Assembly: GCA_002269645.1 (NCBI GenBank)
Contig: NIVC01000085.1
Location: 372,001 to 436,000, forward strand
From: Macrostomum lignano
Taxonomy: Eukaryota
DNA length: 64,000 nucleotides
Reading direction: 5' to 3'
Part shown: one piece after another, positions 1 through 64,000 of the stretch
Position numbering within the stretch: the stretch's first letter is position 1
Layout: every line of letters starts with the position of its first letter
Position numbers and translations under genes: made by a program
The notes under the pieces: model-generated
The model's database searches: none
What the model was told of the DNA's origin: nothing
The model's input: only the letters and a program-made list of their open reading frames with translations

Positions 1-434
1 CTCCATCTCTCTTCCCTCGTGTCTCAGCTGCCGCCCCTTCACCCCTGCCCACTGGCAATGCACTTGCTATGCCCAGCACGCAGCCACAGTCAGCTCTCAT
101 TGTTTAACTCAGCAGAGCTCGCAGCATCTCACTGCTCCTGCATCTCTCACCCCGCTGAGCAGAGCAGCTGCCGGGCCCCCTGGCACCCAATCAGGCCTCA
201 AACACAGCCGCTGGGTCAGAGAAGAGAATCGGCCTCAGTCCATTTAAACAAATTTCTCTGCACAGGGAGAGCTCAGAGATTTCAGTCCGTGACAGCCGGA
301 CTTTTGCTGCTGCTGCTGAGCTGGCAGGCAAATTCGCTTGAAGAAGAGCAAAGCACTCAGTTTGAAGCCGTGTGGAACAGCTGCGGCAGACAGCAGATCG
401 GCAGAGAAGCGCTGCTAGGAGAAGCCGTGTAGCC

Positions 435-3400
435 ATGGCAACGGAGATGGAGCGGAAGCTGAGAGCGGCGCTGGAGGCTGGAGACAGCGAGGAGCTGCAG
501 CGACTGTGCGGTGAGGTCGGCAGCAACATCGAGCTGGAGGTGGGCGGGTTCGACGAGCAAGACTATCCCTATTTTACAGAGATTCTTGTAATGCCGCTGG
601 CCCATCACGTGGCCTGCAAGCCGGTGAGTTCGTCGTGCCTGGAGCTGCTGATTGACAGATTCGGACCCGACTGTCTGACACATGGACATGATAGGGGCAA
701 GACTCCAGTGCACTTTGCTGCTCAGCATCAGGACGAATCTTGGATGAAGCTGGTTAAAGAGAAGGGAGGCAGAGGCTGCTTGAGAATTGTCAGTGGATGG
801 AGAGAGACAGTCGCTCACTTTGCCGCTATGAACAGAAAAAGCAACTCTTGTCTGAAGTGGATGGTGAAGGAGCTCGGCAGCGACTGTCTCACAGTTCCTG
901 ACGAATTCGGTGACACGGCCGTCCATTTGGCCGCTCAGCATCAGGGCATCGAGTCGCTGGAGTGGATCAAGAGACAGATCGGAACTGGCTGCTTTCGGCT
1001 GAAGGGAGAAGGTGATAAACGAACATTTCACATTGCTGCTCAGAAGTCTGACAATTCAATGCTGAAGTGGCTGGTGAAGGAGCTCGGCAGCGACTGTCTC
1101 ACAGTTCCTGACGAATTCGGTGACACGGCCGTCTATTTGGCCGCTCAGCATCAGGGCATCGAGTCGCTGGAGTGGATCAAGAGACAGATCGGAACTGACT
1201 GCTTTCGGCTGAAGGGAGATGATGATAGAACAGCATTTCACTTTGCTGCTCAGAAGTCTGACAATTCAATGCTGAAGTTGCTGGTGAAGGAGCTCGGCAG
1301 TGACTGTCTCACAGTTCCTGACATAGACGATGACACAGCCGTCGATTTGGCCGCTCAGCATCAGGGCATCGAGTCGCTGGAGTGGATCAAGAGACAGATC
1401 GGAACTGACTGCTTTCGGCTGAAGGGATTGTGGGATAGAACAGCATTTCACTTTGCTGCTCAGAAGTCTGACAATTCAAATCTGAAGTGGCTGGTGAAGG
1501 AGCTCGGCAGCGACTGTCTCACAGTTCCTGACTATTGGGGTACCACGGCCGTCCATTGGGCCGCTGAGCATCAGGGAATCGAGTCGCTGGAGTGGATCAA
1601 GAGACAGATCGGAACTGACTGCTTTCGGCTGAAGGGAGATGATGATAGAACAGCATTTCACATTGCTGCTAAGAAGTCTGACAATTCAAATCTGAAGTGG
1701 CTGGTGAAGGAGCTCGGCAGCGACTGTCTCACAGTTCCTGACCAATGCGGTGACACGGCCGTCCATTTGGCCGCTCAGCATCAGGGCATCGAGTCGCTGG
1801 AGTGGATCAAGAGACAGATCGGAACTGACTGCTTTCGGCTGAAAGGAAGGCTCGATAGAACAGCATTTCACATTGCTGCTAAGAAGTCTGACAATTCAAA
1901 TCTGAAGTGGCTGGTGAAGGAGCTCGGCAGCGACTGTCTCACAGTTCCTGACCAATGCGGTGACACGGCCGTCCATTTGGCCGCTGTGCATCAGCCAGTC
2001 GACTCTCTTCAGTTCATTTTTGACCAAATCGGAGCCGAAATGCTCGGCTTGAAGAACAACGAGGGCAAAACACCGGCTGATATTGTTAAGAGTCGGCGGT
2101 TCTTCACAGACGAGTCAGCAAAGTGGACCTGGATTTCCTTAGCTGAGTGAGTCCTGACTGAAAACTGCTGCCTGACACTGAAAATACTGAAAATATTGTT
2201 TGGCGAAAATTCATTGCGCTTTGATGATCGGCGCCCTGAAACTCTCAGCAGCGCCGCAGTCAAGCGAGGGCGTCATGAATCTGTCAGTGCAGCTCCTCAT
2301 GGCGCCCCCAACCTCCTCATGGCGCCCCTAACCCCCTCATGGCGCCCCTAACCTCCTCATGGCGCCCCTAACCTCCCTATAGCGCCCCCAACCTTCTCAA
2401 TGCGCCTCCAATCTCCTCATGGCACCCTCAACCTCCCCATGGCGCCCCAACCTCCCACCCACATCTCAATCTGCAGGAGTTTTACACAAAGCATCATCGA
2501 GTTCAAGTGCCATCAAACTCTCCGAAGTTTCAAACTCTCCGATTTTAGTAGGAATGTACTTGGTGTGATGTTCAAAATATTGGCACTTGAATGATTTGAT
2601 CTCCCGATCGCGCCCCCAATGTCCATATAGCGCCACCCAAAGGTCAATCTGCAGGGGCTTCTTATTTACCTGAGGGTATGTACATGTACAAGATATACTT
2701 CGACAAGCCTCTGGCACTGGCGTGAGTTCATTCAGCCCACACAGCTATATCACACACAGCTACAGCACACACAGCTACAGCACACACAGCTACAGCACAC
2801 AGCTACAGCACACAGCTACAGCACACAGCTACAGCACACAGCTACAGCACACAGCTACAGCACACACAGCTACAGCACACACAGCTACAGCACACACAGC
2901 TACAGCACACACAGCTACAGCACACACAGCTACAGCACACAGCTACAGAAAACACAGCTACAGCACACACAGCTACAGCACACACAGCTACAGCACACAG
3001 CTACAGAAAACACAGCTACAGCACACACAGCTACAGCACACACAGCTACAGCACACAGCTACAGCACACAGCTACAGCACACAGCTACAGCACACACAGC
3101 TACAGCACACAGCTACAGCACACAGCTACAGCACACAGCTACAGCACACACAGCTACAGTACACACAGCTACAGCACACACAGCTACAGCACACACAGCT
3201 ACAGCACACAGCTACAGCACACAGCTACAGCACACACAGCTACAGCATGCAAATTATCCCTCATTGCTTCAATTCGCATTCCCTCAGACCCGAAGGCTGG
3301 GACTTCGTCCCAGCGTTCCTGAAGCGCTGGGACGCAGTCCGCCTCATCGGCCGTGGAGGCTTCGGCGAAGTCCACGAAGTTCGAACTGACACGGGCATCA

Positions 3401-4235
3401 CGTGCGCTGCCAAGACTCTCAGACTGCCTGTGCAGCTCGGTGATGAGCTGCCCTCTGTGAGCACAAGGATCCACAGAGCTGTCGAGAGCGAGAGAAACCT
3501 GTGCCGACTGCGACATCCCAACATCGTCATGTTCTTGGACATCGCTCAGCCGGAGCCCGCCACAGTCGTTGTGTTCATGGAGCTGCTGGACGGCCGAAGC
3601 TTGGAGAGGTTTATCGACAACAAGCCGCTGGACGAGCTGACGATTCGAGACTTCAGCGAGCAGGTGAGCATTGTGCATCCTTGATGCTCCTGTTCCATGT
3701 TCCCATGAATGATGACTGCTCACTGACCGACCTCTCGCAGATCTGCCGCGCACTGCTCTACCTGCACAGCCGGCAGCCGCCCGTGATCCACAGAGACATC
3801 AACTGCTCGAACATGATTGTTCGTGCTGACAACACGCGAATCAAGCTGATCGGCTTCGGCCTGTCAATCAAGCTGGACCAGTCAGTCAGCCACATTTCAG
3901 CCTCCACTCCGACTCCCAAAGGCACTCTGAACTTCATGGCGCCAGAGCTGCTCGGAGCGGGAGAGTCGGCCAGCGTGCAGTACAGACGAGAGTCGGACAT
4001 CTGGGCGTTCGGCTGCTCGGTCTTCCAGATGGCCTCCGGCGCGAGGCCGTTCGCAAACGCCAAAAGCATGTTAGAAATGGCCCAGCTGATCGACAGGAGG
4101 GGCGCCCCCGCCCTGCCGGACGGCCGGTCCGCAGAGCTGAGGGATTTCTACAGCCGCTGCACCGCCAAAGACCGCAGGAGGAGAAGATCCGCACAGGAGC
4201 TGCTGGGGCACGAGTTCCTGAGCAAAAACCTCTGA
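435..4235 (+). CDS. Gene A1: ankyrin-repeat (70-aa double-unit array) + STE/MAP3K-like kinase, predicted pseudokinase; join(435..2146,3288..3663,3741..4235), 860 aa
   Basis: ATG at 435; donor GA|GTGAGT at 2147 (phase 2) matches acceptor CTCAG|A at 3288 (phase 2); CAG|GTGAGC 3664 and GCAG|ATC 3741 are phase 0; summed length 2583 nt is divisible by 3. Ankyrin motifs [17 protein letters not shown]; kinase motifs GRGGFG, CAAK, HRDINCSN, KLIGFG (DFG altered), GTLNFMAPE, DIWAFG. Confidence 0.88.
851..1995 (+). repeat. Coding tandem array: 5 full + 1 partial 210-bp ankyrin double-repeat units
   Basis: Units start at 851, 1061, 1271, 1481, 1691, 1901; framework almost invariant. Confidence 0.95.
2750..3247. 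repeat. Intronic simple repeat (CACAGCTACAG-type)
   Basis: Direct reading; lies in intron 1 of A1 and generates the spurious low-complexity N-terminus of ORF 2722..3684. Confidence 0.95.
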
Positions 4236-4759
4236 CTCTCAGTGCTGTCTCAACACTGTCGGGAGATTTCGGAGCTTTATGTTCGGCGTAAATCGGATGA
4301 GAACAAAATTTCTTTTTCTAAAATTAGCCTACACTTCTATCCTTTTAAACTCTTCCTTATTTTATCCCCATGGCGCTTTAATTGCTATGAAAGCATGTTC
4401 CTTTTTAGAGCGTAGCTGGCCATTCGAAAAGCTGAGAAACTGCAAATTTCTTGAGTAGACAGTGAGAAGACAAAAGAGGAGGGCACCAACCAGCACCCAG
4501 CACTCACACAGCAACAAAGCAACCGAAATCATTTCCATTCTTCATCACAGCTCATGATATCCATTCTCCATCAGATGCATCGAGTTTGTCATATCGGTAA
4601 TTTATCAAAGCTATCAGGCTACTCCAGCCTGAACGTGAGCTGTCACTTGGACTGCATGGATATTAGGCCACATGGGCATTACTTGTGCTCAATCCGATTT
4701 GCTAGCATGGGCACCGGCAGGGCTTTTGATGGAGCTCTAATTTTTCTCCATTGGAATTG

Positions 4760-5058
4760 ATGGAGAATAGAGAAGCTGCGCTGGGATCTGATGGAGAATA
4801 GAAAAGCTGAGCTGGGATCTGATGGAGAATAGAGAAGCTGAGCTGGGATCTGATGGAGAATAGAGAAGCTGAGCTGGGATCTGATGGAGAATAGAGAAGC
4901 TGAGCTGGGATCTGATGGAGAATGGAGAAGCTGAGCTGGGATCTGATGGAGAATTTAGAAGCTGAGCTGGGATCTGATGGAGAATAGAGAAGCTGAGCTG
5001 GGATCTGATGGAGAATAGAGAAGCTGAGCTGGGATCTGATGGAGAATAGAGAAGCTGG
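4760..5058. repeat. 31-bp minisatellite (CTGGGATCTGATGGAGAATAGAGAAGCTGAG)
   Basis: About 9 units; same unit recurs at 15443-15658. Confidence 0.92.
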
Positions 5059-6782
5059 TCGAGTCGATAATTCTCAGCAGTCAGAGCCTCTGCAGTGAGG
5101 AGGCTGTCAGCTCTGCGAGTAAGTGATGCAGAATGAGGTGTCAGTCCCTAGCAGGAATTTGAATTTATTAATTTGCCTAGACTTCTCACCGGTTTCAGAG
5201 ATGTACTTCTAAACATTTTTTCGACATTCTCTGTTCGAGCACCAGCCGGTCCCAGTCCCAGACCCGCCCTATAAAATGTGTTTCATTTTTCTGCCACATT
5301 CTGTCTACATGACACAAATTCGCAATCACACTGGCCTCCAAAGGCCCAATTATGAGTGCCAGACTCGCATCTGAAAACTCGCAGGCAGCGAATTTTACAG
5401 TCATTGAGCACAGGCGCAATGCAAAGCTGTGAATGGTTTGAGCGGGGCAGGGTTAGCGCTCAAGCAGTTTGTCTCTGTGCCACCAACCCCCAGCCCAAAG
5501 CCTTTGAGTCCTCTTTTAACACGCGTTCGCATGCCGCTGTCTCGGCCCTCAAACCTCAGCTTCGCCATTGTCCTCTGGGCATTGAGCTCGGCTGGTCTGG
5601 AGCTGCTTGGACAGCTGGGGTCGGGGTGAGTACAGGCCTCATTCTTTTCGCTTCGATGTGCTCACAGCCCCAACCCCAGCCCTCAACTCATGGCTCAGAT
5701 GAAGGAGAGACAGGAGGAGATGCAGAGGCCGCACACAGCAGCCCAGCTGCACACAGCGGTGCCTCATCAGCTCTGCCCCATTGTCCAAAACCCCTGCACA
5801 AACCTCACCTGCTGTGCACCTGCCTCTACTTGCCGAATGAGCTCAGCATCTCTGCTGCATCAGTTTGAGCTCTGACAGATGAAGAGCGAATGGAGGCTGG
5901 GAGAGGCAGGGAGTGGCTGCGAATTTGCTGACGCAGCTGCTAAGGACAGGTGGGGCGAGCGGAGCGCAGAGAACCTCGAAATGAGCGGCCCAGCAACTGA
6001 GCTGAGTGAGAAATTCTCAGAGACTTGCAGTTGCTTAAGCCTTCTGCAAGGGAAGTAGATGGAGAAGGGGGTGGGTGAGAGGGAGATAGGGGAGAGGGAG
6101 ATGGGTGAGAGGGAGATAGGGGAGAGGAAGATGGGTGAGAAGGATATATGTGAGAAACACAATACACACAAACACAAAGTTTTGTTTACCCGATTGACCT
6201 TTTTGTTTAGCTTATTTGTTTTCTATTCGATTACTCTTCTTGTTGTCTAATTACATCTTTTGTTTATTCAACTGCGTGTTTTGTTTATTTGACTGCCTTG
6301 TTTGTTTAACTGATTAGATTTCGAATTTTGAATTATCGTTTTGTCTACTGATCACCTGCTGCTACCCGATGCCCGGATCAGTTATCAATCACAGTTTTGT
6401 TTATTCGTCTGCGATTCGGAATTCAAATTTTATTTATTTGACTGCCGGGTTTGTTTTACCGGTTGCTCCTTTCAATTAGTGAGACATTTTTGAGCTGACT
6501 CGAGTGCCATTCCAGTTTCAAGCTGATCAATGTTGATTTTGAAACTCTGGCACAAAGCCAATCACAATTTCCCCAATCTGCTCAGACTGCTCAATGCCTA
6601 CTCCAGATTTCTGTTGCCGAGAATTTTTCACATTTTTCTGCCACCGGTTTGGCGCTTTTTCCGGCTCTGATTTTTGTATTTGATTTTTGGACTGACTTTT
6701 TATTAGCAACTGTTGGAGCAGGAAGTCCAGCGCTTACTCAAGAGTTCTCAGTTAAATATACAGCCACCGCTTGGCTTGCCGT

Positions 6783-7195
6783 GAACCGCTGTGTCCTGAC
6801 TTGCCGTGACCCGCTGTGTCCTGACTTGCCGTGACCCGCTGTGTCCTGACTTGCCGTGACCCGCTGTGTCCTGACTTGCCGTGACCCGCTGTGTCCTGAC
6901 TTGCCGTGACCCGCTGTGTCCTGACTTGCCGTGACCCGCTGTGTCCTGACTTGCCGTGACCCGCTGTGTCCTGACTTGCCGTGACCCGCTGTGTCCTGAC
7001 TTGCCGTGACCCGCTGTGTCCTGACTTGCCGTGACCCGCTGTGTCCTGACTTGCCGTGACCCGCTGTGTCCTGACTTGCCGTGACCCGCTGTGTCCTGAC
7101 TTGCCGTGACCCGCTGTGTCCTGACTTGCCGTGACCCGCTGTGTCCTGACTTGTCGTGACCCGCTGTGTCCTGACTTGCCGTGACCCGCTGTGAC
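6783..7195. repeat. 25-bp minisatellite (CCCGCTGTGTCCTGACTTGCCGTGA)
   Basis: Tandem array; paralogous array at 23905-24277. Confidence 0.95.
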
Positions 7196-7879
7196 CCATT
7201 TCATATTTCAATATTTCGCAGCGTCATTTCTGAGCCTCACTCAGTGCAATGCACACAACAGTGCGGGAAGGCAGAGCTGATGAAGCAGGCATGCAGTGAA
7301 GCTGGCCATTGTTTTCAAGTGGCTTGTAGAGTGTCATGAGGTCTGAGGCTGCCTCACGGCTCGGCCCCTCACGCAGTGAGCAAAGAGATGTGCAGAGCCC
7401 TTAACTGCACAGACGCTGCAGAGCTGCTCCAGTTGCCATGGCAATGGGGGAGACTCGAGCTCGGAGAGTCTGTGGACAGCTGAGCAATGTGCTCACCTGG
7501 AGGCTGGGTGGTGCGGCTTGTTGCTTCATCTGCACAAAAGTGTGTTCAAACGAGCATCAGCCATTCTGTGCATCTCATTTGAACAGCAGATGCTGCATCA
7601 ATGATGCTGGCAGACACTTGAGTCTGTGCTCACTCAGTGCACTGTGAAATGTACATAAATAAGTGTTTGCAGTGGCTTCGCATTGCATTGAACTGAGACA
7701 ATGGCGGGGCATGAGGGCTGCTCAGCCACCTCAGCGGGGCGCCGCTGTTTTGAGCAGAAAAATGAAAATAAAACCGCATTTCTGCTTTCATTTAGACCGA
7801 ATTTGGTGGGAAAACACTTTTGAGACTACTCTAGATAGCAGAGTATGGTTTTAAACTGAATGCACACTTTTGCTGTTAG

Positions 7880-8153
7880 ACATGGTGTCCTGTTAGACAT
7901 GGGAGTCTCCTGTTAGACATGGGAGCCTCCTGTTAGACATGGGAGCCTCCTGTTAGACATGGGAGTCTCCTGTTAGACATTGGAGTCTCCTGTTAGACAT
8001 GGGAGTCTCCTGTTAGACATGGGAGTCTCCTGTTAGACATGGGAGTCTCCTGTTAGACATGGGAGTCTCCTGTTAGACATGGGAGTCTCCTGTTAGACAT
8101 GGGAGTCTCCTGTTAGACATGGGAGTCTCCTGTTAGACATGGGAGTCTCCTGT
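7880..8153. repeat. 20-bp minisatellite (TGTTAGACATGGGAGTCTCC)
   Basis: Tandem array; paralogue at 24950-25850 is interrupted by a solo LTR. Confidence 0.95.
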
Positions 8154-8599
8154 TTGATATGACAGTCTTCTTTACTCTTCTCTCTCTGCCCTCTCATATC
8201 CAGCAAAGTTATCATAATTTTCTAGTAGGTTACATGCAGGCGTACATCGGAGAATTATTAATTCATGCATATGTCATGTCGCTTTGTCCCCATCTTTGTG
8301 AGATTCTGGTGAGGGTAAGATCAGGGCAAAAGGGCGTAGAATAGAAGGTAAAAAGGGGTTTTTAGGTTTCATGCTATTGTTAATTTTGATCGATGAATTC
8401 ATGTACTGTTTTTGACCGATTCTTCATAGCTACCCTACATGTAAGAGTTATGATCATGCTTGTCTATGATCTACATGTACTGAGTATGACCGCAATCGCC
8501 TATGACCTGTACTATGACCGTAATTGTCTATGACCTACTGAGAACGACCGTAATTGTCTATGACCTACTGAGAACGACCGTAATTGTCTATGACAGTTT

Positions 8600-9405
8600 G
8601 AGCACAGTTTAACCAACTTAGGCTTACTGAGCACAGTTTAACCAACTCAGTATTATTGAGCACAGTTTAACCAACTCAGGCTTACTGAGCACAGTTTAAC
8701 CAACTCAGGCTTACTGAGCACAGTTTAACCAACTCAGTATTATTGAGCACAGTTTAACCAACTCAGGCTTACTGAGCACAGTTTAACCAACTCAGGCTTA
8801 TTGAGCACAGTTTAACCAACTCAGGCTTACTGAGCACAGTTTAACCAACTCAGGCTTACTGAGCACAGTTTAACCAACTCAGGCTTACTGAGCACAGTTT
8901 AACCAACTCAGGGTTACTGAGCACAGTTTAACCAACTCAGTATTATTGAGCACAGTTTAACCAACTCAGGCTTACTGAGCACAGTTTAACCAACTCAGGC
9001 TTACTGAGCACAGTTTAACCAACTCAGTATTATTGAGCACAGTTTAACCAACTCAGGCTTACTGAGCACAGTTTAACCAACTCAGGCTTACTGAGCACAG
9101 TTTAACCAACTCAGGCTTACTGAGCACAGTTTAACCAACTCAGGCTTACTGAGCACAGTTTAACCAACTCAGGCTTACTGAGCACAGTTTAACCAACTTA
9201 GGCTTACTGAGCACAGTTTAACCAACTCAGGCTTACTGAGCACAGTTTAACCAACTCAGGCTTACTGAGCACAGTTTAACCAACTCAGGCTTACTGAGCA
9301 CAGTTTAACCAACTCAGGCTTACTGAGCACAGTTTAACCAACTCAGAATCTGTGAGCACAGTTTAACCAACTCAGGCTTACTGAGCACAGTTTAACCAAC
9401 TCAGG
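8600..9405. repeat. 29-bp minisatellite (GAGCACAGTTTAACCAACTCAGGCTTACT)
   Basis: About 27 units with recurrent variant AGTATTATT. Confidence 0.95.
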
Positions 9406-9439
9406 TGTACATGGATTTAGTTAGTTCTAGTAGGTTGCT

Positions 9440-9620
9440 AAGTATGAGGGTTAGAGATTATTCGGGCTTTCGCAAATCCATGTGTTGAGTTGGGTAAAAT
9501 TTGGGATAGAAAGATTATAGAAAGAGTGCTTAGTTTTCCGTCTCTACACTCTGTCCATAAATGATTAAAAAGTCCTCTGTTTCTCTCAGTTGTCAGGCAA
9601 CTTGGGGTTGATCTCGCCTT
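9440..9620 (-). mobile_element. Possible degenerate non-LTR (LINE) reverse transcriptase fragment
   Basis: Minus-strand translation includes ILPNSTHGFAKAR, resembling the LxxxQHGFRxxRS motif of LINE RTs; short and decayed. Confidence 0.35.
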
Positions 9621-10469
9621 CTTGGGCAGCTTCAGGTTGAATAGGAGTCTGTAGGTGGGCCTCACGTTTTCTCCCTCAGGTGCGCCAGAATGCCGCGTGC
9701 CGCGTTGTTCTCTAAGTCAGGCCTCTCCTCGGTTGGCTTCTCCCAGCCGGTTTGAGCGCCATTGTGCCTGCGGCGGGGTGTTGCTACTAACCGGAATGGA
9801 AAGGGGCTTTATTAGATTCGGCTATTCAAATTGACTTGACAGTTGATTAATTATCTTAAAGCTGCTTCTGTTTGCCCTTCTAATAGCTATCTAGGGGTTC
9901 CATTGTGCTCCTTTGCCTCGCCCTTCACTGCGCCTGTGCATTTCATAAATTTCTACCTATCTTCTAACTTAGAGTAAAACTTCAGATTTCTAACTCTTAT
10001 AAGCAAACTGCACATACTTTACATTGCTGCACTGCAGTGCCATCCAATACTGATCTGGCAGAGAAATTATTAATGCAGAATTGCTGTCAGTCTGTTGGAC
10101 CGGGTAAAATGATGTAATAATGTGATGGCACTGGCTGTGTGAGCAGTCAGTTACCTGAATGATGGATATATATATATAGAGGATAGAGAGAGAGAGATGT
10201 AAGCTACTTGTTAATCAGCTACTCAATAGCCGTTATCTTTAGTCCTGAAAAAATTTTCTTTCTGTAATGAAAATGAAGTAATCGAACTGAGCCAAGGTAT
10301 TTGAGCCTGCATGCATAAGCTATGAGCCATAGGAAAATTCTTATAGGATTAGTAATGATAATTAGGCTAGGTCACCTGCTCGTGTCACCTGGGCGAGGCT
10401 GGACGGCAACGAAAGGACCCAATGTGAGCCTGGAGCGAGGGGACAAAAGCTAAGAAGTACATGTAGGCC

Positions 10470-12612
10470 CCGACGTTGCGGACGCTGCCTCCGTCTAAGG
10501 CACCCAACGTTGCTGACGCTGCCTCTGTCTAAGGCACCTAACGTTGCTGACGCTGTCTCTGTCTAAGGCACTCAACGTTGCTGACGCTGCCTCTGTCTAA
10601 GGCACCTAACGTTGCTGACGCTGCCTCTGTCTAAGGCACCCAACATTGCTGACGCTGCCTCTGTCTAAGGCACCCAACGTTGCTGACGCTGCCTCCGTCT
10701 AAGGCACCTAACGTTGCTGACGCTGCCTCTGTCTAAGGCACCTAACGTTGCTGACGCTGCCTCTGTCTAAGGCACCCAACATTGCTGACGCTGCCTCTGT
10801 CTAAGGCACCCAACGTTGCTGACGCTGCCTTTGTCTAAGGCACCCAACGTTGCTGACGCTGCCTCTGTCTAAGGTGAAACGACAATTTATATGGGGTTTT
10901 CCCATATTATCGTTTCCTTCTGCCAACAGTTCAGGAAGACAACGAACAATGGATCTGATGGTAACTTTCTCTGTGTGATCTCTAGAGTCACATTCTCAAA
11001 CTTCAGGCGAGGATCTTTCCTCTTCAATCAGTATATTTTATAAGCTAGCACACTGTACGCGAGCTACGAGGAATAGGAGCAGTAGGGAGAGAGAGTGGGA
11101 TTTCGAGGCCCAATAGGCAGTGTCGGTCAGAGGTTGTGCATGCATCACGCGAGGGTCGCATGGCTGGGCTTCTTGCTCGCCGATCATCAGGACTATTTTT
11201 AGGCATGCAGATCTTGTGCATCTGGGGAGTTGCTGCCAAGGCTGGATGCTTGTTCACGCATCACGCGCGTGTCGGCTGATTTCTCCCATCCTCTTGCTAA
11301 TGGCGCCTTCGTTTCACTTCAGTCGCTCTTTTTTCAGGGAAGCGAGGCCCTCCGAGCTCTGTTGAAAATAAGCTTGGAGCAATGATGACAATGGCGTACA
11401 GTTGTGCATTTGCTTGCGATACGCAGTCCCACTTGGTAACTTGCAGTTGAGTTGATGTTGTTGAAACACGAAACTTGGTCAAGGGGCAAAGTGAACTTGT
11501 GACAACAGTGGATGAATTTACCAGCATATCCTCTTGACTATTTAATCAGATCTGAGAGGGGGATTGACGTGAACTCGGAAACTCGACAAATTGAATGGGC
11601 TTTTCGATGCCCTAAACAGTGACGCAAATAGGACTGGACACGGAGACTCGACAAATTAAAACAGCGTCTGGTAGACAGTCAGATCGGGATGCTGGCTGAA
11701 GGTACATTGCAGTTAAATATGACGTCGGAAAAATACCGTCTTGACCAAATTGATTGTGTAGATCTCTCAACGAAAGTTTCTTCTTGGAAGGGTAAACTGT
11801 GTCGCTTCTTGTTCTTCGTCCATTGGTCTTGTCTAGTTCGAAGTTTTCCTTTACTCAAGGCAGGAAAGTCTCAGTTCTCGATTTACTCGGATGGCTGTGG
11901 AAGACATGCAGCAGAGCGATAACTGCATGGTGTCTGAGACTTCTGTCTAGCGGCGACTCACGCGGTCAGTGGAACCAATTGAAACGACAATTTATATGGC
12001 TTTTTCCCATATTATAATCGTTTCCTTCTGCCAACAGTTCAGGAAGACAACGAACAATGGACCTGATGGTAACTTTCTCTGTGTGATCTCTAGAGTCACA
12101 TTCTCAAACTTCAGGCGAGGATCTTTCCTCTTCAATCAGTATATTTTATAAGCTAGCACACTGTACGCGAGCAACGAGGAATAGGAGCAGTAGGGAGAGA
12201 GAGTGGGATTTCGAGGCCCAATAGGCAGTGTCGGTCAGAGGTTGTGCATGCATCACGCGAGGGTCGCATGGCTGGGCTTCTTGCTCGCCGATCATCAGGA
12301 CTATTTTTAGGCATGCAGATCTTGTGCATCTGGGGAGTTGCTGCCAAGGCTGGATGCTTGTTCACGCATCACGCGCGTGTCGGCTGATTTCTCCCATCCT
12401 CTTGCTAACGGCGCCTTCGTTTCACTTCAAAGGCACCCAACGTTGCTGACGCTGCCTCTGTCTAAGGCACCCAACGTTGCTGACGCTGCCTCTGTCTAAG
12501 GCACCCAACGTTGCTGACGCTGCCTCCGTCTAAGGCACCTAACGTTGCTGACGCTGCCTCTGTCTAAGGCACCTAACGTTGCTGACGCTGCCTCTGTCTA
12601 AGGCACCCAACG
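10470..12612. repeat. 34-bp minisatellite (CAACGTTGCTGACGCTGCCTCTGTCTAAGGCACC) split by an LTR element
   Basis: Arrays at 10470-10874 and 12430-12612 rejoin in register around the insertion. Confidence 0.92.
10875..12429 (-). mobile_element. Non-autonomous LTR retroelement (TRIM-like), 1555 bp
   Basis: Direct repeats 10875-11321 (447 bp) and 11980-12429 (450 bp), TG..CA on the minus strand; 4-bp TSD AAGG (10871-10874, 12430-12433); PBS-like TGGTTCCACTGACCG (minus, 11977-11963); purine tract next to the other LTR; no recognisable coding capacity. Confidence 0.88.
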
Positions 12613-15600
12613 TAGTTCGGCCCACACAACCATCAGCAGCAGCAGCAACGATGAAGCACGACGGCCGGGTCCGATCCAGCCGTGTTCACATAGAACTGGT
12701 ATGCAGGCGTTCAATCTTTCTCACCAAGTAGTTGCTATTGCGTAGTTCTCTCTCTTGCTATTGTGTAGGTTTCGAATAAAGCGACTGAGCACAAATATGA
12801 GCGCGGAAAAGAAGAGAAACTTTCAACTTGCGCCCGAACAATGGAGCCATTGCAGTTATAAGACTTGGTCTGCACATACTGAAAGTAAAAAGAGGTGCGA
12901 CAATCACCGCCCATTCCGACCCACGAAAAACCGCCTATACATGCTGGTTGCCTGACTTTCCGGAGTCTGGACAAGCATTTCTTAGAAAACACCAGTTTTT
13001 CCAACCAAGAGGACGTGAGCGGCAAAAGACCAGAGCTGGAGGATGACATGCGGCAGAGGCTGAGTTGCAGTGAAATGCATCGATTACTGTATTCATTAGT
13101 TTAAATAAAAATTGTAAAATATTGAATTATGTAGACACATCGGTGCACATGCAGGCGATATGAATTTCAACCGCTGTCTGGTTGCCTCGTCAGACGGAGT
13201 CCACGATGAAAACTCTGGACTGCGATGTCTGCGAGGCAGTCATACAGTGTGAGAGAGCGGACTAGACAGCATCACGCAGGGCTAGTAGGGTGCTGGCGTC
13301 AACAGAACCGGATGTTTGAGACGTTGTGGCTCGGCTATAGGAATCAGCCTTGTCATGTGGCACAGCAAACGACCTGTTGACTTGATCCCAGGTGCTGTCC
13401 GCTAAAATTTAGGCAAAAAGGCCTACCAAATCCAGCCATGTGCGCCGACTGATGGCATTAAAATTGCTCTATTCAGAAAATTCAGTAAATAAACAAAAAA
13501 GAGTAAAGTTAAAAACTGTTTGCTTAATTAAAGTTGCTTGCCAGTGTTAGATAGTCACCTTAGAAAGCGAAGCATGCCAGCTCTTAGGGGAGTCAAGCAT
13601 GCTGGTCAAGCGTAAGACCATGGTTACCCCTTTGAGAGTCCCCCGCAGGCGTCAGCAACCCGACACCACGGCTGTTGGGGGCGGAATCCGTTCGCCCTTG
13701 GGAAAAGCCACCTCGAGGTGAGGAGGAGGCAGACGGAGCAGCACTGCGGCGACCATGGAACGCCACTCTGCTCTCCGAATGTTGGAACTCGACTCAAGTT
13801 CGCGTCACGGCAGCGGCAGGAAGGTGGGTGCGACCCCTTGTTGGCTGCAACTTTTGTGTCCGCTAGTGACAGAAGGCTGGAGGAGAGACCGAGGGGCCGT
13901 AGGCGGCACGGGCACCCGGTACCCCGGTAGGAGGGACCAGTGCACGGGCCTGAGGAGTGAGCCGCCCTGTTTTGGGTGCAGTCTGTTGGGATGGCGAACC
14001 CGGCTGACTGGAGGTGAGGCACTGGTGTGCAGGGACCGATGCAGTTGTTGTTCACTTTTCCCGCTCAAATAGTTTTGCTCAGCTCTGGGCAGGCACGCGG
14101 TCACCGAGTTTGAAGCTCGGTTGTGTAGATAAGCAGGCACGGAGAGCAGCGAGGATCAATAAGCCCTGCTGAAAATGGAGCAAGCAACAAAGTTTAAAAT
14201 ATTTTCTACTGTACCATTGCTCATCACTGCAACCAGCCGGAAGCGCATGATCGCACCTCCAGCCATTGCTCAGCCTACTCGATACCTGCTGAATTTGCTT
14301 ACCTGTGGGCCCACGCATCTTGTGAAGACAACTGATTTGCCCTGGAAACTACTGATTTCCCATGAATCTGTGACCCAGCAGAAGCCCAAAAAGCAATCCT
14401 TGAAATCCTATCGCATTGTCTGCATAGTGTACATGTATGCTGATTAGTACAGTGATTTTAGTTAATATTAGTTCAGCTCCATTAAAAACCAACCCATTGT
14501 ACCAGAGTGCCTAAGAAGTTGGCCTTCATGGCTGGCCTGGGAATCACCTCAGGCCAATCGCACAGAATCGAACCACAGTACATGTATAATTTTTTCGCAA
14601 GAGGCAGCTGCTCAGCCCCTCAATTGCAGTCTAGGGCTTCATCAGTTGTTTATTATTAAAGTGCAGCCGAGCTCTGGCAGCCCATCTCAATTCTGTCCAG
14701 CTCTCGGCCGCAGCAACTCACTGCATTTTGCACTCCTGCCACCTGCAGCCAGCAGCAACAGACAGGCTTTGAGCCGCACTGAATGGCCTGAGAGCCATCA
14801 AATTCTGAGATTCGAGCATGGCAACAATGCCTTATTTATGACAAAACGCAGTCTTGAGCCGTAGGGAGCGGGTGGTTAGAGAGGCCAGCTCAACCTCAAG
14901 CAGTAATTATCTCTGCTCGCTCGCTATTCTCAGGCCACGCACCGCTCTGCCAGCCTCCCTGCAGTTTGGCAGACTCTGGGGGGCAACCAGCAGTGCAGCG
15001 CTCGGTCTCTGTTTTGAGCAGTGAGCTGGGTGGAGTTGCATTGTAGCTGGACTTGTTTATTGTCTCAGGCAGGGTTTGGGTGGTTCGAGAGGCCAGTATG
15101 GGGTGATTGCGAACTCGAGCAGTTTTCTCTTTGCCGGCTGCTTTTATCACGCCAGACTATCGCACTGCGAGTGCTGAGCTGGGTGGGGCCGCTAACGATG
15201 AAGGTTGGAGATTTAATTAGCGATGAGGCTGCAGAGATGAGCAGCGCAAACCTGAGCTGTCTGAGGCTGCAGTGGCGGCTGCTCCCGAATGAGTTGCAGC
15301 CCCAGCCTCGCACAATGGAGACTCTGCATTGTGCTTGAGCACCCTGCCTGCCCCCCCCCCACTGGCTGAGCTGGCGTCCAGCTGCACTTTTAGCTTTTTT
15401 AGCTTTCTCGAAACAGGAGAAAACAAGCGTTTTTTGGGTTTGAGCTGGGATCTGATGGAGAATAGAGAAGCTGAGCTGGGATCTGTGGAGAATAGAAAAG
15501 CTGAGCTGGGATCTGATGGAGAATAGAGAAGCTGAGTTGGGATCTGATGGAGAATAGAGAAACTGAGCTGGGATCTGATGGAGAATAGAAAAGCTGAGCT

Positions 15601-15892
15601 GGGATCTGATGGAGAATAGAAAAGCTGAGCTGGGATCTGATGGAGAATAGAGAAGCTGGCGTGAGGGGGAGGATGAGAGGGGGATGGGTGAGAAGGGGAT
15701 GGGTGAGAGGGGGATGGGTGAGAAGGGGATGGGTGAGAGGGGGATGGGTAAGAGGGGATGGGTGAGAGGGGGATGGGTGAGAGGGGGATGGTGAGAGGGG
15801 GATGGTGAGAGGGGGATGGGTTAGAAAGGGATGGGTGGGAGGGCTGTGTAAAAGGGAGATTGTGAGAGAAACCCAATAGAGACAATCAGATG

Positions 15893-16335
15893 GTTATGGC
15901 ACATGAGCAATGGCTGTGTGCATGAGATATGGGTCATGGCACATGAGCAATGGCTGTGTGCATGAGATATTAGTCATGGCACATGAGCAATGGCTGTGTG
16001 CATGAGATGTGGATCATGGCACGTGAGCAATGGCTGTGTGCATGAGATATTGGTTATGGCACATGAGCAATGGCTGTGTGCATGAGATATGGGTCATGGC
16101 ACATGAGCAATGGCTGTGTGCATGAGATATTAGTTATGGCACATGAGCAATGGCTGTGTGCATGAGATATTAGTTATGGCACATGAGCAATGGCTGTGTG
16201 CATGAGATATTAGTCATGGCACATGAGCAATGGCTGTGTGCATGAGATATGGGTCATGGCACATGAGCAATGGCTGTGTGCATGAGATATTGGTTATGGC
16301 ACATGAGCAATGGCTGTGTGCATGAGATATGGGTC
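15893..16335. repeat. 40-bp minisatellite (ATGGCACATGAGCAATGGCTGTGTGCATGAGATATGGGTC), left array
   Basis: About 11 units, preceded by a GGGGATGGGTGAGA array at 15675-15840. Confidence 0.95.
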
Positions 16336-17390
16336 AACATCTCAGTGCTTCCGCATCTCCGGACTCTGTTTAGCAGATACGGCATCCCGTTGGAAATCGT
16401 CAGCGACAATGGACCTCCGTTTAACTCGGCAGAATTCACAAACTTCCTCTCAGAGTTCGGCATCAAGCATCGCCGGATCTGTCCGCTGCACCCCGAGGCG
16501 AACGGAGCGACCGAGCGAGTCAACAGGTGCATCAACAAGGTCATCAGAGCGGCCATCGCAGAAGGACGCAACTGGCGCACCGCACTCGACGACTGGCTGC
16601 TCGCTCATCGCGTCACTCCGCACTCGGCAACCGGCGTGGCACCAGCCGAACTGCTCATGGGCCGAGCTCTCAACGACGGCCTCCCGTCAATCCAACCATC
16701 GCAACCTGTGCAGCACGACCGCGCCGAACTCGCAAAGCGCCACGAGGCCTACAACGACCAGATGGCAGCAGGTTTCAACCGCTCCAGGAGGGCCAAGGCA
16801 GCCAATGTCAAGCCGGGTTCGGCGGTTCTCCGCAAGCGGACGAGACACACGAAAATTCAAACGCCTTTCGAGCTCGAACCCTGGACCGTCACCGACAGGC
16901 GAGGCGATTCCTACGTCCTGCGGCAAGGCGACCGGACATGCACTCGCCACCTGACGCACATCCGGGCTCTGACAGCGACCGAGGACCCACCACCAGAAGC
17001 GGACGCTGGCGCCGCCTCGCCGGAGCGCGGCATTGCTGAGAGGCCGCACCCGAGAGCGGCCAAGGACAAGCCTATCAGCTACAGAGTTTGACGGGTTTTG
17101 ACGGGTAACTGGTGCTAAGGGCTGAGACAAGTGTTTTTTACCCTTAATGTTTTATTCCTTTTTCCTTATCTTTTTAATCCGCATTTTTGAGCTTTTTTGT
17201 TTTTGGGGAGAAGTGTAATTGCCTCGCAATATTATTATCAATTTGTTCTAAATAGGCGAGTGAGTTATATTATAAATGTACATCATGTGTCGCATGAGTC
17301 ATGTACGCCGTACGCGTAAAACCTCAAATATATATATCGCTAACCTGGCCAGTTAGGGCCCCGTGTTTGATTTTCTCGCTCAGCTTAACA
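16336..17390 (+). mobile_element. 5'-truncated Ty3/Gypsy-like LTR retrotransposon: integrase C-terminal half, PPT and 3' LTR
   Basis: LFSRYGIPxxIVSDNGPPF...HPEANGATERVN with exact D-35-E spacing; stop at 17091; PPT GGGGAGAAG 17205-17213 then TGTAA (17214) to TTAACA (17390). Confidence 0.88.
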
Positions 17391-17410
17391 CGCGGCCTTC
17401 AGACTTTACA

Positions 17411-18556
17411 GATGGGTGAGAAGGATGGGTGAGAAGGATGGGTGAGAAGGGGATAGGTGAGAAGGGGATAGGTGAGAAGGGGATAGGTGAGAAGATGGGT
17501 GAGAAGGGGATGGGTGAGAAGGGGATGGGTGAGAAGGGGATGGGTGAGAAGGGGATGGGTGAGAAGGGGATGGGTGAGAAGGGGATGGGTGAGAAAGGGA
17601 TGGGTGAGAAGGGGATGGGTGAGAAGGGATGGGTGAGAAGGGGATGGGTGAGAAGGGGATGGGTGAGAAGGGGATGGGTGAGAAAGGGATGGGTGAGAAG
17701 GGGATGGGTGAGAAGGGGATGGGTGAGAAGGGGATGGGTGAGAAGGGGATGGGTGAGAAGGGGATGGGTGAGAAGGGGATGGGTGAGAAGGGGATGCGTG
17801 AGAGGATGAGTCTGTGTGCATGAGATATGGGTCATGGCACATGAGCAATGGCTGTGTGCATGAGATATGGGTCATGGCACATGAGCAATGGCTGTGTGCA
17901 TGAGATGTGGGTCATGGCACATGAGCAATGGCTGTGTGCATGAGATATGGGTCATGGCACATGAGCAATGGCTGTGTGCATGAGATGTGGGTCATGGCAC
18001 ATGAGCAATGGCTGTGTGCATGAGATATGGGTCATGGCACATGAGCAATGGCTGTGTGCATGAGATATGGGTCATGGCACATGAGCAATGGCTGTGTGCA
18101 TGAGATGTGGGTCATGGCACATGAGCAATGGCTGTGTGCATGAGATATGGGTCATGGCACATGAGCAATGGCTGTGTGCATGAGATATGGGTCATGGCAC
18201 ATGAGCAATGGCTGTGTGCATGAGATATGGGTCATGGCACATGAGCAATGGCTGTGTGCATGAGATATTAGTCATGGCACATGAGCAATGGCTGTGTGCA
18301 TGAGATATGGGTCATGGCACATGAGCAATGGCTGTGTGCATGAGATGTGGGTCATGGCACATGAGCAATGGCTGTGTGCATGAGATGTGGGTCATGGCAC
18401 ATGAGCAATGGCTGTGTGCATGAGATGTGGGTCATGGCACATGAGCAATGGCTGTGTGCATGAGATATTAGTTATGGCACATGAGCAATGGCTGTGTGCA
18501 TGAGATATGGGTCATAGCACATGAGCAATGGCTGTGTGCATGAGATATGGGTCATG
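17411..18556. repeat. Composite satellite: 15-bp GGGGATGGGTGAGAA array then 40-bp array (right copy)
   Basis: Same two units, in the same order, as 15675-16335. Confidence 0.95.
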
Positions 18557-18689
18557 GGCTTCATCCCGCTCGGCTGTCCTGCTGGTCCAGCCTCAGGAGC
18601 TGGTGACTGGCGAGCTTGTTGGCTGTGCTCAGGTACTCAGTGAGGCGCTCTTCGTGCTGGTTCTGAGGGCATTGGGGCTGGGGTCTGCT

Positions 18690-18880
18690 GAGATGTGGGT
18701 GTGCTCAGGTGGGATCTGGGTGTGCTCAGGTGGGATCTGGGTGTGCTCAGGTGGGATCTGGGTGTGCTCAGGTGGGATCTGGGTGTGCTCAGGTGGGATT
18801 TGGGTGTGCTCAGGTAGGATTTGAGTGTGCTCAAGTGGGATCTGGGTGTGCTCAGGTGGGATCTGGGTGTTCTCAGGTGA
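18690..18880. repeat. 21-bp minisatellite (GGGTGTGCTCAGGTGGGATCT)
   Basis: Direct reading. Confidence 0.9.
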
Positions 18881-19528
18881 AGTTGTATCGGAAGAAAGTC
18901 ATTATCTTACCCGGTACACAGGGTAGACGGGTAGAAAAAATATCCGCATGCGGGCTGGGGCTGAAATACACGTATAATAAATAAATAAATATAAATCATA
19001 TCTGTACACATTCAATAAACGTACCAGTACGATAGGAGCGTACGAAAAAATCAGGCCATCTTCCTCCTAAACATGGACGACCTATTGATTGTCGCATGCA
19101 AAAATGTGTGTGGAATTTTTGTATAAAGCTACTCTCCCGCTTATCTCATTTAGAACTCCGCTTATCGCACAGCGGTGCTGCTCCACATCGACACTGCCCT
19201 ATCATTTAACACTGCCCTATCATTTAACACTGCCCTATCATTTAACACTGCCCTCCGTCTCTATATTACAAGTGCGTCAAAGTTGAACTAACCCATACTG
19301 ATCTTGAAGATAGAGAAGAGAATCGGCCTCAGTCCATTTAAACAAATTTCTCTGCACAGGGAGAGCTCAGAGATTTCAGTCCGTGACAGCCGCACTTTTG
19401 CTGCTGCTGCTGAGCTGGCAGGCAAATTCGCTTGAAGAAGAGCAAAGCACTCAGTTTGAAGCCGTGTGGAACAGCTGCGGCAGACAGCAGATCGGCAGAG
19501 AAGCGCTGCTAGGAGAAGAAGTGTAGCC

Positions 19529-22500
19529 ATGGCAACACAGATGGAGCGGAAGCTGAGAGCGGCGCTGGAGGCTGGAGACAGCGAGGAGCTGCAGCGACTG
19601 TGCGGTGAGGTCGGCAGCAACATCGAGCTGGAGGTGGGCGGCTTCGACAAGCAAGACTTTCCCTTTAGAGAGATTCTTAAAATGCCGCTGGCCCATCACG
19701 TGGCCTGCAAGCCGGTGAGCTCGTCGTGCCTGGAGCTGCTGATTGACAGATTCGGACCCGACTGTCTGACACATGGAAATGATAGGGGCAAGACTCCAGT
19801 GCACTTGGCTGCCCAGCATCAGGACCAGTCTTGGATGAAGCTGGTTAAAGAGAAGGGAGGCAGAGGCTGCTTGAGAACTGTCGACAGATGGGAACAGACA
19901 GTCGCTCACTTTGCCGCTATGAACAGAAAAAGCAACTCTTGTCTGAAGTGGCTGGTGAAGGAGCTCGGCAGCGACTGTCTCACAGTTCCTGACGGATGGG
20001 GTGACACGGCCGTCCATTTGGCCGCTCAGCATCAGGGCATCGAGTCGCTGGAGTGGATCAAGAGACAGATCGGAACTGACTGCTTTCGGCTGAAGAGACG
20101 GTGGGAAAGAACAGCATTTTACTTCGCTGCTCAGAAGTCTGACAATTCAAATCTGAAGTGGCTGGTGAAGGAGCTCGGCAGCGACTGTCTCACAGTTCCT
20201 GACTCTAGAGGTGACACGGCCGTCCATTTTGCCGCTCTGCATCAGGGCATCGAGTTGCTGGAGTGGATCAAGAGACAGATCGGAACTGACTGCTTTCGGC
20301 TGAAGGGAGATGATGATAGAACAGCATTTCACTTTGCTGCTGAGAAGTCTGACAATTCAAATCTGAAGTGGCTGGTGAAGGAGCTCGGCAGCGACTGTCT
20401 CGCAGTTCCTGACAAATTCGGTCACACAGCCGTCCATTTGGCCGCTGAGCATCAGGGCATCGAGTCGCTGGAGTGGATCAAGAGACAGATCGGAACTGAC
20501 TTCTTTCGGATGAAGGGAGATGATGATAGAACAGCATTTCACTTTGCTGCTCAGAAGTCTGACAATTCAAATCTGAAGTGGCTGGTGAAGAAGCTCGGCA
20601 GCGACTGTCTCACAGTTCCTGACAGACTCGGTGACACGGCCGTCCATTTGGCCGCTCGGCGTCAGCCAGTCGACTCTCTTCAGTTCTTTTTTGACCAAAT
20701 CGGAGCCGAAATGTTCAGCTTGAAGAACAACAAGGGCGAAACACCGGCTGATATTGTTGAGAGTCGCTGGTGCTACACAGACCAGTCAGCAAAGCGGGCC
20801 TGGATTTCCTCCACGCAGCGGCGGCTCGAAGCCTCTCGGCCTTCCGCTGGCAGCTCAGCGCCGACTGCCGCCTCAGCTGGGTGAGTCCTGACTGAGAACT
20901 GCTGCCTGACACTGAAAATACTGAAAATATTGTTTGGCAAAAATTCATTGCGCTTTGATGATCGGCGCCCTGAAATTCTCAGCAGCGCCGCAGTCAAGCG
21001 AGGGCGTCATGAATCTGTCAGTGCAGCTCCTCATGGCGCTCCCAACCTCCCCATGGCGCCTCCAATCTCCTCATGGCGCCCCGACCTTCTCATGGCGCCC
21101 CCAGTCTCCTAATGGGCCCCAACCCCCCACCCATAACTCAATCTGGATCAAAGCATCAGCGAGTTCAAGTGCCATCAAACTCTCCGATTTTAGTAGGAAT
21201 GTACTTGGTGTGATGTTCAAAATATTGCCACTTGAATGATTTGAGAGCCTCCAATCTCTTCGTGGCGCCGCAATCTCCCGATCGCGCCATATATAGCGCC
21301 ACAGGTGACGCAGAAGGGTGGTGACGCAGAAGGGTGGTGACACAGAAGGATGGTGACGCAGAAGGGTGGTGACGCAGAAGGGTGGTGACGCAGAAGGGTG
21401 GTGACGCAGAAGGGTGGTGACGCAGAAAGCTGGTGACGCAGAAGGGTGGTGACGCAGAAGGGTGGTGACGCAGAAGGGTGGTGACGCAGAAGGGTGGTGA
21501 CGCAGAAGGCTGGTGACGCAGAAGGCTGAGTGACTACAAAGTACTCAGAAAGCCCCAAGCAACACAAAATTCATCAATTCCTTCATTTCATGCTTCAGCG
21601 CCAAGAAGCAGCTGGACCCCAGCTTCACCGACTGGGACTTCATCCTGCAGGACAACAAGAAGCAGCTCATCGGCCGTGGCGGATTCGGTGAGGTGTACAA
21701 GGCCCTCACAGACCGCAACCAGACGGTGGCTGTCAAGGTGCTGCCCCTGAGCGGCACCGGCCAATCGGGGAAGCTGCAGAAAGCCGTCGAGTTGGAGAAG
21801 CGGGGAGTTGAGATCCTCAAGCGACTCTCGCATCCCAACATTCTGCAGTTCCTCAAGTGCGAGCAGAAGTCGGACGGGCTGTACATCTTCACCGAGCTGG
21901 TCTCGGGTCACAGCCTCTTTGAGCTGATGCAGCGTCAGAACAAGCCGTTCAAGGAGTCCGGGGTCAGGGACTTCTCCAGACAGGTGCGTCTCTGAGTTCT
22001 CTGGCATTGCCTGGCATGGGTGGGATGTGGGACTAGTGTGGGATCAGTGTTGGATCAGTGTGAGATCGGTGTGGGATCAGTGTGGGATCAGTGTGGGATC
22101 AGTGTGGGATCAGTGTGGGATCAGTGTGGGATCGGTGTGTGATCAGTGTGAGATCAGTGTGGGATCAGTGTGAGATCGGTGTGGGATCAGTGTGGGATCA
22201 GTGTGGGATCAGTGTGGGATCAGTGTGGGATCAGTGTGGGATCAGTGTAGGATCAGTGTGGGATCGGTGTGGGATCAGTGTGGGATCAGTGTGGGATCAG
22301 TGTGGGATCAGTGTAGGATCAGTGTGGGATCAGTGTGGGATCAGTGTAGGATCAGTGTGGGATCAGTGTAGGATCAGTATGGGATCGGTGTGGGATCAGT
22401 GTGGGATCAGTGTGGGATCAGTGTGGGATCAGTGTAGGATCAGTGTGGGATCAGTGTGGGATCAGTGTGGGATCAGTGTGGGATCAGTGTGGGATCAGTG

Positions 22501-23238
22501 TGGGATCGGTGTGGGATCAGTGTGGGATCAGTGTGGGATCAGTGTGGGATCAGTGTAGGATCAGTGTGGGATCAGTGTGGGATTAGTTTGGGATCAGTGT
22601 GTGATCAGTGCGGGATCAGTGTGGGATCAGTGTGAGATCGGTGTGGGATCAGTGTGGGATCAGTGTGGGATCGGCGTGGGATCAGTGTGGGATCAGTGTG
22701 GGTGGGAGCAGGTATGTTGTCTCATGACTACTCAAAACTGCCCCACCTGCAGATCTGCTCAGGCCTGAACTTCCTGCACTGCCAGCCGGAGGGCGCCATC
22801 TTGCACCGTGACATCAAGAGCTCCAACGTGATGCTCACCAGCAAAGGCGTCATCAAGCTGATCGACTTCGGCCTCGCCAAGGAGATCGTCGGCACCTGCG
22901 GCCTGAGCACAGGCGTCGATCCCAAAGGCACCCCCTACTTCATGGCGCCCGAGCTGTTCATGGGCGAGGGCGATTCGATTCCGTACTCAGCCAAGACCGA
23001 CGTGTGGGCCTTCGGCTGCACCGTGTATGAGCTGACGGCCATGCAGCCTCCTGACGCGAACGTTCAGCAGTTCAGGATCGCCGTGCTGAGGTGCGGAGGG
23101 CGGGCGATGCCTCGGATTGCGGACGGGTTCTCAGCCGGCCTGAAAGACTTCTACCTCAGGTGCGTAGACTATGACCCGAGGAAGCGAGCGGACACCGCGG
23201 AGCTGCTGCGGCACAGCTTCCTGAGTGCCTCATCGTGA
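19529..23238 (+). CDS. Gene A2: ankyrin-repeat array + canonical STE11/MAP3K-like kinase; join(19529..20880,21599..21983,22753..23238), 740 aa
   Basis: GG|GTGAGT donor (phase 2) fits TTCAG|C acceptor; CAG|GTGCGT and GCAG|ATC are phase 0; 2223 nt divisible by 3. Motifs [37 protein letters not shown] all intact; 3 full + 1 partial 210-bp units. Confidence 0.9.
21305..21530. repeat. Intronic 16-bp minisatellite (GGTGACGCAGAAGGGT)
   Basis: In intron 1 of A2. Confidence 0.92.
22030..22700. repeat. Intronic 11-bp minisatellite (TGTGGGATCAG)
   Basis: Fills the intra-kinase intron of A2. Confidence 0.95.
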
Positions 23239-25472
23239 CTGCGAGAGCGATGGGCTGTGAGGGAGCGGAGCGGCTCTTGGAGCGGGCAGTTCTTTAGCCC
23301 TCTTTGTTTATCCGATTGCCATTTTTGCTTATCCGGCTGCTTTGTTTGTTCGAACTGCTCATTCCGCTCATTTAGATTTTGAATTTAGAATTTTGTATTA
23401 TATCTATTCATATAATTCATTATCCACTGATTTTGAATTTTGAATTATCGTTTTGTCTATCGATCACCTGCTGCTTCCCGATGCCCGGATCAATTATCCA
23501 ATCACGGTTTTGTTTATTCGTCTGCGATTCGGAATTCAAATTTTATTTATTTGACTGAAGGGTTTGTTTTACTGCCGGGTTTGTTTTACCGGTTGCTCCT
23601 TTCAATTAATGAGACATTTTTGTGCTGACTCGAGTGCTATTTCAGTTTCAAGCTGATCAATGTGGATTTTGAAACTCTGGCAAAAAGCCAATCACAATTT
23701 CCCCAATCTGCTCAGACTGCTCAATTCCTACTCAAGATTTTCTGTGTCCGAGAATTTTTCACATTTTTCAGCCACCGGTTTGGCGCTTTTTCCGGAACTG
23801 AGTTTTGTATTTAATTTTTGGACTGACTTTTTATTAGCAACTGTTGGAGCAGGAAGTCCAGCGCTTACTCAAGACTTCTCAGTTAAATATACAGCCACCG
23901 CTTGGCTTGCCGTGACCCGCTGTGTCCTGACTTGCCGTGACCCGCTGTGTCCTGACTTGCCGTGACCCGCTGTGTCCTGACTTGCCGTGACCCGCTGTGT
24001 CCTGACTTGCCGTGACCCGCTGTGTCCTGACTTGCCGTGACCCGCTGTGTCCTGACTTGCCGTGACCCGCTGTGTCCTGACTTGCCGTGACCCGCTGTGT
24101 CCTGACTTGCCGTGACCCGCTGTGTCCTGACTTGCCGTGACCCGCTGTGTCCTGACTTGCCGTGACCCGCTGTGTCCTGACTTGCCGTGACCCGCTGTGT
24201 CCTGACTTGCCGTGACCCGCTGTGTCCTGACTTGCCGTGACCCGCTGTGTCCTGACTTGCCGTGACCCGCTGTGTCCCATTTCATATTTCAATATTTCGC
24301 AGCGTCATTTCTGAGCCTCACTCAGTGCAGTGCACACAACAGTGCGGGGAGGGCAGAGCTGATGAAGCAGGCATGCAGTGAAGCTGGCCATTGTTTTCAA
24401 AGGGCTTGCAGAGTGTCATGAGGTCTGAGGCTGCCCCATGGCTCGGCCCCTCACGCAGTGAGCAGGAGATGTGCAGAGCCCTTAACTGCACAGACGCTGC
24501 AGAGCTGCTCCAGTTGCCATGGCAATGGGGGAGACTCGAGCTCGGAGAGAGTCTGTGGACAGATGAGCAATGTGCTATGCTGGAGGCTGGGTGGTGCGGC
24601 TTGTTGCTTCATCTGCACAAAAGTGAGTTCGAACGAGCATCAGCCATTCTGTGCATCTCATTTGAACAGCAGATGCTGCATCAATGATGCTGGCAGACAC
24701 TTGAGTCTGTGCTCACTCAGTGCACTGTGAAATTTACATAAATAAATGTTTGCAGTGGCTTCGCATTGCATTGAACTGAGACAATGGCGGGGCATGAGGG
24801 CTGCTCAGCCACCTCGGCCACTGTTTTGAGCAGGAAAATGAGAATAAAACCGCATTTTTGCTTTCATTTGGACCGAATTTGGTGGGAAAGCACTTTTGAG
24901 ACTACTCTAGATAGCAGAGTATGGATTTAAACTGAATGCACACTTTTGCTGTTAGACATGGTGTCCTGTTAGACATGGGAGTCTCCTGTTAGACATGGTG
25001 TCCTGTTAGACATGGGAGTCTCCTGTTAGACATGGTGTCCTGTTAGACATGGGAGTCTCCTGTTAGACATGGGAGTCTCCTGTTAGACATGGGAGTCTCC
25101 TGTTAGACATGGGAGTCTCCTGTTAGACATGGGAGTCTCCTGTTAGACATGGGAGTCTCCTGTTAGACATGGGAGTCTCCTGTTAGACATGGGAGTCTCC
25201 TGTTAGACATGGGAGTCTCCTGTTAGACAAGGGAGTCTCCTGTTAGACATGGGAGTCTCCTGTTAGACATGGGAGTCTCCTGTTAGACATGGGAGTCTTC
25301 TGTTAGACATGGGAGTCTCCTGTTAGACATGGGAGTCTCCTGTTAGACATGGGAGTCTCCTGTTAGACACGGGAGTCTCCTGTTAGACATGGGAGTCTTC
25401 TGTTAGACATGGGAGTCTCCTGTTAGACATGGGAGTCTCCTGTTAGACATGGGAGTCTCCTGTTAGACATGG

Positions 25473-25711
25473 TGTTGTGACTGACAATGCTTGCGCAATG
25501 AACTGACCACTAACAATTAACTATTGACCTTATTGAATGCGTGGGCGTATATTGTACTCAGACTAGAATGAGTAGGTGATTGCGTATCGATTTGGCAATG
25601 CAACGTGCAAGTAGGAGTTTCACCTCTATAAATATATTGTGAGCGAGATGTGTATCTCTGAACTCAAAAGCTTCAATCAAAGAAACTCTCTGTGTTAATT
25701 AGAACACAACA
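25473..25711 (+). mobile_element. Solo LTR, 239 bp
   Basis: TGTTGTG...CACAACA perfect 7-bp inverted ends, 5-bp TSD CATGG (25468-25472, 25712-25716), internal TATAAATA; absent from the paralogous satellite at 7880-8153. Confidence 0.88.
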
Positions 25712-26400
25712 CATGGGAGTCTCCTGTTAGACATGGGAGTCTCCTGTTAGACATGGGAGTCTCATGTTAGACATGGGAGTCACCTGTTAGACATGGGAGT
25801 CTCCTGTTAGACAAGGGAGTCTTCTGTTGAACATGGGAGTCTCCTGTTTGATATGACAGTCTTCTTTACTCTTCTCTCTCAACCCTCTCATATCCAGCAA
25901 AGTTATCATAATTTTCTAGTAGGTTACATGCAGGCGTATATTGGTGACTTGTTAATTCATGCATGTCATGTCGCTTTGTCCCCATCTTTGTGAGATTCTG
26001 GTGAAACTCGGGTGAGATTCTGGTGAGGGTAAGATCAGGGGAAAGGGCGTAGAATAGAAGGTAAGATGGGGTTCGTAGGTTTCATGCTATTGTTAATTTG
26101 CTCGATGAATTCATGTACTGTTTATGACCGATTCTTCACAGCTACCCTACATGTGCGAGTTATGATCATGCTTGTCTATGAGCTACATGTACTACATCTC
26201 CTATGACCTATTGAGCATGACCCCAATTGTCTATGACCTACTGAGCATGACCCCAATTGTATATGACCTACTGAGCATGACTCGTGTGATTTTTGCAGGT
26301 CGACCGATAATGACCAGCAATTGCTGTCCGCCTTGAATGTCTATGGCCAGGAGCCCCGTGAACGACGTCCGTGGCCGTAGATTGCAGTATATAGCTTGTA

Positions 26401-27286
26401 TACCTTTTCCACTCCAAGTATGTCACAAGTAACTTCAAATCTGCCGTAGATAGCAGAAAGGCATACATTCAGCTCGCAAGCCGAGCGCCAACTTAAGAGT
26501 CTATGGTTAAAGCTCAGATCAATTCTGTCAAAAGTAACTTCAAATCTGTCCACTGAACAGATAGGGAGTTGGAACCAAAGCAGTAAAGACTAGAAAACTT
26601 CTTTATAGACAGACCCAGATTTTAACAGTGAAACTTATTCGTCTATGGCAATCTTATATATAAATTCTGTCACAAGTAAGTTCAAATCTGTCAGAGATAT
26701 ATATGTTGACAGCAACGCGAGTTCACAACAATTTTTTCTTGCCTTACCCACCATGCCCTATGCAAGAATATGCTTAATAGACAGGCAGCGCCTGGTTAAC
26801 AGCTACAACACTGGACGGGACTGGAGGAGACTGGCCATTGACCTCGGAATCAAAAGGACCACCGCAAACTTGATCCTAAAGCATTCAGACTGAGCATTCT
26901 GATTCGCGAATTGCATGCCAGCATGCCTCATCTGACACATGACCACTGCCTACGATGGCACCTGCACACGTTGAGTTACGGACAGGCCTGCTTGGATCGT
27001 CGCGATATTTTTGTTTGAAATATCTATGCAACTGATTGACTGTAGCAGACATGTTAGCATAGTGAATTACAGAATTTGTTGCTTTAATTTGAGAGCACTG
27101 TTCAAAATAAACCTTTGTTTCGTTATCTGTTCAGTGGACAGATTTGAAATTACTTTTGACAGAATTGATCTGAGCTTTAACCATAGACTCTTAAGTTGGC
27201 GCTCGGCTTGCGAGCTGAATGTATGCCTTTCTGCTATCTACGGCAGATTTGAAGTTACTTGTGACAGACTTGGAGTGGAAAAGGTA
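26401..27286 (+). mobile_element. Internally deleted Tc1/mariner-superfamily DNA transposon
   Basis: 163-bp TIRs (26401-26563 and 27124-27286), TA on both flanks; internal ORF remnant DRQRLVNSYNTGRDWRRLAIDLGIKRTTANLIL resembles a transposase N-terminal HTH. Confidence 0.8.
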
Positions 27287-27966
27287 TATTTTAGCAGGTA
27301 TAAACTATAATCATGTGAAGAACCTATTTCTATTAAATCCATGCCTTACTGTTACAAGCTTATCAACAGAGTCGAGAATCCGTCCAAGTTGTTCTCAGAC
27401 ATCCGGACACTTCCGTTTCGTACATAGCCATTAATAATCATTTATAGCCATTCATAGCCATTTTTAGCCATTCATAACCATTCATAGCCATTCATAGCCA
27501 TTCATAGCCATTCATAACCATTCATAAACATTCATAAATATTCATAAAAATTCATAGCCATTTATCATTGTTTCAGACAGAATCGCCTCAATATAAATAC
27601 GACGTATTGATATGAGCAGGTATATATATGTAGAAGATTAAACATGGACTTTTTAGGAATTTATAAAAGTACATGGAGCTGCATAAAAATTAACATAACG
27701 ATTATCCCGAAAAATACTTGAATATAACCGAATAGAATCCCTGAGAACGGAGTCAATGTCTATAATATGTGATCAAATATTTTCCTTCATATCTTTATTC
27801 AGTTTAACGCTAATTTAAATCAGTTACTAAGCGTCTGTAATAAATAAACGGTGTTAATTAGTATTTGCTTGTTAAAAGATGCGCGCAACTTTGCTGCCAT
27901 TCGATATCTTAATCAAATTCATTCAGCTTGTAAACTACTACTAGTAGTTTAAATGAGTTTCCAATT

Positions 27967-28461
27967 CTATCCATTTCTGTCGGTGAGCGGCACCACAATC
28001 ACTGGCCGGTGCGCATGGTGAACAACATAGTCCGATACGCTGCCAAGCATGGTTCGTTGAAGTCGTTTCAATCCGCGAGTGCCCATTAGAATGGCGGCAG
28101 CGTCTAGTTCTGTTGCCATGGCAACAATCGCCTTGCCCGGTTCGGCTTCGTACTTGTCAATGAACTTGACGGAGTCTGCTGGCAAGCCCAACTGTTGGCA
28201 GAGTGCCAAGCAGCGTTTGCGCACCCTGTCGATCTGGGCTGACGATTCTTGCATCAGCTGGGTGTACAGCTCCGTCTTGGACATCTTCAAGGTCGTGTTG
28301 CCGCGCGGCAGCGGCGGGGCTTCAACTGAATAAAAGATCACCAGCTGATGTCGAATGTCTCTTTCAGCATTGAGTCTGGCGAACCAGCCCAGAGCGGCCT
28401 GGCTGTTCTCACTGTTGTCGTAGGCGAGTAGAAACACGGTGGGCTGCTGGGGCGAGGCCAT
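27967..28461 (-). CDS. Universal stress protein (UspA-domain), 164 aa, intronless
   Basis: FLLAYDNSENS start strand and GTRG-LKRLQRTML-GS (G-2x-G-9x-GS ATP-binding signature) followed by SDYVVHHAHRPVIVVP. Confidence 0.93.
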   Translation of the reverse strand: MASPQQPTVFLLAYDNSENSQAALGWFARLNAERDIRHQLVIFYSVEAPPLPRGNTTLKMSKTELYTQLMQESSAQIDRVRKRCLALCQQLGLPADSVKFIDKYEAEPGKAIVAMATELDAAAILMGTRGLKRLQRTMLGSVSDYVVHHAHRPVIVVPLTDRNG

Positions 28462-28744
28462 GGCCTATGAGCAGTATATGAGCAGCTTGTGCTATCGCTC
28501 AGCATAAAACTCTTTAGTTACATTACTTATAAATAAAATCTCACAACAAAATTTCTCTCTCTCTCTCTCTCTCTGATAAGAAAGAGCTGTTGGTTTGGTC
28601 ATATTTGTATTCGTACTCGATACGGTTTGAACAAATTTGAACTCTCGAGAGCCTCTACACGAATGTTGCACTGACAAACTGCACACGATTCAAAGGGGAC
28701 AAAAAAGCAGAAAAACGAAAACGAACCGTAAATTGCGAACCGGA

Positions 28745-29450
28745 GAAGGGGAGTGAGGAGGGAATAGAGATAGGAGAGATGAGAGAAAAGGAGGAGAGGA
28801 GAGAAGAGGAAAGAAGGGAGAGAAGAGGAAAGAAGGGAGAGAAGAGGAGAGAAGGGAGAGAAGAGGAAAGAAAGGAGAGAAGAGGAGAGAAGGGAGAGAA
28901 GAGGAGAGAAGGGAGAGAAGGGAGAGAAGGGAGAGAAGGGAGAGAAGGGAGAGGAGGAGAGAAGGGAGAGGAGGGGAGAGAAGGGAGAGAAGGGAGAGAA
29001 GGGAGAGAAGAGGAGAGAAGGGAAAGAAGAGGAAAGAAGGGAGAGAAGAGGAGAGAAGGGAGAGAAGAGGAGAGAAGAGGAGAGAAGGGAGAGAAGAGGA
29101 GAGAAGGGAGAGAAGAGGAGAGAAGGGAGAGAAGAGGAGAGAAGGGAGAGAAGGGAGAGAAGAGGAGAGAAGAGGAGAGAAGGGAGAGAAGAGGAGAGAA
29201 GGGAGAGAAGAGGAGAGAAGGGAGAGAAGAGGAGAGAAGGGAGAGAAGAGGAGAGAAGGGAGAGAAGGGAGAGAAGAGGAGAGAAGGGAGAGAAGAGGAG
29301 AGAAGGGAGAGAAGGGAGAGAAGAGGAGAGAAGGGAGAGAAGGGGAGAGAAAAAGAAAGAGAAGAGAGGAAGAGGAGAGGGGAGAAGGGGAGAAAAGCGA
29401 CATGAGATAAAAGAAGGGAGAAGGGGAGATGAGAGAGAAGAGAGCTGAGA
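28745..29450. repeat. GA-rich simple repeat
   Basis: Purine tract; similar tracts at 40780-41390 and 56320-56565. Confidence 0.95.
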
Positions 29451-29454
29451 AGAG

Positions 29455-29570
29455 ACACAAACCTTAAGCGGGACGGATTGCCATTGTGCAGTTTCAAAAG
29501 GACCCGAGGCCCGGATAGAGAGGCTTTGCAGGCCGCATGTGGCCCGCGGGCCGGAGCTTGCGGACCCCCG
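29455..29570 (-). mobile_element. hAT-like transposon end (dispersed repeat; copies end at 41511, 49166, 56695)
   Basis: Minus strand reads C(A/G)GGGGTCC(G/A)CAA...CCGCG(A/G)GCCACA(A/T)GCGGCC, typical of hAT non-autonomous termini; flanked by CTCTAAGC/CTCAAGAC; each copy follows a GA-rich tract. The other end was not found. Confidence 0.55.
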
Positions 29571-29954
29571 CTCAAGACAAAATAGTTATTGAGGGCGGCA
29601 ATTAGCCAGCAACAGTTTTCACTTAATTTGAGCCGTGCAGCAATTATAGCAGATTAACAAGAAACAACTAAAGTCAGAAAGTGTTGTATTTGTCCAGCTG
29701 GCCCACTTAAGCAAGAAAAGTCAGAAAATTCCCAGGAAATTTGGTAAAATTTTACACAGCAACATTTTTTGTCAATGTCGCTCACTGCACAGAGCAAATT
29801 TACGTGACACTGCATGCTTACTGGCAGATCCCGGTTTTATTTAGGAAAACGCTGGAATAACAAATTTAATAATCTGCTAATTGCCCTCAATCTTAATCTT
29901 ATGTCTAAGTGTGTCTCTGTGTCAGTCTGTTTTTGCACCTGTCTGCATGAAAAA

Positions 29955-30550
29955 ATGAGGGCCTGCGGTGCCAAAATGAGTGCCTGCGGCGCCAAAATGA
30001 CTGCCTGCGGCGCTAAAATGAGTGCCTGCGGCGCCAAAATGACTGCCTGCGGCGTTAAAATGAGTGCCTGCGGCGCCAAAATGACTGCCTGCGGCGCCAA
30101 AGTGACTGCCTGCGGCGCTAAAATGAGTGCCTGCGGTGCCAAAATGAGTGCCTGCGGCGCCAAAATGAGTGCCTGCGGTGCCAAAATGAGTGCCTGCGGT
30201 GCCAAAATGAGTGCCTGCGGCGCCAAAATGACTGCCTGCGGCGCTAAAATGAGTGCCTGCGGTGCCAAAATGAGTGTCTGCGGTGCCAAAATGACTGCCT
30301 GCGGCGCTAAAATGAGTGCCTGCGGTGCCAAAATGAGTGCCTGCGGCGCCAAAATGAGTGCCTGCGGTGCCAAAATGAGTGCCTGTGGCGCCAAAATGAG
30401 TGCCTGCGGCGCCAAAATGAGTGCCTTCGGTGCCAAAATGAGTGCCTGCGGTGCCAAAATGAGTGCCTTCGGTGCCAAAATGAGTGCCCGAGGCGCTAAA
30501 ATGAGTGCCTGCGGCGCCAAAATGAGTGCCTGCGGCCCCAAAATGAGTGC
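29955..30550. repeat. 21-bp minisatellite (CCAAAATGAGTGCCTGCGGCG)
   Basis: About 28 units; explains three overlapping spurious ORFs. Confidence 0.95.
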
Positions 30551-30965
30551 TGACAACACCGATTCTCAAAACTAATGCAGAAATTTAGTCAATTCTTGGC
30601 TTCGAGTCCCCCTCCCCCTTACCATGAAATCCATGGCGATAAAAACCCTGCATATTGCGAACAGTAAACAAAATAATAGTGTTTTTGTTAACAGATGTTG
30701 CCTTCTGCTGCTATCAGTTCAATGCTAAAAATGAGTCTCTGTTATTTTCGTCATAATTGCAATCTAAAAAGCTGTGGAAATGCCGATCTGCTCAAATTTT
30801 TTTTCAGAGCCCAGCTGAATCGCTGGCTGCCAGTCAATTCTAGCCCACAATTTATGCACCTGTTCGTTCCATTAAGGTTCATATAAAGACGCATTCAAGT
30901 CTACTCTGATAAACTGCTAGGTGCATACCGGAGGTAACCTGTAGTTTTTATCATTTTTCCATGAA

Positions 30966-33091
30966 ATGGTGCGCCAAAATTTGGTTGCCCAAATAAAACT
31001 GGCCTTTTTAGCCCTGATTGTCAGCATATCGACCATTTGCATCGTTTCTACGGTCAGAAAGAACCAAAATTATCAACAGAGAGCATGCTTAGCAAATAAT
31101 CAAACAACAAGTCAGTCAAGGATGACGACAGCAATGAGAAATTTCAGCACCACTCCTGTTCCTACCGTGAAACCTCTAAGACCAGTCAGACCTCCCAGCT
31201 GCGACTACCACCAGGAGCTATCGACGCTGAACTTCCTCGAAGACGACTCTCTGCGCTGGAATCTGTGTCGAAAAGTTGACGCCACTGAAAACTTCCCAGC
31301 CTACAATATCCGTCGAAGGCGATTCCCGTTGTGCCGACTGGTTGACAGTTTGCCGACAGCGGTGATGAAGGTTCGATTTGTCGAATTTATTTTTTTTACA
31401 ATAAGACACAAACCTCAAAATTTCACGATTTTCAACACTAAAACAGTGTTAGAGAAAGTTCTAATCACACTATTTTGTGCCTCACATGTCGGCTAACGAC
31501 GCATTAAACGATTTTTCGTATTAAATTGGTCTTGTCATTAATTTTAAACGTTTTTTCAAGTGACAGACCAATTTAACATGAAAAATCGTTTAATGCGTCG
31601 TTAGCCGACATGTGAGGCACAAAATAGTGTGATTAGAACTTTCTCTGACACTGTTAAGAGACCCAATCACTGTTATAGTGTTGAAAATCGTGAAATTTCC
31701 TATCTCCGTAGTGTATTTTTCCGGTGAAACCTGCCTTTAAAACTATTTCTGAACGAAAAGCTTCATGAATATCGATAGAGCAATAAGAAAGGCACAACAT
31801 ATCAAAAGATGAACACTGGATCCGCCTCCTATCAAAAGCAATAACAATTTTTGTGCTGAAAAAATTAAAACCTCCTATTTCTGTAGTGTATTTTTCGGCG
31901 AAAAGTTGCCTTCAAAACATTTACCATAGATTTCGAGTGTAACGTCCTATATATGTTACTGGAGTAGTCCTTGGTCATAAAGCATCGCGTACGGAAAGCC
32001 TTTGAAGAGGATATCCGAATTAAAAAATCCTCCACAACCAGCACTGACGGCAATTCATTCCAGAGCACAACCACTCGATCACTGGCCAATTTCCGTGCAC
32101 AAAGCTCCAAAATTAATGTCAACGCTCACGGAATCACTCGCGGCAATTTTACCACCGATCTGCTCTGCAGATATGACTTTTCACTAAGCACCACTAGAAG
32201 TGATAGGTTTAGTATCTTATAACTACATGCAAGCATTAAAACTCGCTTAAAATTGCAGGAAGTATCCAAACTAGCAGTTCAATTGAAGCTTCATAACAGA
32301 GCTACGAATCGTTTGATACCAATTTACGGCTACAATACGACTTTATCTCCCAAACGATTGCCAGACGACACACCTGGGAGCCGGTCCTTGTCCATCAGTT
32401 GATCCACATCAGCCTCAATTTGAAAGGAAAAGGCCGCACCGTCTCCTTCCTGGACGTGGGGAGCAACATTGGAGTGTACAGCCTGTCTGCACGAGACGCC
32501 GGTCTGACCACGGTGGCGGTGGACGCGAATTTGCGCAACCTCGCTCGGATTCGTCTGGCAGCTTCGGCCATGCGGTTGCCCTCACCCGATCCTCAACTGG
32601 CCCTCGTGTGGGCCTACTTCTCCGACCGGGTCGGTCTGCGCTACCTGCAATTCTCTACAAAGTTCTGCAACGTAGGAGGAGCCGGCGCCGAGAATAAGTT
32701 CGATGCGGAAGGCGGCTTCTGGGCCACCGACACCGTGCCCGTGATGACAGCCACCGGAGACGACCTCCTGCCGCTGATTTCAACAGACCTGGTTGTGGCA
32801 AAGATTGACATTGAGACCAGCGAGAACATCTTCCTGAGTACGGGCCAGCGACTCTTCAGTGAGCATCGCATTGTGGTAGTGCAGATGGAGTGGTGGCGGG
32901 CGAGTCATTCAATTCCGGCGTCTGAGAGTCCGAACTACCGCTCGATTGTTGAGTTCTTCGCGAGGAGAAACTACACTCTGCTGTCGGCGACCACGCGGAA
33001 ACGGCTGGATCTGAGCAAATTTTACGACTGGGATACTTTGTGGGTTCGAGGAGACTACCTGAGCATTGTGGAAGCCATGCTGCGAAGATGA
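30966..33091 (+). CDS. FkbM-family SAM-dependent methyltransferase with N-terminal signal anchor; likely join(30966..31370,32300..33091)
   Basis: Hydrophobic LAFLALIVSISTICIV segment; exon 2 has DFISQTI...WEP, FLDVGSNIGVYS (motif I) and VAKIDIE; phase-0 junction plausible but exact splice sites uncertain. Confidence 0.75.
31418..31698. mobile_element. Foldback/MITE-like inverted repeat in the methyltransferase intron
   Basis: Arms of ~120 bp (AAATTTCACGATTTTCAACAC...TGTCA / TGACA...GTGTTGAAAATCGTGAAATTT) around a ~23-bp spacer. Confidence 0.8.
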
Positions 33092-33478
33092 CGACTAGTA
33101 GGTTGACGGATGTACTGGATACTCCTTGTAAACTGGAGAGGAAATATGTCGATTTAATTGTTACTAGGAGGTTAAGGGTTTGTTAAAGTTGGCTACAAAC
33201 TTGGAAGTGCATTTGCTTGCTTTTAGTTCTAAATCTAAAGAAAACTTGCAAAGCTGGTTTGATTTTGAAGAAAAATTTTGCTGATGCCATCAGTTTCTCA
33301 ATTTCTGAATTTGTTTATTTGCTAGGCAAATCCAAGACTCTTTTTCATTTAAAACTGTGGTTGTATTTTTTGATTAAAGAGAAAAACACGCACTGTTTCG
33401 CTGCTAAAACTCGACCGGAAAAGTGAAAGGCGCTGCGCATGCACACACAGGTGCGCGCTTTACTTCTGCCAACCAGCC

Positions 33479-35908
33479 ATGAAGTAAACAAGCCAGTTCC
33501 AATCCAGCTTCACACCCTTATGGCTTTTCTGCCCCATATAAGCCCTATCAAAATACATTGGATCAAGCAGGTTGCCGTATAAGAGAAAGTCAAACGGCTC
33601 CGCAGGCGCGTCTGAAGTCGAGATGGGCAACTCGGCGTTTGTGCAACGAATTCGCGAGCGTGAAGAGCTGCGACGGGAGAGCAGACGCGAGGAGTTGCTG
33701 GCATTTGCCGAAAGCTGCCAGCAGTTGCAGGCTGAAACAGTCGACAATGCCAAAGCACTACTTGGTCGGCAGTTGCTGAAGTCTGCAGAAGGCAGTGTTG
33801 CAGAGTTTGCCAATATCACTCGGTAAGAAAGAAGTACTTAGAGTCATTTGTAGTGACGTGTTTGACTATTGCGCAGTATTTTCGTGCAGTTCATGCACAT
33901 GAGAACAGATCGCTGAAGCAGAGTATGTGCGCGTGACTGACGAAAATAAAATCAAGTCTTGAAGGCTGTTGTACTACGCTACTGTGCCTTAATTTTGCAG
34001 GTACATTGTACGTGCATTGTACAAGCATTAGGCAGGATTTTTTATTGGGGGAGGGAAGCGCAGGTGTTGGCGATAGTGAGGGGTTTTGCACCAAGGGGCT
34101 TTAGAACCAAGGGGCTTTAGCAGCAAGGGGCTTTAGCACCAAGGGGTTTTAGCACCAAGGGGCTTTAGCACCAAGGGGCTTTAGCACCAAGGGGCTTTAG
34201 CACCAAGGGGCTTTAGCACCAAGGGGATTTAGCACCAAGGGGCTCTAGCACCAAGGGGATTTAGCACCAAGGGGCTTTAGCACCAAGGGGATTTAGCACC
34301 AAGGGGCTTTAGCACCAAGTTAGCTCGGACCTTCAAGCAATCAACGTGCACTTTAAACCGAATAACTTGCCTCTAGAATAATTTTTCGACATCAAACTTT
34401 CGATGTAGGGTTGGCGACTTGGGACACAGGCTTTAGAAACGCGAAAAAACGCTATTGCGAATCTCGAAGTCACGCAAGCAAAACAGATAAAACCGCTCTC
34501 CGAAATCCACTAAGCAGAGATCAGGCATCGAACTCGCTCGACGACAGCGAAGTCAATGACAATGAACTCAGCAGCTTCGGCGACTTTGCTGCCGCTCCCA
34601 GCCGGCTGGACCCGCTGGTCGAGAAGCGAATCGAACGGCTGAGACGCGAGAGCTACCGAGATGAGGTGGAGAATCTGGGCGCAGCTACTGGCGTGGGCTA
34701 CTACGATCACGGAGACCTTGGCAGAGAGGATCCGACTAGGAATCGCGGTGAGCAGTTCAACTGAGAATATGGTAGTGATTTGCCTTCGATGGGACAGGCT
34801 ATCGATGGGGCAGGCTATCGATGGGACAGGCTATCGATGGGACAGGCTATCGATGGGACAGGCTATCGATGGGACAGGCTATCGATGGGACAGGCTATCG
34901 ATGGACAGGCTATCGATGGGACAGGCTATCGATGGGACAGGCTATCGATGGGACAGGCTATCGATGGGACAGGCTATCGATGGGACAGGCTATCGATGGG
35001 ACAGGCTATCGATGGGACAGGCTATCGATGGGACAGGCTATCGATGGGACAGGCTATCGATGGGACAGGCTATCGATGGGACAGGCTATCGATGGGACAG
35101 GCTATCGATGGGACAGGCTATCGATGGGACAGGCTATCGATGGGACAGGCTATCGATGGGACAGGCTATCGATGGGACAGGCTATCGATGGGACAGGCTA
35201 TCGATGGGACAGGCTATCGATGGGACAGGCTATCGATGGGACAGGCTATCGATGGGACAGGCTATCGATGGGACAGGCTATCGATGGGACAGGCTATCGA
35301 TGGGACAGGCTATCGATGGGACAGGCTATCGATGGGACAGGCTATCGATGGGACAGGCTATCGATGGGACAGGCTATCGATGGGACAGGCTATCGATGGG
35401 ACAGGCTATCGATGGGACAGGCTATCGATGGGACAGGCTACCAATGCAGACAACCTGACTCACAAGCAGGAACCACTCAATCGATCCCTCCCCGTCAGAG
35501 ATTCTCTACAACCAGTCTGATGACTACGAGGTTCAAGCGTCCAGTGGTGACGCTACCGCGACAGCGGCGGCTGCCTCCCTGCAGCAGCAGCAACAGCTGG
35601 CCGCCAGAGCGGACGATGACGAACATTTCTACTCCGCGGGAGATCTGCAGAGGTCAAGGAGCAACTCGCCAACGCTGATGGGCGGCGCATCTGAGTCAGC
35701 TTTCGAAGGTGCCGGAGCATTCGACGCTGCGCCGATGTCGACTTCAACTCCGGCCTCATCGTCTGCATCGCTGTACTCGGCGTACTCCGAAGATGACGGC
35801 AGCAGCTGCTGCAGCGACGACCACCAGGTGCTCGACTACCTGGAGGAAGAGGATGATGAAGGGCGAGACTACGAAGAAAATGCCGGTGCAGACGATCAGG
35901 ATCAGTAG
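33479..35908 (+). CDS. Gene E: uncharacterised protein with coiled-coil-like N-terminus and acidic/Ser-rich C-terminus; join(33479..33483,33571..33822,34518..34747,35499..35908), 298 aa
   Basis: Splice phases 2,2,1 all match and total 897 nt is divisible by 3; first micro-exon is tentative (ATG 33623 is the alternative start). No family recognised. Confidence 0.65.
34090..34320. repeat. 16-bp minisatellite (CCAAGGGGCTTTAGCA) in gene E intron
   Basis: Direct reading; shares core AGCACCA with the 15-bp array at 57367-57975. Confidence 0.93.
34790..35440. repeat. 16-bp minisatellite (ATCGATGGGACAGGCT), intronic
   Basis: Paralogous shorter array at 42638-43060. Confidence 0.95.
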
Positions 35909-36685
35909 TTTTCAGTTAGAAACGGTTGATCTCGTCAAAGTTAGTGCTCGTGCTCAAATTTTTCCTAATACCCTTCCAGAATTCAAATTGGAACAATTAA
36001 AAGCAACAAATTATTGTGTGACAAACTAAAATAATTGATTGAAATGTTAATTTGTCAAAGTTGAGTTCGAAAGTTGCATGTACAAAACTCACACACAGTG
36101 AGAGTGAGAGTGAGATTTGGGAACGCTTTCATAAGACCTAAATGTCACAACGCCTAAAACCAAAAATGCAGCCTTCTTCACATCGCCTAAATTTAATAAC
36201 GCCTAAATTTAATAACGCCTAAAGTCTTCATGCTTTTAGACATTGTGAAATTTAGGCGACGTGAAATTTAGGCGATGTGAAATTTAGGCGATGTGAAATT
36301 TAGACATTGTGAAGCGCCCCCAAAATTTGTATAGCAAAACGCAGCAAAAACCATAAATTACTGGAACTGTTGCGACTGTAATCGCATGTACATTGTAGCT
36401 AAAGAGAGCACATCTGCACTTGATAAGCAGTCTGCAATGATGAAGAATTGAAAATATTTCTGATTTGGCTGTAAAATATTAACTGCTGCATGTTGTTGCC
36501 GTGGAGTTTGCAATTGTTTCCGTTTTTGCTCTCAGCTTTAAAGCGTCCGAACTTTCTGGATGCCCCTCGTATGCTAGCAACCAGATATTAATAAAATATT
36601 AAAAAATCCGTGGATCTATCTATTTCAGCTTCAAAGCAGCTAAGAACGTTTACTCTGTCTTAAAGCGGTTGCTTCCTTCTCTCTC

Positions 36686-36930
36686 AGTGGTTTTAGCCTA
36701 ATGGTTAGAGCGCAGTACTCATAACTGAAGGTCGGGGGTTCGATATCCGATCCAACTAGGAACAATCTGAGTCCTTGAGCAAGAGACACTTAACTCTGCG
36801 TAATTGAGGGTGTGTGTGCAACCCCCCCCCCCAGTCCTTGGACTGAACAGCCGTACGCAGCCTTCAGTTGCGCCGCGCAATAGCTGCGGCTGAGCTGTCG
36901 GTTGCACATCTGGCCATTAGGCAAGAGTCT
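36686..36930 (+). mobile_element. tRNA-derived SINE with CORE-like central domain
   Basis: A box TAGCCTAATGG, B box GGTTCGATATCC, then GTCCTTGAGCAAGA(GA)CACTTAAC; fuller copies continue CTTCAGTTCACCCAGCTGTAAAATGGG, resembling the MIR/CORE domain. Further copies 44486-44760 (+), 50345-50545 (+), 40445-40670 (-), 56000-56225 (-). Confidence 0.82.
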
Positions 36931-37649
36931 TCAATTATTACACACAGCTCTGCACCAAGAACTAAAAGCAAAATCGCTTAGCAATTGAGACTAATATTTA
37001 ACGGTAATGAACAGACAATAGATTATACAAAATTGAATGTATCTGAGAGAGAATTGAGGAGGGATTGGGTGAGAGGAGAAAGAAAACGTGAAAAGGGAAG
37101 AAGGCGACCCGAGTTTTTGTCGATCCAACACTGCATTCCCCGTGCATTTCCAACAGAGCTCAGAAATGTGAAATCACTGAGGCTCACGGGATCACTCAAC
37201 ACTCAAGACTCTATGAAAAATGTGTGTGCAAAGATTTTCAACTTTCAATTGAAAATCAAATTGAAGATTATTCATAATTGATTACTGCATATATTTGTAT
37301 TATTTTCAACACTATCACAGGCGCAAAAAAATAATTTGAAAGGAAAAGGAGGCAATTATAAAATATGGTTGTTACATAATAGTGAGACAAAAATTACGCA
37401 TCTCTTTTAATAAACTCAAAACTTATGTGCGATTTCAAAAATCGAAAATCCTAAGAAAGAGAGATTAGAATCTCGGGCTCTTGACAACTAACCATCAAAA
37501 AACGTAAACATAACGGTTGAGGGAGAGAATATTGTAGCTGCCAAGCAGGAGAGCGGAAAAATAATTTTTAATATTTTAAATTAAAATATTTTTACTGTTT
37601 AGAAATTATGATATAGGATATATGAACCTGAATACATCACATCAGTGGC

Positions 37650-38450
37650 AAAGGCACTTCATGCAAAGACACTTCATTAAGGACACTTTAGTGCAAATAC
37701 ACTTCATTAAGGACACTTTAGTGCAAAGACACTTCATTAAGGACACTTTAGTGCAAAGACACTTCATTAAGGACACTTTAGTGCAAATACACTTCATTAA
37801 GGACACTTTAGTGCAAAGACACTTCATTAAGGACACTTTAGTGCAAAGACACTTCATTGAGGACACTTTAGTGCAAAGACACTTCATTAAGGACACTTTG
37901 GTGCAAAGACACTTCATTAAGGACACTTTGGTGCAAAGACACTTCATTAAGGACACTTTTGTGCAAAGACACTTCATTAAGGACACTTTGGTGCAAATAC
38001 ATGTCGTTGAGGACACTTCAGAGCAAAGACACTTCATTAAGGACACTTTGGTGCAAAGACACTTCATTAAGGACACTTTGGTGCAAAGACACTTCATTAA
38101 GGACACTTTGGTGCAAATACACTTCATTGAGGACAGTTCAGTGCAAAAACACTTCATTGAGGACACTTTAGTGCAAAGACACTTCATTAAGGACACTTTG
38201 GTGCAAAGACACTTCATTAAGGACACTTTAGTGCAAAGACACTTCATTAAGGACACTTTGGTGCAAAGACACTTCATTAAGGACACTTTGGTGCAAATAC
38301 ACTTCATTGAGGACAGTTCAGTGCAAAGAAACGTCATTGAGGACACTTCAGTGCAAAAACACGTCATTGAGGACACTTAAGAGCAAAGAAACGTCATTGA
38401 GGACACTTCAGTGCAAAGGCACTTTATTGAGGACACTTTGGTGGAAAGAC
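37650..38450. repeat. 30-bp minisatellite (GTGCAAAGACACTTCATTAAGGACACTTTG)
   Basis: Paralogue at 51290-53650 is about three times longer. Confidence 0.95.
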
Positions 38451-38511
38451 ACGCAAAGAATCTCCAGCGAGAGAGAGAGAGTCTCCAAAGAATCACAGCC
38501 TAGTCATAGAT

Positions 38512-41500
38512 CTAGTCCAGCTTAGGCTGCTTAATAAAATGTCCGTCATCAAGAGACAGATTCATCAGGCCTCGTTTGTCCAACTTTCTACTCGCCAGAA
38601 ACTGGTGCTTCATCAGCTCATCCGCTGGCTTGCGCTCGATGCGATTTCGAGCGGTGCACTGGCTGTAGAAATCCTTCAGCTCAACAGAGCAACCGTCACG
38701 AATAGCGGGGGCTCCGCTTCTTTCGAGTCGCACAGCAACTTGAAAGATTGTTGGAACGTCAGCGAAGGGTCGGGAGCCGGTGGCCATCTGGAAGACCGAG
38801 CAGCCGAACGCCCAGATGTCCGACTCTCTGCTGTACTGCGGTCTGTCAGCCTCACCAGCTCCAAGCAGCTCTGGTGCCATGAAGTTCAAAGTGCCTTCAG
38901 GTTTTTGAGTTGTGGCCGAGATGTGGCTGACCGACTGCTCCAGCTTGATTGACAGGCCGAAGTCGATCAGCTTGATGCGCGTGTTGTCGGTAAGGACAAT
39001 GATGTTGGAGCAGTTGATGTCTCTGTGGATCACGGGCGGCCGCCGGCTGTGCAGGTAGAGCAGCGCGCTGCAGATCTGCAAGCGGTCGGTCGACAGTTTT
39101 GAATCTAAAAAAGTCAACTCAATCCAGGCTTAAAATCCAGAAATTCTCACCTGCTTGCTGAAGGAACGAACGGCTGCCTCATCCAGCGGCTTGTTGTCGA
39201 TAAACCTCTCCAAGCTGCGCCCGTCCAGCAGCTCCATGAACACAACGACTGTGGCGGGCTCCGGCTGAGCCATGTGCAAGAACCTGACGATGTTGGGATG
39301 CCGCAGTCGGCACAGGTTCCTCTCGCTCTCAATAGCGCCTTCGATTTTCTTTCTAATAGAATCCAGCTGGTCCCCGAGGTGCACAGGCAGTTTGAGAGTC
39401 TTGGCGGCGCACCTGATGCCCGTATCTGTCAGAACTTCGTGGACTTCGCCGAAACCTCCCCGACCAATAAGTCGACCGGTTTCCCAGTCCTCTAAGAATG
39501 GCGGATGGTCGTCCTCTCTGAAAATCCGCAGTTAAAATGGCGAATTCCTGCATAATTATACTTAAAGTCGTCCATGAGTCGCCCAAGAACCACTTTGAAG
39601 CGTTTTATTGCCTGCGACTTTGAAGCGACTCTGGGGCCGTAAAGTGGTAAGGCGTGCTGTAGAGTCACTGAGTTCTGTTTGAAGCGCATTTGCGTCGCTT
39701 GATGAATCAGAGTCGCATCTCAAGCGAAAGTTAAGCGCCAACACAACGATTCTTGGACGACTCTTTCACGATTCTTTTACGATTCTACAACTGACGTGAC
39801 GCGCTTGTGACGCAACCTTTGAGTCGCTAAAAAGTCACAGGAGTTGCTCAAGAGTCGCTAGAGTCACTAGAGAGTTGTTTGGAATGACTCTTTTACGATT
39901 CTACAACTGACGTGACGCGCTTGTGACGCAACCTTTGAGTCGCTAAAAAGTCACAGGAGTTGCTCAAGAGTCGCTAGAGTCACTAGAGAGTTGTTTGGAA
40001 TGACTCTTTAGCAATTCTTGCCATGGTAAATTTTTTAACGGGATGCATGGCTCTACGAAAAATCCGTAGCAAGGTGTAGAATGTGGAGCACTTCAACTGT
40101 GAATGCCCCGCCTTTACTCAGTACATTTTCAGGCCCCCGAGAATCTTTGCCAGCTTGTCCGCTACCTAAGGGCTACCGGGCGAGCGACCATCCACCTTTC
40201 TGGACTCTCCGGAGGGGGACCGCGCTGCGGACACCGGCACCACCGGATCTCCCGGCTTCGACCCCTTAGGGTATGTGCATATTTTTGGCTTTAATAGTCA
40301 GATTGACTTACGGCAGTTCAAGGGGCTCATCAAAGTAGACTTTGGTTTCGCACCTGAAACAATGATTAATAGATATAATAGAGTGAAAGTACTCAGATTA
40401 ATTATAATAATAATTTATTAAGAGTACACCTTGCACAAATTAGCAGATCTGAAGGCTGCGTACGGCTGCTCAGACCAAGGACTGGGGGTCGCCACACACA
40501 CCCTCAATTACCCCAGCTAATGCTGGCACCCATTTTACAGCTGGGTGAGCTGAAGCAATGCAGAGTTAAGTGTCTTGCTCAAGGAAGGACACAAATTGTT
40601 CTGAGTGCGTCGAGAATCGAACCAGGGATCTTTTAGTCGTAAGTGCGACGCTTTAACTCAGTTGTCGACAATTTTACAGAGATGCATTACAGATCCATAC
40701 AGATGCATCCGTTATTTTACGTTAAGGGCGAGATGAAGAGTCTTGATGATTTCTGCGGGCCAGGAGAGAGTGGAAAGGAGATGGAATGGATGAGAGAGAA
40801 GAAAGAGGATATGAGAGATGAAAAAATAAAGAAGAATTCAGAGGCGAGATGAGAGGAGAGATGAGAAGAGAGAAGAAGGGTGAGAAGATGAGAGGAGAGA
40901 GGAGATGAGATAAGATGAGAGGGGAGAGGAGATGAGATGAGAGGAGAGAGGTGAGGAGACGAGAGGAGAGAGGAGATGAGAGGAGAGAGGAGATGAGATA
41001 AGAGAGGAGATAAGATAAGATGAGAGAAGAGAGGAAATGAGATGAGAGGAGACAGGAGATAAGATTAGAGGAGAGAGATTCGATGAGAGGAGATGAGATG
41101 AGATGAGAGAGGAGATGAGATAAGCGGGGAGATGAGATAAGATGAGAGAAGAGAGGAGATGAGATGAGAGGAGACAAGAGATAAGATTAGAGGAGAGAGA
41201 TTAGATGAGAGGAGAGAGATGAGATGAGAGGAGACAGGAGATAAGATGAGAGGAGAGAGATGAGATGAGAGGAGAGAGGAGAGAAGAGATAAGATGAGAG
41301 GAGAGAGATGAGATGAGAGGAGAGAGGAGATAAGATGAGAGGAGAGAGATAAGATGAGAGTAGAGAGATGAGATGAGAGGAGAGAACTTAGAAGAGACAC
41401 AAACCTTGAGCAGGCCACATTGCTATTGTAAAGTTTCAAAGGACCCGAAGGCCAGATAGAGAGGCATTGCGGGCCGCTTGTGGCTCGCGGGTCGGAGGTT

Positions 41501-42062
41501 GTGGACCCCTGCTCTAAGCGCTAAGGCTACAAGCCATACTACTCAAAAACACAGAGTAAATGCATCTGCAAGAACCTCACCCACGCAGCAGCGCTTCCAG
41601 TTCAGCTTTGCCATTCTCCCTGGCCAAGTCTCGAGCCGTCCTGCCAAGCTGGTCCTCCAGGCTCCAGTCCGAGCCGGAGTCCAACAGAACCCGACAGACA
41701 GCGGTGGCGGCTGACGGGGACGCTGAGATGGTGGCCCTCATCAACGGCGAGACTGATTGCTCATCCTGGGCATTGACGGAAGCTCCAGAGTGCAGCAGGG
41801 CGGAGGCTGCGACAGAGTTGCCGCTCCAGGCAGCGTGATGCAGGCAGCTCTCGGACCACATGTCAGCACAGGTGGGATCTGCCAACTGCAGCAGCTGTTC
41901 CCACAAATATTCGTCACTGCAGTTGCTGTTGCCAGCTGCCCACATCAGCGCGGTGCGGCCGTATTTGTCCGGCAAGTCATAGCCGTCTTGGGTGGCCAGT
42001 TGTCGCAAGCCGGCCGAATTACCAGACGTGGCCAGCTTCAGTTGCTTTCGATTGGCTTTTTC
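38512..42062 (-). pseudogene. Gene B: 5'-truncated duplicate of gene D (ankyrin exon + two kinase exons), reading frame intact; complement join(41581..42062,39151..39517,38512..39075)
   Basis: Near-identical to D exons 3-5; 1413 nt in frame; no upstream exons, which are replaced by the junction at 42063-42168. Confidence 0.75.
39560..40030. repeat. Intronic element with 116-bp internal tandem repeat (2 units here, 5 units at 54986-55565)
   Basis: Unit starts at 39779 and 39895; at 54986, 55102, 55218, 55334, 55450. Confidence 0.85.
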
Positions 42063-42366
42063 CTGCAGCACCAGGATTTAGCACCAAGGGGCTTTAGCAC
42101 CAAGAGGCGCCAGCACCAAGGGGATTTAGCACCAAGGGGTTTTAGCACCAAGGGGCGCCAGCACCAAGTTAGCTCGGACCTTCAAGCAATCAACGTGCAC
42201 TTTAAACCGAATAACTTGCCTCTAGAATGATTTTTTGACATCAAACTTTCGATGTAGGGTTGGCGACTTGGGACACAGGCTTTAGAAACGCGAAAAAACG
42301 CTATTGCGAATCTCGAAGTCACGCAAGCAAAACAGACAAAACCGCTCTCCGAAATCCACTAAGCAG

Positions 42367-43530
42367 AGATCAGACGTCGAACTCGCTCGACGACAGCGAA
42401 GTCGATGACAACGAACTCAGCAGCTTCGGCGACTTTGCTGCCGCTCCCAGCCGGCTGGACCCGCTGGTCGAGAAGCGAATCGAACGGCTGAGACGCGAGA
42501 GCTACCGAGATGAGGTGGAGAATCTGGGCGCAGCTACTGGCGTGGGCTACTACGATCACGGAGACCTTGGTAGGGAGGATCCAACTAGGAATCGCGGTGA
42601 GCAGTCCAACTGAGAATATGGTAGTGATTTGCCTTCGATGGGACAGGCTATCGATGGGACAGGCTATCGATGGGACAGGCTATCGATGGGACAGGCTATC
42701 GATGGGACAGGCTATCGATGGGACAGGCTATCGATGGGACAGGCTATCGGTGGGACAGGCTATCGATGGGACAGGCTATCGATGGGACAGGCTATCGATG
42801 GGACAGGCTATCGATGGGACAGGCTATCGATGGGACAGGCTATCGATGGGACAGGCTATCGATGGGACAGGCTATCGATGGGACAGGCTATCGATGGGAC
42901 AGGCTATCGATGGGACAGGCTATCGATGGGACAGGCTATCGATGGGACAGGCTATCGATGGACAGGCTATCGATGGGACAGGCTATCGATGGGACAGGCT
43001 ATCGATGGGACAGGCTATCGATGGGACAGGCTATCGATGGGACAGGCTATCGATGGGACAGACTACCAATGTAGACAACCTGACTCACAAGCAGGAACCA
43101 CTCAATCGATCCCTCCCCGTCAGAGATTCTCTACAACCAGTCTGATGAGTACGAGTTTCAAGCGTCCAGTGGTGACGCTACCGCGACAGCGGCGGCTGCC
43201 TCCCTGCAGCAGCAGCAGCAGCTGGCCGCCAGAGCGGACGATGACGAACATTTCTACTCCGCGGGAGATCTGCAGAGGTCAAGGAGCAACTCGCCAACGC
43301 TGATGGGCGGCGCATCGGAGTCGGCCTTCGAAAGTGCCGGAGCGTTCGACGCTGCGCCGATGTCGACTTCAACTCCGGCCTCATCGTCTGTATCGCTGTA
43401 CTCGGCATACTCCGAAGATGACGGCAGCAGCTGCTGCAGCGAAGACCAGGTGCTCGACTACCTGGAGGAAGAGGATGATGAAGGGCGAGACTACGCAGAA
43501 AATGCCGGTGCAGACGATCAGGATCAGTAG
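42367..43530 (+). pseudogene. Gene E': 5'-truncated duplicate of gene E (exons 42367..42596, 43124..43530)
   Basis: Close copy of E exons 3-4; exons 1-2 absent. Confidence 0.75.
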
Positions 43531-43740
43531 TTTTCAGTTAGAAACGGTTGATCTCGTCAAAGTTAGTGCTCGTGCTCAAATTTTTCCTAATACCCTTCGA
43601 GAATTCAAATTGGAACAATTGAAAGCGACAATTTATTGTGTAAAAAACTCAAAAAACTGACTGAAATGATAATTTGTCAAAGTTGAGTTCGAAAGTTGCA
43701 TGTAAAAAACTCACACACAGTGAGAGTGAAATTTGGGAAC

Positions 43741-44119
43741 GCTTTCATAAGACCTAAATTTCACAACGCATAAAACTACCACACTTCACAACGCCTAAAT
43801 TTCACAACGCCTAAAATATTTGCACGCTCCTTCACATCGCCTAAATTTCATTAGGCGATGTGAAGGAGCGATGTGAAGGAGCGTGCAAATATTTTAGGCG
43901 TTGTGAAATTTAGACGATATGAAATTTAGGCATTGTGAAGGAGACTTCATTTCTCAATTTTAGAAATTGTGAAATTTAGGCGTTATGAAATTTAGGCGAT
44001 GTGAAATGTAGGCGTTGTGAAATTTAGGCGATGTGAAGTCTTGTGCTTTAGGCTTTGTGAAATTTAGGCGATGTGAAGTCATGTGATTTAGGCGTTGTGA
44101 AATTTAGGTCTTATAAGGC
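43741..44119. mobile_element. Foldback/MITE-like element built of AAATTTAGGCGATGTG subrepeats
   Basis: Termini TTTCATAAGACCTAAATTTCACAACGC / GCGTTGTGAAATTTAGGTCTTATAAG are inverted; shorter paralogue at 36125-36320. Confidence 0.7.
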
Positions 44120-45885
44120 GCCCCCAAAATTCGAATATAAAACGCAACAAAAACCATAAATTATTGGAACTGTTGCGACTGTAATCGCATGTACATTGCA
44201 GCTAGAGAGAGCACTTCTGCACTTGATAAGCAGTCTGCAATGATGTAGAATTGAAAATATTTCTGATTTGGTTATGCTGTAAAATATTAACTGCTGCATG
44301 TTGTTGCCGTGGAGTTTGCAACTGTTTCCGTTTTTGCTCTCAGCTTTAAAGCGTCCGAACTTTCTGGATGCCCCTCGTATGCTAGCAACCAGATTTTAAT
44401 AAAATATTAAAAAATCCGTGGATCTGTCTATTTCAGCTTCAAAGCAGCTAAGAACGTTTACTCTGTCTTGAAGCAGTTGCTTCCTTCTCTCTCAGTGGTT
44501 TTAGCCTAATGGTTAGAGCGCAGTACTCATAACTGAAGGTCGGGGGTTCGATTTCCGATCCAACTAGGAACAAACTGTGTCCTTGAGCAAGACACTTAAC
44601 TTTGCACTGCTTCAGTTCACCCAGCTGTAAAATGGGTGCCAGCATTAGCTGGGGTAATTGAGGCTGTGTGGCGACCCCCCCAGTCCTTGGACTGAATTCA
44701 GCCGTACGCAGCCTTCAAATGCGCCGCGCAATAGCTGCGGCTGAGCTGTCGGTTGCACGCCTGGCCTAATTATAGGGCAGGTGTAATCAATAGAACTCAT
44801 TCTGTTGGTAGCACAATCAAGTTTCCAGTCCCAGAATGAGTCGATGGCGGCATGTAAAAAAGCAAGATGAATTACTGTCACTGATAGGGCTAACAAATAT
44901 ACCTGCTCTACTAACAGTAGTAAAAATAGCTTTTCAGTTCATCTGTTTTAAAATAACAGGTGGTGAGAAAAGCAGGCATCGGACAGATGAAACCAACCTA
45001 ATTCTCATCTTTCGCTATCGCCTGCTATTTGTTTTCAGCAACCACTCGCCATATCTTTTGCGTTCAAACAGAAAAAACCTTTTCTTAACCAGTTAGTTAG
45101 GGGCCAGGATTGAGGACTCCGCGCATACAGTCTAATAAGTGCTTGGACAGAGCCATACCTATACCGCCCTACGAGCGTATGCAGGGGTTGCAAAGTAGTT
45201 TGCATAGCCACTGTCCATTGACTATAGCTGTTTATTTTCAACACTGTCACAAGTTGGTTTATAACTACTGCAGAGTGAGTACAGAAATAAACACAGTCTA
45301 TTCATCAACCCGTCCGTTTAGAGAAAAACGAGTTTAGTATATGAGACGTTAGAGCTTTTTAGTTACAGAAAACTTTATACTCAATCGTAAAATGAGAAGA
45401 AATACGAGTTGTGATTTAAACAAAAAAGACGTTAAATGTATTGATAATTAAGCAAAAAGAGAGCTCAGTTAAGATCGTCGCACCTTTTTATTTTGAATTT
45501 CGAGTGGCAATTGATGAGCACTGCTTATTGGCAAAGAATGGTTGTGAAGTTACTTTAAAATACGTTCCAGTGAAGTTGAAACACCAGACAGTACACAAAA
45601 ACACAAAGAAAAAGTGAGCCACAAATTCACGACTTTTACTGTACTAATGAGGCCGCAACATCAACAACAATAACCCAGCTTTTCAGAATCAATCTCGCGC
45701 ACAAAAAGAATTCCTGACAGTGTACCTGTATGTCGATTAGACAGGCAGGATTCATATTTTTTTGTTTTCATTATGTAAATTACTGGCCGCCAGCAGCTTA
45801 TTTAGAATCGGATTAATAGAAGAAATTGTTTTAATGCCGGCAAACAACATTCGATCGCTTTGAAGTTGAAATGAGAACTGAATCA

Positions 45886-48800
45886 TCAGGAAATGCTGGC
45901 AGCTCTGTGTAGTCTATTCGTCATCAGCCGCATGCGCGTTATTTCACCGCCCGTCAGGAACTGGTGCCTCATCAGCTCCAGGGCCGACTGTCTCTTACTG
46001 CGGTTATGAGTCGTGCAGCTGCGGTAGAAATCCTCCAACTCTTTGGAGCAACCAGGTGGAAGTTTTGGACAACCGTTATTCTTTATCAGCTGGGCTATTG
46101 TTAATAAATTAGATGCGCTATGAAACGGCCTCTGACGGGTGGCCATCTGGTAGACTGAGCAGCCGAACGCCCAGATGTCCGACTCTCTGCTGTACTGAGG
46201 CGAGGTGTCAGCCTCGCCAGCTCCGAGCAGCTCTGGAGCCATGAAGTTATGAGTGCCTCTGGGTGTCTGAGTGCTAGCTAAGTTGTGACTGACTGACAGT
46301 TTCAGTTCGATTGAAAGGCCGAAGTCGATCAGCTTAATTCTCGTGCCTTCGGAAAGCACCATGATGTTGGAGCAGTTGATGTCTCTGTGGATCACGGGCG
46401 GCCGTCGGCTGTGCATGTAGAGCAGCGCGCTGCAGATCTGCAAGATGTTCCATTGATTACTGTAGTTTGAACTGGCCCTCTTATTTAAACGAGTCCTGTA
46501 AAACCTGTGTAAGCGTGTGCATGAGTGCGTTCCTGCGTACCGTATTGGCGCGCTTGAGTTGTATGTGATCAGGAGTCAGCGGAACGCGCTGGTTGTGGGA
46601 ACATGTCGCCGAAGGCGTGATCAAAAGCTCTCCAGTCAATATTATAATTTTTTGAAAGCACAGGAAACTTATTCACCTGCTCGCTAAAGTCTCGAATTTT
46701 GTTCTCAGGCATTGGAGCGCCGTTAATAAATGTTTCCAAGGTCTTTCCCTCCAGCAGCTCCATGAACAGAACGATTGTGGCAGGCTCAGTTTGAGCGATG
46801 TGCAAGAATCTGACAATGTTTCTGTGCTGCAGTCGGCACAGGTTCCTCTCGCTCTTGACCGCTTTGTCGATCTTTGTACGGTCTTGAGCATATTGATCAG
46901 CGGTCAATTGACCGACGGGCAGTTTAATAATTTTCGCAACACACTCGATGCCTTTGTCGGTAAGGACTTTGTAAACTTCGCCAGAGCCTCCTCTGCCGAT
47001 GAGGTCACCTACGTCCCAGCGCTCCATGAACGGCGGGTCTTCGTGTCTGTGTTTAGTTGAATTCGAATAGCGCACAATAATAAGCTTTTATGGAATGGAA
47101 CTATATGAAACAGTCCATTGCCGCTAACCTTGCTCTGTAACATGTCCCTGTACTGTAGCTGTCCCTGTACTGTAGCTGTCCCTGTACTGTAGCTGTCCCT
47201 GTACTGTAGCTGTCCCTGTACTGTAGCTGTCCCTGTACTGTAGCTGTCCCTGTACTGTAGCTGTCCCTGTACTGTAGCTGTCCCTGTACTGTAGCTGTTC
47301 CTGTACTGTAGCTGTCCCTGTACTGTAGCTGTCCCTGTACTGTAGCTGTCCCTGTACTGTAGCTGTCCCTGTACTGTAGCTGTCCCTGTACTGTAGCTGT
47401 CCCTGTACTGTAGCTGTCCCTGTACTGTAGCTGTTCCTGTAGCCTATACATGTGCACTATTTTACCCTCAGCTCAAGGTGTTTAGGGGAACTTACGGCGG
47501 CTTCAAAGGCTCCTCATAGAACTTCTTGCCCTTGTACCTACAAACAGGCAATACGGTGGTCGAAGTGACGCTTTGGTAGGTTAAAAATGTGCATAAAGTG
47601 TTTGAGCCAGAAAAACTGAATTAATTTAATTCTGAACTACAAGGTTCCAAGAAAACTCACTTTTGAAGCAGTTCAACAAGATCTGGGTTCCCATCGGACC
47701 TGATCAAATCCAGAGCCGTCTTGCTGCAGCTGTCCTTCAGACTCCAATCGGACCCAGCGTCCATCAGGATCTGACTGACTTGGACGGCGGTGTCTTTGGG
47801 CGCATAAAGAGCCGCCTGCATGAGCGGTGTGGACTTGCTTCTGTCTTCCCTGGCGTTGGCGGAGGCTCCAGCAGCCAGCAGGATGGAGGCTGCCACGGAA
47901 TTTCCACTGCTGGCTGACCAGTGCAGGCAGGTGCGAGATAAAGTTTCTGCACAGGTGGGGTCGCCAAGCTGCACCAGAACCTCCCACAGAGCCTCGTCAT
48001 TGCAGTTGCTGCTCTGAGCAGCTCTGATCAAGGCGGTGAAGCCGGAACTGTCGGGCAGGTCGCAGTTGGCTCGAGTTACCTTCTGCCGGAGACGAGTCCA
48101 GTCGCCCGCTCTGATCAACTTCTCCAGTTCTCCTTGTTCCGCCAGTTCCTACAGAAAGATACCGTGGACTATTCGATAACAATCTCACAAGTTGCATAAT
48201 AGATACGAAAGTTGCTACTTGCCTTTTCTGTTAGACCAGTGATGGAGTCATAGGCATCAACAGTCAGCCGCATCTCTCTGCAACAGAATAATTGACATTA
48301 TATTCGTAAAGTTTGGTTGCAAAACACAAATAAACAATTCCTCCATCACCTTTTGATATAGTTGGCCAGCTCTGAGTGGCCATTGATCCTTGCCAGATCA
48401 AACGCCGTCCGACCCTCGACATCTTTGAGTCCGAGCAGGCGCTCTCTCACAGAGTTGCTGGGCTTGCCGGCCTGAGGCTTGTAGAACTGCCGCTGCCTCA
48501 GCAGGTGCAGCAGGTGCTTGGCGCATCTCCAACTGCCGGTCCGCGCCGCCTCCATCAGCGGAGTGGCGCCCCGCCGGTTCTGCAGCCACTTCGCATCGAA
48601 CGACAGCAGCATCAGCAGCCGCAGGTGGTCCCGACGGGCTGCCAGGTGCGCGGCCGTGTCGCCCGAGTCATCAATAATCGATTTTTGATTCGCGCCCAGC
48701 TCGAACAAGTACATGACGCACTTCTCAGCTTGAATGGGCGTCTCCGGAGCGTCGGCAACCAGCATGAGGACGGTTCGGTTAGCGGCATCAGGCTTGCTCA

Positions 48801-49238
48801 CCAGCTGGCTCGTTGCCAGCCGCTGCACCTGAGCAAAGTCACCTTGGATGACGGACTGGGCGAGAGTCTCCAGGGCAGCTGTTGAGACTTCGGTGCCTGC
48901 CTGATGATGTGCTGGGAGATCCTGCGGCGTGAAAATTTAAAGTCTCGTCAATAAATTTTTTATTGTAGACAATGTAGACAATCGAGCCCATGGCTACGGG
49001 CCAGATGAAAGTGGAGAGGAGAGGGAATAGAAGATGACAGATGACAGACAAGCGAAGAGGGGAGAGAAGAGTTGAAAAGAGACAAGAGTATTGAGCAGGC
49101 CTGATAGTTAATGTATAAAGTTTCAAAGGATCCGAGGTCCGCATAGAGAGGCTTCGGGGGCCCCTGCTTTACAGGCAAGTCATTTGATTTCAAACTCACT
49201 TCACTGTCTGCAGCAGAGGTCGACTCATCTCGAGACAT
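45886..49238 (-). CDS. Gene C: two ankyrin blocks + STE-like kinase; complement join(49200..49238,48350..48921,48223..48277,47661..48148,46677..47046,45886..46437), 691 aa
   Basis: All splice phases (0,2,0,2,0) match, 2076 nt divisible by 3; GDTAAHLAA, GATPLMEAA, STPLMQAA; GRGGSG, CVAK, HRDINCSN, DFG, GTHNFMAPE. First 39-nt exon tentative; micro-exon uses a GC donor. Confidence 0.85.
47146..47437. repeat. Intronic 17-bp minisatellite (TGTCCCTGTACTGTAGC)
   Basis: In the ankyrin-kinase intron of C. Confidence 0.93.
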
Positions 49239-49684
49239 TACGACAGGCTTATCCGTTTATTTTCCGGGCATAAACTCTGCAGATTTCACTGCGGGGCAGC
49301 AGCCGGACCGGAGTCTTCTCTGCATCAGGCTTATACTATTTGTAGCTTTGTCTGAAGAGCCTCCATGAGAGGTGCGCTAAGAGAGCTGCCTGTGTCTAAT
49401 TGGTCAAATACGAGTAAAATGTTCAACACATGTAATTTTCTGTATCTATCGCTCCTCGCTACTGCAAGTAGACAACTATGCCTTTCTTAATTTAAATAAC
49501 AATTATATATACTCGTAGCGTATAGCTCGAATCATAAACGTCTTCAAAGTCTGACCAGACTGCAGTCCACAAAAATCTCACGATACAACTTTTTAGAATT
49601 TAATTGTCCTTGAACTTGATGTTGGATGGAGTAGAATCCCGGCTCAAGTTCTCATGGCATCATCTTGAAACCATAAAAGTTTGA

Positions 49685-50340
49685 GGTGATGGAGAGCATG
49701 ACTCAACCATCTCAGTTTGAGGTGATGGAGAGCATGACTCAATCATCTCAGTTTAGGGGTGATGGAGAGCATGACTCAATCATCTCAGTTTAGGGGTGAT
49801 GGAGAGCATGACTCAATCATCTCAGTTTAGGGGTGATGGAGAGCATGACTCAATCATCTCAGTTTAGGGGTGATGGAGAGCATGACTCAACCATCTCAGT
49901 TTAGGGGTGATGGAGAGCATGACTCAACCATCTCAGTTTAGGGGTGATGGAGAGCATGACTCAACCATCTCAGTTTAGGGGTGATGGAGAGCATGACTCA
50001 ACCATCTCAGTTTAGGGGTGATGGAGAGCATGACTCAACCATCTCAGTTTAGGGGTGATGGAGAGCATGACTCAACCATCTCAGTTTAGGGGTGATGGAG
50101 AGCATGACTCAACCATCTCAGTTTAGGGGTGATGGAGAGCATGACTCAACCATCTCAGTTTAGGGGTGATGGAGAGCATGACTCAATCATCTCAGTTTAG
50201 GGGTGATGGAGAGCATGACTCAATCATCTCAGATTTATGATGATGGAGAGCACGACTCAATCATCTCAGATTTATGATGATGGAGAGCACGACTCAATCA
50301 TCTCAGATTTATGGTGATGGAGAGCACGACTCAATCATCT
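49685..50340. repeat. 37-bp minisatellite containing TGACTCA in 15 units
   Basis: Unit GATGGAGAGCATGACTCAAYCATCTCAGTTTAGGGGT; TGACTCA at 49699, then 49735 to 50216 every 37 bp. Confidence 0.95.
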
Positions 50341-51289
50341 CCGAGAGTAGATCGGGGGTTCGATTCTCGACCCAACTCGGAACAATTTGTGTCCTTGAGC
50401 AAGACACTTAACTCTGCATTGCTTCAGTTCACCGAGCAGTAAATGGGTGCCAGCATTAGCTGGGGTAATTGAGGCTGTGTGTGGCGACCCCTCAGTCCTT
50501 GGACTGAACAGCCGTACGCAGCCATCAGATGCACTGCGCAATAGCGTCTTCAATTATTACACACAGCTCTGCACCAAGAACTAAAAGCAACATCGCTTAG
50601 CAATTGAGACTAATATTTAACGGTAATGGATAGACAATAGATTATACAAAATTGAATCTTTCTGAGAGAGAGAGGAGAAAAAAAAAGTGAAAAGGGAAGA
50701 AGGCGACCCGAGTTTTTGTCAATGCAACACTGCATTCCGACGGCTCCCGTGCATTTCCAACAGAGCTCAGAAGTGTGAAATCACTGAGGTTCACGGGATC
50801 ACTCAACACTCAAGACTCTATGAAAAATATGTGTCTGCAAAGATGTTTTTAACTTTCAATTGAAAATCAAATTGAAGATTATTCATAATTGATTACTGCA
50901 TATATTTTTATTATTTTCAACACTATCACAGGCGCAAAAAATAATTTGAAAGGAAAAGGAGGCAATTATAAAATATGGTTGTTACATAATAGTGAGACAA
51001 AAATTACGCATCTCTTTTAATAAACTCAAAACTTATGTGCGATTTCAAAAATCGAAAATTCTAAGAAAGAGAGATTAGAATCTCGGGCTCTTGACAACTA
51101 AACATCGAAAAACGACTTTGCAAAACCGTTTAACAATACAAGTTTAAACATATCGGTTCAGGGAGAGAATATTGTAGCTGCCAAGCAGGAGAGCGGAATA
51201 ACAAGTTTTAATATTTTAAATTAAAATATTTTTACTGTGTAGAAATTATGATTTAGGATATATGAACCTGAATACATCACATCAGTGGC

Positions 51290-53650
51290 AAAGGCACTTC
51301 ATGCAAAGACACTGCATTGGGGACACTTTGGTGCAAAGACACTTCATTGAGGACACTTTGGTGCAAAGACACTTCAGTGCAAAGACACTTAATTAAGGAC
51401 ACTTCAGTGCAAAGACACTTCATTGAGGACACTTCAGTGCAAATACACGTCATTGAGGACACTTCAGTGCAAAGACACTTCATTAAGGACACTTTGGTGC
51501 AAAGACACTTCATTAAGGACACTTTGGTGCAAAGACACTTCATTAAGGACACTTTGGTGCAAAGACACTTCATTAAGGACACTTTGGTGCAAAGACACTT
51601 CATTAAGGACACTTTGGTGCAAAGACACTTCATTAAGGACACTTTGGTGCAAAGACACTTCATTAAGGACACTTTAGTGCAAAGACACTTCATTAAGGAC
51701 ACTTTGGTGCAAAGACACTTCATTAAGGACACTTTGGTGCAAAGACACTTCATTAAGGACACTTTGGTGCAAAGACACTTCATTAAGGACACTTTGGTGC
51801 AAAGACACTTCATTAAGGACACTTTGGTGCAAAGACACTTCATTAAGGACACTTTAGTGCAAAGACATTTCATTAAGGACACTTTGGTGCAAAGACATTT
51901 CATTAAGGACACTTTGGTGCAAAGACACTTCATTAAGGACACTTTGGTGCAAAGACACTTCATTAAGGACACTTTGGTGCAAAGACACGTCATTAAGGAC
52001 ACTTTAGTGCAAAGACACTTCATTAAGGACACTTTGGTGCAAAGACACTTCATTGAGGACAGTTCAGTGCAAAGACACTTCATTGAGGACACTTTCATTG
52101 CAAAGACACTTCATTGAGGACAGTTCAGTGCAAAGACACTTCATTAAGGACACTTCATGCAAAGACACTTCATTGAGGACAGTTCAGTGCAAAGACACTT
52201 CATTGAGGACACTTCAGTGCAAAGACACGTCATTGAGGACACTTCAGTGCAAAGGCACTTTATTGAGGACACTTTGGTGCAAAGACACTTCATTAAGGAC
52301 ACTTTGGTGCAAAGACACTTCATTAAGGACACTTTGGTGCAAAGACACTTCATTAAGGACACTTCAGTGCAAAGACATTTCATTAAGGACACTTTGGTGC
52401 AAAGACATTTCATTAAAGACACTTTGGTGCAAAGACACTTCATTAAGGACACTTTGGTGCAAAGACATTTCATTAAAAACACTTTGGTGCAAAGACACTT
52501 CATTAAGGACACTTTGGTGCAAAGACATTTCATTAAAAACACTTTGGTGCAAAGACACTTCATTAAAAACACTTTGGTGCAAAGACACTTCATTAAGGAC
52601 ACTTTGGTGCAAAGACACTTCATTAAGGACACTTTGGTGCAAAGACACTTCATTAAGGACACTTTCATTGCAAAAACACTTCATTAAGGACACTTTGGTG
52701 CAAAGACACTTCATTAAGGACACTTTGGTGCAAAGACATTTCATTAAGGACACTTTGGTGCAAAGACATTTCATTAAAAACACTTTGGTGCAAAGACATT
52801 TCATTAAGGACACTTTGGTGCAAAGACACTTCATTAAGGACACTTTGGTGCAATGACATTTCATTAAGGACACTTTGGTGCAAAGACATTTCATTAAGGA
52901 CACTTTGGTGCAAAGACACTTCATTAAAAACACTTTGGTGCAAAGACATTTCATTAAGGACACTTTGGTGAAAAGACATTTCATTAAGGACACTTTGGTG
53001 CAAAGACATTTCATTAAGGACACTTTGGTGCAAAGACATTTCATTAAGAACACTTTGGTGCAAAGACATTTCATTAAGGACACTTTGGTGCAAAGACACT
53101 TCATTGAGGACACTTTGGTGCAAAGACATTTCATTAAGGACACTTTGGTGCAAAGACATTTCATTAAGGACACTTTGGTGCAAAGACACTTCATTAAGGA
53201 CACTTTTGTGCAGACAGTTCATTGAGGACACTTCAGTGCAGACAGTTCATTGAGGACACTTCAGTGCAGACAGTTCATTGAGGACACTTCAGTGCAGACA
53301 GTTCATTGAGGACACTTCAGTGCAGACAGTTCATTGAGGACACTTCAGTGCAGACAGTTCATTGAGGACACTTCAGTGCAGACAGTTCATTGAGGACACT
53401 TCAGTGCAAAGACATGTCATTGAGGACACTTCAGTGCAAATACACTTCATTGGGGACACTTCAGTGCAAAGACACGTCATTGAGGACACTTCAGTGCAAA
53501 GACATGTCATTGAGGACACTTCAGTGCAAATACACTTCATTGGGGACACTTCAGTGCAAAGACACGTCATTGAGGACACTTAAGAGCAAAGACACGTCAT
53601 TGAGGACACTTCAGAGCAAAGACACGTCATTGAGGACACTTCAGAGCAAA
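51290..53650. repeat. Expanded 30-bp minisatellite
   Basis: Same unit as 37650-38450; source of many spurious ORFs. Confidence 0.95.
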
Positions 53651-53718
53651 GGCAAAGACACGCAAAGAATCTCCAGCGAGAGAGAGAGTCTCCAAAGAAT
53701 CACAGCCTAGTCATAGAT

Positions 53719-56700
53719 CTAGTCCAGCTTAGACTGCTTAATAAAATGTCCGTCATCAAGAGACAGATTCATCAGGCCTCGTTTGTCCAACTTTTTACTG
53801 GCCAAGAATTGGTGCTTCATCAGCTCATCCGCTGGCTTGCGCTCGATGCGATTTCTAGCGGTGCACTGGCTGTAGAAATCCTTCAGCTCAACAGAGCCGC
53901 CGTCACGAATAGCGGGGGCTCCGCTTCTTTCGAGTCGCACAGCAACTTGAAAGATTGTTGGAACGTCAGCGAAGGGTCGAGAGCCGGTGGCCATCTGGAA
54001 GACCGAGCAGCCGAACGCCCAGATGTCCGACTCTCTGCTGTACTGCGGTCTGTCAGCCTCACCAGCTCCAAGCAGCTCTGGTGCCATGAAGTTCAAAGTG
54101 CCTTCAGGTTTTTGAGTTGTGGCCGAGATGTGGCTGACTGATTTCTCCAGCTTGATTGACAGGCCGAAGTCGATCAGCTTGATGCGCGTGTTGTCGGCGA
54201 GGACAATGATGTTGGAGCAGTTGATGTCTCTGTGGATCACGGGCGGCCGTCGGCTGTGCAGGTAGAGCAGCGCGCTGCAGATCTGCAAGCGGTCGGTCGA
54301 CAGTTTTGAATATAAAAAGCCAACTCAACCCAGGCTGAAAATACAGAAATTCTCACCTGCTTGCTAAAGGAACAAACGGCTGCCTCATCCAGCGGCTTGT
54401 TGTCGATAAACCTCTCCAAGCTGCGCCCGTCCAGCAGCTCCATGAACACAACGACTGTGGCGGGCTCCGGCTGAGCCATGTGCAAGAACCTGACGATGTT
54501 GGGATGCCGCAGTCGGCACAGGTTTCTCTCGCTCTCAATAGCGCCTTCGATTTTCTTTCTAATAGAATCCAGCTGGTCCCCGAGGTGCACAGGCAGTTTG
54601 AGAGTCTTGGCGGCGCACCTGATGCCCGTATCTGTCAGAACTTCGTGGACTTCGCCGAAACCTCCCCGACCAATAAGTCGACCGGTTTCCCAGTCCTCTA
54701 AGAATGGCGGATGGTCGTCCTCTCTGAAAGTCCGCAGTTAAAATGGCGAATTCCTGCATAGTTATACTTAAAAGTCGTCAAAGAGTCGCCCAAGAACCAC
54801 TTTGAAGCGTTTTATTGCCTGCGACTTTGAAGCGACTCTGGGGTCGTAAAGTGGTAAGGCGTGCTGTAGAGTCACTGAGTTGTGTTTGAAGCGCATTTGC
54901 GTCGCTTGATGAATCAGAGTCGCATCTCAAGCGAAAGTTAAGCGCCAACACAACGATTCTTGGACGACTCTTTCACGACTCTTTTACGATTCTACAACTG
55001 ACGTGACGCGCTTGTGACGCAACCTTTGAGTCGCTAAAAAGTCACAGGAGTTGCTCAAGAGTCGCTAGAGTCACTAGAGAGTTGTTTGGAATGACTCTTT
55101 TACGATTCTACAACTGACGTGACGCGCTTGTGACGCAACGTTTGAGTCGCTAAAAAGTCACAGGAGTTGCTCAAGGGTCGCTAGAGTCACTAGAGAGTTG
55201 TTTGGAATGACTCTTTTACGATTCTACAACTGACGTGACGCGCTTGTGACGCAACGTTTGAGTCGCTAAAAAGTCACAGGAGTTGCTCAAGGGTCGCTAG
55301 AGTCACTAGAGAGTTGTTTGGAATGACTCTTTTACGATTCTACAACTGACGTGACGCGCTTGTGACGCAACGTTTGAGTCGCTAAAAAGTCACAGGAGTT
55401 GCTCAAGGGTCGCTAGAGTCACTAGAGAGTTGTTTGGAATGACTCTTTTACGATTCTACAACTGACGTGACGCGCTTGTGACGCAACGTTTGAGTCGCTA
55501 AAAAGTCACAGGAGTTGCTCAAGGGTCGCTAGAGTCACTAGAGAGTTGTTTGGAATGACTCTTTAGCAATTCTTGCCATAGAAAAATTTTTAATGGCATG
55601 CTCTACGAAAAATCCGTAGCAAGGAATGCCCACGGACTCTCCGGTGTAGAATGTGGAGCACTTCAACTGTGAATGCCCCGCCTTTACTCAGTACATTTTC
55701 AGGCCCCCGAGAATCTCTACCAGCTTGTCCGCTACCTAAGGGCTACCGGGCGAGCGACCATCCACCTTTCTGGACTCTCCGGAGGAGGACCGCGCTGCGG
55801 ACACCGGCACCACCGGATCTCCCGGCTTCGACCCCTTAGGGTATGCGCTTTAATAGTCAGATTGACTTACGGCAGTTCAAGGGGCTCATCAAAGTAGACT
55901 TTGGTTTCGCACCTGAAACAATGATTAATAGATATAATAGAACGAAAGTACTCAGATTAATTATAATAGTAATATTTTATTAACAGTACACCTTGCCCTA
56001 ATGAGCAGATTGGAAGGTTGCATACGGCTGTTCAGTCCAAGGACTGGTGGGTCGCCACACACAGCCTCAATTACCCCAGCTAATGCTGGCACCCATTTTA
56101 CAGCTGGGTGAACTGAAGCAATACAGAGTTAAGTGTCTTGCTCAAGGACACAAAGTGTTCCGAGTGCGTCGAGAATCGAACGCGGGACCTTTTAGTCGTA
56201 AGTGCGACGCTTAACCCGGTTGTCGGCAATTGTTTTACAGATGCATTACAGATCCATACTACTCAAAAACACCGATTAATGTATCTGTTTTTTACTTCAA
56301 GGGCCAGATAAAAAGTTTTGTAATGAGATAAGATGAGAGGAGAGAGGAGATGAGATGAGAGGAGAGAGGAGATGAGACAAGAGAGGAGATGAGAGGAGAT
56401 AGATGAGATGAGAGAAGAGAGGAGATAAGATGAGAGGAGAGAGATAAGATGAGAGGAGAGAGATGAGAGGAGAGGAGAGAGATGAGATGAGAGGAGAGAG
56501 ATGAGATGAGAGGAGAGAGATTAGATGAGAGGAGAGAGATGAGAGAAGAGGAGCTAGAGAACTTAGAAGAGACACAAACCTTGAGCAGGCCGCATTGCTA
56601 TTGTGAAGTTTCAAAGGACCCGAAGGCCACTTAGGCCAGATAGAGAGGCATTGCGGGCCGCTTGTGGCTCGCGGGTCGGAGGTTGCGGACCCCTGCTCTA

Positions 56701-58702
56701 AGCACTAAGGCTACAAGCCATACTACTCAAAAACACAGAGTAAATGCATCTGCAAGAACCTCACCCACGCAGCAGCGCTTCCAGTTCAGCTTTGCCATTC
56801 TCCCTGGCCAAGTCTCGAGCTGTCCTGCCCAGCTGGTCCTCCAGGCTCCAGTCCGAGCCGGAGTCCAACAGAACCCGACAGACAGCGGTGGCGGCAGACG
56901 GGGACGCTGAGATGGTGGCCCTCATCAACGGCGAGACTGATTGCTCATCCTTGGCATTGACGGAAGCTCCAGAGTGCAGCAGGGCGGAGGCTGCGACAGA
57001 GTTGCCGCTCCAGGCAGCGTGATGCAGGCAGCTCTCGGACCACATGTCAGCACAGGTGGGATCTGCCAGCTGCAGCAGCTGTTCCCACAAATATTCGTCA
57101 CTGCAGTTGCTGTTGCCAGCTGCCCACATCAGCGCCGTGCGGCCGTACTTGTCCGGCAAGTCGTAGCCGTCTTGGGTCGCCAGTTGTCGCAAGCCGGCCG
57201 AATTGCCAGACGTGGCCAGCTTCAGTTGCTTTCTATTGGCTTTTTCCTGCAAAAGCAGGAGGCTAATTATAGGTAATTAACAATTGAGCCTTGCAGTCAA
57301 TGTTTTTATACTGATCCCACTGTGTTCCTCTTGTTTGAGGGGGCGAATCAGATTTCTTCATTGGGGGAGGGGGCGCCAGCACCAGAGGCGCCAGCACCAG
57401 AGGCGCCAGCACCAGAGGCGCCAGCACCAGAGGCGCCAGCACCAGAGGCGCCAGCACCAGAGGCGCCAGCACCAGAGGCGCCAGCACCAGAGGCGCCAGC
57501 ACCAGAGGCGCCAGCACCAGACACCAGAGGCGCCAGCACCAGAGGCGCCAGCACCAGAGGCGCCAGCACCAGAGGCGCCAGCACCAGAGGCGCCAGCACC
57601 AGAGGCGCCAGCACCAGAGGCGCCAGCACCAGAGGCGCCAGCACCAGAGGCGCCAGCACCAGAGGCGCCAGCACCAGAGGCGCCAGCACCAGAGGCGCCA
57701 GCACCAGAGGCGCCAGCACCAGAGGCGCCAGCACCAGAGGCGCCAGCACCAGAGGCGCCAGCACCAGAGGCGCCAGCACCAGAGGCGCCAGCACCAGAGG
57801 CGCCAGCACCAGAGGCGCCAGCACCAGAGGCGCCAGCACCAGAGGCGCCAGCACCAGAGGCGCCAGCACCAGAGGCGCCAGCACCAGAGGCGCCAGCACC
57901 AGAGGCGCCAGCACAGAGGCGCCAGCACCAGAGGCGCCAGCACCAGAGGCGCCAGCACCAGATGCGCCAGCACTAGAGGCTTCACACTGTAGTCGCTGTA
58001 CTCACCTGATCTGTCAGACCGGAGATGTAGCCTTCGTTAGTCACGACCAGACGCATCTCCCTGCAACACCAATTCACAGATAATGAGATGCACCCTAGAT
58101 TCCTGTGCTTGAAAGTAAAAGTTTCAACTCTCACCGCTCAATATCGCTAGCCAGCTCGGAGTGGTCACCGAGTCTCGCCAAATTAACGCTGTCCGACCAT
58201 CGACATCTTTGAGGCCGAGCAGGCGCTCTCTCTCAGAGTTTCCGTACTTCTCGCACTCGTTGAACTGCTTCTGCCTGAGCAGGTGCAGCAGGTGCTTGGC
58301 GCATCTCCAGCTGCCGGTCCGCGCCGCCTCCATCAGCGGAGTGGCGCCCCGCCGGTTCTGCAGCCACTTCGCATCGAACGACAGCAGCGTCAGCAGCCGC
58401 AGGTGGTCCCGACGGGCTGCCAGGTGCGCGGCTGTGTCGCCCGAGCCGTCAGTCGACTTTGGATTGGCGCCCAGCTCGAACAAGTACATGACGCACTTCT
58501 CAGCCTGAATGGGCGTCTCCGGAGCGTCGGCAACCAGCATGAGGACGGTTCGGTGAGCTGCGTCAGTATTGAAGGTCACCAGCTGGCGCGTTGCCAGCCG
58601 CCGCATCTGAGCAAAGTCGCCTCGAATGACTAGCTGGGAGAGACGCAGCAGAGCAGTCTCAAACTCGATATGGTCCAAGGCCAGTTGAAGAAGTGACTGC
58701 AT
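53719..58702 (-). CDS. Gene D: two ankyrin blocks + STE-like kinase; complement join(58135..58702,58006..58060,56765..57246,54357..54723,53719..54282); carries an apparent 1-bp frameshift at ~58185
   Basis: Exon structure mirrors C; summed length 2036 nt is one short of 679 codons; adding one base at 58185 restores AFNLARLGDHSELA homologous to AFDLARINGHSELA in C. Confidence 0.8.
57367..57975. repeat. Intronic 15-bp minisatellite (GCGCCAGCACCAGAG)
   Basis: In intron 2 of D. Confidence 0.95.
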
Positions 58703-58889
58703 CTTTTATTTGCTCCTACTGTTGGCTCAGAACGGTCTTCGCATAAAACAAAATCGTTCGGAACAAGTTGAAGAAGTCCTTGACTGCGGTAACTAATTAT
58801 CCAACCATATTATAAATAAAAGCTGGCAATCACTTTTAGGACGTTTTGGTGGCCTCCAATTGGGCCGTTTTAGCTTTAGTTTGCCTACC

Positions 58890-59130
58890 CCCAGAATCTG
58901 ACGAATCTCACCCCCAGAATCTGACGAATCTCACCCCCAGAATCTGACGAATCTCACCCCTTAGAGTCTGACGATTCTTACCCCCAGAATCTCACGATTC
59001 TTACCCCCAGAATCTCACGATTCTAACCCCCAGAATCTCACGATTCTTACCCCCAGAATCTCACGATTCTTACCCCCCAGAATCGCACGATTCTTACCCC
59101 CCAGAATCTCACGATTCTTACCCCCCAGAA
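58890..59130. repeat. Short variable minisatellite (CCCCAGAATCTCACGATTCTTAC) between the Rel gene and gene D
   Basis: Direct reading. Confidence 0.85.
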
Positions 59131-59619
59131 TCTGTCCTTCACAACCACAGGAGCAGAGAAGCCTGAAGATGTGAGACAGCCCCGCTTTACATCCCCTGTC
59201 ATTGGGCTCAGATTGTCGCCTAATATTAGCGGCCTTTCCAACCCAGCTAGCAAAAATTAGACACAAAGACAAGCATTTAATGAATAGTATAAAATAGTAA
59301 TGAATCATGAATTTATATTGTAAGTAAAAGCTACACAAAAAAATCTTGAGTAGCTCATTTACTGCTCAGCAATTTGCTAAAAAATGTACTTTGTAAGATT
59401 CTTAGAAAAAAAGGGAAGCCGGAACCGTCTGCAGGTTGGCACCCGGTCGCAGGTGTATAAAAAATGGCTAAGAATTGAGCCTCAAAAATCAAAATCAACC
59501 AACATTATAGCCGATATATAAAAAATGATCAAATTATTGAATAAAATCAATAATTCTGGAATTGAATATTGGCGCCTAGAATATCATCAGAGTCAAAGAG
59601 TGTAACTGGGGCTTTCTGC

Positions 59620-62600
59620 CTACTGCCGCTGTTGAACAGGCGGCAAGTCGTTGATCTCCGAGATCTCCTCCATGAATTTGGAAATTTCCATCATATCCAA
59701 ATCAGGCAGGTCCAGGTCGTCTGAGGGAATGAGAAAAAAGCGTAGAAAAAAACTATAAATTCATTTTTGTTTATACTACTTATAACTGCTGTTGAATTAG
59801 TAGTATAAACCATAGCAAAAATGTGCAGATTTTTGCAAAAAATAATGAAAATAAATACCCGGGATTGGCGACTCTTCCTCCCGCTCAGGATGCTGCGGCG
59901 GAAGCTGAGACACCGCACCGAATGCACCGTCAAGTAGGCCGCTGCTGCACTGCGGACAGGCAAGCCGATTAAAGAAGACATCGGCCGCCAGCTCGTTGTT
60001 GCCGCTGGTGTCGGCGAAACGAAGCTCGCACTGGATTCGTTCGGCCTCGGCCAGCGCCACGGCTGGCGGCAACTGCAGCTGCAGCTCCAGCAGATTCTTC
60101 GGGGCGGGCAGCCGAGGGTTTATGAAGAGCTGGGAGGCTGTGTGTGGCTCAGCAACTGAGGATCTGGGAGGCCGTGTGTGGCCCAGCAACTGAGGATCTG
60201 GGAGACTGTGGCCCAACAACTGAGGAGCTGGGAGGCTGGCCCAGCAACTGAGGATCTGGGAGGCTGGCCCAACAACTGAGGAGCTGGGAGGCTGGCCCAG
60301 TAAGTGGGATCTGGGAGGCTGGCTCAGCAACTGAGGAGCTGGTAGGCTGTGGCCCAGTAACTGAGGATCTGGGAGGCTGGCTCAGCAACTGAGGATCTGG
60401 GAGACTGTGGCCCAGCAACTGAGGATCTGGGAGGCTGGCCCAACAACTGAGGAGCTGGGAGGCTGGCCCAGCAAGTGGGATATGGGAGGCTGGCTCAGCA
60501 ACTGAGGAGCTGGTAGGCTGGCCCAACAACTGAGGAGCTGGGAGGCTGGCTGAGCAACTGAGGATCTGGGAAGCTGGCCCAGCAACTGAGGATCTGGGAG
60601 GCTGGCCCAACAACTGAGGATCTGGGAGGCTGTGGCCCAGCAACTGAGGATCTGGGAGGCTGTGGCCCAGCAACTGAGGAGCTGGGAGGCTGTGGCCCAA
60701 CAACTGAGGATCTGGGAGGCTGTGGCCCAGCAACTGAGGAGCTGGGAGGCTGTGGCCCAACAACTGAGGATCTGGGAGGCTGGCTCAGCAAGTGAGGATC
60801 TGGGAGGCTGGTGGCCCAGTAACTGAGGATCTGGGAGGCTGGCTCAGCAACTGAGGATCTGGGAGACTGTGGCCCAGCAACTGAGGATCTGGGAGGCTGG
60901 CCCAACAACTGAGGAGCTGGGAGGCTGGCCCAGCAAGTGGGATATGGGAGGCTGGCTCAGCAACTGAGGAGCTGGTAGGCTGGCCCAACAACTGAGGAGC
61001 TGGGAGGCTGGCCCAGCAAGTGGGATCTGGGAGGCTGGCTCAGCAAGTGGGATCTGGGAGGCTGGCCCAGCAACTGAGGAGCTGGGAGGCTGGCTCAGCA
61101 ACTGAGGATCTGGGAGGCTGGCTCAGCAACTGAGGATCTGGGAGGCTGGCCCAACAACTGAGGATCTGGGAGGCTGGCCCAACAACTGAGAATCTGGGAG
61201 GCTGGCTGAGCAACTGAGGATCTGGGAAGCTGGCCCAACAACTGAGGATCTGGGAGGCTGGCCTAACAACTGAGGATCTGAGATGCTGGCCCAACAACTG
61301 AGGATCTGGGAGGCTGGCCCAACAACTGAGGATCTGGGATGCTGGCTCAGCAACTGAGGATCTGGGAGGCTGGCTCAGCAACTGAGGATCTGGGAGGCTG
61401 GCCCAGCAACTGAGGATCTGGGAGGCTGGCTGAGCAACTGAGGATCTGGGAAGCTGGCCCAGCAACTGAGGATCTGGGAGGCTGGCCCAACAACTGAGGA
61501 TCTGGGAGGCTGGCTCAGCAAGTGAGGATCTGGGAGGCTGGTGGCCCAGCAACTGAGGATCTGGGAGGCTGGTGGCCCAACAACTGAGAATCTGGGAGGC
61601 TGTGGCCCAGCAACTGAGGATCTGGGAGGCTGGCTGAGCAACTGAGGATCTGGGAGGCTGTGGCCCAGCAACTGAGGATCTGGGAGGCTGGCTGAGCAAC
61701 TGAGGATCTGGGAGGCTGGCTCAGCAACTGAGGATCTGGGAGGCTGGCCCAGCAACTGAGGATCTGGGAGGCTGGCCTAGCAACTGGGGGTCTGGGAGGC
61801 TGGCCCAGCAACTGAGGATCTGGGAGGCTGGCCCAGCAACTGAGGATCTGGGAGGCTGGCCCAGCAACTGAGGATCTGAGAGGCTGTGGCCCAGCAACTA
61901 AGGAGCTGGGAAGGGTGGCTCAGCAATGGAGGATTCGGTTTTAAAGGCTCAGATGACGCAGAGCAGCAGGAGAAGCACACAGAGAACAAGGGACTTACAG
62001 CCCTGACAGCTTTGTGCTGAACATCAGCAATTGGCTCCTCCTGATGCGGGCTTGCCAGCCACATGTTATAATTGCCAGAACCTGGAAATTGTTACATTTG
62101 CAGAGTTGATTTTTTACGATTTCAAAAATATAACAACAATGCTCGATAAGCCTACTGTAAGTAGACAGACAGCACATAAATTACTTACGCGCCAAGCCTT
62201 CAATATGCAGCCAAGCTTTTTGCTGAGTTGGCACCATCGGCAGACAGTCGGGCATCATTAGCGACTTCGGTGTAATTCGCACCGCCCTGTGCTGTCCTGA
62301 GTAGTATAGATAGCAAATTCGTTTAAAACTGTGTCGGAATTACAATAAAACGGCTAAGTTAAAAAACATTCAGCGCAACCCACTGTAGATGGCTTCAGTA
62401 ACGATTCGAATGCAGTTGCCAGTTGGCTCGTGGTGGAACACGAAGGCCAGGTGCACGCTCTCCAGCAATGATATATGGCGCGTGTACACGTCGTGAGCAG
62501 TTTGGGTGAATTCTGCCGATATGTATCGAAAGTATACATTGTAGAGCAATAATTACTACAATATAGGAAAGAAAGTTGCTGCAATTTGAGGGACTCACGG

Positions 62601-63801
62601 TGGAGAAACGGCACCTCGCCAGTTTGCAGGCGGTTGGCGATGGCCTGGCGCAGGGCCTCGTGATTTCGCTTGACGCAGAAAATTGCGATGTCGCTCAGCC
62701 TGCGCGATAAACAATGGATGAGTTGATTATCTCTCCCCAGTTTTTAATACCCAGGGTGCTTCCCTTATGCCTTTCATTATAAGCCCTAACACATCGCTTT
62801 CTTGCGATCCCGCATCCACTTTGTGTGATCCCACACTCCCGTCTGTGATCTCACATCCCCTTTCCTGTGATCTCACATCCCCTTTCCTGGGGTCCCATAT
62901 CCCTTCCTGTGATCCCATATCCCATCAATGACCCCACATCCCTATCAGTGATTCCACATCCCTATCAGTGATCCCACATCCCTATCAGTGATCCCACATC
63001 CTTATCAGTGATCCCACATCCCTATCAGTGATTCCATATACTTTTCTTGTGATTTCATATCCCTATCTATATTTCCTATATGTTCCTATAGATCCTATAT
63101 TTCTTTCATGTGATTCAATATTTCTTTCCTGTGATCCCACATCCCTTTCCTGTGATCCCATACTCCCTATCAGTAATCCCACGTCCATTTCTTGTGATCC
63201 TATATCCCTATCCTGTGATCCCATATTCCTATTAGTGATCCCACATCCCTTTCCTGTGATCCCAAATCTCCTTCAGCGGTTCCACATTTCCGCCAATGAT
63301 CCCAAACCATTCGAGCCATCCTCCTGCCCTCAGTAACCCAGATTCCCCTATAATGATGGTTATCATACCTTAATCTTTTGAAAGTCCCAGAATCTATAGT
63401 CAAATGACCCCCCCCCCACTGCTCACTCGACCAGCAGCCCGACCCTGCCATCCTCAAATGTGAGGCTGGGCATTTCGTAGCGACCCCGGAAGATGCCGTT
63501 CTCGCAGCCGCTGCCCACCATGAAGTAGGGATGGATGAGACCGTCGGAGCTGACTGTGGACACGGTGACCGAGATGGAGCCTTGCAGGTAAGGAGCCGAA
63601 GCTGCATCGGTGGACAGACAGGCGGTCACGTACTTGGACCGATTGTATGGCTGTCGACTGTACAAGATGGAGCGAGCCTTCTCAGTGACAAACCGGAATC
63701 TGTACTCTTGCTGAGGCTGGTCCACGATGGAGGCGGAGAGTTGACATTGAGCAGTCATGCTCTGGTTGTCAGGGGGCAGCGTCTGCAGGTTGCCATGACG
63801 A
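59620..63801 (-). CDS. Divergent Rel/NF-kB-family transcription factor (RHD + IPT + acidic tail); complement join(63427..63801,62599..62699,62384..62512,62189..62296,61999..62081,59859..60129,59620..59720); 374 aa from ATG 63758
   Basis: [61 protein letters not shown] (cf. RelA [27 protein letters not shown]), [21 protein letters not shown]; six consecutive splice junctions are phase-compatible. A possible upstream exon lies outside the window. Confidence 0.87.
60130..61925. repeat. Intronic ~28-31-bp variant minisatellite (GCAACTGAGGATCTGGGAGGCTGGCCCA)
   Basis: Fills almost all of intron 5 of the Rel gene. Confidence 0.95.
62810..63260. repeat. Degenerate 20-bp minisatellite (CCCACATCCCTATCAGTGAT)
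   Basis: In intron 1 of the Rel gene. Confidence 0.8.
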
Positions 63802-64000
63802 CTAGATAATTATTGATATGTTGACATCTCAATTGAGTCATTTGAAGAACTTAAAATAAAATTCTATTTTTCTGATTCTATGATAACTAGATAGGCCAAC
63901 TTAGGCATATTTTCTATTGTAGGTTAAACTTCTATGTCAGTCATAAAAGAAGCGTCATGTCAGTCATAAAAGAATCGTCATGTCAGTCATAAAAGCAGCA

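What the first reader, a model, noticed from the sequence alone, without database searches (positions are those of the whole stretch)
2636..6300. Kinase module swap: A1 is a chimera of A2-type ankyrins and a B/D-type kinase
Seen: A1 and A2 align from ~218/19312 to ~2636/21302 (inside intron 1) and again from ~6300/23420 to ~8560/26280, but the intervening kinases differ. The A1 kinase (HEVRTDTGITCAAK, ESERNLCRLRHPNIV, HRDINCSN) matches the minus-strand B/D kinases 35-50 kb away, while A2 has [12 protein letters not shown]. All five ankyrin-to-kinase introns are phase 2 and all five kinases have a phase-0 intron at xFSxQ|IC. Inference: sensor and effector cassettes are exchanged by intronic recombination.
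Basis: partly seen in the sequence, partly recalled or inferred. Interest (0 to 1): 0.78.

Follow-up and report, generated by a model that had tools for sequence, protein, structure and literature searches.

The report
Flatworm ankyrin-kinase gene with swapped kinase
In this stretch of the flatworm Macrostomum lignano genome, one ankyrin-repeat kinase gene really did have its kinase half replaced by about 3.5 kb from a different gene subfamily; this is a clean but ordinary case of exon shuffling in a fast-duplicating gene family.

Summary
The window is Macrostomum lignano DNA.

- **Flanks.** A1 (435-4235) and A2 (19529-23238) share about 93% identical flanks.
- **Kinases.** They are only about 40% identical in protein. 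A1's kinase belongs to the type also carried by B, C and D.

The chimera reading holds, with four corrections.

1. **Direction of the swap.** A-type ankyrins normally carry the A2-type (VAVK) kinase, in at least 9 close paralogues and in 5 distant relatives. A1 is therefore the derived form.
2. **Donor.** It was not B or D (22% coding divergence). It was a P0159-like gene from elsewhere in the genome (6-9%).
3. **Junctions.** The 5' junction (2666-2679) lies in the recipient's phase-2 intron, exactly at the acceptor of the donor's 42-nt micro-exon. A dead copy of that micro-exon survives at 2680-2721. The 3' junction (5906-6179) lies beyond the gene, next to a minisatellite. Neither junction shows extended homology.
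4. **Age.** The event is old. The same structure occurs at a second locus (L001, with an annotated spliced product) and in a third protein (P0218).

A1 itself looks decayed: DFG has become GFG, it has a 63-nt deletion, and no matching annotated product is on record. Caspase-bearing relatives use the same phase-2 joint. This is a new member of a known kind, of moderate interest.

The parts
435..2146 (+). A1 exon 1: A-type ankyrin repeats, including 5.4 copies of a 210-bp (70-aa) unit at 851-1994. It ends in a phase-2 donor (GA|GTGAGT). It lacks 63 nt that A2, L001 and P0218 have at the exon end.
   Evidence: the deletion shows
2147..2665 (+). Recipient-derived (A-type) part of intron 1. It is alignable to A2 and to the V-type loci L002 and L005 up to 2663-2665.
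2666..2679 (+). 5' junction: about 14 nt of unassigned filler (ttacctgagggtat) between recipient and donor homology. The donor's acceptor AG is replaced by AT here. L001 shares this state.
2680..2721 (+). Dead copy of the donor family's 42-nt micro-exon (YDGKIYFDEPLAL-type). It is still an open frame and its GT donor follows it, but it has no AG acceptor.
   Evidence: (intact micro-exons in L006 and L010)
2722..3287 (+). Donor-derived 3' part of intron 1, with a 15-nt minisatellite (CAGCACACACAGCTA)n at 2733-3247. Donor-type loci L006, L007 and L008 share it.
3288..3663 (+). A1 exon 2: N-lobe of the H-type STE-group kinase ([22 protein letters not shown]). It ends at FSEQ| in phase 0.
3741..4235 (+). 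A1 exon 3: kinase C-lobe (HRDINCSN, and IGFGLS where relatives have IDFGLS). The C-terminal ...EFLSKNL* is shared only with the other chimeras.
4236..5905 (+). Donor-derived 3' flank carried in with the kinase. It includes a 31-nt minisatellite at 4758-5057 and a stretch (5252-5905) homologous to the spacer downstream of the P0159 gene in L006.
5906..6179 (+). 3' junction zone of unresolved origin. It is present in L001 at 97% and includes a GGGAGA-rich low-complexity array at 6049-6157.
6180..8594 (+). Recipient-type 3' flank resumes. It starts in the (TTTGTTTATCCGATTGCCC)n minisatellite that follows the stop codon of V-type genes by about 70 nt. It is collinear with A2 (from 23303), L001, L002, L004 and L005.
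19529..23238 (+). A2: the unswapped tandem paralogue. Exons are 19529-20880, 21599-21983 and 22753-23238. It pairs A-type ankyrins with the V-type kinase ([15 protein letters not shown]) and is identical to BOX15_Mlig028886g1.
38512..42074 (-). B: B-type ankyrin exon (42074-41583), micro-exon (40353-40312) and H-type kinase exons (39517-39151 and 39075-38512). No N-terminal exon was found.
45952..48894 (-). C: B-type ankyrin exons (48894-48404 and 48148-47660) and a divergent H-type kinase (47051-46668 and 46440-45952).
53800..58666 (-). D: a tandem duplicate of B with an N-terminal exon. Ankyrin exons are at 58666-58184 and 57249-56767, and kinase exons at 54728-54354 and 54285-53800.

Best explanation
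A1 descends from a single DNA-level exon-shuffling event in the Macrostomum lignano lineage.

**The recipient.** It was an 'A-type' gene: an A-type ankyrin exon, a phase-2 intron, then two exons of a V-type STE kinase.

**What was replaced.** The recipient lost everything from the middle of intron 1 to about 70 nt past its stop codon. In its place came about 3.5 kb copied from a 'B-type' gene of the P0159 kind. The copied piece runs from that gene's 42-nt micro-exon, through its minisatellite-bearing intron and both H-type kinase exons, into most of its downstream spacer.

**The junctions.** Both are non-homologous: filler at the 5' side and a minisatellite edge at the 3' side. The likely route is therefore break repair or replication template switching, not homologous crossover (inferred).

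**Why the product reads through.** Every ankyrin-to-effector intron in this superfamily is phase 2, so the new exon 2 reads in frame. The donor's micro-exon lost its AG acceptor and is skipped.

**Afterwards.** The chimera spread as part of a roughly 9-kb duplication unit to at least three loci. Its ankyrin exon and flanks have since been scrambled with neighbouring V-type copies by gene conversion.

**State of A1.** The A1 copy is probably catalytically dead or decaying.
For: **Organism and models.**
- The best protein hits are all M. lignano.
- The A2 model equals an annotated protein exactly.

**Direction of the swap.**
- A-type ankyrins at 69-86% identity carry V kinases in P0121-P0123, P0125-P0128, P0130 and P0132.
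- Distant A-like ankyrins (P0137, P0141, P0143, P0148, P0039) also carry V kinases.
- H kinases normally sit behind B-type ankyrins (P0159-P0164, P0172, P0191, P0196).

**Breakpoints.**
- V-type loci L002-L005 are collinear with A2 throughout. They match A1 only up to about 2665 and again from about 6180.
- Donor-type loci L006-L008 match A1 from 2689/2733 to 4221-4246 at about 92%. L006 also matches 4758-5057 and 5252-5905.
- The alignment across the 5' junction shows the donor micro-exon remnant without its AG. Intact versions are seen in L006 and L010.
- The 3' junction sits at the recipient's minisatellite.

**Single origin and reality of the structure.**
- L001, on another contig, is collinear with A1 over 1-9405, including 2835-7196 at 95.4%.
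- The annotated product of L001, P0124, splices the ankyrin exon to the H-kinase exon at the homologous sites.
- P0218 is a third chimera.
- Only the chimeras share the C-terminal ...EFL(R/S)KNL*.
- P0001, a separate database model, joins A1's own ankyrin tail to A1's own kinase, including the GFG.

**Phase rule.**

**Mosaic flanks.**
- Quartet site counts for A1, A2, L001 and L002 are 23 : 4 : 7 in favour of A1+A2.
- None of those 23 sites lies in 6320-6770, next to the junction.
- The capping repeat shows a short-tract mosaic.

**Decay of A1.**
- A1 has 7 unique replacements at columns that are invariant in the other H kinases, including DFG D to G. Five sampled relatives have 0-2.
- It has a 63-nt deletion.
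- No matching product is on record.
Against: - In the kinase-only protein tree the three chimeras form a clade with just 31% bootstrap support.
- In kinase coding sequence A1, L001 and donor L006a are about equidistant (6.7, 6.6 and 5.6%). Single origin therefore rests on the shared junctions, 3' flank and C-terminus, not on the kinase tree.
- No sampled donor locus matches A1 over all of 4236-6180, so the true donor was not recovered, and 5906-6179 is unexplained.
- In the distal flanks A1 groups with A2 rather than with the other chimera L001. This needs a further process, either gene conversion or secondary transfer of the cassette.
- The repair mechanism is inferred from junction anatomy alone.
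- Expression and splicing of A1 itself were not shown.
Confidence: 0.8

Rival explanations
1. The chimera arose once, but A1 did not inherit it vertically. On this view a V-type tandem twin of A2 later received the H-kinase cassette from an L001-like chimera by homologous gene conversion, primed in the shared A-type flanks. Cassettes would then move between family members after the founding event.
For: - In the distal flanks A1 groups with its neighbour A2: 7 of 11 informative sites in 218-850, 5 of 7 in 7197-7870 and 11 of 11 in 8200-8594.
- Next to the 3' junction (6320-6770) no site supports A1+A2, and A1 is 1.8% from L001 and L002 against 4.9% from A2.
- The swapped core is 95.4% identical between A1 and L001.
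- Short-tract mosaicism in the ankyrin exon shows that conversion is active in the family.
Against: - The same pattern arises if an ancestral chimera-plus-V-type pair was duplicated and each pair's distal flanks were then homogenised.
- L001 and L002 lie on different contigs, so their adjacency could not be tested.
- There are few informative sites.
- In 6320-6770 A2 simply has many private changes, 14 singletons.
Confidence: 0.25
2. The swap went the other way. On this view A-type ankyrin plus H kinase is the original form, and A2 acquired a V-type kinase.
For: A1 and A2 taken alone are symmetric, and nothing inside the window polarises the event.
Against: - V kinases accompany A-type ankyrins in at least 9 close clusters and in all 5 distant A-like relatives sampled.
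- A1 carries donor-specific relics that only make sense as imports from a B-type gene: the dead micro-exon, the donor's intron minisatellite and the donor's downstream spacer.
- V-type loci L002-L005 are collinear with A2 across the whole gene.
Confidence: 0.03
3. Assembly artefact: a false join inside one of the many minisatellites fused an A-type 5' half to a B-type 3' half.
For: - Minisatellite arrays flank both junction zones: 2293-2455, 2733-3247, 6049-6157 and the array beginning near 6180.
Against: - The junctions lie in unique sequence, not inside arrays.
- An independent contig (L001) has the same junctions, with its own substitutions.
- Its annotated product spans the join.
- P0218 and P0001 are further independent models with the same architecture.
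- An artefact would also need a second false join to return to the A-type 3' flank.
Confidence: 0.02
4. The kinase half arrived by retroposition of an H-kinase mRNA.
For: None beyond the general frequency of retrogene chimeras in animals (background knowledge).
Against: The imported segment keeps the phase-0 intron (3664-3740), part of the upstream intron with its minisatellite, and 1.7 kb of non-transcribed-looking spacer. No poly(A) tract is seen at its end.
Confidence: 0.01

Closest known systems
Classical exon shuffling by illegitimate recombination in phase-compatible introns (Gilbert and Patthy model); young chimeric genes formed from DNA-level duplicates
   Same: - A whole domain-encoding block was moved at the DNA level.
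- The upstream breakpoint is in an intron.
- Donor and recipient introns share the same phase (2), so the frame is kept.
- Both parental gene types still exist.
   Different: - This is a 3'-terminal replacement, so only one intron phase matters and the second breakpoint is intergenic.
- The import replaced an already homologous, 40%-identical domain, so no new architecture was created.
- The donor breakpoint destroyed a micro-exon acceptor.
[quoted passage not shown]
   Same: - Ankyrins related to both lineages seen here are fused to caspase domains in M. lignano (P0136, P0138, P0175, P0199).
- Both loci examined join through a phase-2 intron, and L010 keeps the same 42-nt micro-exon.
- The kinase and caspase genes therefore look like one modular superfamily.
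   Different: - The genes in this window carry STE-group kinases, not caspases.
- The paper describes ANK-caspases as a clade and reports one M. lignano caspase with a kinase-like pro-domain, but not an ankyrin-kinase family or its shuffling.
STE-group protein kinases (MAP3K5/ASK1, STK25, SLK, PAK)
   Same: - The best solved-structure matches for both kinase types are MAP3K5, STK25/MST and SLK, at E = 1e-28 to 1e-36.
- Both hit Pfam Pkinase over its full length.
   Different: - No solved STE relative retrieved here was noted to carry N-terminal ankyrins.
- H-type kinases have HRDINCSN: the catalytic-loop lysine is replaced by Asn.
- A1 also has GFG in place of DFG.
- Identity to any non-Macrostomum protein is at most about 35%.
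Concerted evolution and interlocus gene conversion in tandem or segmentally duplicated families
   Same: - The flanks and the ankyrin exon show a mosaic, non-tree-like pattern of shared sites among A1, A2, L001 and L002.
- The number of 210-bp ankyrin units varies, 5.4 against 3.4.
   Different: Conversion cannot explain the founding event, because no homology exists at the original junctions.

Membership tests
Exon shuffling through intronic recombination | The upstream breakpoint lies inside an intron of the recipient | tested here: met
   Recipient homology ends at 2665, which is 519 nt into intron 1 (2147-3287).
Exon shuffling through intronic recombination | Donor and recipient introns have the same phase, so the reading frame is kept | tested here: met
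   The intron is phase 2 in A1, A2, B, C, D, L001, L006, L010 and L011. The A1 model reads through 860 codons.
Exon shuffling through intronic recombination | Both parental gene types can be identified and have different partners | tested here: met
   Recipient type: A2 and L002-L005. Donor type: L006-L008.
Exon shuffling through intronic recombination | The chimeric mRNA is actually made | tested here: inconclusive
   The paralogue P0124 (L001) is annotated with the expected splice. Neither the spliced 860-aa A1 product nor the unspliced 571-aa product is on record. No RNA data could be queried.
Homologous (non-allelic) gene conversion as the founding event | Sequence homology between donor and recipient flanks both ends of the converted tract | tested here: not met
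   Donor and recipient sequences are unrelated on the outer sides of both junctions. There are about 14 nt of filler at the 5' junction and 274 nt unassigned at the 3' junction.
Retrogene-derived chimera | The imported part lacks introns and ends in poly(A) | tested here: not met
   Intron 3664-3740 and part of the upstream intron are retained, and no poly(A) is present.
Catalytically competent eukaryotic protein kinase (STE group) | Beta-3 lysine, alpha-C glutamate, HRD aspartate, catalytic-loop Lys and Asn, and DFG aspartate | tested here: not met
   A1 has the beta-3 lysine (CAAK), the glutamate (ESE) and HRD...N. However, its catalytic loop is HRDINCSN, with no lysine, as in all H-type kinases. 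Its DFG is GFG, which is unique to A1 among the 17 H kinases compared. A2 has [12 protein letters not shown] and DFG.
Platyhelminth ANK-caspase superfamily | An ankyrin pro-domain fused to a caspase p20 domain | tested here: not met
   The window genes carry Pkinase, not Peptidase_C14. They are relatives through the ankyrin part only.

The most novel reading that the evidence does not exclude
The ankyrin genes of M. lignano may form one combinatorial superfamily. Two ankyrin lineages are joined, always through a phase-2 'hinge' intron, to interchangeable C-terminal modules: a V-type STE kinase, an H-type STE kinase or a caspase. Minisatellite-rich introns and spacers could act as break-prone sites that repeatedly generate new ankyrin-by-output pairings. 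Gene conversion would then move those pairings between paralogues. On this reading the family would be a fast-diversifying recognition and cell-death or signalling repertoire, analogous in logic to expanded innate-immune receptor families. The A1 event would be one resolved instance of that process.
Probability: 0.2. Interest if true: 0.7.

Novelty: new member of a known kind. Interest (0 to 1): 0.42.

Why it matters
**A well-resolved example.** This is a natural exon-shuffling event in an animal in which several things can all be read from sequence:
- the recipient type and the donor type;
- the 5' junction to about 14 nt, and the 3' junction to a 274-nt zone;
- a relic of the donor (a disabled micro-exon);
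- the later spread of the chimera.

Such cases are useful for teaching and for testing ideas on how phase-compatible introns and repeat-rich DNA promote domain swapping.

**A family not yet described.** I found no description of a large, species-specific ankyrin-STE-kinase family in M. lignano. It shares its ankyrin parts and its splice architecture with the ANK-caspases already noted in flatworms.

**Practical value.** It warns annotators that neighbouring near-identical paralogues here can carry unrelated kinase halves, and that A1 is probably a pseudokinase or a decaying copy.

Tried and rejected
- **A1 product look-ups.** I looked up the spliced 860-aa A1 product and the unspliced 571-aa ankyrin-only product. 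The exact-sequence look-ups found nothing. Expression of A1 therefore stays untested.
- **B and D as donors.** I rejected them because coding divergence is 22%, against 6.6-8.8% for L006-L008, and because their 3' flanks do not match A1.
- **Synteny beyond the duplicated unit.** I looked for matches between the window and L001 or L002 to decide whether L001 and L002 form a pair like A1 and A2. Only minisatellites matched.
- **Kinase protein tree.** I hoped it would show the chimeras as a strong clade. Bootstrap support was only 31%, so I did not lean on it.
- **dN/dS.** Values of 0.35-0.75 for all pairs do not single out A1. The case for A1's decay rests on replacements at invariant sites instead.
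- **Transposon signature.** I looked around the 3.5-kb insert. There are no obvious target-site duplications at the junctions. ORF 5356-5868 has no Pfam hit. ARAGORN finds no tRNA-like gene in the window.
- **Literature.** Two searches found no paper on ankyrin-kinase shuffling in this species.

Full report
[quoted passage not shown] My model of the second gene is identical over 740 residues to BOX15_Mlig028886g1. That protein lies on contig NIVC01000085.1 of assembly GCA_002269645.1, which places the window at about 372001-436000 of that contig.

**The observation.**
  - A1 and A2 align at 93% over 218-2139 / 19312-20810.
  - They align at 75% over 2137-2599 / 20871-21244.
  - They align at 92% over 6317-8171 / 23429-25241.
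  - They align at 87% over 8017-8578 / 25711-26281.
  - They do not align in between.
- A1 3327-4165 matches the minus-strand genes B and D at 80%.
- Gene models with GT-AG introns give open reading frames.
  - A1: 435-2146 / 3288-3663 / 3741-4235, 860 aa.
  - A2: 19529-20880 / 21599-21983 / 22753-23238, 740 aa.
- Both proteins have ankyrin repeats followed by a full Pkinase domain.
- By tblastn the A1 kinase is 67-76% identical to B and D, 59-66% to C and about 40% to A2.
- All five genes have a phase-2 intron between the ankyrin and kinase parts and a phase-0 intron at FSxQ|IC.
- B and D also have a 42-nt micro-exon inside the 'ankyrin-to-kinase intron' (40353-40312 in B). Some protein models include it and others skip it.

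**Which copy is the recombinant.** A search with the A2 ankyrin exon finds many M. lignano proteins with the same A-type ankyrins at 69-86% identity.
- Nine clusters carry the V-type kinase ([15 protein letters not shown]): P0121-P0123, P0125-P0128, P0130 and P0132.
- Five more distant relatives with A-like ankyrins also carry it: P0137, P0141, P0143, P0148 and P0039.
- A-type ankyrins with an H-type kinase (HEVRTDTG, HRDINCSN) occur only in A1, P0124, the P0218/P0003/P0008 cluster and the garbled P0133.
- H-type kinases normally follow a different, B-type ankyrin N-terminus: P0159-P0164, P0172, P0191 and P0196.
- A-type plus V is therefore the ancestral pairing, and A1 is the derived form.

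**Breakpoints and donor.** I fetched DNA for four V-type loci (L002-L005), one chimeric locus (L001, encoding P0124) and three B-type H-kinase loci (L006-L008).
- The V-type loci are collinear with A2 through the kinase. They match A1 only up to about 2665 and again from about 6180.
- The B-type loci match A1 from 2689/2733 to 4221-4246 at about 92%, including the 15-nt minisatellite in the intron.
- L006 also matches A1 4758-5057 and 5252-5905, which is the spacer downstream of its kinase.
- In kinase coding sequence A1 differs by 6.6-8.8% from L006a, L007 and L008. It differs by 22% from B and D and by 28% from C. The window's own B and D are therefore cousins of the donor, not the donor.

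**The 5' junction.** Recipient sequence runs to 2665 and is followed by about 14 unassigned bases. At 2680-2721 there is a recognisable copy of the donor family's 42-nt micro-exon, still followed by GTGAGT. Its acceptor reads TAT where intact donors have TAG. L001 shares exactly this state. The donor breakpoint thus fell at the micro-exon's acceptor and disabled it. Splicing then goes from the ankyrin exon directly to the kinase exon, as in the annotated P0124.

**The 3' junction.** Donor homology ends at 5905. In L006 that point is about 290 nt before the next B-type gene's start codon. Recipient homology resumes at 6180, at the start of the (TTTGTTTATCCGATTGCCC)n array that follows V-type stop codons by about 70 nt. 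The 274 nt between them are unassigned. Neither junction has extended homology, so I infer illegitimate repair or template switching. The retained introns exclude retroposition.

**Reality and age of the chimera.**
- L001 lies on another contig and is collinear with A1 from 1 to 9405. The match includes 2835-7196 at 95.4% and both junctions, and L001 has its own substitutions.
- P0218 is a third chimeric protein, and P0001 is a separate model linking A1's own ankyrin tail to A1's own kinase.
- Only the chimeras share the C-terminal ...EFL(R/S)KNL*.
- These points make misassembly very unlikely and place the event before the split of at least three loci.
- The kinase-only protein tree groups the chimeras, but with just 31% bootstrap support.
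- A1, L001 and L006a are about equidistant in coding sequence. The case for a single origin therefore rests on the junctions and the shared flank.

**After the swap.** The flanks are not tree-like.
- Among A1, A2, L001 and L002, 23 informative sites group A1 with its V-type neighbour A2. Four sites group the two chimeras, and seven group A1 with L002.
- None of the 23 A1+A2 sites lies in 6320-6770, next to the 3' junction.
- The capping ankyrin repeat is a short-tract mosaic.
- The 210-bp ankyrin unit is present 5.4 times in A1 and 3.4 times in A2.
- Gene conversion and unequal exchange are therefore active in the family.
- I cannot tell whether A1 inherited the cassette and later had its distal flanks homogenised with A2, or whether it received the cassette secondarily from another chimera through the shared flanks.

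**State of A1.**
- A1 has seven replacements at positions that are invariant in the other H kinases compared. One turns DFG into GFG. Five sampled relatives have 0-2 such replacements.
- It has a private 63-nt in-frame deletion at the end of exon 1.
- It has a four-residue insertion at the start of the kinase exon.
- Neither its spliced nor its unspliced product is on record.
- dN/dS does not single it out, being 0.35-0.75 for all pairs.
- I consider A1 probably inactive as a kinase and possibly decaying.

**Wider family.** Both kinase types are STE-group; the best solved matches are MAP3K5/ASK1 and STK25/SLK.
- Ankyrins related to both lineages are also fused to caspases: P0136, P0138, P0175 and P0199.
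- In both caspase loci examined the join is again a phase-2 intron, and L010 keeps the 42-nt micro-exon.
- ANK-caspases of flatworms are described in PMC11463336.
- I found no description of the ankyrin-kinase family or of this swap.
- The shared phase-2 joint makes repeated module exchange plausible. Only one event is resolved here.

**Verdict.** The chimera interpretation is right in substance but needs correcting on the donor, the 3' breakpoint, the age of the event and the 'sensor/effector' wording. This is a new, well-resolved member of a known kind (exon shuffling in a lineage-specific duplicated family) and is of moderate interest.

Noticed in passing
window 2145-2150, 20879-20884, 41584-41579 (-), 47663-47658 (-), 56770-56765 (-) approx.: Every ankyrin exon ends xx|GTGAG in phase 2, so the donor site itself creates an in-frame TGA. 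Retaining the intron would give an ankyrin-only protein that ends at the same residue. Many ankyrin-only M. lignano models appear in the B-type search (P0165-P0190).
   Followed up: partly
window 40353-40312 (-) in B; about 55902 (-) in D; L006 about 12163-12204; L010 6262-6303: A conserved 42-nt phase-2 micro-exon ((Y/C)xxK(I/V/K)YF(D/E)E...) lies between the B-type ankyrins and the kinase or caspase. Some protein models include it (P0159, P0191, P0186) and others skip it (P0196, P0049). This suggests alternative splicing.
   Followed up: partly
window 42067-43940 vs 34215-36314; 36800-38452 vs 50465-52109: B has no detectable N-terminal exon. The B/D duplication ends at about 42076/57260, and the sequence upstream of B is a 92-97% copy of 34215-36314. 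B may therefore be a 5'-truncated duplicate of D.
   Followed up: partly
window 27967-28461 (-): An ORF of 164 aa between A2 and B has a full-length universal stress protein domain (Usp, E = 1.5e-22).
   Followed up: no
whole window (for example 2733-3247, 6775-7193, 22026-22702, 51368-53641, 60145-61934): The window is very rich in minisatellites: 42 TRF rows with score at least 200 in 64 kb (a few rows describe the same array). Units are 11-116 nt and arrays reach 2.3 kb. Almost every intron and spacer of these genes has its own array, and A2's phase-0 intron is nearly all (TGTGGGATCAG)x61.
   Followed up: partly
window 4758-5057 and 6049-6157 vs 15441-15658 and 15663-15843 / 17411-17803: The 31-nt array and the GGGAGA-rich 15-nt-type array inside A1's imported 3' flank recur side by side upstream of A2. 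Either these arrays belong to a dispersed repeat, or a remnant of a donor-type spacer lies between A1 and A2.
   Followed up: no
window about 40680-40560 (-), inside B's long intron: By eye this stretch resembles a tRNA-derived SINE (it contains ...ggttcgattc...). ARAGORN reports no tRNA anywhere in the window, so this is unverified.
   Followed up: partly
L006 19549-20468 and about 17022 onward: The donor-type locus L006 holds a second B-type H-kinase gene about 3 kb downstream of the first. B-type genes therefore also occur in head-to-tail arrays elsewhere in the genome.
   Followed up: no

Follow-up and report, generated by a model that had tools for sequence, protein, structure and literature searches.

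Ankyrin-repeat kinases of Macrostomum lignano with near-identical repeats and a putative, diversified binding face

Two paralogous ankyrin–kinase genes

The window analyzed here, a 64-kb stretch of the genome of Macrostomum lignano, contains two paralogous genes that encode ankyrin repeats followed by a protein kinase, both on the (+) strand (gene 1, 435–4235; gene 2, 19529–23238). In each of them, a single large exon encodes the ankyrin solenoid and two later exons encode the kinase. The repeats are 35 residues long and alternate between two types (A and B), which together form a unit of 210 bp (70 residues). Tandem Repeats Finder (TRF) detects this period in two arrays, 851–1994 (5.4 copies, 92% matches) and 19942–20665 (3.4 copies, 91% matches), both located within long open reading frames. 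Gene 1 is preceded by a conserved 5' flank and leader (218–434, + strand), whose counterpart in front of gene 2 lies at 19312–19528; the leader upstream of the start codon is also present at nine paralogous loci, and the identity between positions 218–1565 and 19312–20656 amounts to 93.6% (blastn). The earlier note on this DNA had treated positions 851–20660 as one feature; that span, however, includes about 17 kb outside the arrays, which comprise the intron and kinase exons of gene 1, intergenic DNA, minisatellites, and, about 2.4 kb upstream of gene 2, an integrase fragment that is the sole piece of a retroelement.

Exon 1 of gene 1 opens with a cap and two degenerate ankyrin repeats (aa 1–139 of the translation; 435–851), followed by an array of 11 near-identical repeats of alternating A and B type (852–2006; TRF, unit table, and Pfam Ank) and by a C-terminal capping repeat with a short tail (2007–2145; GT donor at 2146). 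The translation of gene 2, which is annotated as BOX15_Mlig028886g1 from RNA-seq-based evidence and is identical in sequence to P0006, likewise starts with a cap and two degenerate repeats (19529–19942), continues with 7 near-identical repeats (19943–20677; TRF, unit table, and AlphaFold model), and ends with a capping repeat and a Ser/Ala/Pro-rich linker (20678–20881; GT donor at 20882). A 60-bp linker present in gene 2 is lacking from the tail of gene 1.

The repeats belong to the ankyrin repeat proteins, as proposed in the earlier note. This is documented by matches to Pfam families Ank_2 (E = 1e-43 and 1e-33) and Ank_4 (2e-43) and by the helix–turn–helix–loop fold of the model; sequence matches in the PDB include NOMPC, ankyrin-1, and designed ankyrin repeat proteins (DARPins). 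The variable residues of the individual repeats read, in order, EF/EG/EF/DD/ID/LW/YW/DD/QC/RL/QC in gene 1 and GW/RW/SR/DD/KF/DD/RL in gene 2. All 6-nt windows that had been listed for these residues agree with the sequence in both coordinates and translation. Those following CCTGAC encode EF (903, 1113), ID (1323), YW (1533), and QC (1743, 1953) in gene 1 and GW (19994), SR (20204), KF (20414), and RL (20624) in gene 2; those following AAGGGA/AAGAGA encode EG (1008), DD (1218), LW (1428), DD (1638), and RL (1848) in gene 1 and RW (20099) and DD (20309, 20519) in gene 2.

A soluble, ASK1/STE20-like kinase module

The kinase exons encode a Ser/Thr kinase that resembles ASK1 and the STE20-like kinases, in line with the earlier description as MAP3K-like. 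In gene 2 (+ strand), the N-lobe is encoded by exon 2 (21599–21983; Pfam Pkinase, 2e-18; 99% in tblastn with P0006), and exon 3 (22753–23238; stop codon at 23236–23238) contains motifs totaling 14 residues, all of them intact. The best sequence matches of this kinase in the PDB are STK25, SLK, MST4, and ASK1 (about 1e-35 to 1e-36, roughly 30% identity), and ASK1 ranks first in a structural comparison with Foldseek (TM 0.82–0.86). Because several STE subfamilies are matched equally well, orthology to any one of them cannot be claimed. The motifs of an active kinase are present in gene 2 (23 residues and APE, within a Pfam Pkinase match), and its product looks catalytically competent.

In gene 1 (+ strand), exon 2 encodes the N-lobe with an 11-residue motif (3288–3663; Pfam Pkinase; splice sites read from the sequence; 90% in tblastn with P0007), and exon 3 encodes the C-lobe (3741–4235; Pfam Pkinase, 2e-30; stop codon at 4233–4235). 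Here, GFG replaces DFG (codon at 3852–3854), and the catalytic loop, HRDINCSN, lacks the lysine, as in all class-II kinases of the family. GFG recurs in P0026, a model predicted on an independent assembly, whereas P0007, a close paralog of gene 1, retains DFG. The substitution of DFG suggests that gene 1 probably encodes a dead or decaying kinase, which may not signal as a kinase.

The class-I kinase exons are 97.7–99.2% identical among paralogs, with dN/dS values of 0.13–0.58, and thus appear to be conserved by purifying selection. The presence of two kinase classes behind the same kind of array suggests that the kinase module can be exchanged. Signal peptides and membrane-spanning segments were sought in both proteins and are absent; the N-terminus is hydrophilic, and the maximum 19-residue Kyte–Doolittle hydropathy (1.0–1.25) is located inside the kinase or the ankyrin core. 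The proteins are therefore soluble and cytoplasmic, and the term “receptor kinases” used in the earlier note does not apply in its usual, transmembrane sense.

Variation is concentrated on the putative binding face

The pattern of variation was examined in 111 units (62 of type A and 49 of type B) from 14 arrays in the window and at nine paralogous loci. The source is a long-read, highly redundant assembly of a single inbred line, in which alleles, paralogs, and copies from duplicated chromosomes are not fully separable; variation in residues and repeat number refers to differences among paralogs. All 14 arrays hold open reading frames, the longest of which comprises 1176 codons. Annotated models often collapse the repeats (the same locus, L001, is represented by a model of 835 aa), and one copy (L007) is frameshifted near position 1290.

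In this larger sample, the local hypervariability seen in the window persists. Entropy reaches 2.0–3.0 bits at ankyrin positions 2, 3, and 13 and 1.1–1.6 bits at positions 5 and 14 but is mostly below 0.5 bits at the remaining positions, and the identity of the framework DNA among units is 93–96%. Within the window, roughly half of the nucleotide columns that vary fall into 6–7 of the 36 codon columns (gene 1: 10 of 23 and 8 of 16; gene 2: 10 of 21 and 9 of 13). The framework is nevertheless not “frozen”, as had been stated, since the units of gene 1 differ from the family consensus by 14 non-synonymous and 3 synonymous changes. Similarly, the His/Leu position of the TAxHL motif is not a general variable site; the histidine of TAVHL is present in 60 of the 62 A units, and its variation is peculiar to gene 1. 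The notion of a clean variable di-residue does not apply to the B type, whose variable patch is a loop of 3–6 residues with insertions and deletions.

The AlphaFold model (pLDDT 84.6) shows alternating helix pairs in each repeat, with values of about 90–95 in the array and below 50 at residues 438–454 in the linker region of gene 2. The variable residues occupy the loop that precedes helix 1 and the end of that helix. According to the model, these positions, at the tip of the β-turn and the end of the helix, line the concave, putative ligand-binding face. They coincide with positions 2, 3, 5, 13, and 14, which are randomized on the concave face of DARPin libraries (PMC10484509), so that entropy, model, and library design agree with the correspondence drawn in the earlier note. 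The β-turn positions vary likewise in the non-repeated N-terminal and C-cap repeats; the N-terminal clustering is found among 12 paralogs.

Turnover of the arrays

The arrays comprise 2–14 pairs and reach a length of 28 repeats, and both the repeat number and the “barcode” of variable residues differ in every gene. Across 4.3 kb that cover the kinase, the introns, and the 3' flank, gene 1 and locus L003 share 95.7% identity, but their arrays are entirely different. Two duplicated genomic copies that are 97–99% identical have identical variable residues. Framework differences are fewer within a gene (3.7 per 90 nt) than between genes (6.0 per 90 nt), which, together with the range in the number of pairs, argues for the duplication of units, for unequal crossing-over, or for gene conversion. 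The units are recent copies of one another that evolve in concert, which explains the high identity of their framework (about 96% at the DNA level).

A candidate repertoire of recognition modules

The best database matches of the two proteins are about 40 proteins of M. lignano with ankyrin repeats and a kinase domain, and Ank and Pkinase are the only matching Pfam families. The favored explanation, to which we assign a somewhat better than even chance, is that they represent a multigene family specific to Macrostomum, in which a soluble ankyrin solenoid with a diversified binding face is joined by a flexible linker to an ASK1/STE20-like kinase and serves as a recognition repertoire. The units would multiply within a single exon by the processes outlined above, and selection for amino-acid change would keep positions 2, 3, 5, 13, and 14 distinct among units as well as among genes, so that each paralog would combine its own binding surface with a conserved kinase. 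The array may bind a protein ligand, and binding may switch on or target the kinase. If so, the family would constitute a germline-encoded repertoire of intracellular recognition modules, and its most likely driver would be conflict with partners that change rapidly, for example pathogens or selfish elements. The role in immunity or allorecognition proposed in the earlier note is a conjecture.

A less probable but serious alternative is the ordinary expansion of a signaling kinase, in which the arrays would act as docking adaptors for substrates or partners and the paralogs would serve different endogenous proteins without any recognition of non-self or conflict. Such partners might include reproduction-related proteins of this hermaphrodite. 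Ankyrin repeats followed by a kinase are common in endogenous signaling proteins, such as ILK and TNNI3K, and M. lignano possesses dozens of ankyrin–kinase clusters, many with ordinary, diverged repeats; the apparent purifying selection on the kinase and the data on the arrays would fit a substrate adaptor as well. However, subfunctionalization seldom maintains repeats that are about 96% identical while driving 7–11 amino acids into the contact codons, nor is a turnover of 2–14 pairs usual between loci with flanks that are 95.7% identical. Moreover, the same signature is enriched among the non-self receptors of fungi (PMC4986451).

Excess of amino-acid changes at the variable codons

The excess of amino-acid changes at the variable positions fits diversifying selection. 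Pooled Nei–Gojobori comparisons give the two core codons a dN of 1.17 (A) and 1.44 (B), which is 10–18 times the synonymous divergence of the framework (dS about 0.08–0.115), whereas dN/dS of the framework is 0.45–0.59. Parsimony yields 16–31 non-synonymous changes per hot column, compared with about 4.5 expected at the synonymous rate (Poisson p, 1e-5 to 1e-16). Because the units recombine and are not independent, the pooled values as well as the parsimony counts imply more events than took place; identical variable residues are copies by descent, and independent changes are far fewer than units. Per-site binomial tests are underpowered (p = 0.03–0.9).

It is unlikely that the variable codons merely represent an unconstrained, drifting surface, or old differences that survived while concerted evolution rejuvenated the framework. 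Concerted evolution is indeed evident in the greater similarity of units within genes; dN/dS pooled over repeats that recombine does not amount to a formal test, and the per-site tests are weak. Yet drift or great age would have saturated also the silent third positions, whereas each recurrent di-residue of the A units has a single codon spelling (K = AAA, E = GAA, Y = TAC, D = GAC), with no synonymous variant in 62 units, and the third base of the A-type hot codons is less diverse than bases 1 and 2. Two small spelling variants occur among the B-type loops. Furthermore, dN at the hot codons exceeds the non-coding divergence between paralogous loci (6–7%) more than tenfold, and a conversion tract can spare 6 nt only if the homogenized products are rejected by selection.

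Targeted mutation or somatic diversification, by hypermutation or cassette assembly as in antibodies, lamprey variable lymphocyte receptors (VLRs), or diversity-generating retroelements, is very improbable. The extremely local variation would fit such a mechanism, as would the TGAC...GGTGAC flanks of the A-type hexamer, and micro-conversion from older, diverged paralogs is conceivable. However, all states are encoded in the germline assembly, the duplicated genomic copies share their barcodes, and silent changes are absent from the A-type hot codons. A template repeat and an adjacent reverse transcriptase in the arrangement of a diversity-generating retroelement are lacking; there is just the integrase fragment.

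Hardly any weight falls on assembly artefacts or functionless pseudogenes, which might be suspected from the redundant long-read assembly of repeats that are hard to assemble, the frameshift in L007, the shortened model of L001, and the GFG and several unusual framework changes of gene 1, but which are contradicted by the open frames of the 14 arrays, the dN/dS values of framework and kinase, the recurrence of GFG in an independent assembly, and the RNA evidence behind the model of gene 2.

Comparison with known repeat systems

The closest known case, which the earlier note does not mention, are the internally conserved repeats (ANK, TPR, and WD) found in the NOD-like receptors of fungi (Podospora HET-E/D/R, the nwd family, and Pa_3_8560), whose repeats are about 85% or more identical, polymorphic in number, and evolve in concert, with positive selection at a handful of positions that, in ankyrin repeats, lie on the concave face; arrays of one kind are joined to different output domains (Dyrka et al. 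2014, PMC4986451). High internal conservation, defined as at least about 85% identity over at least 100 residues, occurs in only about 0.8% of the ANK, TPR, and WD repeats of animals (PMC4986451). The Macrostomum repeats qualify by this definition, albeit at its borderline, with an amino-acid identity within genes of 86% for A units, 84% for B units (92–94% when the variable positions are omitted), and 84–87% for the 70-residue super-units. They share with the fungal repeats the concerted evolution, the variable sites on the concave face, and the variation in repeat number, the latter two observed among paralogs. The proteins differ in their output domain, an STE/MAP3K-like kinase, in their animal host, and in their unit, a 70-residue A/B pair. 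RIP-type mutagenesis is not known from animals. They are not NOD-like receptors (NLR/STAND), because NACHT and NB-ARC domains are absent from the Pfam matches. The family adds a new lineage and a new output domain to a known evolutionary kind; near-identical repeats that vary only at the binding face have so far not been reported from an animal, nor in fusion with a kinase.

Like DARPins, the arrays combine a consensus-like, near-identical framework with diversity at the same five positions. Unlike DARPins, they are natural, consist of 35 instead of 33 residues in two alternating types, have an invariant position 33, a variable position 1 in the B type, and a B loop of variable length, and form arrays of up to 28 repeats, with a kinase fused to them.

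In RNase L, ILK, and TNNI3K, too, ankyrin repeats at the N-terminus precede a kinase or pseudokinase, and the ankyrin repeats of RNase L are a ligand sensor. The Foldseek alignment with RNase L extends over both domains, but identity is only 16% and the structures superpose poorly as a whole (TM 0.27). These proteins, however, are encoded by single-copy genes and have diverged repeats without hypervariability, and the RNase domain of RNase L is absent from the Macrostomum proteins. The kinase of gene 2 is similar to ASK1 (MAP3K5), STK25, SLK, and MST4 in sequence and fold but lacks the regulatory domains of ASK1, and the class-II kinases have the divergent catalytic loop.

The earlier analogies with lamprey VLRs and TALEs are loose, since fold and ligand differ. 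VLRs, too, use a diversified concave surface of a repeat scaffold for recognition, but they are extracellular, consist of leucine-rich repeats, and arise by somatic assembly from cassettes, a process of which the germline assembly, with its shared barcodes, gives no indication. TALE effectors are DNA-binding proteins of an unrelated fold, and an identity with them is rejected by the Pfam matches and the model. In Macrostomum, at least five positions vary per repeat, identical states are copies by descent, and the units give no evidence of a code of one repeat per letter. What the arrays share with TALEs are tandem repeats of about 34–35 residues that are near-identical save for a di-residue, and the prevalence of a few states: four common di-residues (SR, KY, KD, and EY) account for 53% of the A units.

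Structure of the ankyrin-kinase genes

The 210-bp tandem arrays at 851-1994 and 19942-20665 both lie within long open reading frames (ATG at 435 and 19529), which open two paralogous ankyrin-kinase genes on the forward strand. In gene 1, exon 1 (435-2145) runs from an N-terminal cap through two degenerate and eleven near-identical repeats to a capping repeat and ends at a GTGAGT donor (2146); the N-lobe and the C-lobe of the kinase are encoded by exons 2 (3288-3663) and 3 (3741-4235). Exon 1 of gene 2 (19529-20881) comprises seven near-identical repeats and a Ser/Ala/Pro-rich linker and is followed by exons 2 (21599-21983) and 3 (22753-23238). Ank_2 (1e-43, 1e-33) and Pkinase domains were confirmed with Pfam. 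The span 851-20660, which the earlier note had treated as one feature, consists mostly of introns, kinase exons, intergenic repeats, and an integrase fragment. Relative to gene 2, gene 1 lacks 60 bp near 2139; the corresponding stretch (20811-20870) encodes the linker of gene 2 (...SAG). The donor of gene 1 keeps its phase after this loss, and a G-to-A change causes the unspliced reading to end in TGA.

The public protein model P0006 (BOX15_Mlig028886g1, contig NIVC01000085.1) is identical to gene 2. The GenBank annotation of the assembly was derived from RNA-seq data and a de novo transcriptome (PMC5730564), so the existence of this model indirectly supports transcription of gene 2. In a protein search, the first long open reading frame matched about 40 proteins, all from M. 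lignano, with 56-83% identity to the query and nearly all with ankyrin and protein-kinase Pfam domains. Three further ankyrin-kinase genes are located on the minus strand at 38515-42077 (ankyrin exon 42077-41580), 45889-48936, and 53722-57276 (ankyrin exon 57276-56764); the first and the last are near-identical tandem duplicates. Each has a short, ordinary ankyrin exon in front of its kinase. The window thus represents a cluster of five ankyrin-kinase genes, of which only two carry near-identical arrays.

Kinase domains

The catalytic motifs of the gene 2 kinase are complete. The kinase of gene 1 belongs to a second class (class II), which is shared with the protein models P0007 and P0017 and the three minus-strand genes (about 81% DNA identity). 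All class-II kinases lack the catalytic-loop lysine (HRDINCSN). The minus-strand genes have an intact DFG motif; in gene 1, a single GAC-to-GGC change at 3852-3854 has converted it to GFG. A sequencing error can be dismissed, since P0026, a model built on an independent assembly, has GFG too; P0007, the closest paralogue, carries DFG. Judged from these motifs, gene 1 may encode a dead kinase or be a decaying copy. Its array carries 1.27 framework amino-acid changes per unit, compared with 0.8-1.1 in most paralogues, a difference too small to decide whether constraint is relaxed in gene 1.

A signal peptide and hydrophobic segments are absent from both proteins. Both are therefore soluble, which rules out that they are receptor kinases in the membrane sense, as the name chosen in the earlier note would imply. 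Its term MAP3K-like is fair as a statement of similarity: the gene 2 kinase matches STK25, SLK, MST4, and ASK1 (all about 1e-36), and its model is best superposed on ASK1 (TM 0.82-0.86; Foldseek). The Foldseek matches of the two-domain model were mostly kinases; the ankyrin part gained little.

Variable residues on the ankyrin binding face

Both proteins show a strict alternation of two types of 35-residue units, A and B. Every variable hexamer reported previously was recovered in its place with its proposed translation. The remainder of the unit is not frozen, contrary to what had been claimed: the units of gene 1 differ from the family consensus by 14 amino-acid and 3 silent framework changes. 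The presumed di-residue of the B units is in fact a loop whose length varies (GDDDR, GGFWKR, TKCDR, and others), and the variation at the His of TAVHL, which is present in gene 1, is a peculiarity of that gene, as the residue is kept in 60 of 62 units of a larger sample.

This sample, which added nine paralogous loci from the same assembly, comprises 14 arrays (62 A and 49 B units) with 2 to 14 A/B pairs each. The longest array, at locus L001 (9932-13460), consists of 14 A/B pairs in an uninterrupted first-exon reading frame of 1176 codons, and blocks of units are duplicated within it (SR-DDD-KY-...-IL-WLD recurs); its annotated protein, P0001, has only 835 residues, with part of the array treated as an intron. 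As proposed on the basis of gene 1 and gene 2 alone, variation is concentrated in a few columns. Entropy per codon is mostly below 0.5 bits but reaches 2.5 and 2.9 bits in columns 18 and 19 of the A units (8 and 11 amino acids), 1.6 bits in column 22, and 2.3 and 1.1 bits in columns 30 and 31. In the B units, it reaches up to 3.0 bits in columns 17-22, which also show insertions or deletions, and 2.0 bits in column 30.

According to the Pfam register and an AlphaFold model (overall pLDDT 84.6; repeats about 90-95), these columns correspond to ankyrin positions 2, 3, 5, 13, and 14 in the A units and to positions 1-5 and 13 in the B units, and are located in the loop that precedes helix 1 and at the C-terminus of this helix. 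In DARPin libraries, the varied residues are 45, 46, 48, 56, and 57, next these five shifted by 33, and likewise for further repeats, i.e., repeat positions 2, 3, 5, 13, and 14, which line the concave face (PMC10484509). Because the variable columns coincide with these library positions, the claim that variation lies on the binding surface is correct. Also the N-terminal repeats and the C-terminal cap vary among paralogues at the matching beta-turn positions.

The A-type hexamers are flanked by short direct repeats (CCTGAC NNNNNN GGTGAC; 897-918 and each A unit), and two of them form palindromic restriction sites (GAATTC and TCTAGA), which is probably a coincidence.

Evidence for selection at the contact codons

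The variable codons show an excess of amino-acid change, as the earlier note had expected, albeit in pooled, recombining, and non-independent units. Pooled Nei-Gojobori estimates of dN at the two core codons are 1.17 (A) and 1.44 (B), which is 10 to 18 times the dS of the framework (about 0.08-0.115). The dN/dS of the framework is 0.45-0.59, and the non-coding DNA around gene 1 and gene 2 is 6-7% diverged, similar to framework dS. When distinct units were placed on neighbour-joining trees, the hot columns had 16-31 amino-acid changes, counts that are inflated by recombination; the silent rate across the tree would predict about 4.5 (Poisson p 1e-5 to 1e-16). A SLAC-style binomial test per codon is underpowered with these data; we relied instead on the tree-wide synonymous rate and the lack of silent variants.

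Codon spelling provides the most robust argument for selection at these sites. Each recurrent state of the 62 A units is spelled in a single manner (SR as TCTAGA, 11 times; KY as AAATAC, 8 times; KD as AAAGAC, 8 times; EY as GAATAC, 6 times) without any synonymous alternative, and most A states retain A and C as third bases, with variation in the first two bases. Two minor differences in spelling occur among the B loops. Had the units diverged through a local mutational hot spot or simply by great age, the silent third bases would have changed too. The single spelling also implies that identical states are copies by descent and not the result of convergence.

Concerted evolution and exchange of kinase modules

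Framework differences are fewer within genes (3.7 per 90 nt; 96% nucleotide identity) than between genes (6.0 per 90 nt), and each gene has its own series of variable residues (barcode). All sequences belong to a single redundant assembly of one inbred line, and the units recombine and are not independent. Turnover of repeat number is apparent from the comparison of gene 1 with locus L003: the two are collinear, with 95.7% identity over 4.3 kb that span the kinase exons, the introns, and the 3' flank, but their arrays have 11 vs 7 units and differ in almost every variable position. The kinases are conserved, with 97.7-99.2% identity and dN/dS of 0.13-0.58 among the class-I kinase exons of paralogues.

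Ongoing hypermutation is argued against by a two-gene ankyrin-kinase region that is assembled twice (L007 1-5901 and L008 9443-15353; L007 7367-13222 and L008 16750-22605), because the copies carry identical barcodes at 97-99% identity. The duplication fits the redundancy of the DV1 assembly; one B unit of L007 is frameshifted near 1290. Among older paralogues (P0008, P0017, and P0021-23), the A/B architecture of about 70 residues is present, but the repeats are ordinary and diverged, indicating that near-identity is a derived trait, belonging to a single young subfamily.

In the segment 218 to about 2600 (19312-21244 in gene 2), gene 1 and gene 2 share about 93% identity, as they do in their 3' flanks (6317-8581 and 23429-26285). 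The kinase-exon segments in between (2600-6316 and 21245-23428) cannot be aligned at the DNA level, and the encoded kinases are only about 40% identical. The kinase cassette of otherwise about 93% identical genes has been exchanged. Since the two kinases belong to different classes, one kind of array fronts two kinase classes, which recalls the combinatorial assortment of domains in fungal NOD-like receptors.

Relatives and precedents

Outside M. lignano, a word-indexed search retrieved only generic ankyrin proteins with less than 30% identity. When 1.84 billion representatives were searched exhaustively, nine of the ten best new matches examined were from M. lignano; the tenth, an intron-less transcript in Logan assemblies of SRR28338164 and SRR28338163 that encodes an ankyrin-kinase protein of 877 residues, is 54% identical to P0047, a classical-repeat protein of M. 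lignano. The wider ankyrin-kinase superfamily is therefore present in at least one other organism; the subfamily with near-identical repeats is known only from M. lignano in the data searched. Literature searches for Macrostomum ankyrin proteins, six gene identifiers, and family expansions yielded no published description of the family.

The closest precedent is found among fungal NOD-like receptors, in the class whose ANK, TPR, or WD repeats are highly conserved internally, are polymorphic in repeat number, evolve in concert, and are under positive selection at the positions of the binding face; repeats of high internal conservation account for only about 0.8% of metazoan ANK, TPR, and WD repeats (PMC4986451). 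The evolutionary kind is thus already known, whereas the lineage (an animal), the output domain (a STE/MAP3K-like kinase), and the repeat format (a 35+35 A/B pair) are new. Lacking both NACHT and NB-ARC, the proteins are not NOD-like receptors. They are not TALEs either, as the fold is different, so that the proposed analogy to TALE repeat di-residues is loose, and nothing supports a somatic assembly like that of lamprey VLRs. RNase L, in which an ankyrin sensor precedes a pseudokinase, can be aligned across the two domains, but the match is poor (Foldseek). An origin in prokaryotes or phages was rejected, and so were a diversity-generating retroelement and an artefact of assembly.

Possible function

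The array would bind protein ligands, and binding would activate or target the fused kinase; the driver of diversification may be conflict with fast-changing partners. The main rival explanation, an endogenous adaptor role, is possible but rather doubtful. Tentatively, and with the odds against it, we propose that Macrostomum possesses an as yet unrecognised class of intracellular receptors for immunity or conflict, encoded in the germline, in which the shuffled, combinatorial binding surface of a natural DARPin-like ankyrin array would recognise proteins of pathogens or selfish elements and directly activate a fused ASK1-type MAP3K. If true, such receptors would be a functional parallel to NOD-like receptors, with the kinase replacing the NOD module, and kinase-dead members such as gene 1 could serve as decoys.

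Near-identical repeats with hot spots only at ligand contacts have so far been analysed mainly in fungal NOD-like receptors, and DARPins are the protein engineers' imitation of the same design. Their presence in Macrostomum suggests that recognition repertoires can generally be reached by concerted evolution together with diversifying selection acting on a repeat solenoid, a route that arose independently of NOD modules. To our knowledge, the innate sensors of flatworms are poorly known; the family provides a concrete candidate for their intracellular recognition receptors and, in its arrays, a naturally occurring library of ankyrin binders for which targets may be sought. M. lignano is amenable to laboratory culture, and RNAi is established. 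Because transgenesis is available as well (PMC5730564), the idea of a recognition function is directly testable.

Repetitive DNA in the window

The window is eukaryotic DNA with a G+C content of about 50% and rich in minisatellites (73 rows in Tandem Repeats Finder), which have periods of 11-42 bp and crowd introns and intergenic DNA. Homologous minisatellites are present downstream of both array genes (6775-7193 and 23906-24277; 7873-8154 and 24949-25472; many others) and recur with different copy numbers at paralogous loci. An open reading frame of 273 codons (16270-17091, forward strand), about 2.4 kb upstream of gene 2, is a fragment of a retroelement integrase core; the public model P0033 joins this integrase fragment to an ankyrin-kinase gene, a fusion that probably arose as an artefact of annotation. 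Large tandem segmental duplications are present in the right half of the window (33-44 kb vs 41-58 kb); their segments have minisatellites in common (34079/42077, 34786/42635, 37651/51368, 39773/54977, and 40846/56342).

What the first reader, a model, noticed from the sequence alone, without database searches (positions are those of the whole stretch)
59620..63801. Divergent Rel/NF-kB gene hidden in short exons among satellites, abutting the ankyrin-kinase cluster
Seen: seven phase-compatible exons give RHD + IPT + acidic tail, stop at 59620, 918 bp upstream of the gene D ATG on the same strand. The ORF track shows only fragments. Established: Rel proteins are controlled by ankyrin proteins (IkB, p105 C-terminus) and activated via MAP3K-type kinases. 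Inference: a linked innate-immune signalling locus. If the host is a flatworm this is additionally notable, because I recall NF-kB not being found in several surveyed flatworms (recollection, needs checking).
Basis: partly seen in the sequence, partly recalled or inferred. Interest (0 to 1): 0.78.

Follow-up and report, generated by a model that had tools for sequence, protein, structure and literature searches.

The report
Divergent Rel-homology gene in Macrostomum
The window really does contain a seven-exon, transcribed and selectively constrained gene for a very divergent Rel/NF-kB-type transcription factor of the flatworm Macrostomum lignano, but it is already in public databases and nothing shows that it works together with the ankyrin-kinase genes next door.

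Summary
On the minus strand, seven GT-AG exons (63758-59620) encode a 363-aa protein. It is identical to UniProt A0A1I8IGA4 ('RHD domain-containing protein') and matches NCBI PAA91492.1 (Macrostomum lignano, contig NIVC01000085.1). Pfam RHD_DNA_bind covers the whole domain but scores 24.7-25.9 bits, just under the 27-bit cut-off. Homology is secured through five M. lignano paralogues that pass clearly, and through a family profile that hits p65/c-Rel/RelB (E~1e-13), far better than NFAT. An AlphaFold model matches two-domain NF-kB structures, but sequence-only evidence for the dimerisation (IPT) domain is not significant. The gene is under strong purifying selection (14 synonymous: 1 conservative change between copies; pN/pS 0.02). 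It is the end member of a tandem RHD gene cluster that continues just beyond the window. It keeps the base-reading residues R20/R22/E26 but has lost the KRKR nuclear-localisation motif that IkB masks in canonical Rel proteins. The 'linked innate-immune locus' reading is unsupported. The adjacency is seen only among recent duplicates, the ankyrin repeats are generic, the kinase is not IKK/NIK-like, and this copy of gene D carries a frameshift. Divergent flatworm RHD genes were published in 2026. Overall this is a correct call of modest novelty.

The parts
63781..63791 (-). Probable SL trans-splice acceptor (AACCTGCAG|AC) marking the 5' end of the mature mRNA. The junction lies between 63783 and 63782.
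   Evidence: The transcript-derived protein P0001 begins with the codon directly after this CAG. The site fits the published M. lignano SL acceptor motif [T/C]TNCAG (PMC8629364). The 11-mer occurs only twice in the window against 0.09 expected. It is conserved in the L001 copy; the L002 copy has one mismatch upstream of the CAG.
63427..63758 (-). Exon 1 (ATG at 63758). It encodes the N-terminal part of the RHD, including the recognition loop RFRFVTE.
   Evidence: The donor is GTGAGC. The Pfam and PDB alignments start at residue 10.
62790..63287 (.). Satellite of ~20-21 bp units, ~23.5 copies, inside intron 1
   Evidence: TRF
62599..62699 (-). Exon 2, encoding [33 protein letters not shown]. 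This is the 'CVKK...NPF' core of the RHD.
   Evidence: It aligns to p65 [24 protein letters not shown].
62384..62512 (-). Exon 3, covering the end of the RHD N-terminal domain and the linker
   Evidence: The donor GTGGGT is the one used by the transcript-derived model. The L002 copy has a 1-bp deletion in this exon.
62189..62296 (-). Exon 4, the start of the second (IPT-like) beta domain
   Evidence: AlphaFold strands 204-241 in P0001 numbering
61999..62081 (-). Exon 5, in the middle of the second domain
60145..61934 (.). 28-bp satellite, ~63 copies, filling intron 5
   Evidence: TRF. Present in the L001 and L002 copies too.
59859..60096 (-). Exon 6, covering the end of the second domain and a disordered segment. 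The position where paralogues carry KRKR reads EREEES here.
   Evidence: The acceptor gaag|AAT is the one in the deposited model. An alternative in-frame acceptor at 60129 would add 11 residues.
59620..59720 (-). Exon 7, encoding the acidic C-terminal tail with a predicted amphipathic helix ([22 protein letters not shown]). The stop TAG is at 59622-59620.
   Evidence: Helix 348-361 in the AlphaFold model, at moderate confidence.
59427..59437 (-). Second copy of AACCTGCAG|AC, 191 nt after the Rel stop codon and 726 nt before the gene D ATG. It is a candidate SL acceptor for gene D.
   Evidence: Sequence match only; no transcript evidence.
53722..58702 (-). Neighbour 'gene D', an ankyrin-repeat + Ser/Thr kinase gene. 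It is not shown to belong functionally to the Rel gene. Blocks: ankyrin 58702-58127 and 57276-56764; kinase 54737-53722. There is a 1-bp deletion between 58185 and 58184 relative to its duplicates.
   Evidence: Pfam Ank_2 at 63-64 bits and Pkinase at 147 bits; PDB kinase matches; frameshift; no called gene here in the NCBI set.

Best explanation
This is a functional, transcribed gene of Macrostomum lignano. It encodes a short (363 aa), highly divergent class-II-like (RelA/c-Rel/Dorsal-type) Rel-homology-domain transcription factor.

Predicted anatomy:
- an N-terminal RHD DNA-binding domain (residues ~10-188);
- a second all-beta, IPT-like domain (~195-300);
- a disordered segment;
- a strongly acidic C-terminal amphipathic helix.

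Genomic setting: it is the outermost and most divergent member of a tandem cluster of about five RHD genes. The cluster is present in three near-identical copies in the neopolyploid assembly. There is also an extra segmental duplicate of this gene and its downstream neighbours about 72 kb away.

Inferred mechanism: it binds kappaB-like DNA as a dimer through the conserved recognition-loop residues R20, R22 and E26 plus K121/R122, and it activates transcription through the acidic tail. It has lost the KRKR nuclear-localisation motif that its paralogues and canonical Rel proteins carry. It is therefore unlikely to be regulated by classical IkB masking of an NLS. It probably reaches the nucleus as a heterodimer with an NLS-bearing paralogue, or by another route.

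Shown: gene structure, homology, selection and cluster context. Inferred: DNA binding, dimerisation, transactivation and the import route.
For: - Gene structure: all-GT-AG seven-exon model identical to the deposited proteins. The deposited models derive from a genome-guided RNA-seq assembly with trans-splice-defined 5' ends (PMC5730564).
- RHD homology, protein alone: Pfam PF00554 E=1.2e-5 over 2-163/169; p65 N-terminal domain is the only credible PDB hit.
- RHD homology, via family: exhaustive phmmer finds only M. lignano RHD proteins (E down to 2.6e-11), all with PF00554 at 42-89 bits.
- Subfamily: the family profile hits p65/c-Rel/RelB at 5e-14 to 5e-13, Gambif1 at 5e-11, p50 at 2e-8 and NFATc1 at 0.37.
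- Fold: AlphaFold with a 23-sequence alignment gives two beta domains (pLDDT 65). Foldseek's top 22 hits are NF-kB/Rel two-domain chains, E 5e-14 to 5e-10, TM on target 0.47-0.63.
- Selection: window vs L001 copy has 14 synonymous and 1 non-synonymous difference; pS 0.055 is close to intron divergence 0.050, pN is 0.0012, p=1.7e-8.
- Cluster: consecutive accessions PAA91492-91497 on the window's contig, with the same set on two other contigs. An RHD paralogue lies 2 kb upstream on the same strand.
- Residues: R20/R22/E26 kept, Y36->F, C38->T, KRKR->EEES; CVKR aligns to CVKK.
Against: - The protein alone falls just under Pfam's curated threshold (24.7-25.9 vs 27 bits).
- No RHD_dimer hit in any family member even at E<=10.
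- Profile-profile comparison of the C-terminal halves is not significant (hhalign E=0.2).
- The AlphaFold alignment contained p65 and c-Rel, which biases the model toward that fold. Single-sequence prediction failed (pLDDT 34).
- Y36F, C38T, and the losses of the NLS and of the RRPS-type site could mean altered or lost DNA binding.
- No expression or functional data were found.
- One of the four copies (L002) has a 1-bp deletion in exon 3.
Confidence: 0.8

Rival explanations
1. The Rel gene and the downstream ankyrin-kinase gene(s) form a linked innate-immune signalling module. In it, the ankyrin blocks act like IkB or the p105 C-terminus on the Rel protein, and the kinase acts like an activating MAP3K/IKK.
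For: - Same strand, 918 bp apart.
- The same Rel-to-gene-D order occurs in all three copies examined.
- Both genes are preceded by the same rare AACCTGCAG|AC element, which fits the SL acceptor motif. The second copy lies 191 nt after the Rel stop, within the spacing typical of M. lignano operons.
- The kinase is STE/MAP3K-like.
Against: - The three copies are recent duplicates (97-100% protein identity), so their shared order is not independent conservation.
- About five ankyrin-kinase paralogues occur in both orientations across the window, and most are not next to a Rel gene.
- The ankyrin repeats match consensus DARPins and ankyrin-1/2, with no IkB-family chain in the best 60.
- The kinase is equally close to WNK1, TNIK, MAP3K2 and MAP3K5.
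- The Rel protein lacks the NLS that IkB masks.
- This copy of gene D is frameshifted and is not called in the transcript-derived annotation.
- Flatworm surveys did not find RIPK, NIK and most other NF-kB pathway components (PMC4894443).
Confidence: 0.07
2. The protein keeps the RHD fold but is a non-DNA-binding or modulatory subunit. As an NLS-less partner, it would heterodimerise with the canonical-looking paralogues and either retain them in the cytoplasm or supply them with an acidic activation domain.
For: - Only this paralogue has Y36->F and KRKR->EEES, while all five others keep RFRY and K-R-x-R.
- It scores below the Pfam threshold.
- It sits in the same cluster as potential partners.
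- It keeps an aromatic residue (W216) at the p65 F213 dimer-interface position, like its paralogues.
- It is under strong purifying selection, so whatever it does matters.
Against: - The three base-contacting residues R20, R22 and E26, and the CVKR loop, are retained. Pure loss of DNA binding would not predict that.
- Phe can often substitute for Tyr in stacking contacts (inference).
- There is no direct evidence for heterodimerisation.
Confidence: 0.1
3. It is a decaying duplicate (pseudogene) in a repeat-rich, heavily duplicated region, and the open frame is fortuitous.
For: - The region is full of satellites and segmental duplications.
- One copy (L002) has a frameshifting 1-bp deletion.
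- The RHD score is sub-threshold.
Against: - pN/pS is 0.02-0.03, with synonymous divergence equal to intron divergence.
- The 363-codon frame is intact across seven exons with canonical splice sites in three of four copies.
- The gene models are transcript-derived.
Confidence: 0.02

Closest known systems
Vertebrate RelA (p65)/c-Rel/RelB and insect Dorsal/Gambif1 (class II Rel proteins)
   Same: - Collinear RHD N-terminal domain with Q-P...R-F-R-x-x-x-E, H-P, C-V-K-[KR] and N/V-P-F landmarks.
- A second beta domain follows, then a non-ankyrin C-terminal acidic region.
- These are the best profile and fold matches.
   Different: - Only 16-18% identity.
- Y36->F, C38->T, G40->K in the recognition loop.
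- No KRKR NLS and no RRPS PKA site.
- The dimerisation domain is not detectable by sequence profiles.
- The protein is far shorter (363 aa).
M. lignano RHD paralogues Mlig028098, Mlig029207/Mlig000125 (two genes), Mlig020664 (UniProt 'RHD domain-containing protein')
   Same: - Same species and same tandem cluster.
- Same size class (340-390 aa) and same two-domain layout.
- 22-30% identity, and the best hits in an exhaustive search.
   Different: - The paralogues pass Pfam clearly (42-66 bits) and keep RFRYE.E and a KR.R motif, but lack the CVK[KR] basic pair.
- The window gene keeps CVKR but has RFRFVTE and an acidic stretch in place of the NLS.
The seven divergent RHD transcription factors of Schmidtea mediterranea (PMC13563047, 2026)
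   Same: They are flatworm RHD genes on long branches, hard to assign to NF-kB classes, with no demonstrated immune role.
   Different: - No detectable one-to-one relative of the window gene outside M. lignano by phmmer.
- Whether the Macrostomum cluster is orthologous to any planarian RHD was not tested.
NF-kB p105/p100/Relish (RHD and IkB-like ankyrin repeats in one polypeptide)
   Same: An RHD coding unit is followed on the same strand by ankyrin-repeat coding sequence.
   Different: - Here they are separate genes 918 bp apart, with a stop codon and a probable separate 5' acceptor.
- The ankyrin gene also carries a kinase domain.
- There is no glycine-rich region and no IkB-specific similarity.
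Ankyrin + kinase proteins such as ILK and TNNI3K (N-terminal ankyrin, C-terminal kinase) and RIPK4/ANKK1 (reverse order). This comparison for gene D is from my own knowledge.
   Same: Gene D has N-terminal ankyrin repeats followed by a Ser/Thr kinase domain with an intact HRD...DFG...APE pattern.
   Different: - The best solved relatives of the kinase are WNK1, TNIK, MAP3K2 and MAP3K5 at ~1e-22, with no single clear orthologue.
- It is a locally amplified family of about five copies in 64 kb.

Membership tests
Rel homology domain superfamily (Pfam PF00554 + PF16179) | N-terminal RHD DNA-binding domain recognised by profile | tested here: met
   PF00554 E=1.2e-5 / 2.6e-5, covering 2-163 of 169 positions. 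The score of 25.9/24.7 bits narrowly misses the curated 27-bit cut-off. Homology is secured transitively: the closest relatives (E to 2.6e-11) score 42-89 bits, and the family profile hits p65 at 5.5e-14.
Rel homology domain superfamily (Pfam PF00554 + PF16179) | Recognition loop R-x-R-Y-x-C-E-G that contacts DNA bases | tested here: inconclusive
   R20, R22 and E26 are conserved. Tyr->Phe23, Cys->Thr25 and Gly->Lys27 differ. The paralogues keep Tyr. DNA binding itself was not tested.
Rel homology domain superfamily (Pfam PF00554 + PF16179) | C-terminal IPT/dimerisation domain (RHD_dimer) | tested here: inconclusive
   Against: no PF16179 hit in any of seven family members at E<=10, and hhalign of the C-terminal halves gives E=0.2. 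For: the HMM alignment to p65/c-Rel runs ~35 residues into the domain, the AlphaFold model has an all-beta second domain (pLDDT 65-79), and Foldseek aligns ~305 columns to two-domain NF-kB chains. The alignment given to AlphaFold contained p65 and c-Rel.
Rel homology domain superfamily (Pfam PF00554 + PF16179) | Basic NLS at the C-terminal end of the RHD | tested here: not met
   The position of p65 K301-R304 reads E-E-E-S. Four of the five aligned paralogues have K-R-K/S/L-R and c-Rel has KKQK.
Class I NF-kB (p105/p100/Relish) | C-terminal ankyrin repeats (with a glycine-rich hinge) in the same polypeptide | tested here: not met
   The protein ends at residue 363 with an acidic tail. There is no Ank hit in Pfam at E<=10. 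The family profile scores p50/p100 lower than p65/c-Rel.
Class II Rel (RelA/c-Rel/RelB/Dorsal/Dif) | RHD most similar to the RelA/c-Rel/Dorsal group, followed by a non-ankyrin C-terminal transactivation region | tested here: inconclusive
   The similarity ranking favours p65/c-Rel/RelB, and an acidic tail with a predicted helix is present. No phylogeny with broad invertebrate sampling could be built, because the searches returned only mammalian sequences. Transactivation is not testable here.
NFAT / NFAT5 (TonEBP) | RHD closest to NFAT-type profiles and structures | tested here: not met
   NFATc1 scores E=0.37 against ~1e-13 for Rel proteins with the family profile. NFAT and TonEBP chains rank below all NF-kB chains in Foldseek.
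   Gene D's ankyrins are consensus-like, with no IkB-family chain in the best 60. The kinase is closest to WNK1/TNIK/MAP3K2/MAP3K5. The Rel protein lacks the NLS. This copy of gene D is frameshifted. Physical interaction is not testable here.
SL trans-spliced operon of M. lignano (PMC8629364) | Adjacent same-strand genes, with the downstream gene carrying an SL acceptor ([T/C]TNCAG) within about 1 kb (repeat-adjusted) of the upstream gene's end | tested here: inconclusive
   Orientation and a motif-matching CTGCAG 191 nt after the Rel stop are present. There are no SL-read or polycistronic transcript data. Gene D is absent from the transcript-derived gene set.

The most novel reading that the evidence does not exclude
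The Rel gene and the ankyrin-kinase gene 918 bp downstream are processed from one polycistronic, SL trans-spliced pre-mRNA. Each is preceded by the same rare AACCTGCAG|AC acceptor element. Together they would form a flatworm-specific module in which an NLS-less Rel factor is controlled by a co-expressed ankyrin-kinase, a 'split p105 plus kinase' arrangement that replaces the canonical IkB/IKK pathway flatworms lack.
Probability: 0.05. Interest if true: 0.7.

Novelty: already known. Interest (0 to 1): 0.3.

Why it matters
Flatworms were long described as lacking most of the NF-kB pathway, and their RHD genes have only just begun to be catalogued (planarians, 2026). Macrostomum is an early-branching flatworm in which transgenesis works. 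A compact tandem cluster of five short Rel-like genes could therefore be used experimentally to ask what RHD factors do in an animal without recognisable IkB/IKK/NIK components. Four of these genes have a canonical NLS, and one constrained member has replaced it with an acidic stretch. The window gene itself adds little beyond what the databases already hold. The value lies in the family context and the NLS-loss observation, neither of which I found described in the literature I could search.

Tried and rejected
- Single-sequence AlphaFold of P0001 failed (pLDDT 34).
- The profile search (A2) of the 5.8-billion-protein set returned only M. lignano proteins because of the word index.
- Adding p65, c-Rel and Dorsal as bait returned 1574 hits, but the 120 listed are all mammalian p65/c-Rel. 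No invertebrate or flatworm sampling was obtained, so no phylogeny was built.
- Pfam RHD_dimer was not detected in any family member.
- hhalign of the C-terminal halves was not significant. The test was underpowered: template Neff 1.6.
- Full-text search for the gene identifiers found nothing, and neither did searches of the supplements of three M. lignano papers.
- My first junction choices were superseded by the transcript-consistent model C. These were exon 3 ending at 62380/62381, exon 4 starting at 62286, and exon 6 starting at 60129.
- The upstream ATG at 63796 was rejected as the start. It is out of frame, stops after 12 codons, and lies upstream of the probable trans-splice site.
- The NFAT assignment was rejected.
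- The pseudogene reading was rejected.


Full report
**What is there.** The minus strand between 63758 and 59620 carries seven short coding blocks separated by introns. Two of the introns are almost entirely satellite DNA: a ~21-bp unit of ~23 copies at 62790-63287, and a 28-bp unit of ~63 copies at 60145-61934. A bacterial-style ORF list shows only fragments.

Joining the blocks at canonical GT..AG sites gives an open frame. My first hand model gave 372 aa. The database protein P0001 showed slightly different junctions at exons 3/4 and 5/6. With those junctions (model C, still all GT-AG) the product is 363 aa. The stop TAG is at 59622-59620.

**Whose gene it is.** The first protein search hit only Macrostomum lignano. 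L001 positions 1-2183 are 100% identical to window 2183-1, and L003 fixes the window as NIVC01000085.1:372001-436000 of assembly GCA_002269645.1.

Model C is identical to UniProt A0A1I8IGA4 ('RHD domain-containing protein'). It also matches NCBI PAA91492.1 (BOX15_Mlig020092g1, 'hypothetical protein, partial'), whose gene spans window 59620-63776. These gene models come from a genome-guided RNA-seq assembly in which 5' ends were set by mapped trans-splice sites (PMC5730564).

The sibling protein P0001 starts with the codon immediately after AACCTGCAG| at 63783/63782. That sequence fits the published M. lignano SL acceptor motif [T/C]TNCAG (PMC8629364). So the gene is not hidden. It is already modelled, transcript-supported and auto-annotated.

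**Is it a Rel homology protein?**
- *The protein alone.* It matches Pfam RHD_DNA_bind end to end (profile 2-163/169) at E=1.2e-5 to 2.6e-5. The score of 24.7-25.9 bits is just under the curated 27-bit cut-off. Its only credible PDB sequence hit is the p65 N-terminal domain (E=0.0019). There, [26 protein letters not shown] aligns to [24 protein letters not shown].
- *Exhaustive search.* A phmmer search of 1.84 billion cluster representatives found 13 proteins. All the identified relatives are from M. lignano; one hit (P0012) is a low-complexity sequence without an RHD. The paralogues among them score 42-89 bits on PF00554.
- *Family profile.* A profile of the family hits solved p65, c-Rel and RelB at 5e-14 to 5e-13, Dorsal-type Gambif1 at 5e-11, p50/p105 at ~2e-8, p100 at 1.6e-3 and NFATc1 at 0.37.

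The N-terminal RHD is therefore secure, and the affinity is to class II Rel proteins rather than to NFAT or p100/p105. There are no ankyrin repeats in the protein.

**The second domain.** Evidence for the IPT/dimerisation domain is weaker.
- No family member hits Pfam RHD_dimer even at E<=10.
- A separate profile-profile comparison of the C-terminal halves is not significant (E=0.2). It aligns the expected first strand, and the canonical profile was shallow.
- The HMM alignment to p65/c-Rel runs ~35 residues past the linker.
- A MAFFT alignment with p65, c-Rel and Dorsal is collinear to the end of the RHD.
- AlphaFold with a 23-sequence alignment gives an all-beta second domain at pLDDT 65-79 (overall 65.4).
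- Foldseek's top 22 hits are two-domain NF-kB/Rel chains (E 5e-14 to 5e-10, ~305 aligned columns, TM on target 0.47-0.63), followed by NFAT and TonEBP.

That alignment contained p65 and c-Rel, and the single-sequence run failed. I therefore rate the IPT assignment as probable, not proven.

**Functional residues.**
- Mapping p65 sites through the alignment shows the base-contacting R33, R35 and E39 conserved as R20, R22 and E26.
- Tyr36 is Phe23 and Cys38 is Thr25.
- The CVKK loop is CVKR.
- The aromatic residue at the p65 F213 dimer-interface position is Trp216, as in all paralogues.
- The KRKR nuclear-localisation motif is the element IkB masks in canonical Rel proteins (established knowledge). 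At that position the window protein reads E-E-E-S, whereas the aligned paralogues have K-R-x-R.
- The last 42 residues carry 14 acidic and 3 basic residues and include a predicted helix.

**Is it functional?** Between the window copy and the copy ~72 kb away on the same contig, the CDS differs at 15 codons. Of these, 14 are synonymous and 1 is D72E. pS is 0.055, which equals the divergence of the short non-satellite introns (0.050). pN is 0.0012, so pN/pS is 0.022 (binomial p=1.7e-8). Against the L002 copy the counts are 9:1. This is strong purifying selection. The L002 copy has a 1-bp deletion in exon 3, which is either real or an assembly indel.

**Genomic context.** The real context is a tandem RHD cluster. 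About 2 kb upstream on the same strand, just beyond window position 64000, lies Mlig028098g3 (358 aa, PF00554). Consecutive accessions PAA91493-91497 on this contig include further RHD genes. The same five-paralogue set recurs on NIVC01000103.1 and on a 439-kb contig. This fits the neopolyploid, highly duplicated genome (PMC5730564; PMC10733133).

**The ankyrin-kinase neighbours.** The window holds about five ankyrin-plus-kinase genes:
- plus strand, ~366-4232 and ~19460-23235;
- minus strand, ~42077-38515, ~48936-45889 and 58702-53722 (gene D).

Gene D has Ank_2 (63-64 bits) and Pkinase (147 bits). Its kinase is about equally similar to WNK1, TNIK, MAP3K2 and MAP3K5 (~1e-22). Its ankyrin block matches DARPins, ankyrin-1/2, NOMPC and tankyrase, with no IkB-family chain in the best 60.

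A gene D homologue lies ~1 kb downstream of Rel in all three copies. These copies are 97-100% identical duplicates, so this is inherited linkage and not independent conservation. The window's gene D has a 1-bp deletion between 58185 and 58184, relative to both duplicates and to a paralogue. It lies about 22 codons before the exon's GTGAGA donor. No gene is called there in the transcript-derived annotation.

Together with the missing NLS, this leaves the 'linked innate-immune locus' idea without support. One point in its favour is that the 11-mer AACCTGCAGAC occurs only twice in the window (0.09 expected). One copy is at the Rel 5' end. The other is 191 nt after the Rel stop, a spacing compatible with M. 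lignano operons. I keep co-transcription as a low-probability novel reading.

**Literature.**
- A 2015 survey did not find most NF-kB pathway components in flatworms, including M. lignano (PMC4894443).
- A 2024 survey found no p50/p105 in Platyhelminthes (PMC11432056).
- A 2026 paper reports seven highly divergent RHD genes plus a conserved NFAT5 in S. mediterranea, with no link to the TBK1 response (PMC13563047).
- I found no paper that mentions the M. lignano RHD genes.

**Verdict.** The gene is a real, constrained, divergent Rel-type factor. It is already catalogued, divergent flatworm RHD genes are now published, and the proposed functional link to the ankyrin-kinase cluster is not supported.

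Noticed in passing
L003:1-7952 (beyond window position 64000); L002:2191-8254: A second RHD gene (Mlig028098, 357-358 aa, recognition loop RFRYESE, KRKR NLS) lies ~2 kb upstream of the window gene on the same strand. Accession order suggests three more RHD genes follow, so the window clips the end of a tandem RHD cluster.
   Followed up: partly
L002:3771-6414: An intron of the upstream RHD paralogue contains a THAP9/P-element-type transposase. The ORFs of 589 and 275 aa hit Tnp_P_element, TNP-like RNaseH N/C and GBD, and THAP.
   Followed up: partly
window 58184-58185: There is a 1-bp deletion in the first ankyrin exon of gene D, relative to the L001 and L002 copies and to the paralogue at 48.9 kb. 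It shifts the frame ~22 codons before the splice donor. It could be a pseudogene allele or an assembly indel.
   Followed up: yes
L002:11576-11703: The NIVC01000103.1 copy of the Rel gene has a 1-bp deletion in exon 3 (CCACCAC to CCA-CAC). This explains the truncated 206-aa NCBI model PAA (Mlig027515g1).
   Followed up: yes
window 59427-59437 and 63781-63791: AACCTGCAGAC occurs exactly twice (0.09 expected). Both copies are on the minus strand and both fit the SL trans-splice acceptor motif. One is at the Rel 5' end and one is in the Rel-gene D spacer.
   Followed up: partly
window 366-4232 (+), 19460-23235 (+), 38515-42077 (-), 45889-48936 (-), 53722-58702 (-): There is a local amplification of ankyrin-repeat + Ser/Thr-kinase genes in both orientations. 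Some pairs are 92-100% identical, for example 38.5-42.1 kb against 53.7-57.3 kb.
   Followed up: partly
window 27970-28464 (-): A single-exon ORF of 165 aa encodes a universal stress protein (Usp) domain, 81 bits.
   Followed up: partly
window 16267-17088 (+): An ORF carries a partial retroviral-type integrase core (rve, 32.1 bits, just under the cut-off). It is probably an LTR-retrotransposon remnant.
   Followed up: partly
window 34366-36026 (+) and 42239-43657 (+): Two near-identical copies of an ORF contain a long coding tandem repeat (GTGYRWDRLSMGQAID units) followed by a Ser/Asp/Glu-rich tail. The tail has no Pfam hit.
   Followed up: no
window 57284-58083: A satellite inside gene D's large intron reads as long PEAPA / TRGAS peptide repeats in several frames. 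A 23-bp satellite of ~10.6 copies lies at 58886-59133, between Rel and gene D.
   Followed up: no
L004 (Logan SRR30276804, 1124-nt contig): An intronless contig encodes a 327-aa RHD protein (P0030) of the same family, with RFRYETE and KRKR. It is the only family member found outside the NCBI/UniProt M. lignano sets. The source organism of the run was not identifiable with these tools.
   Followed up: partly
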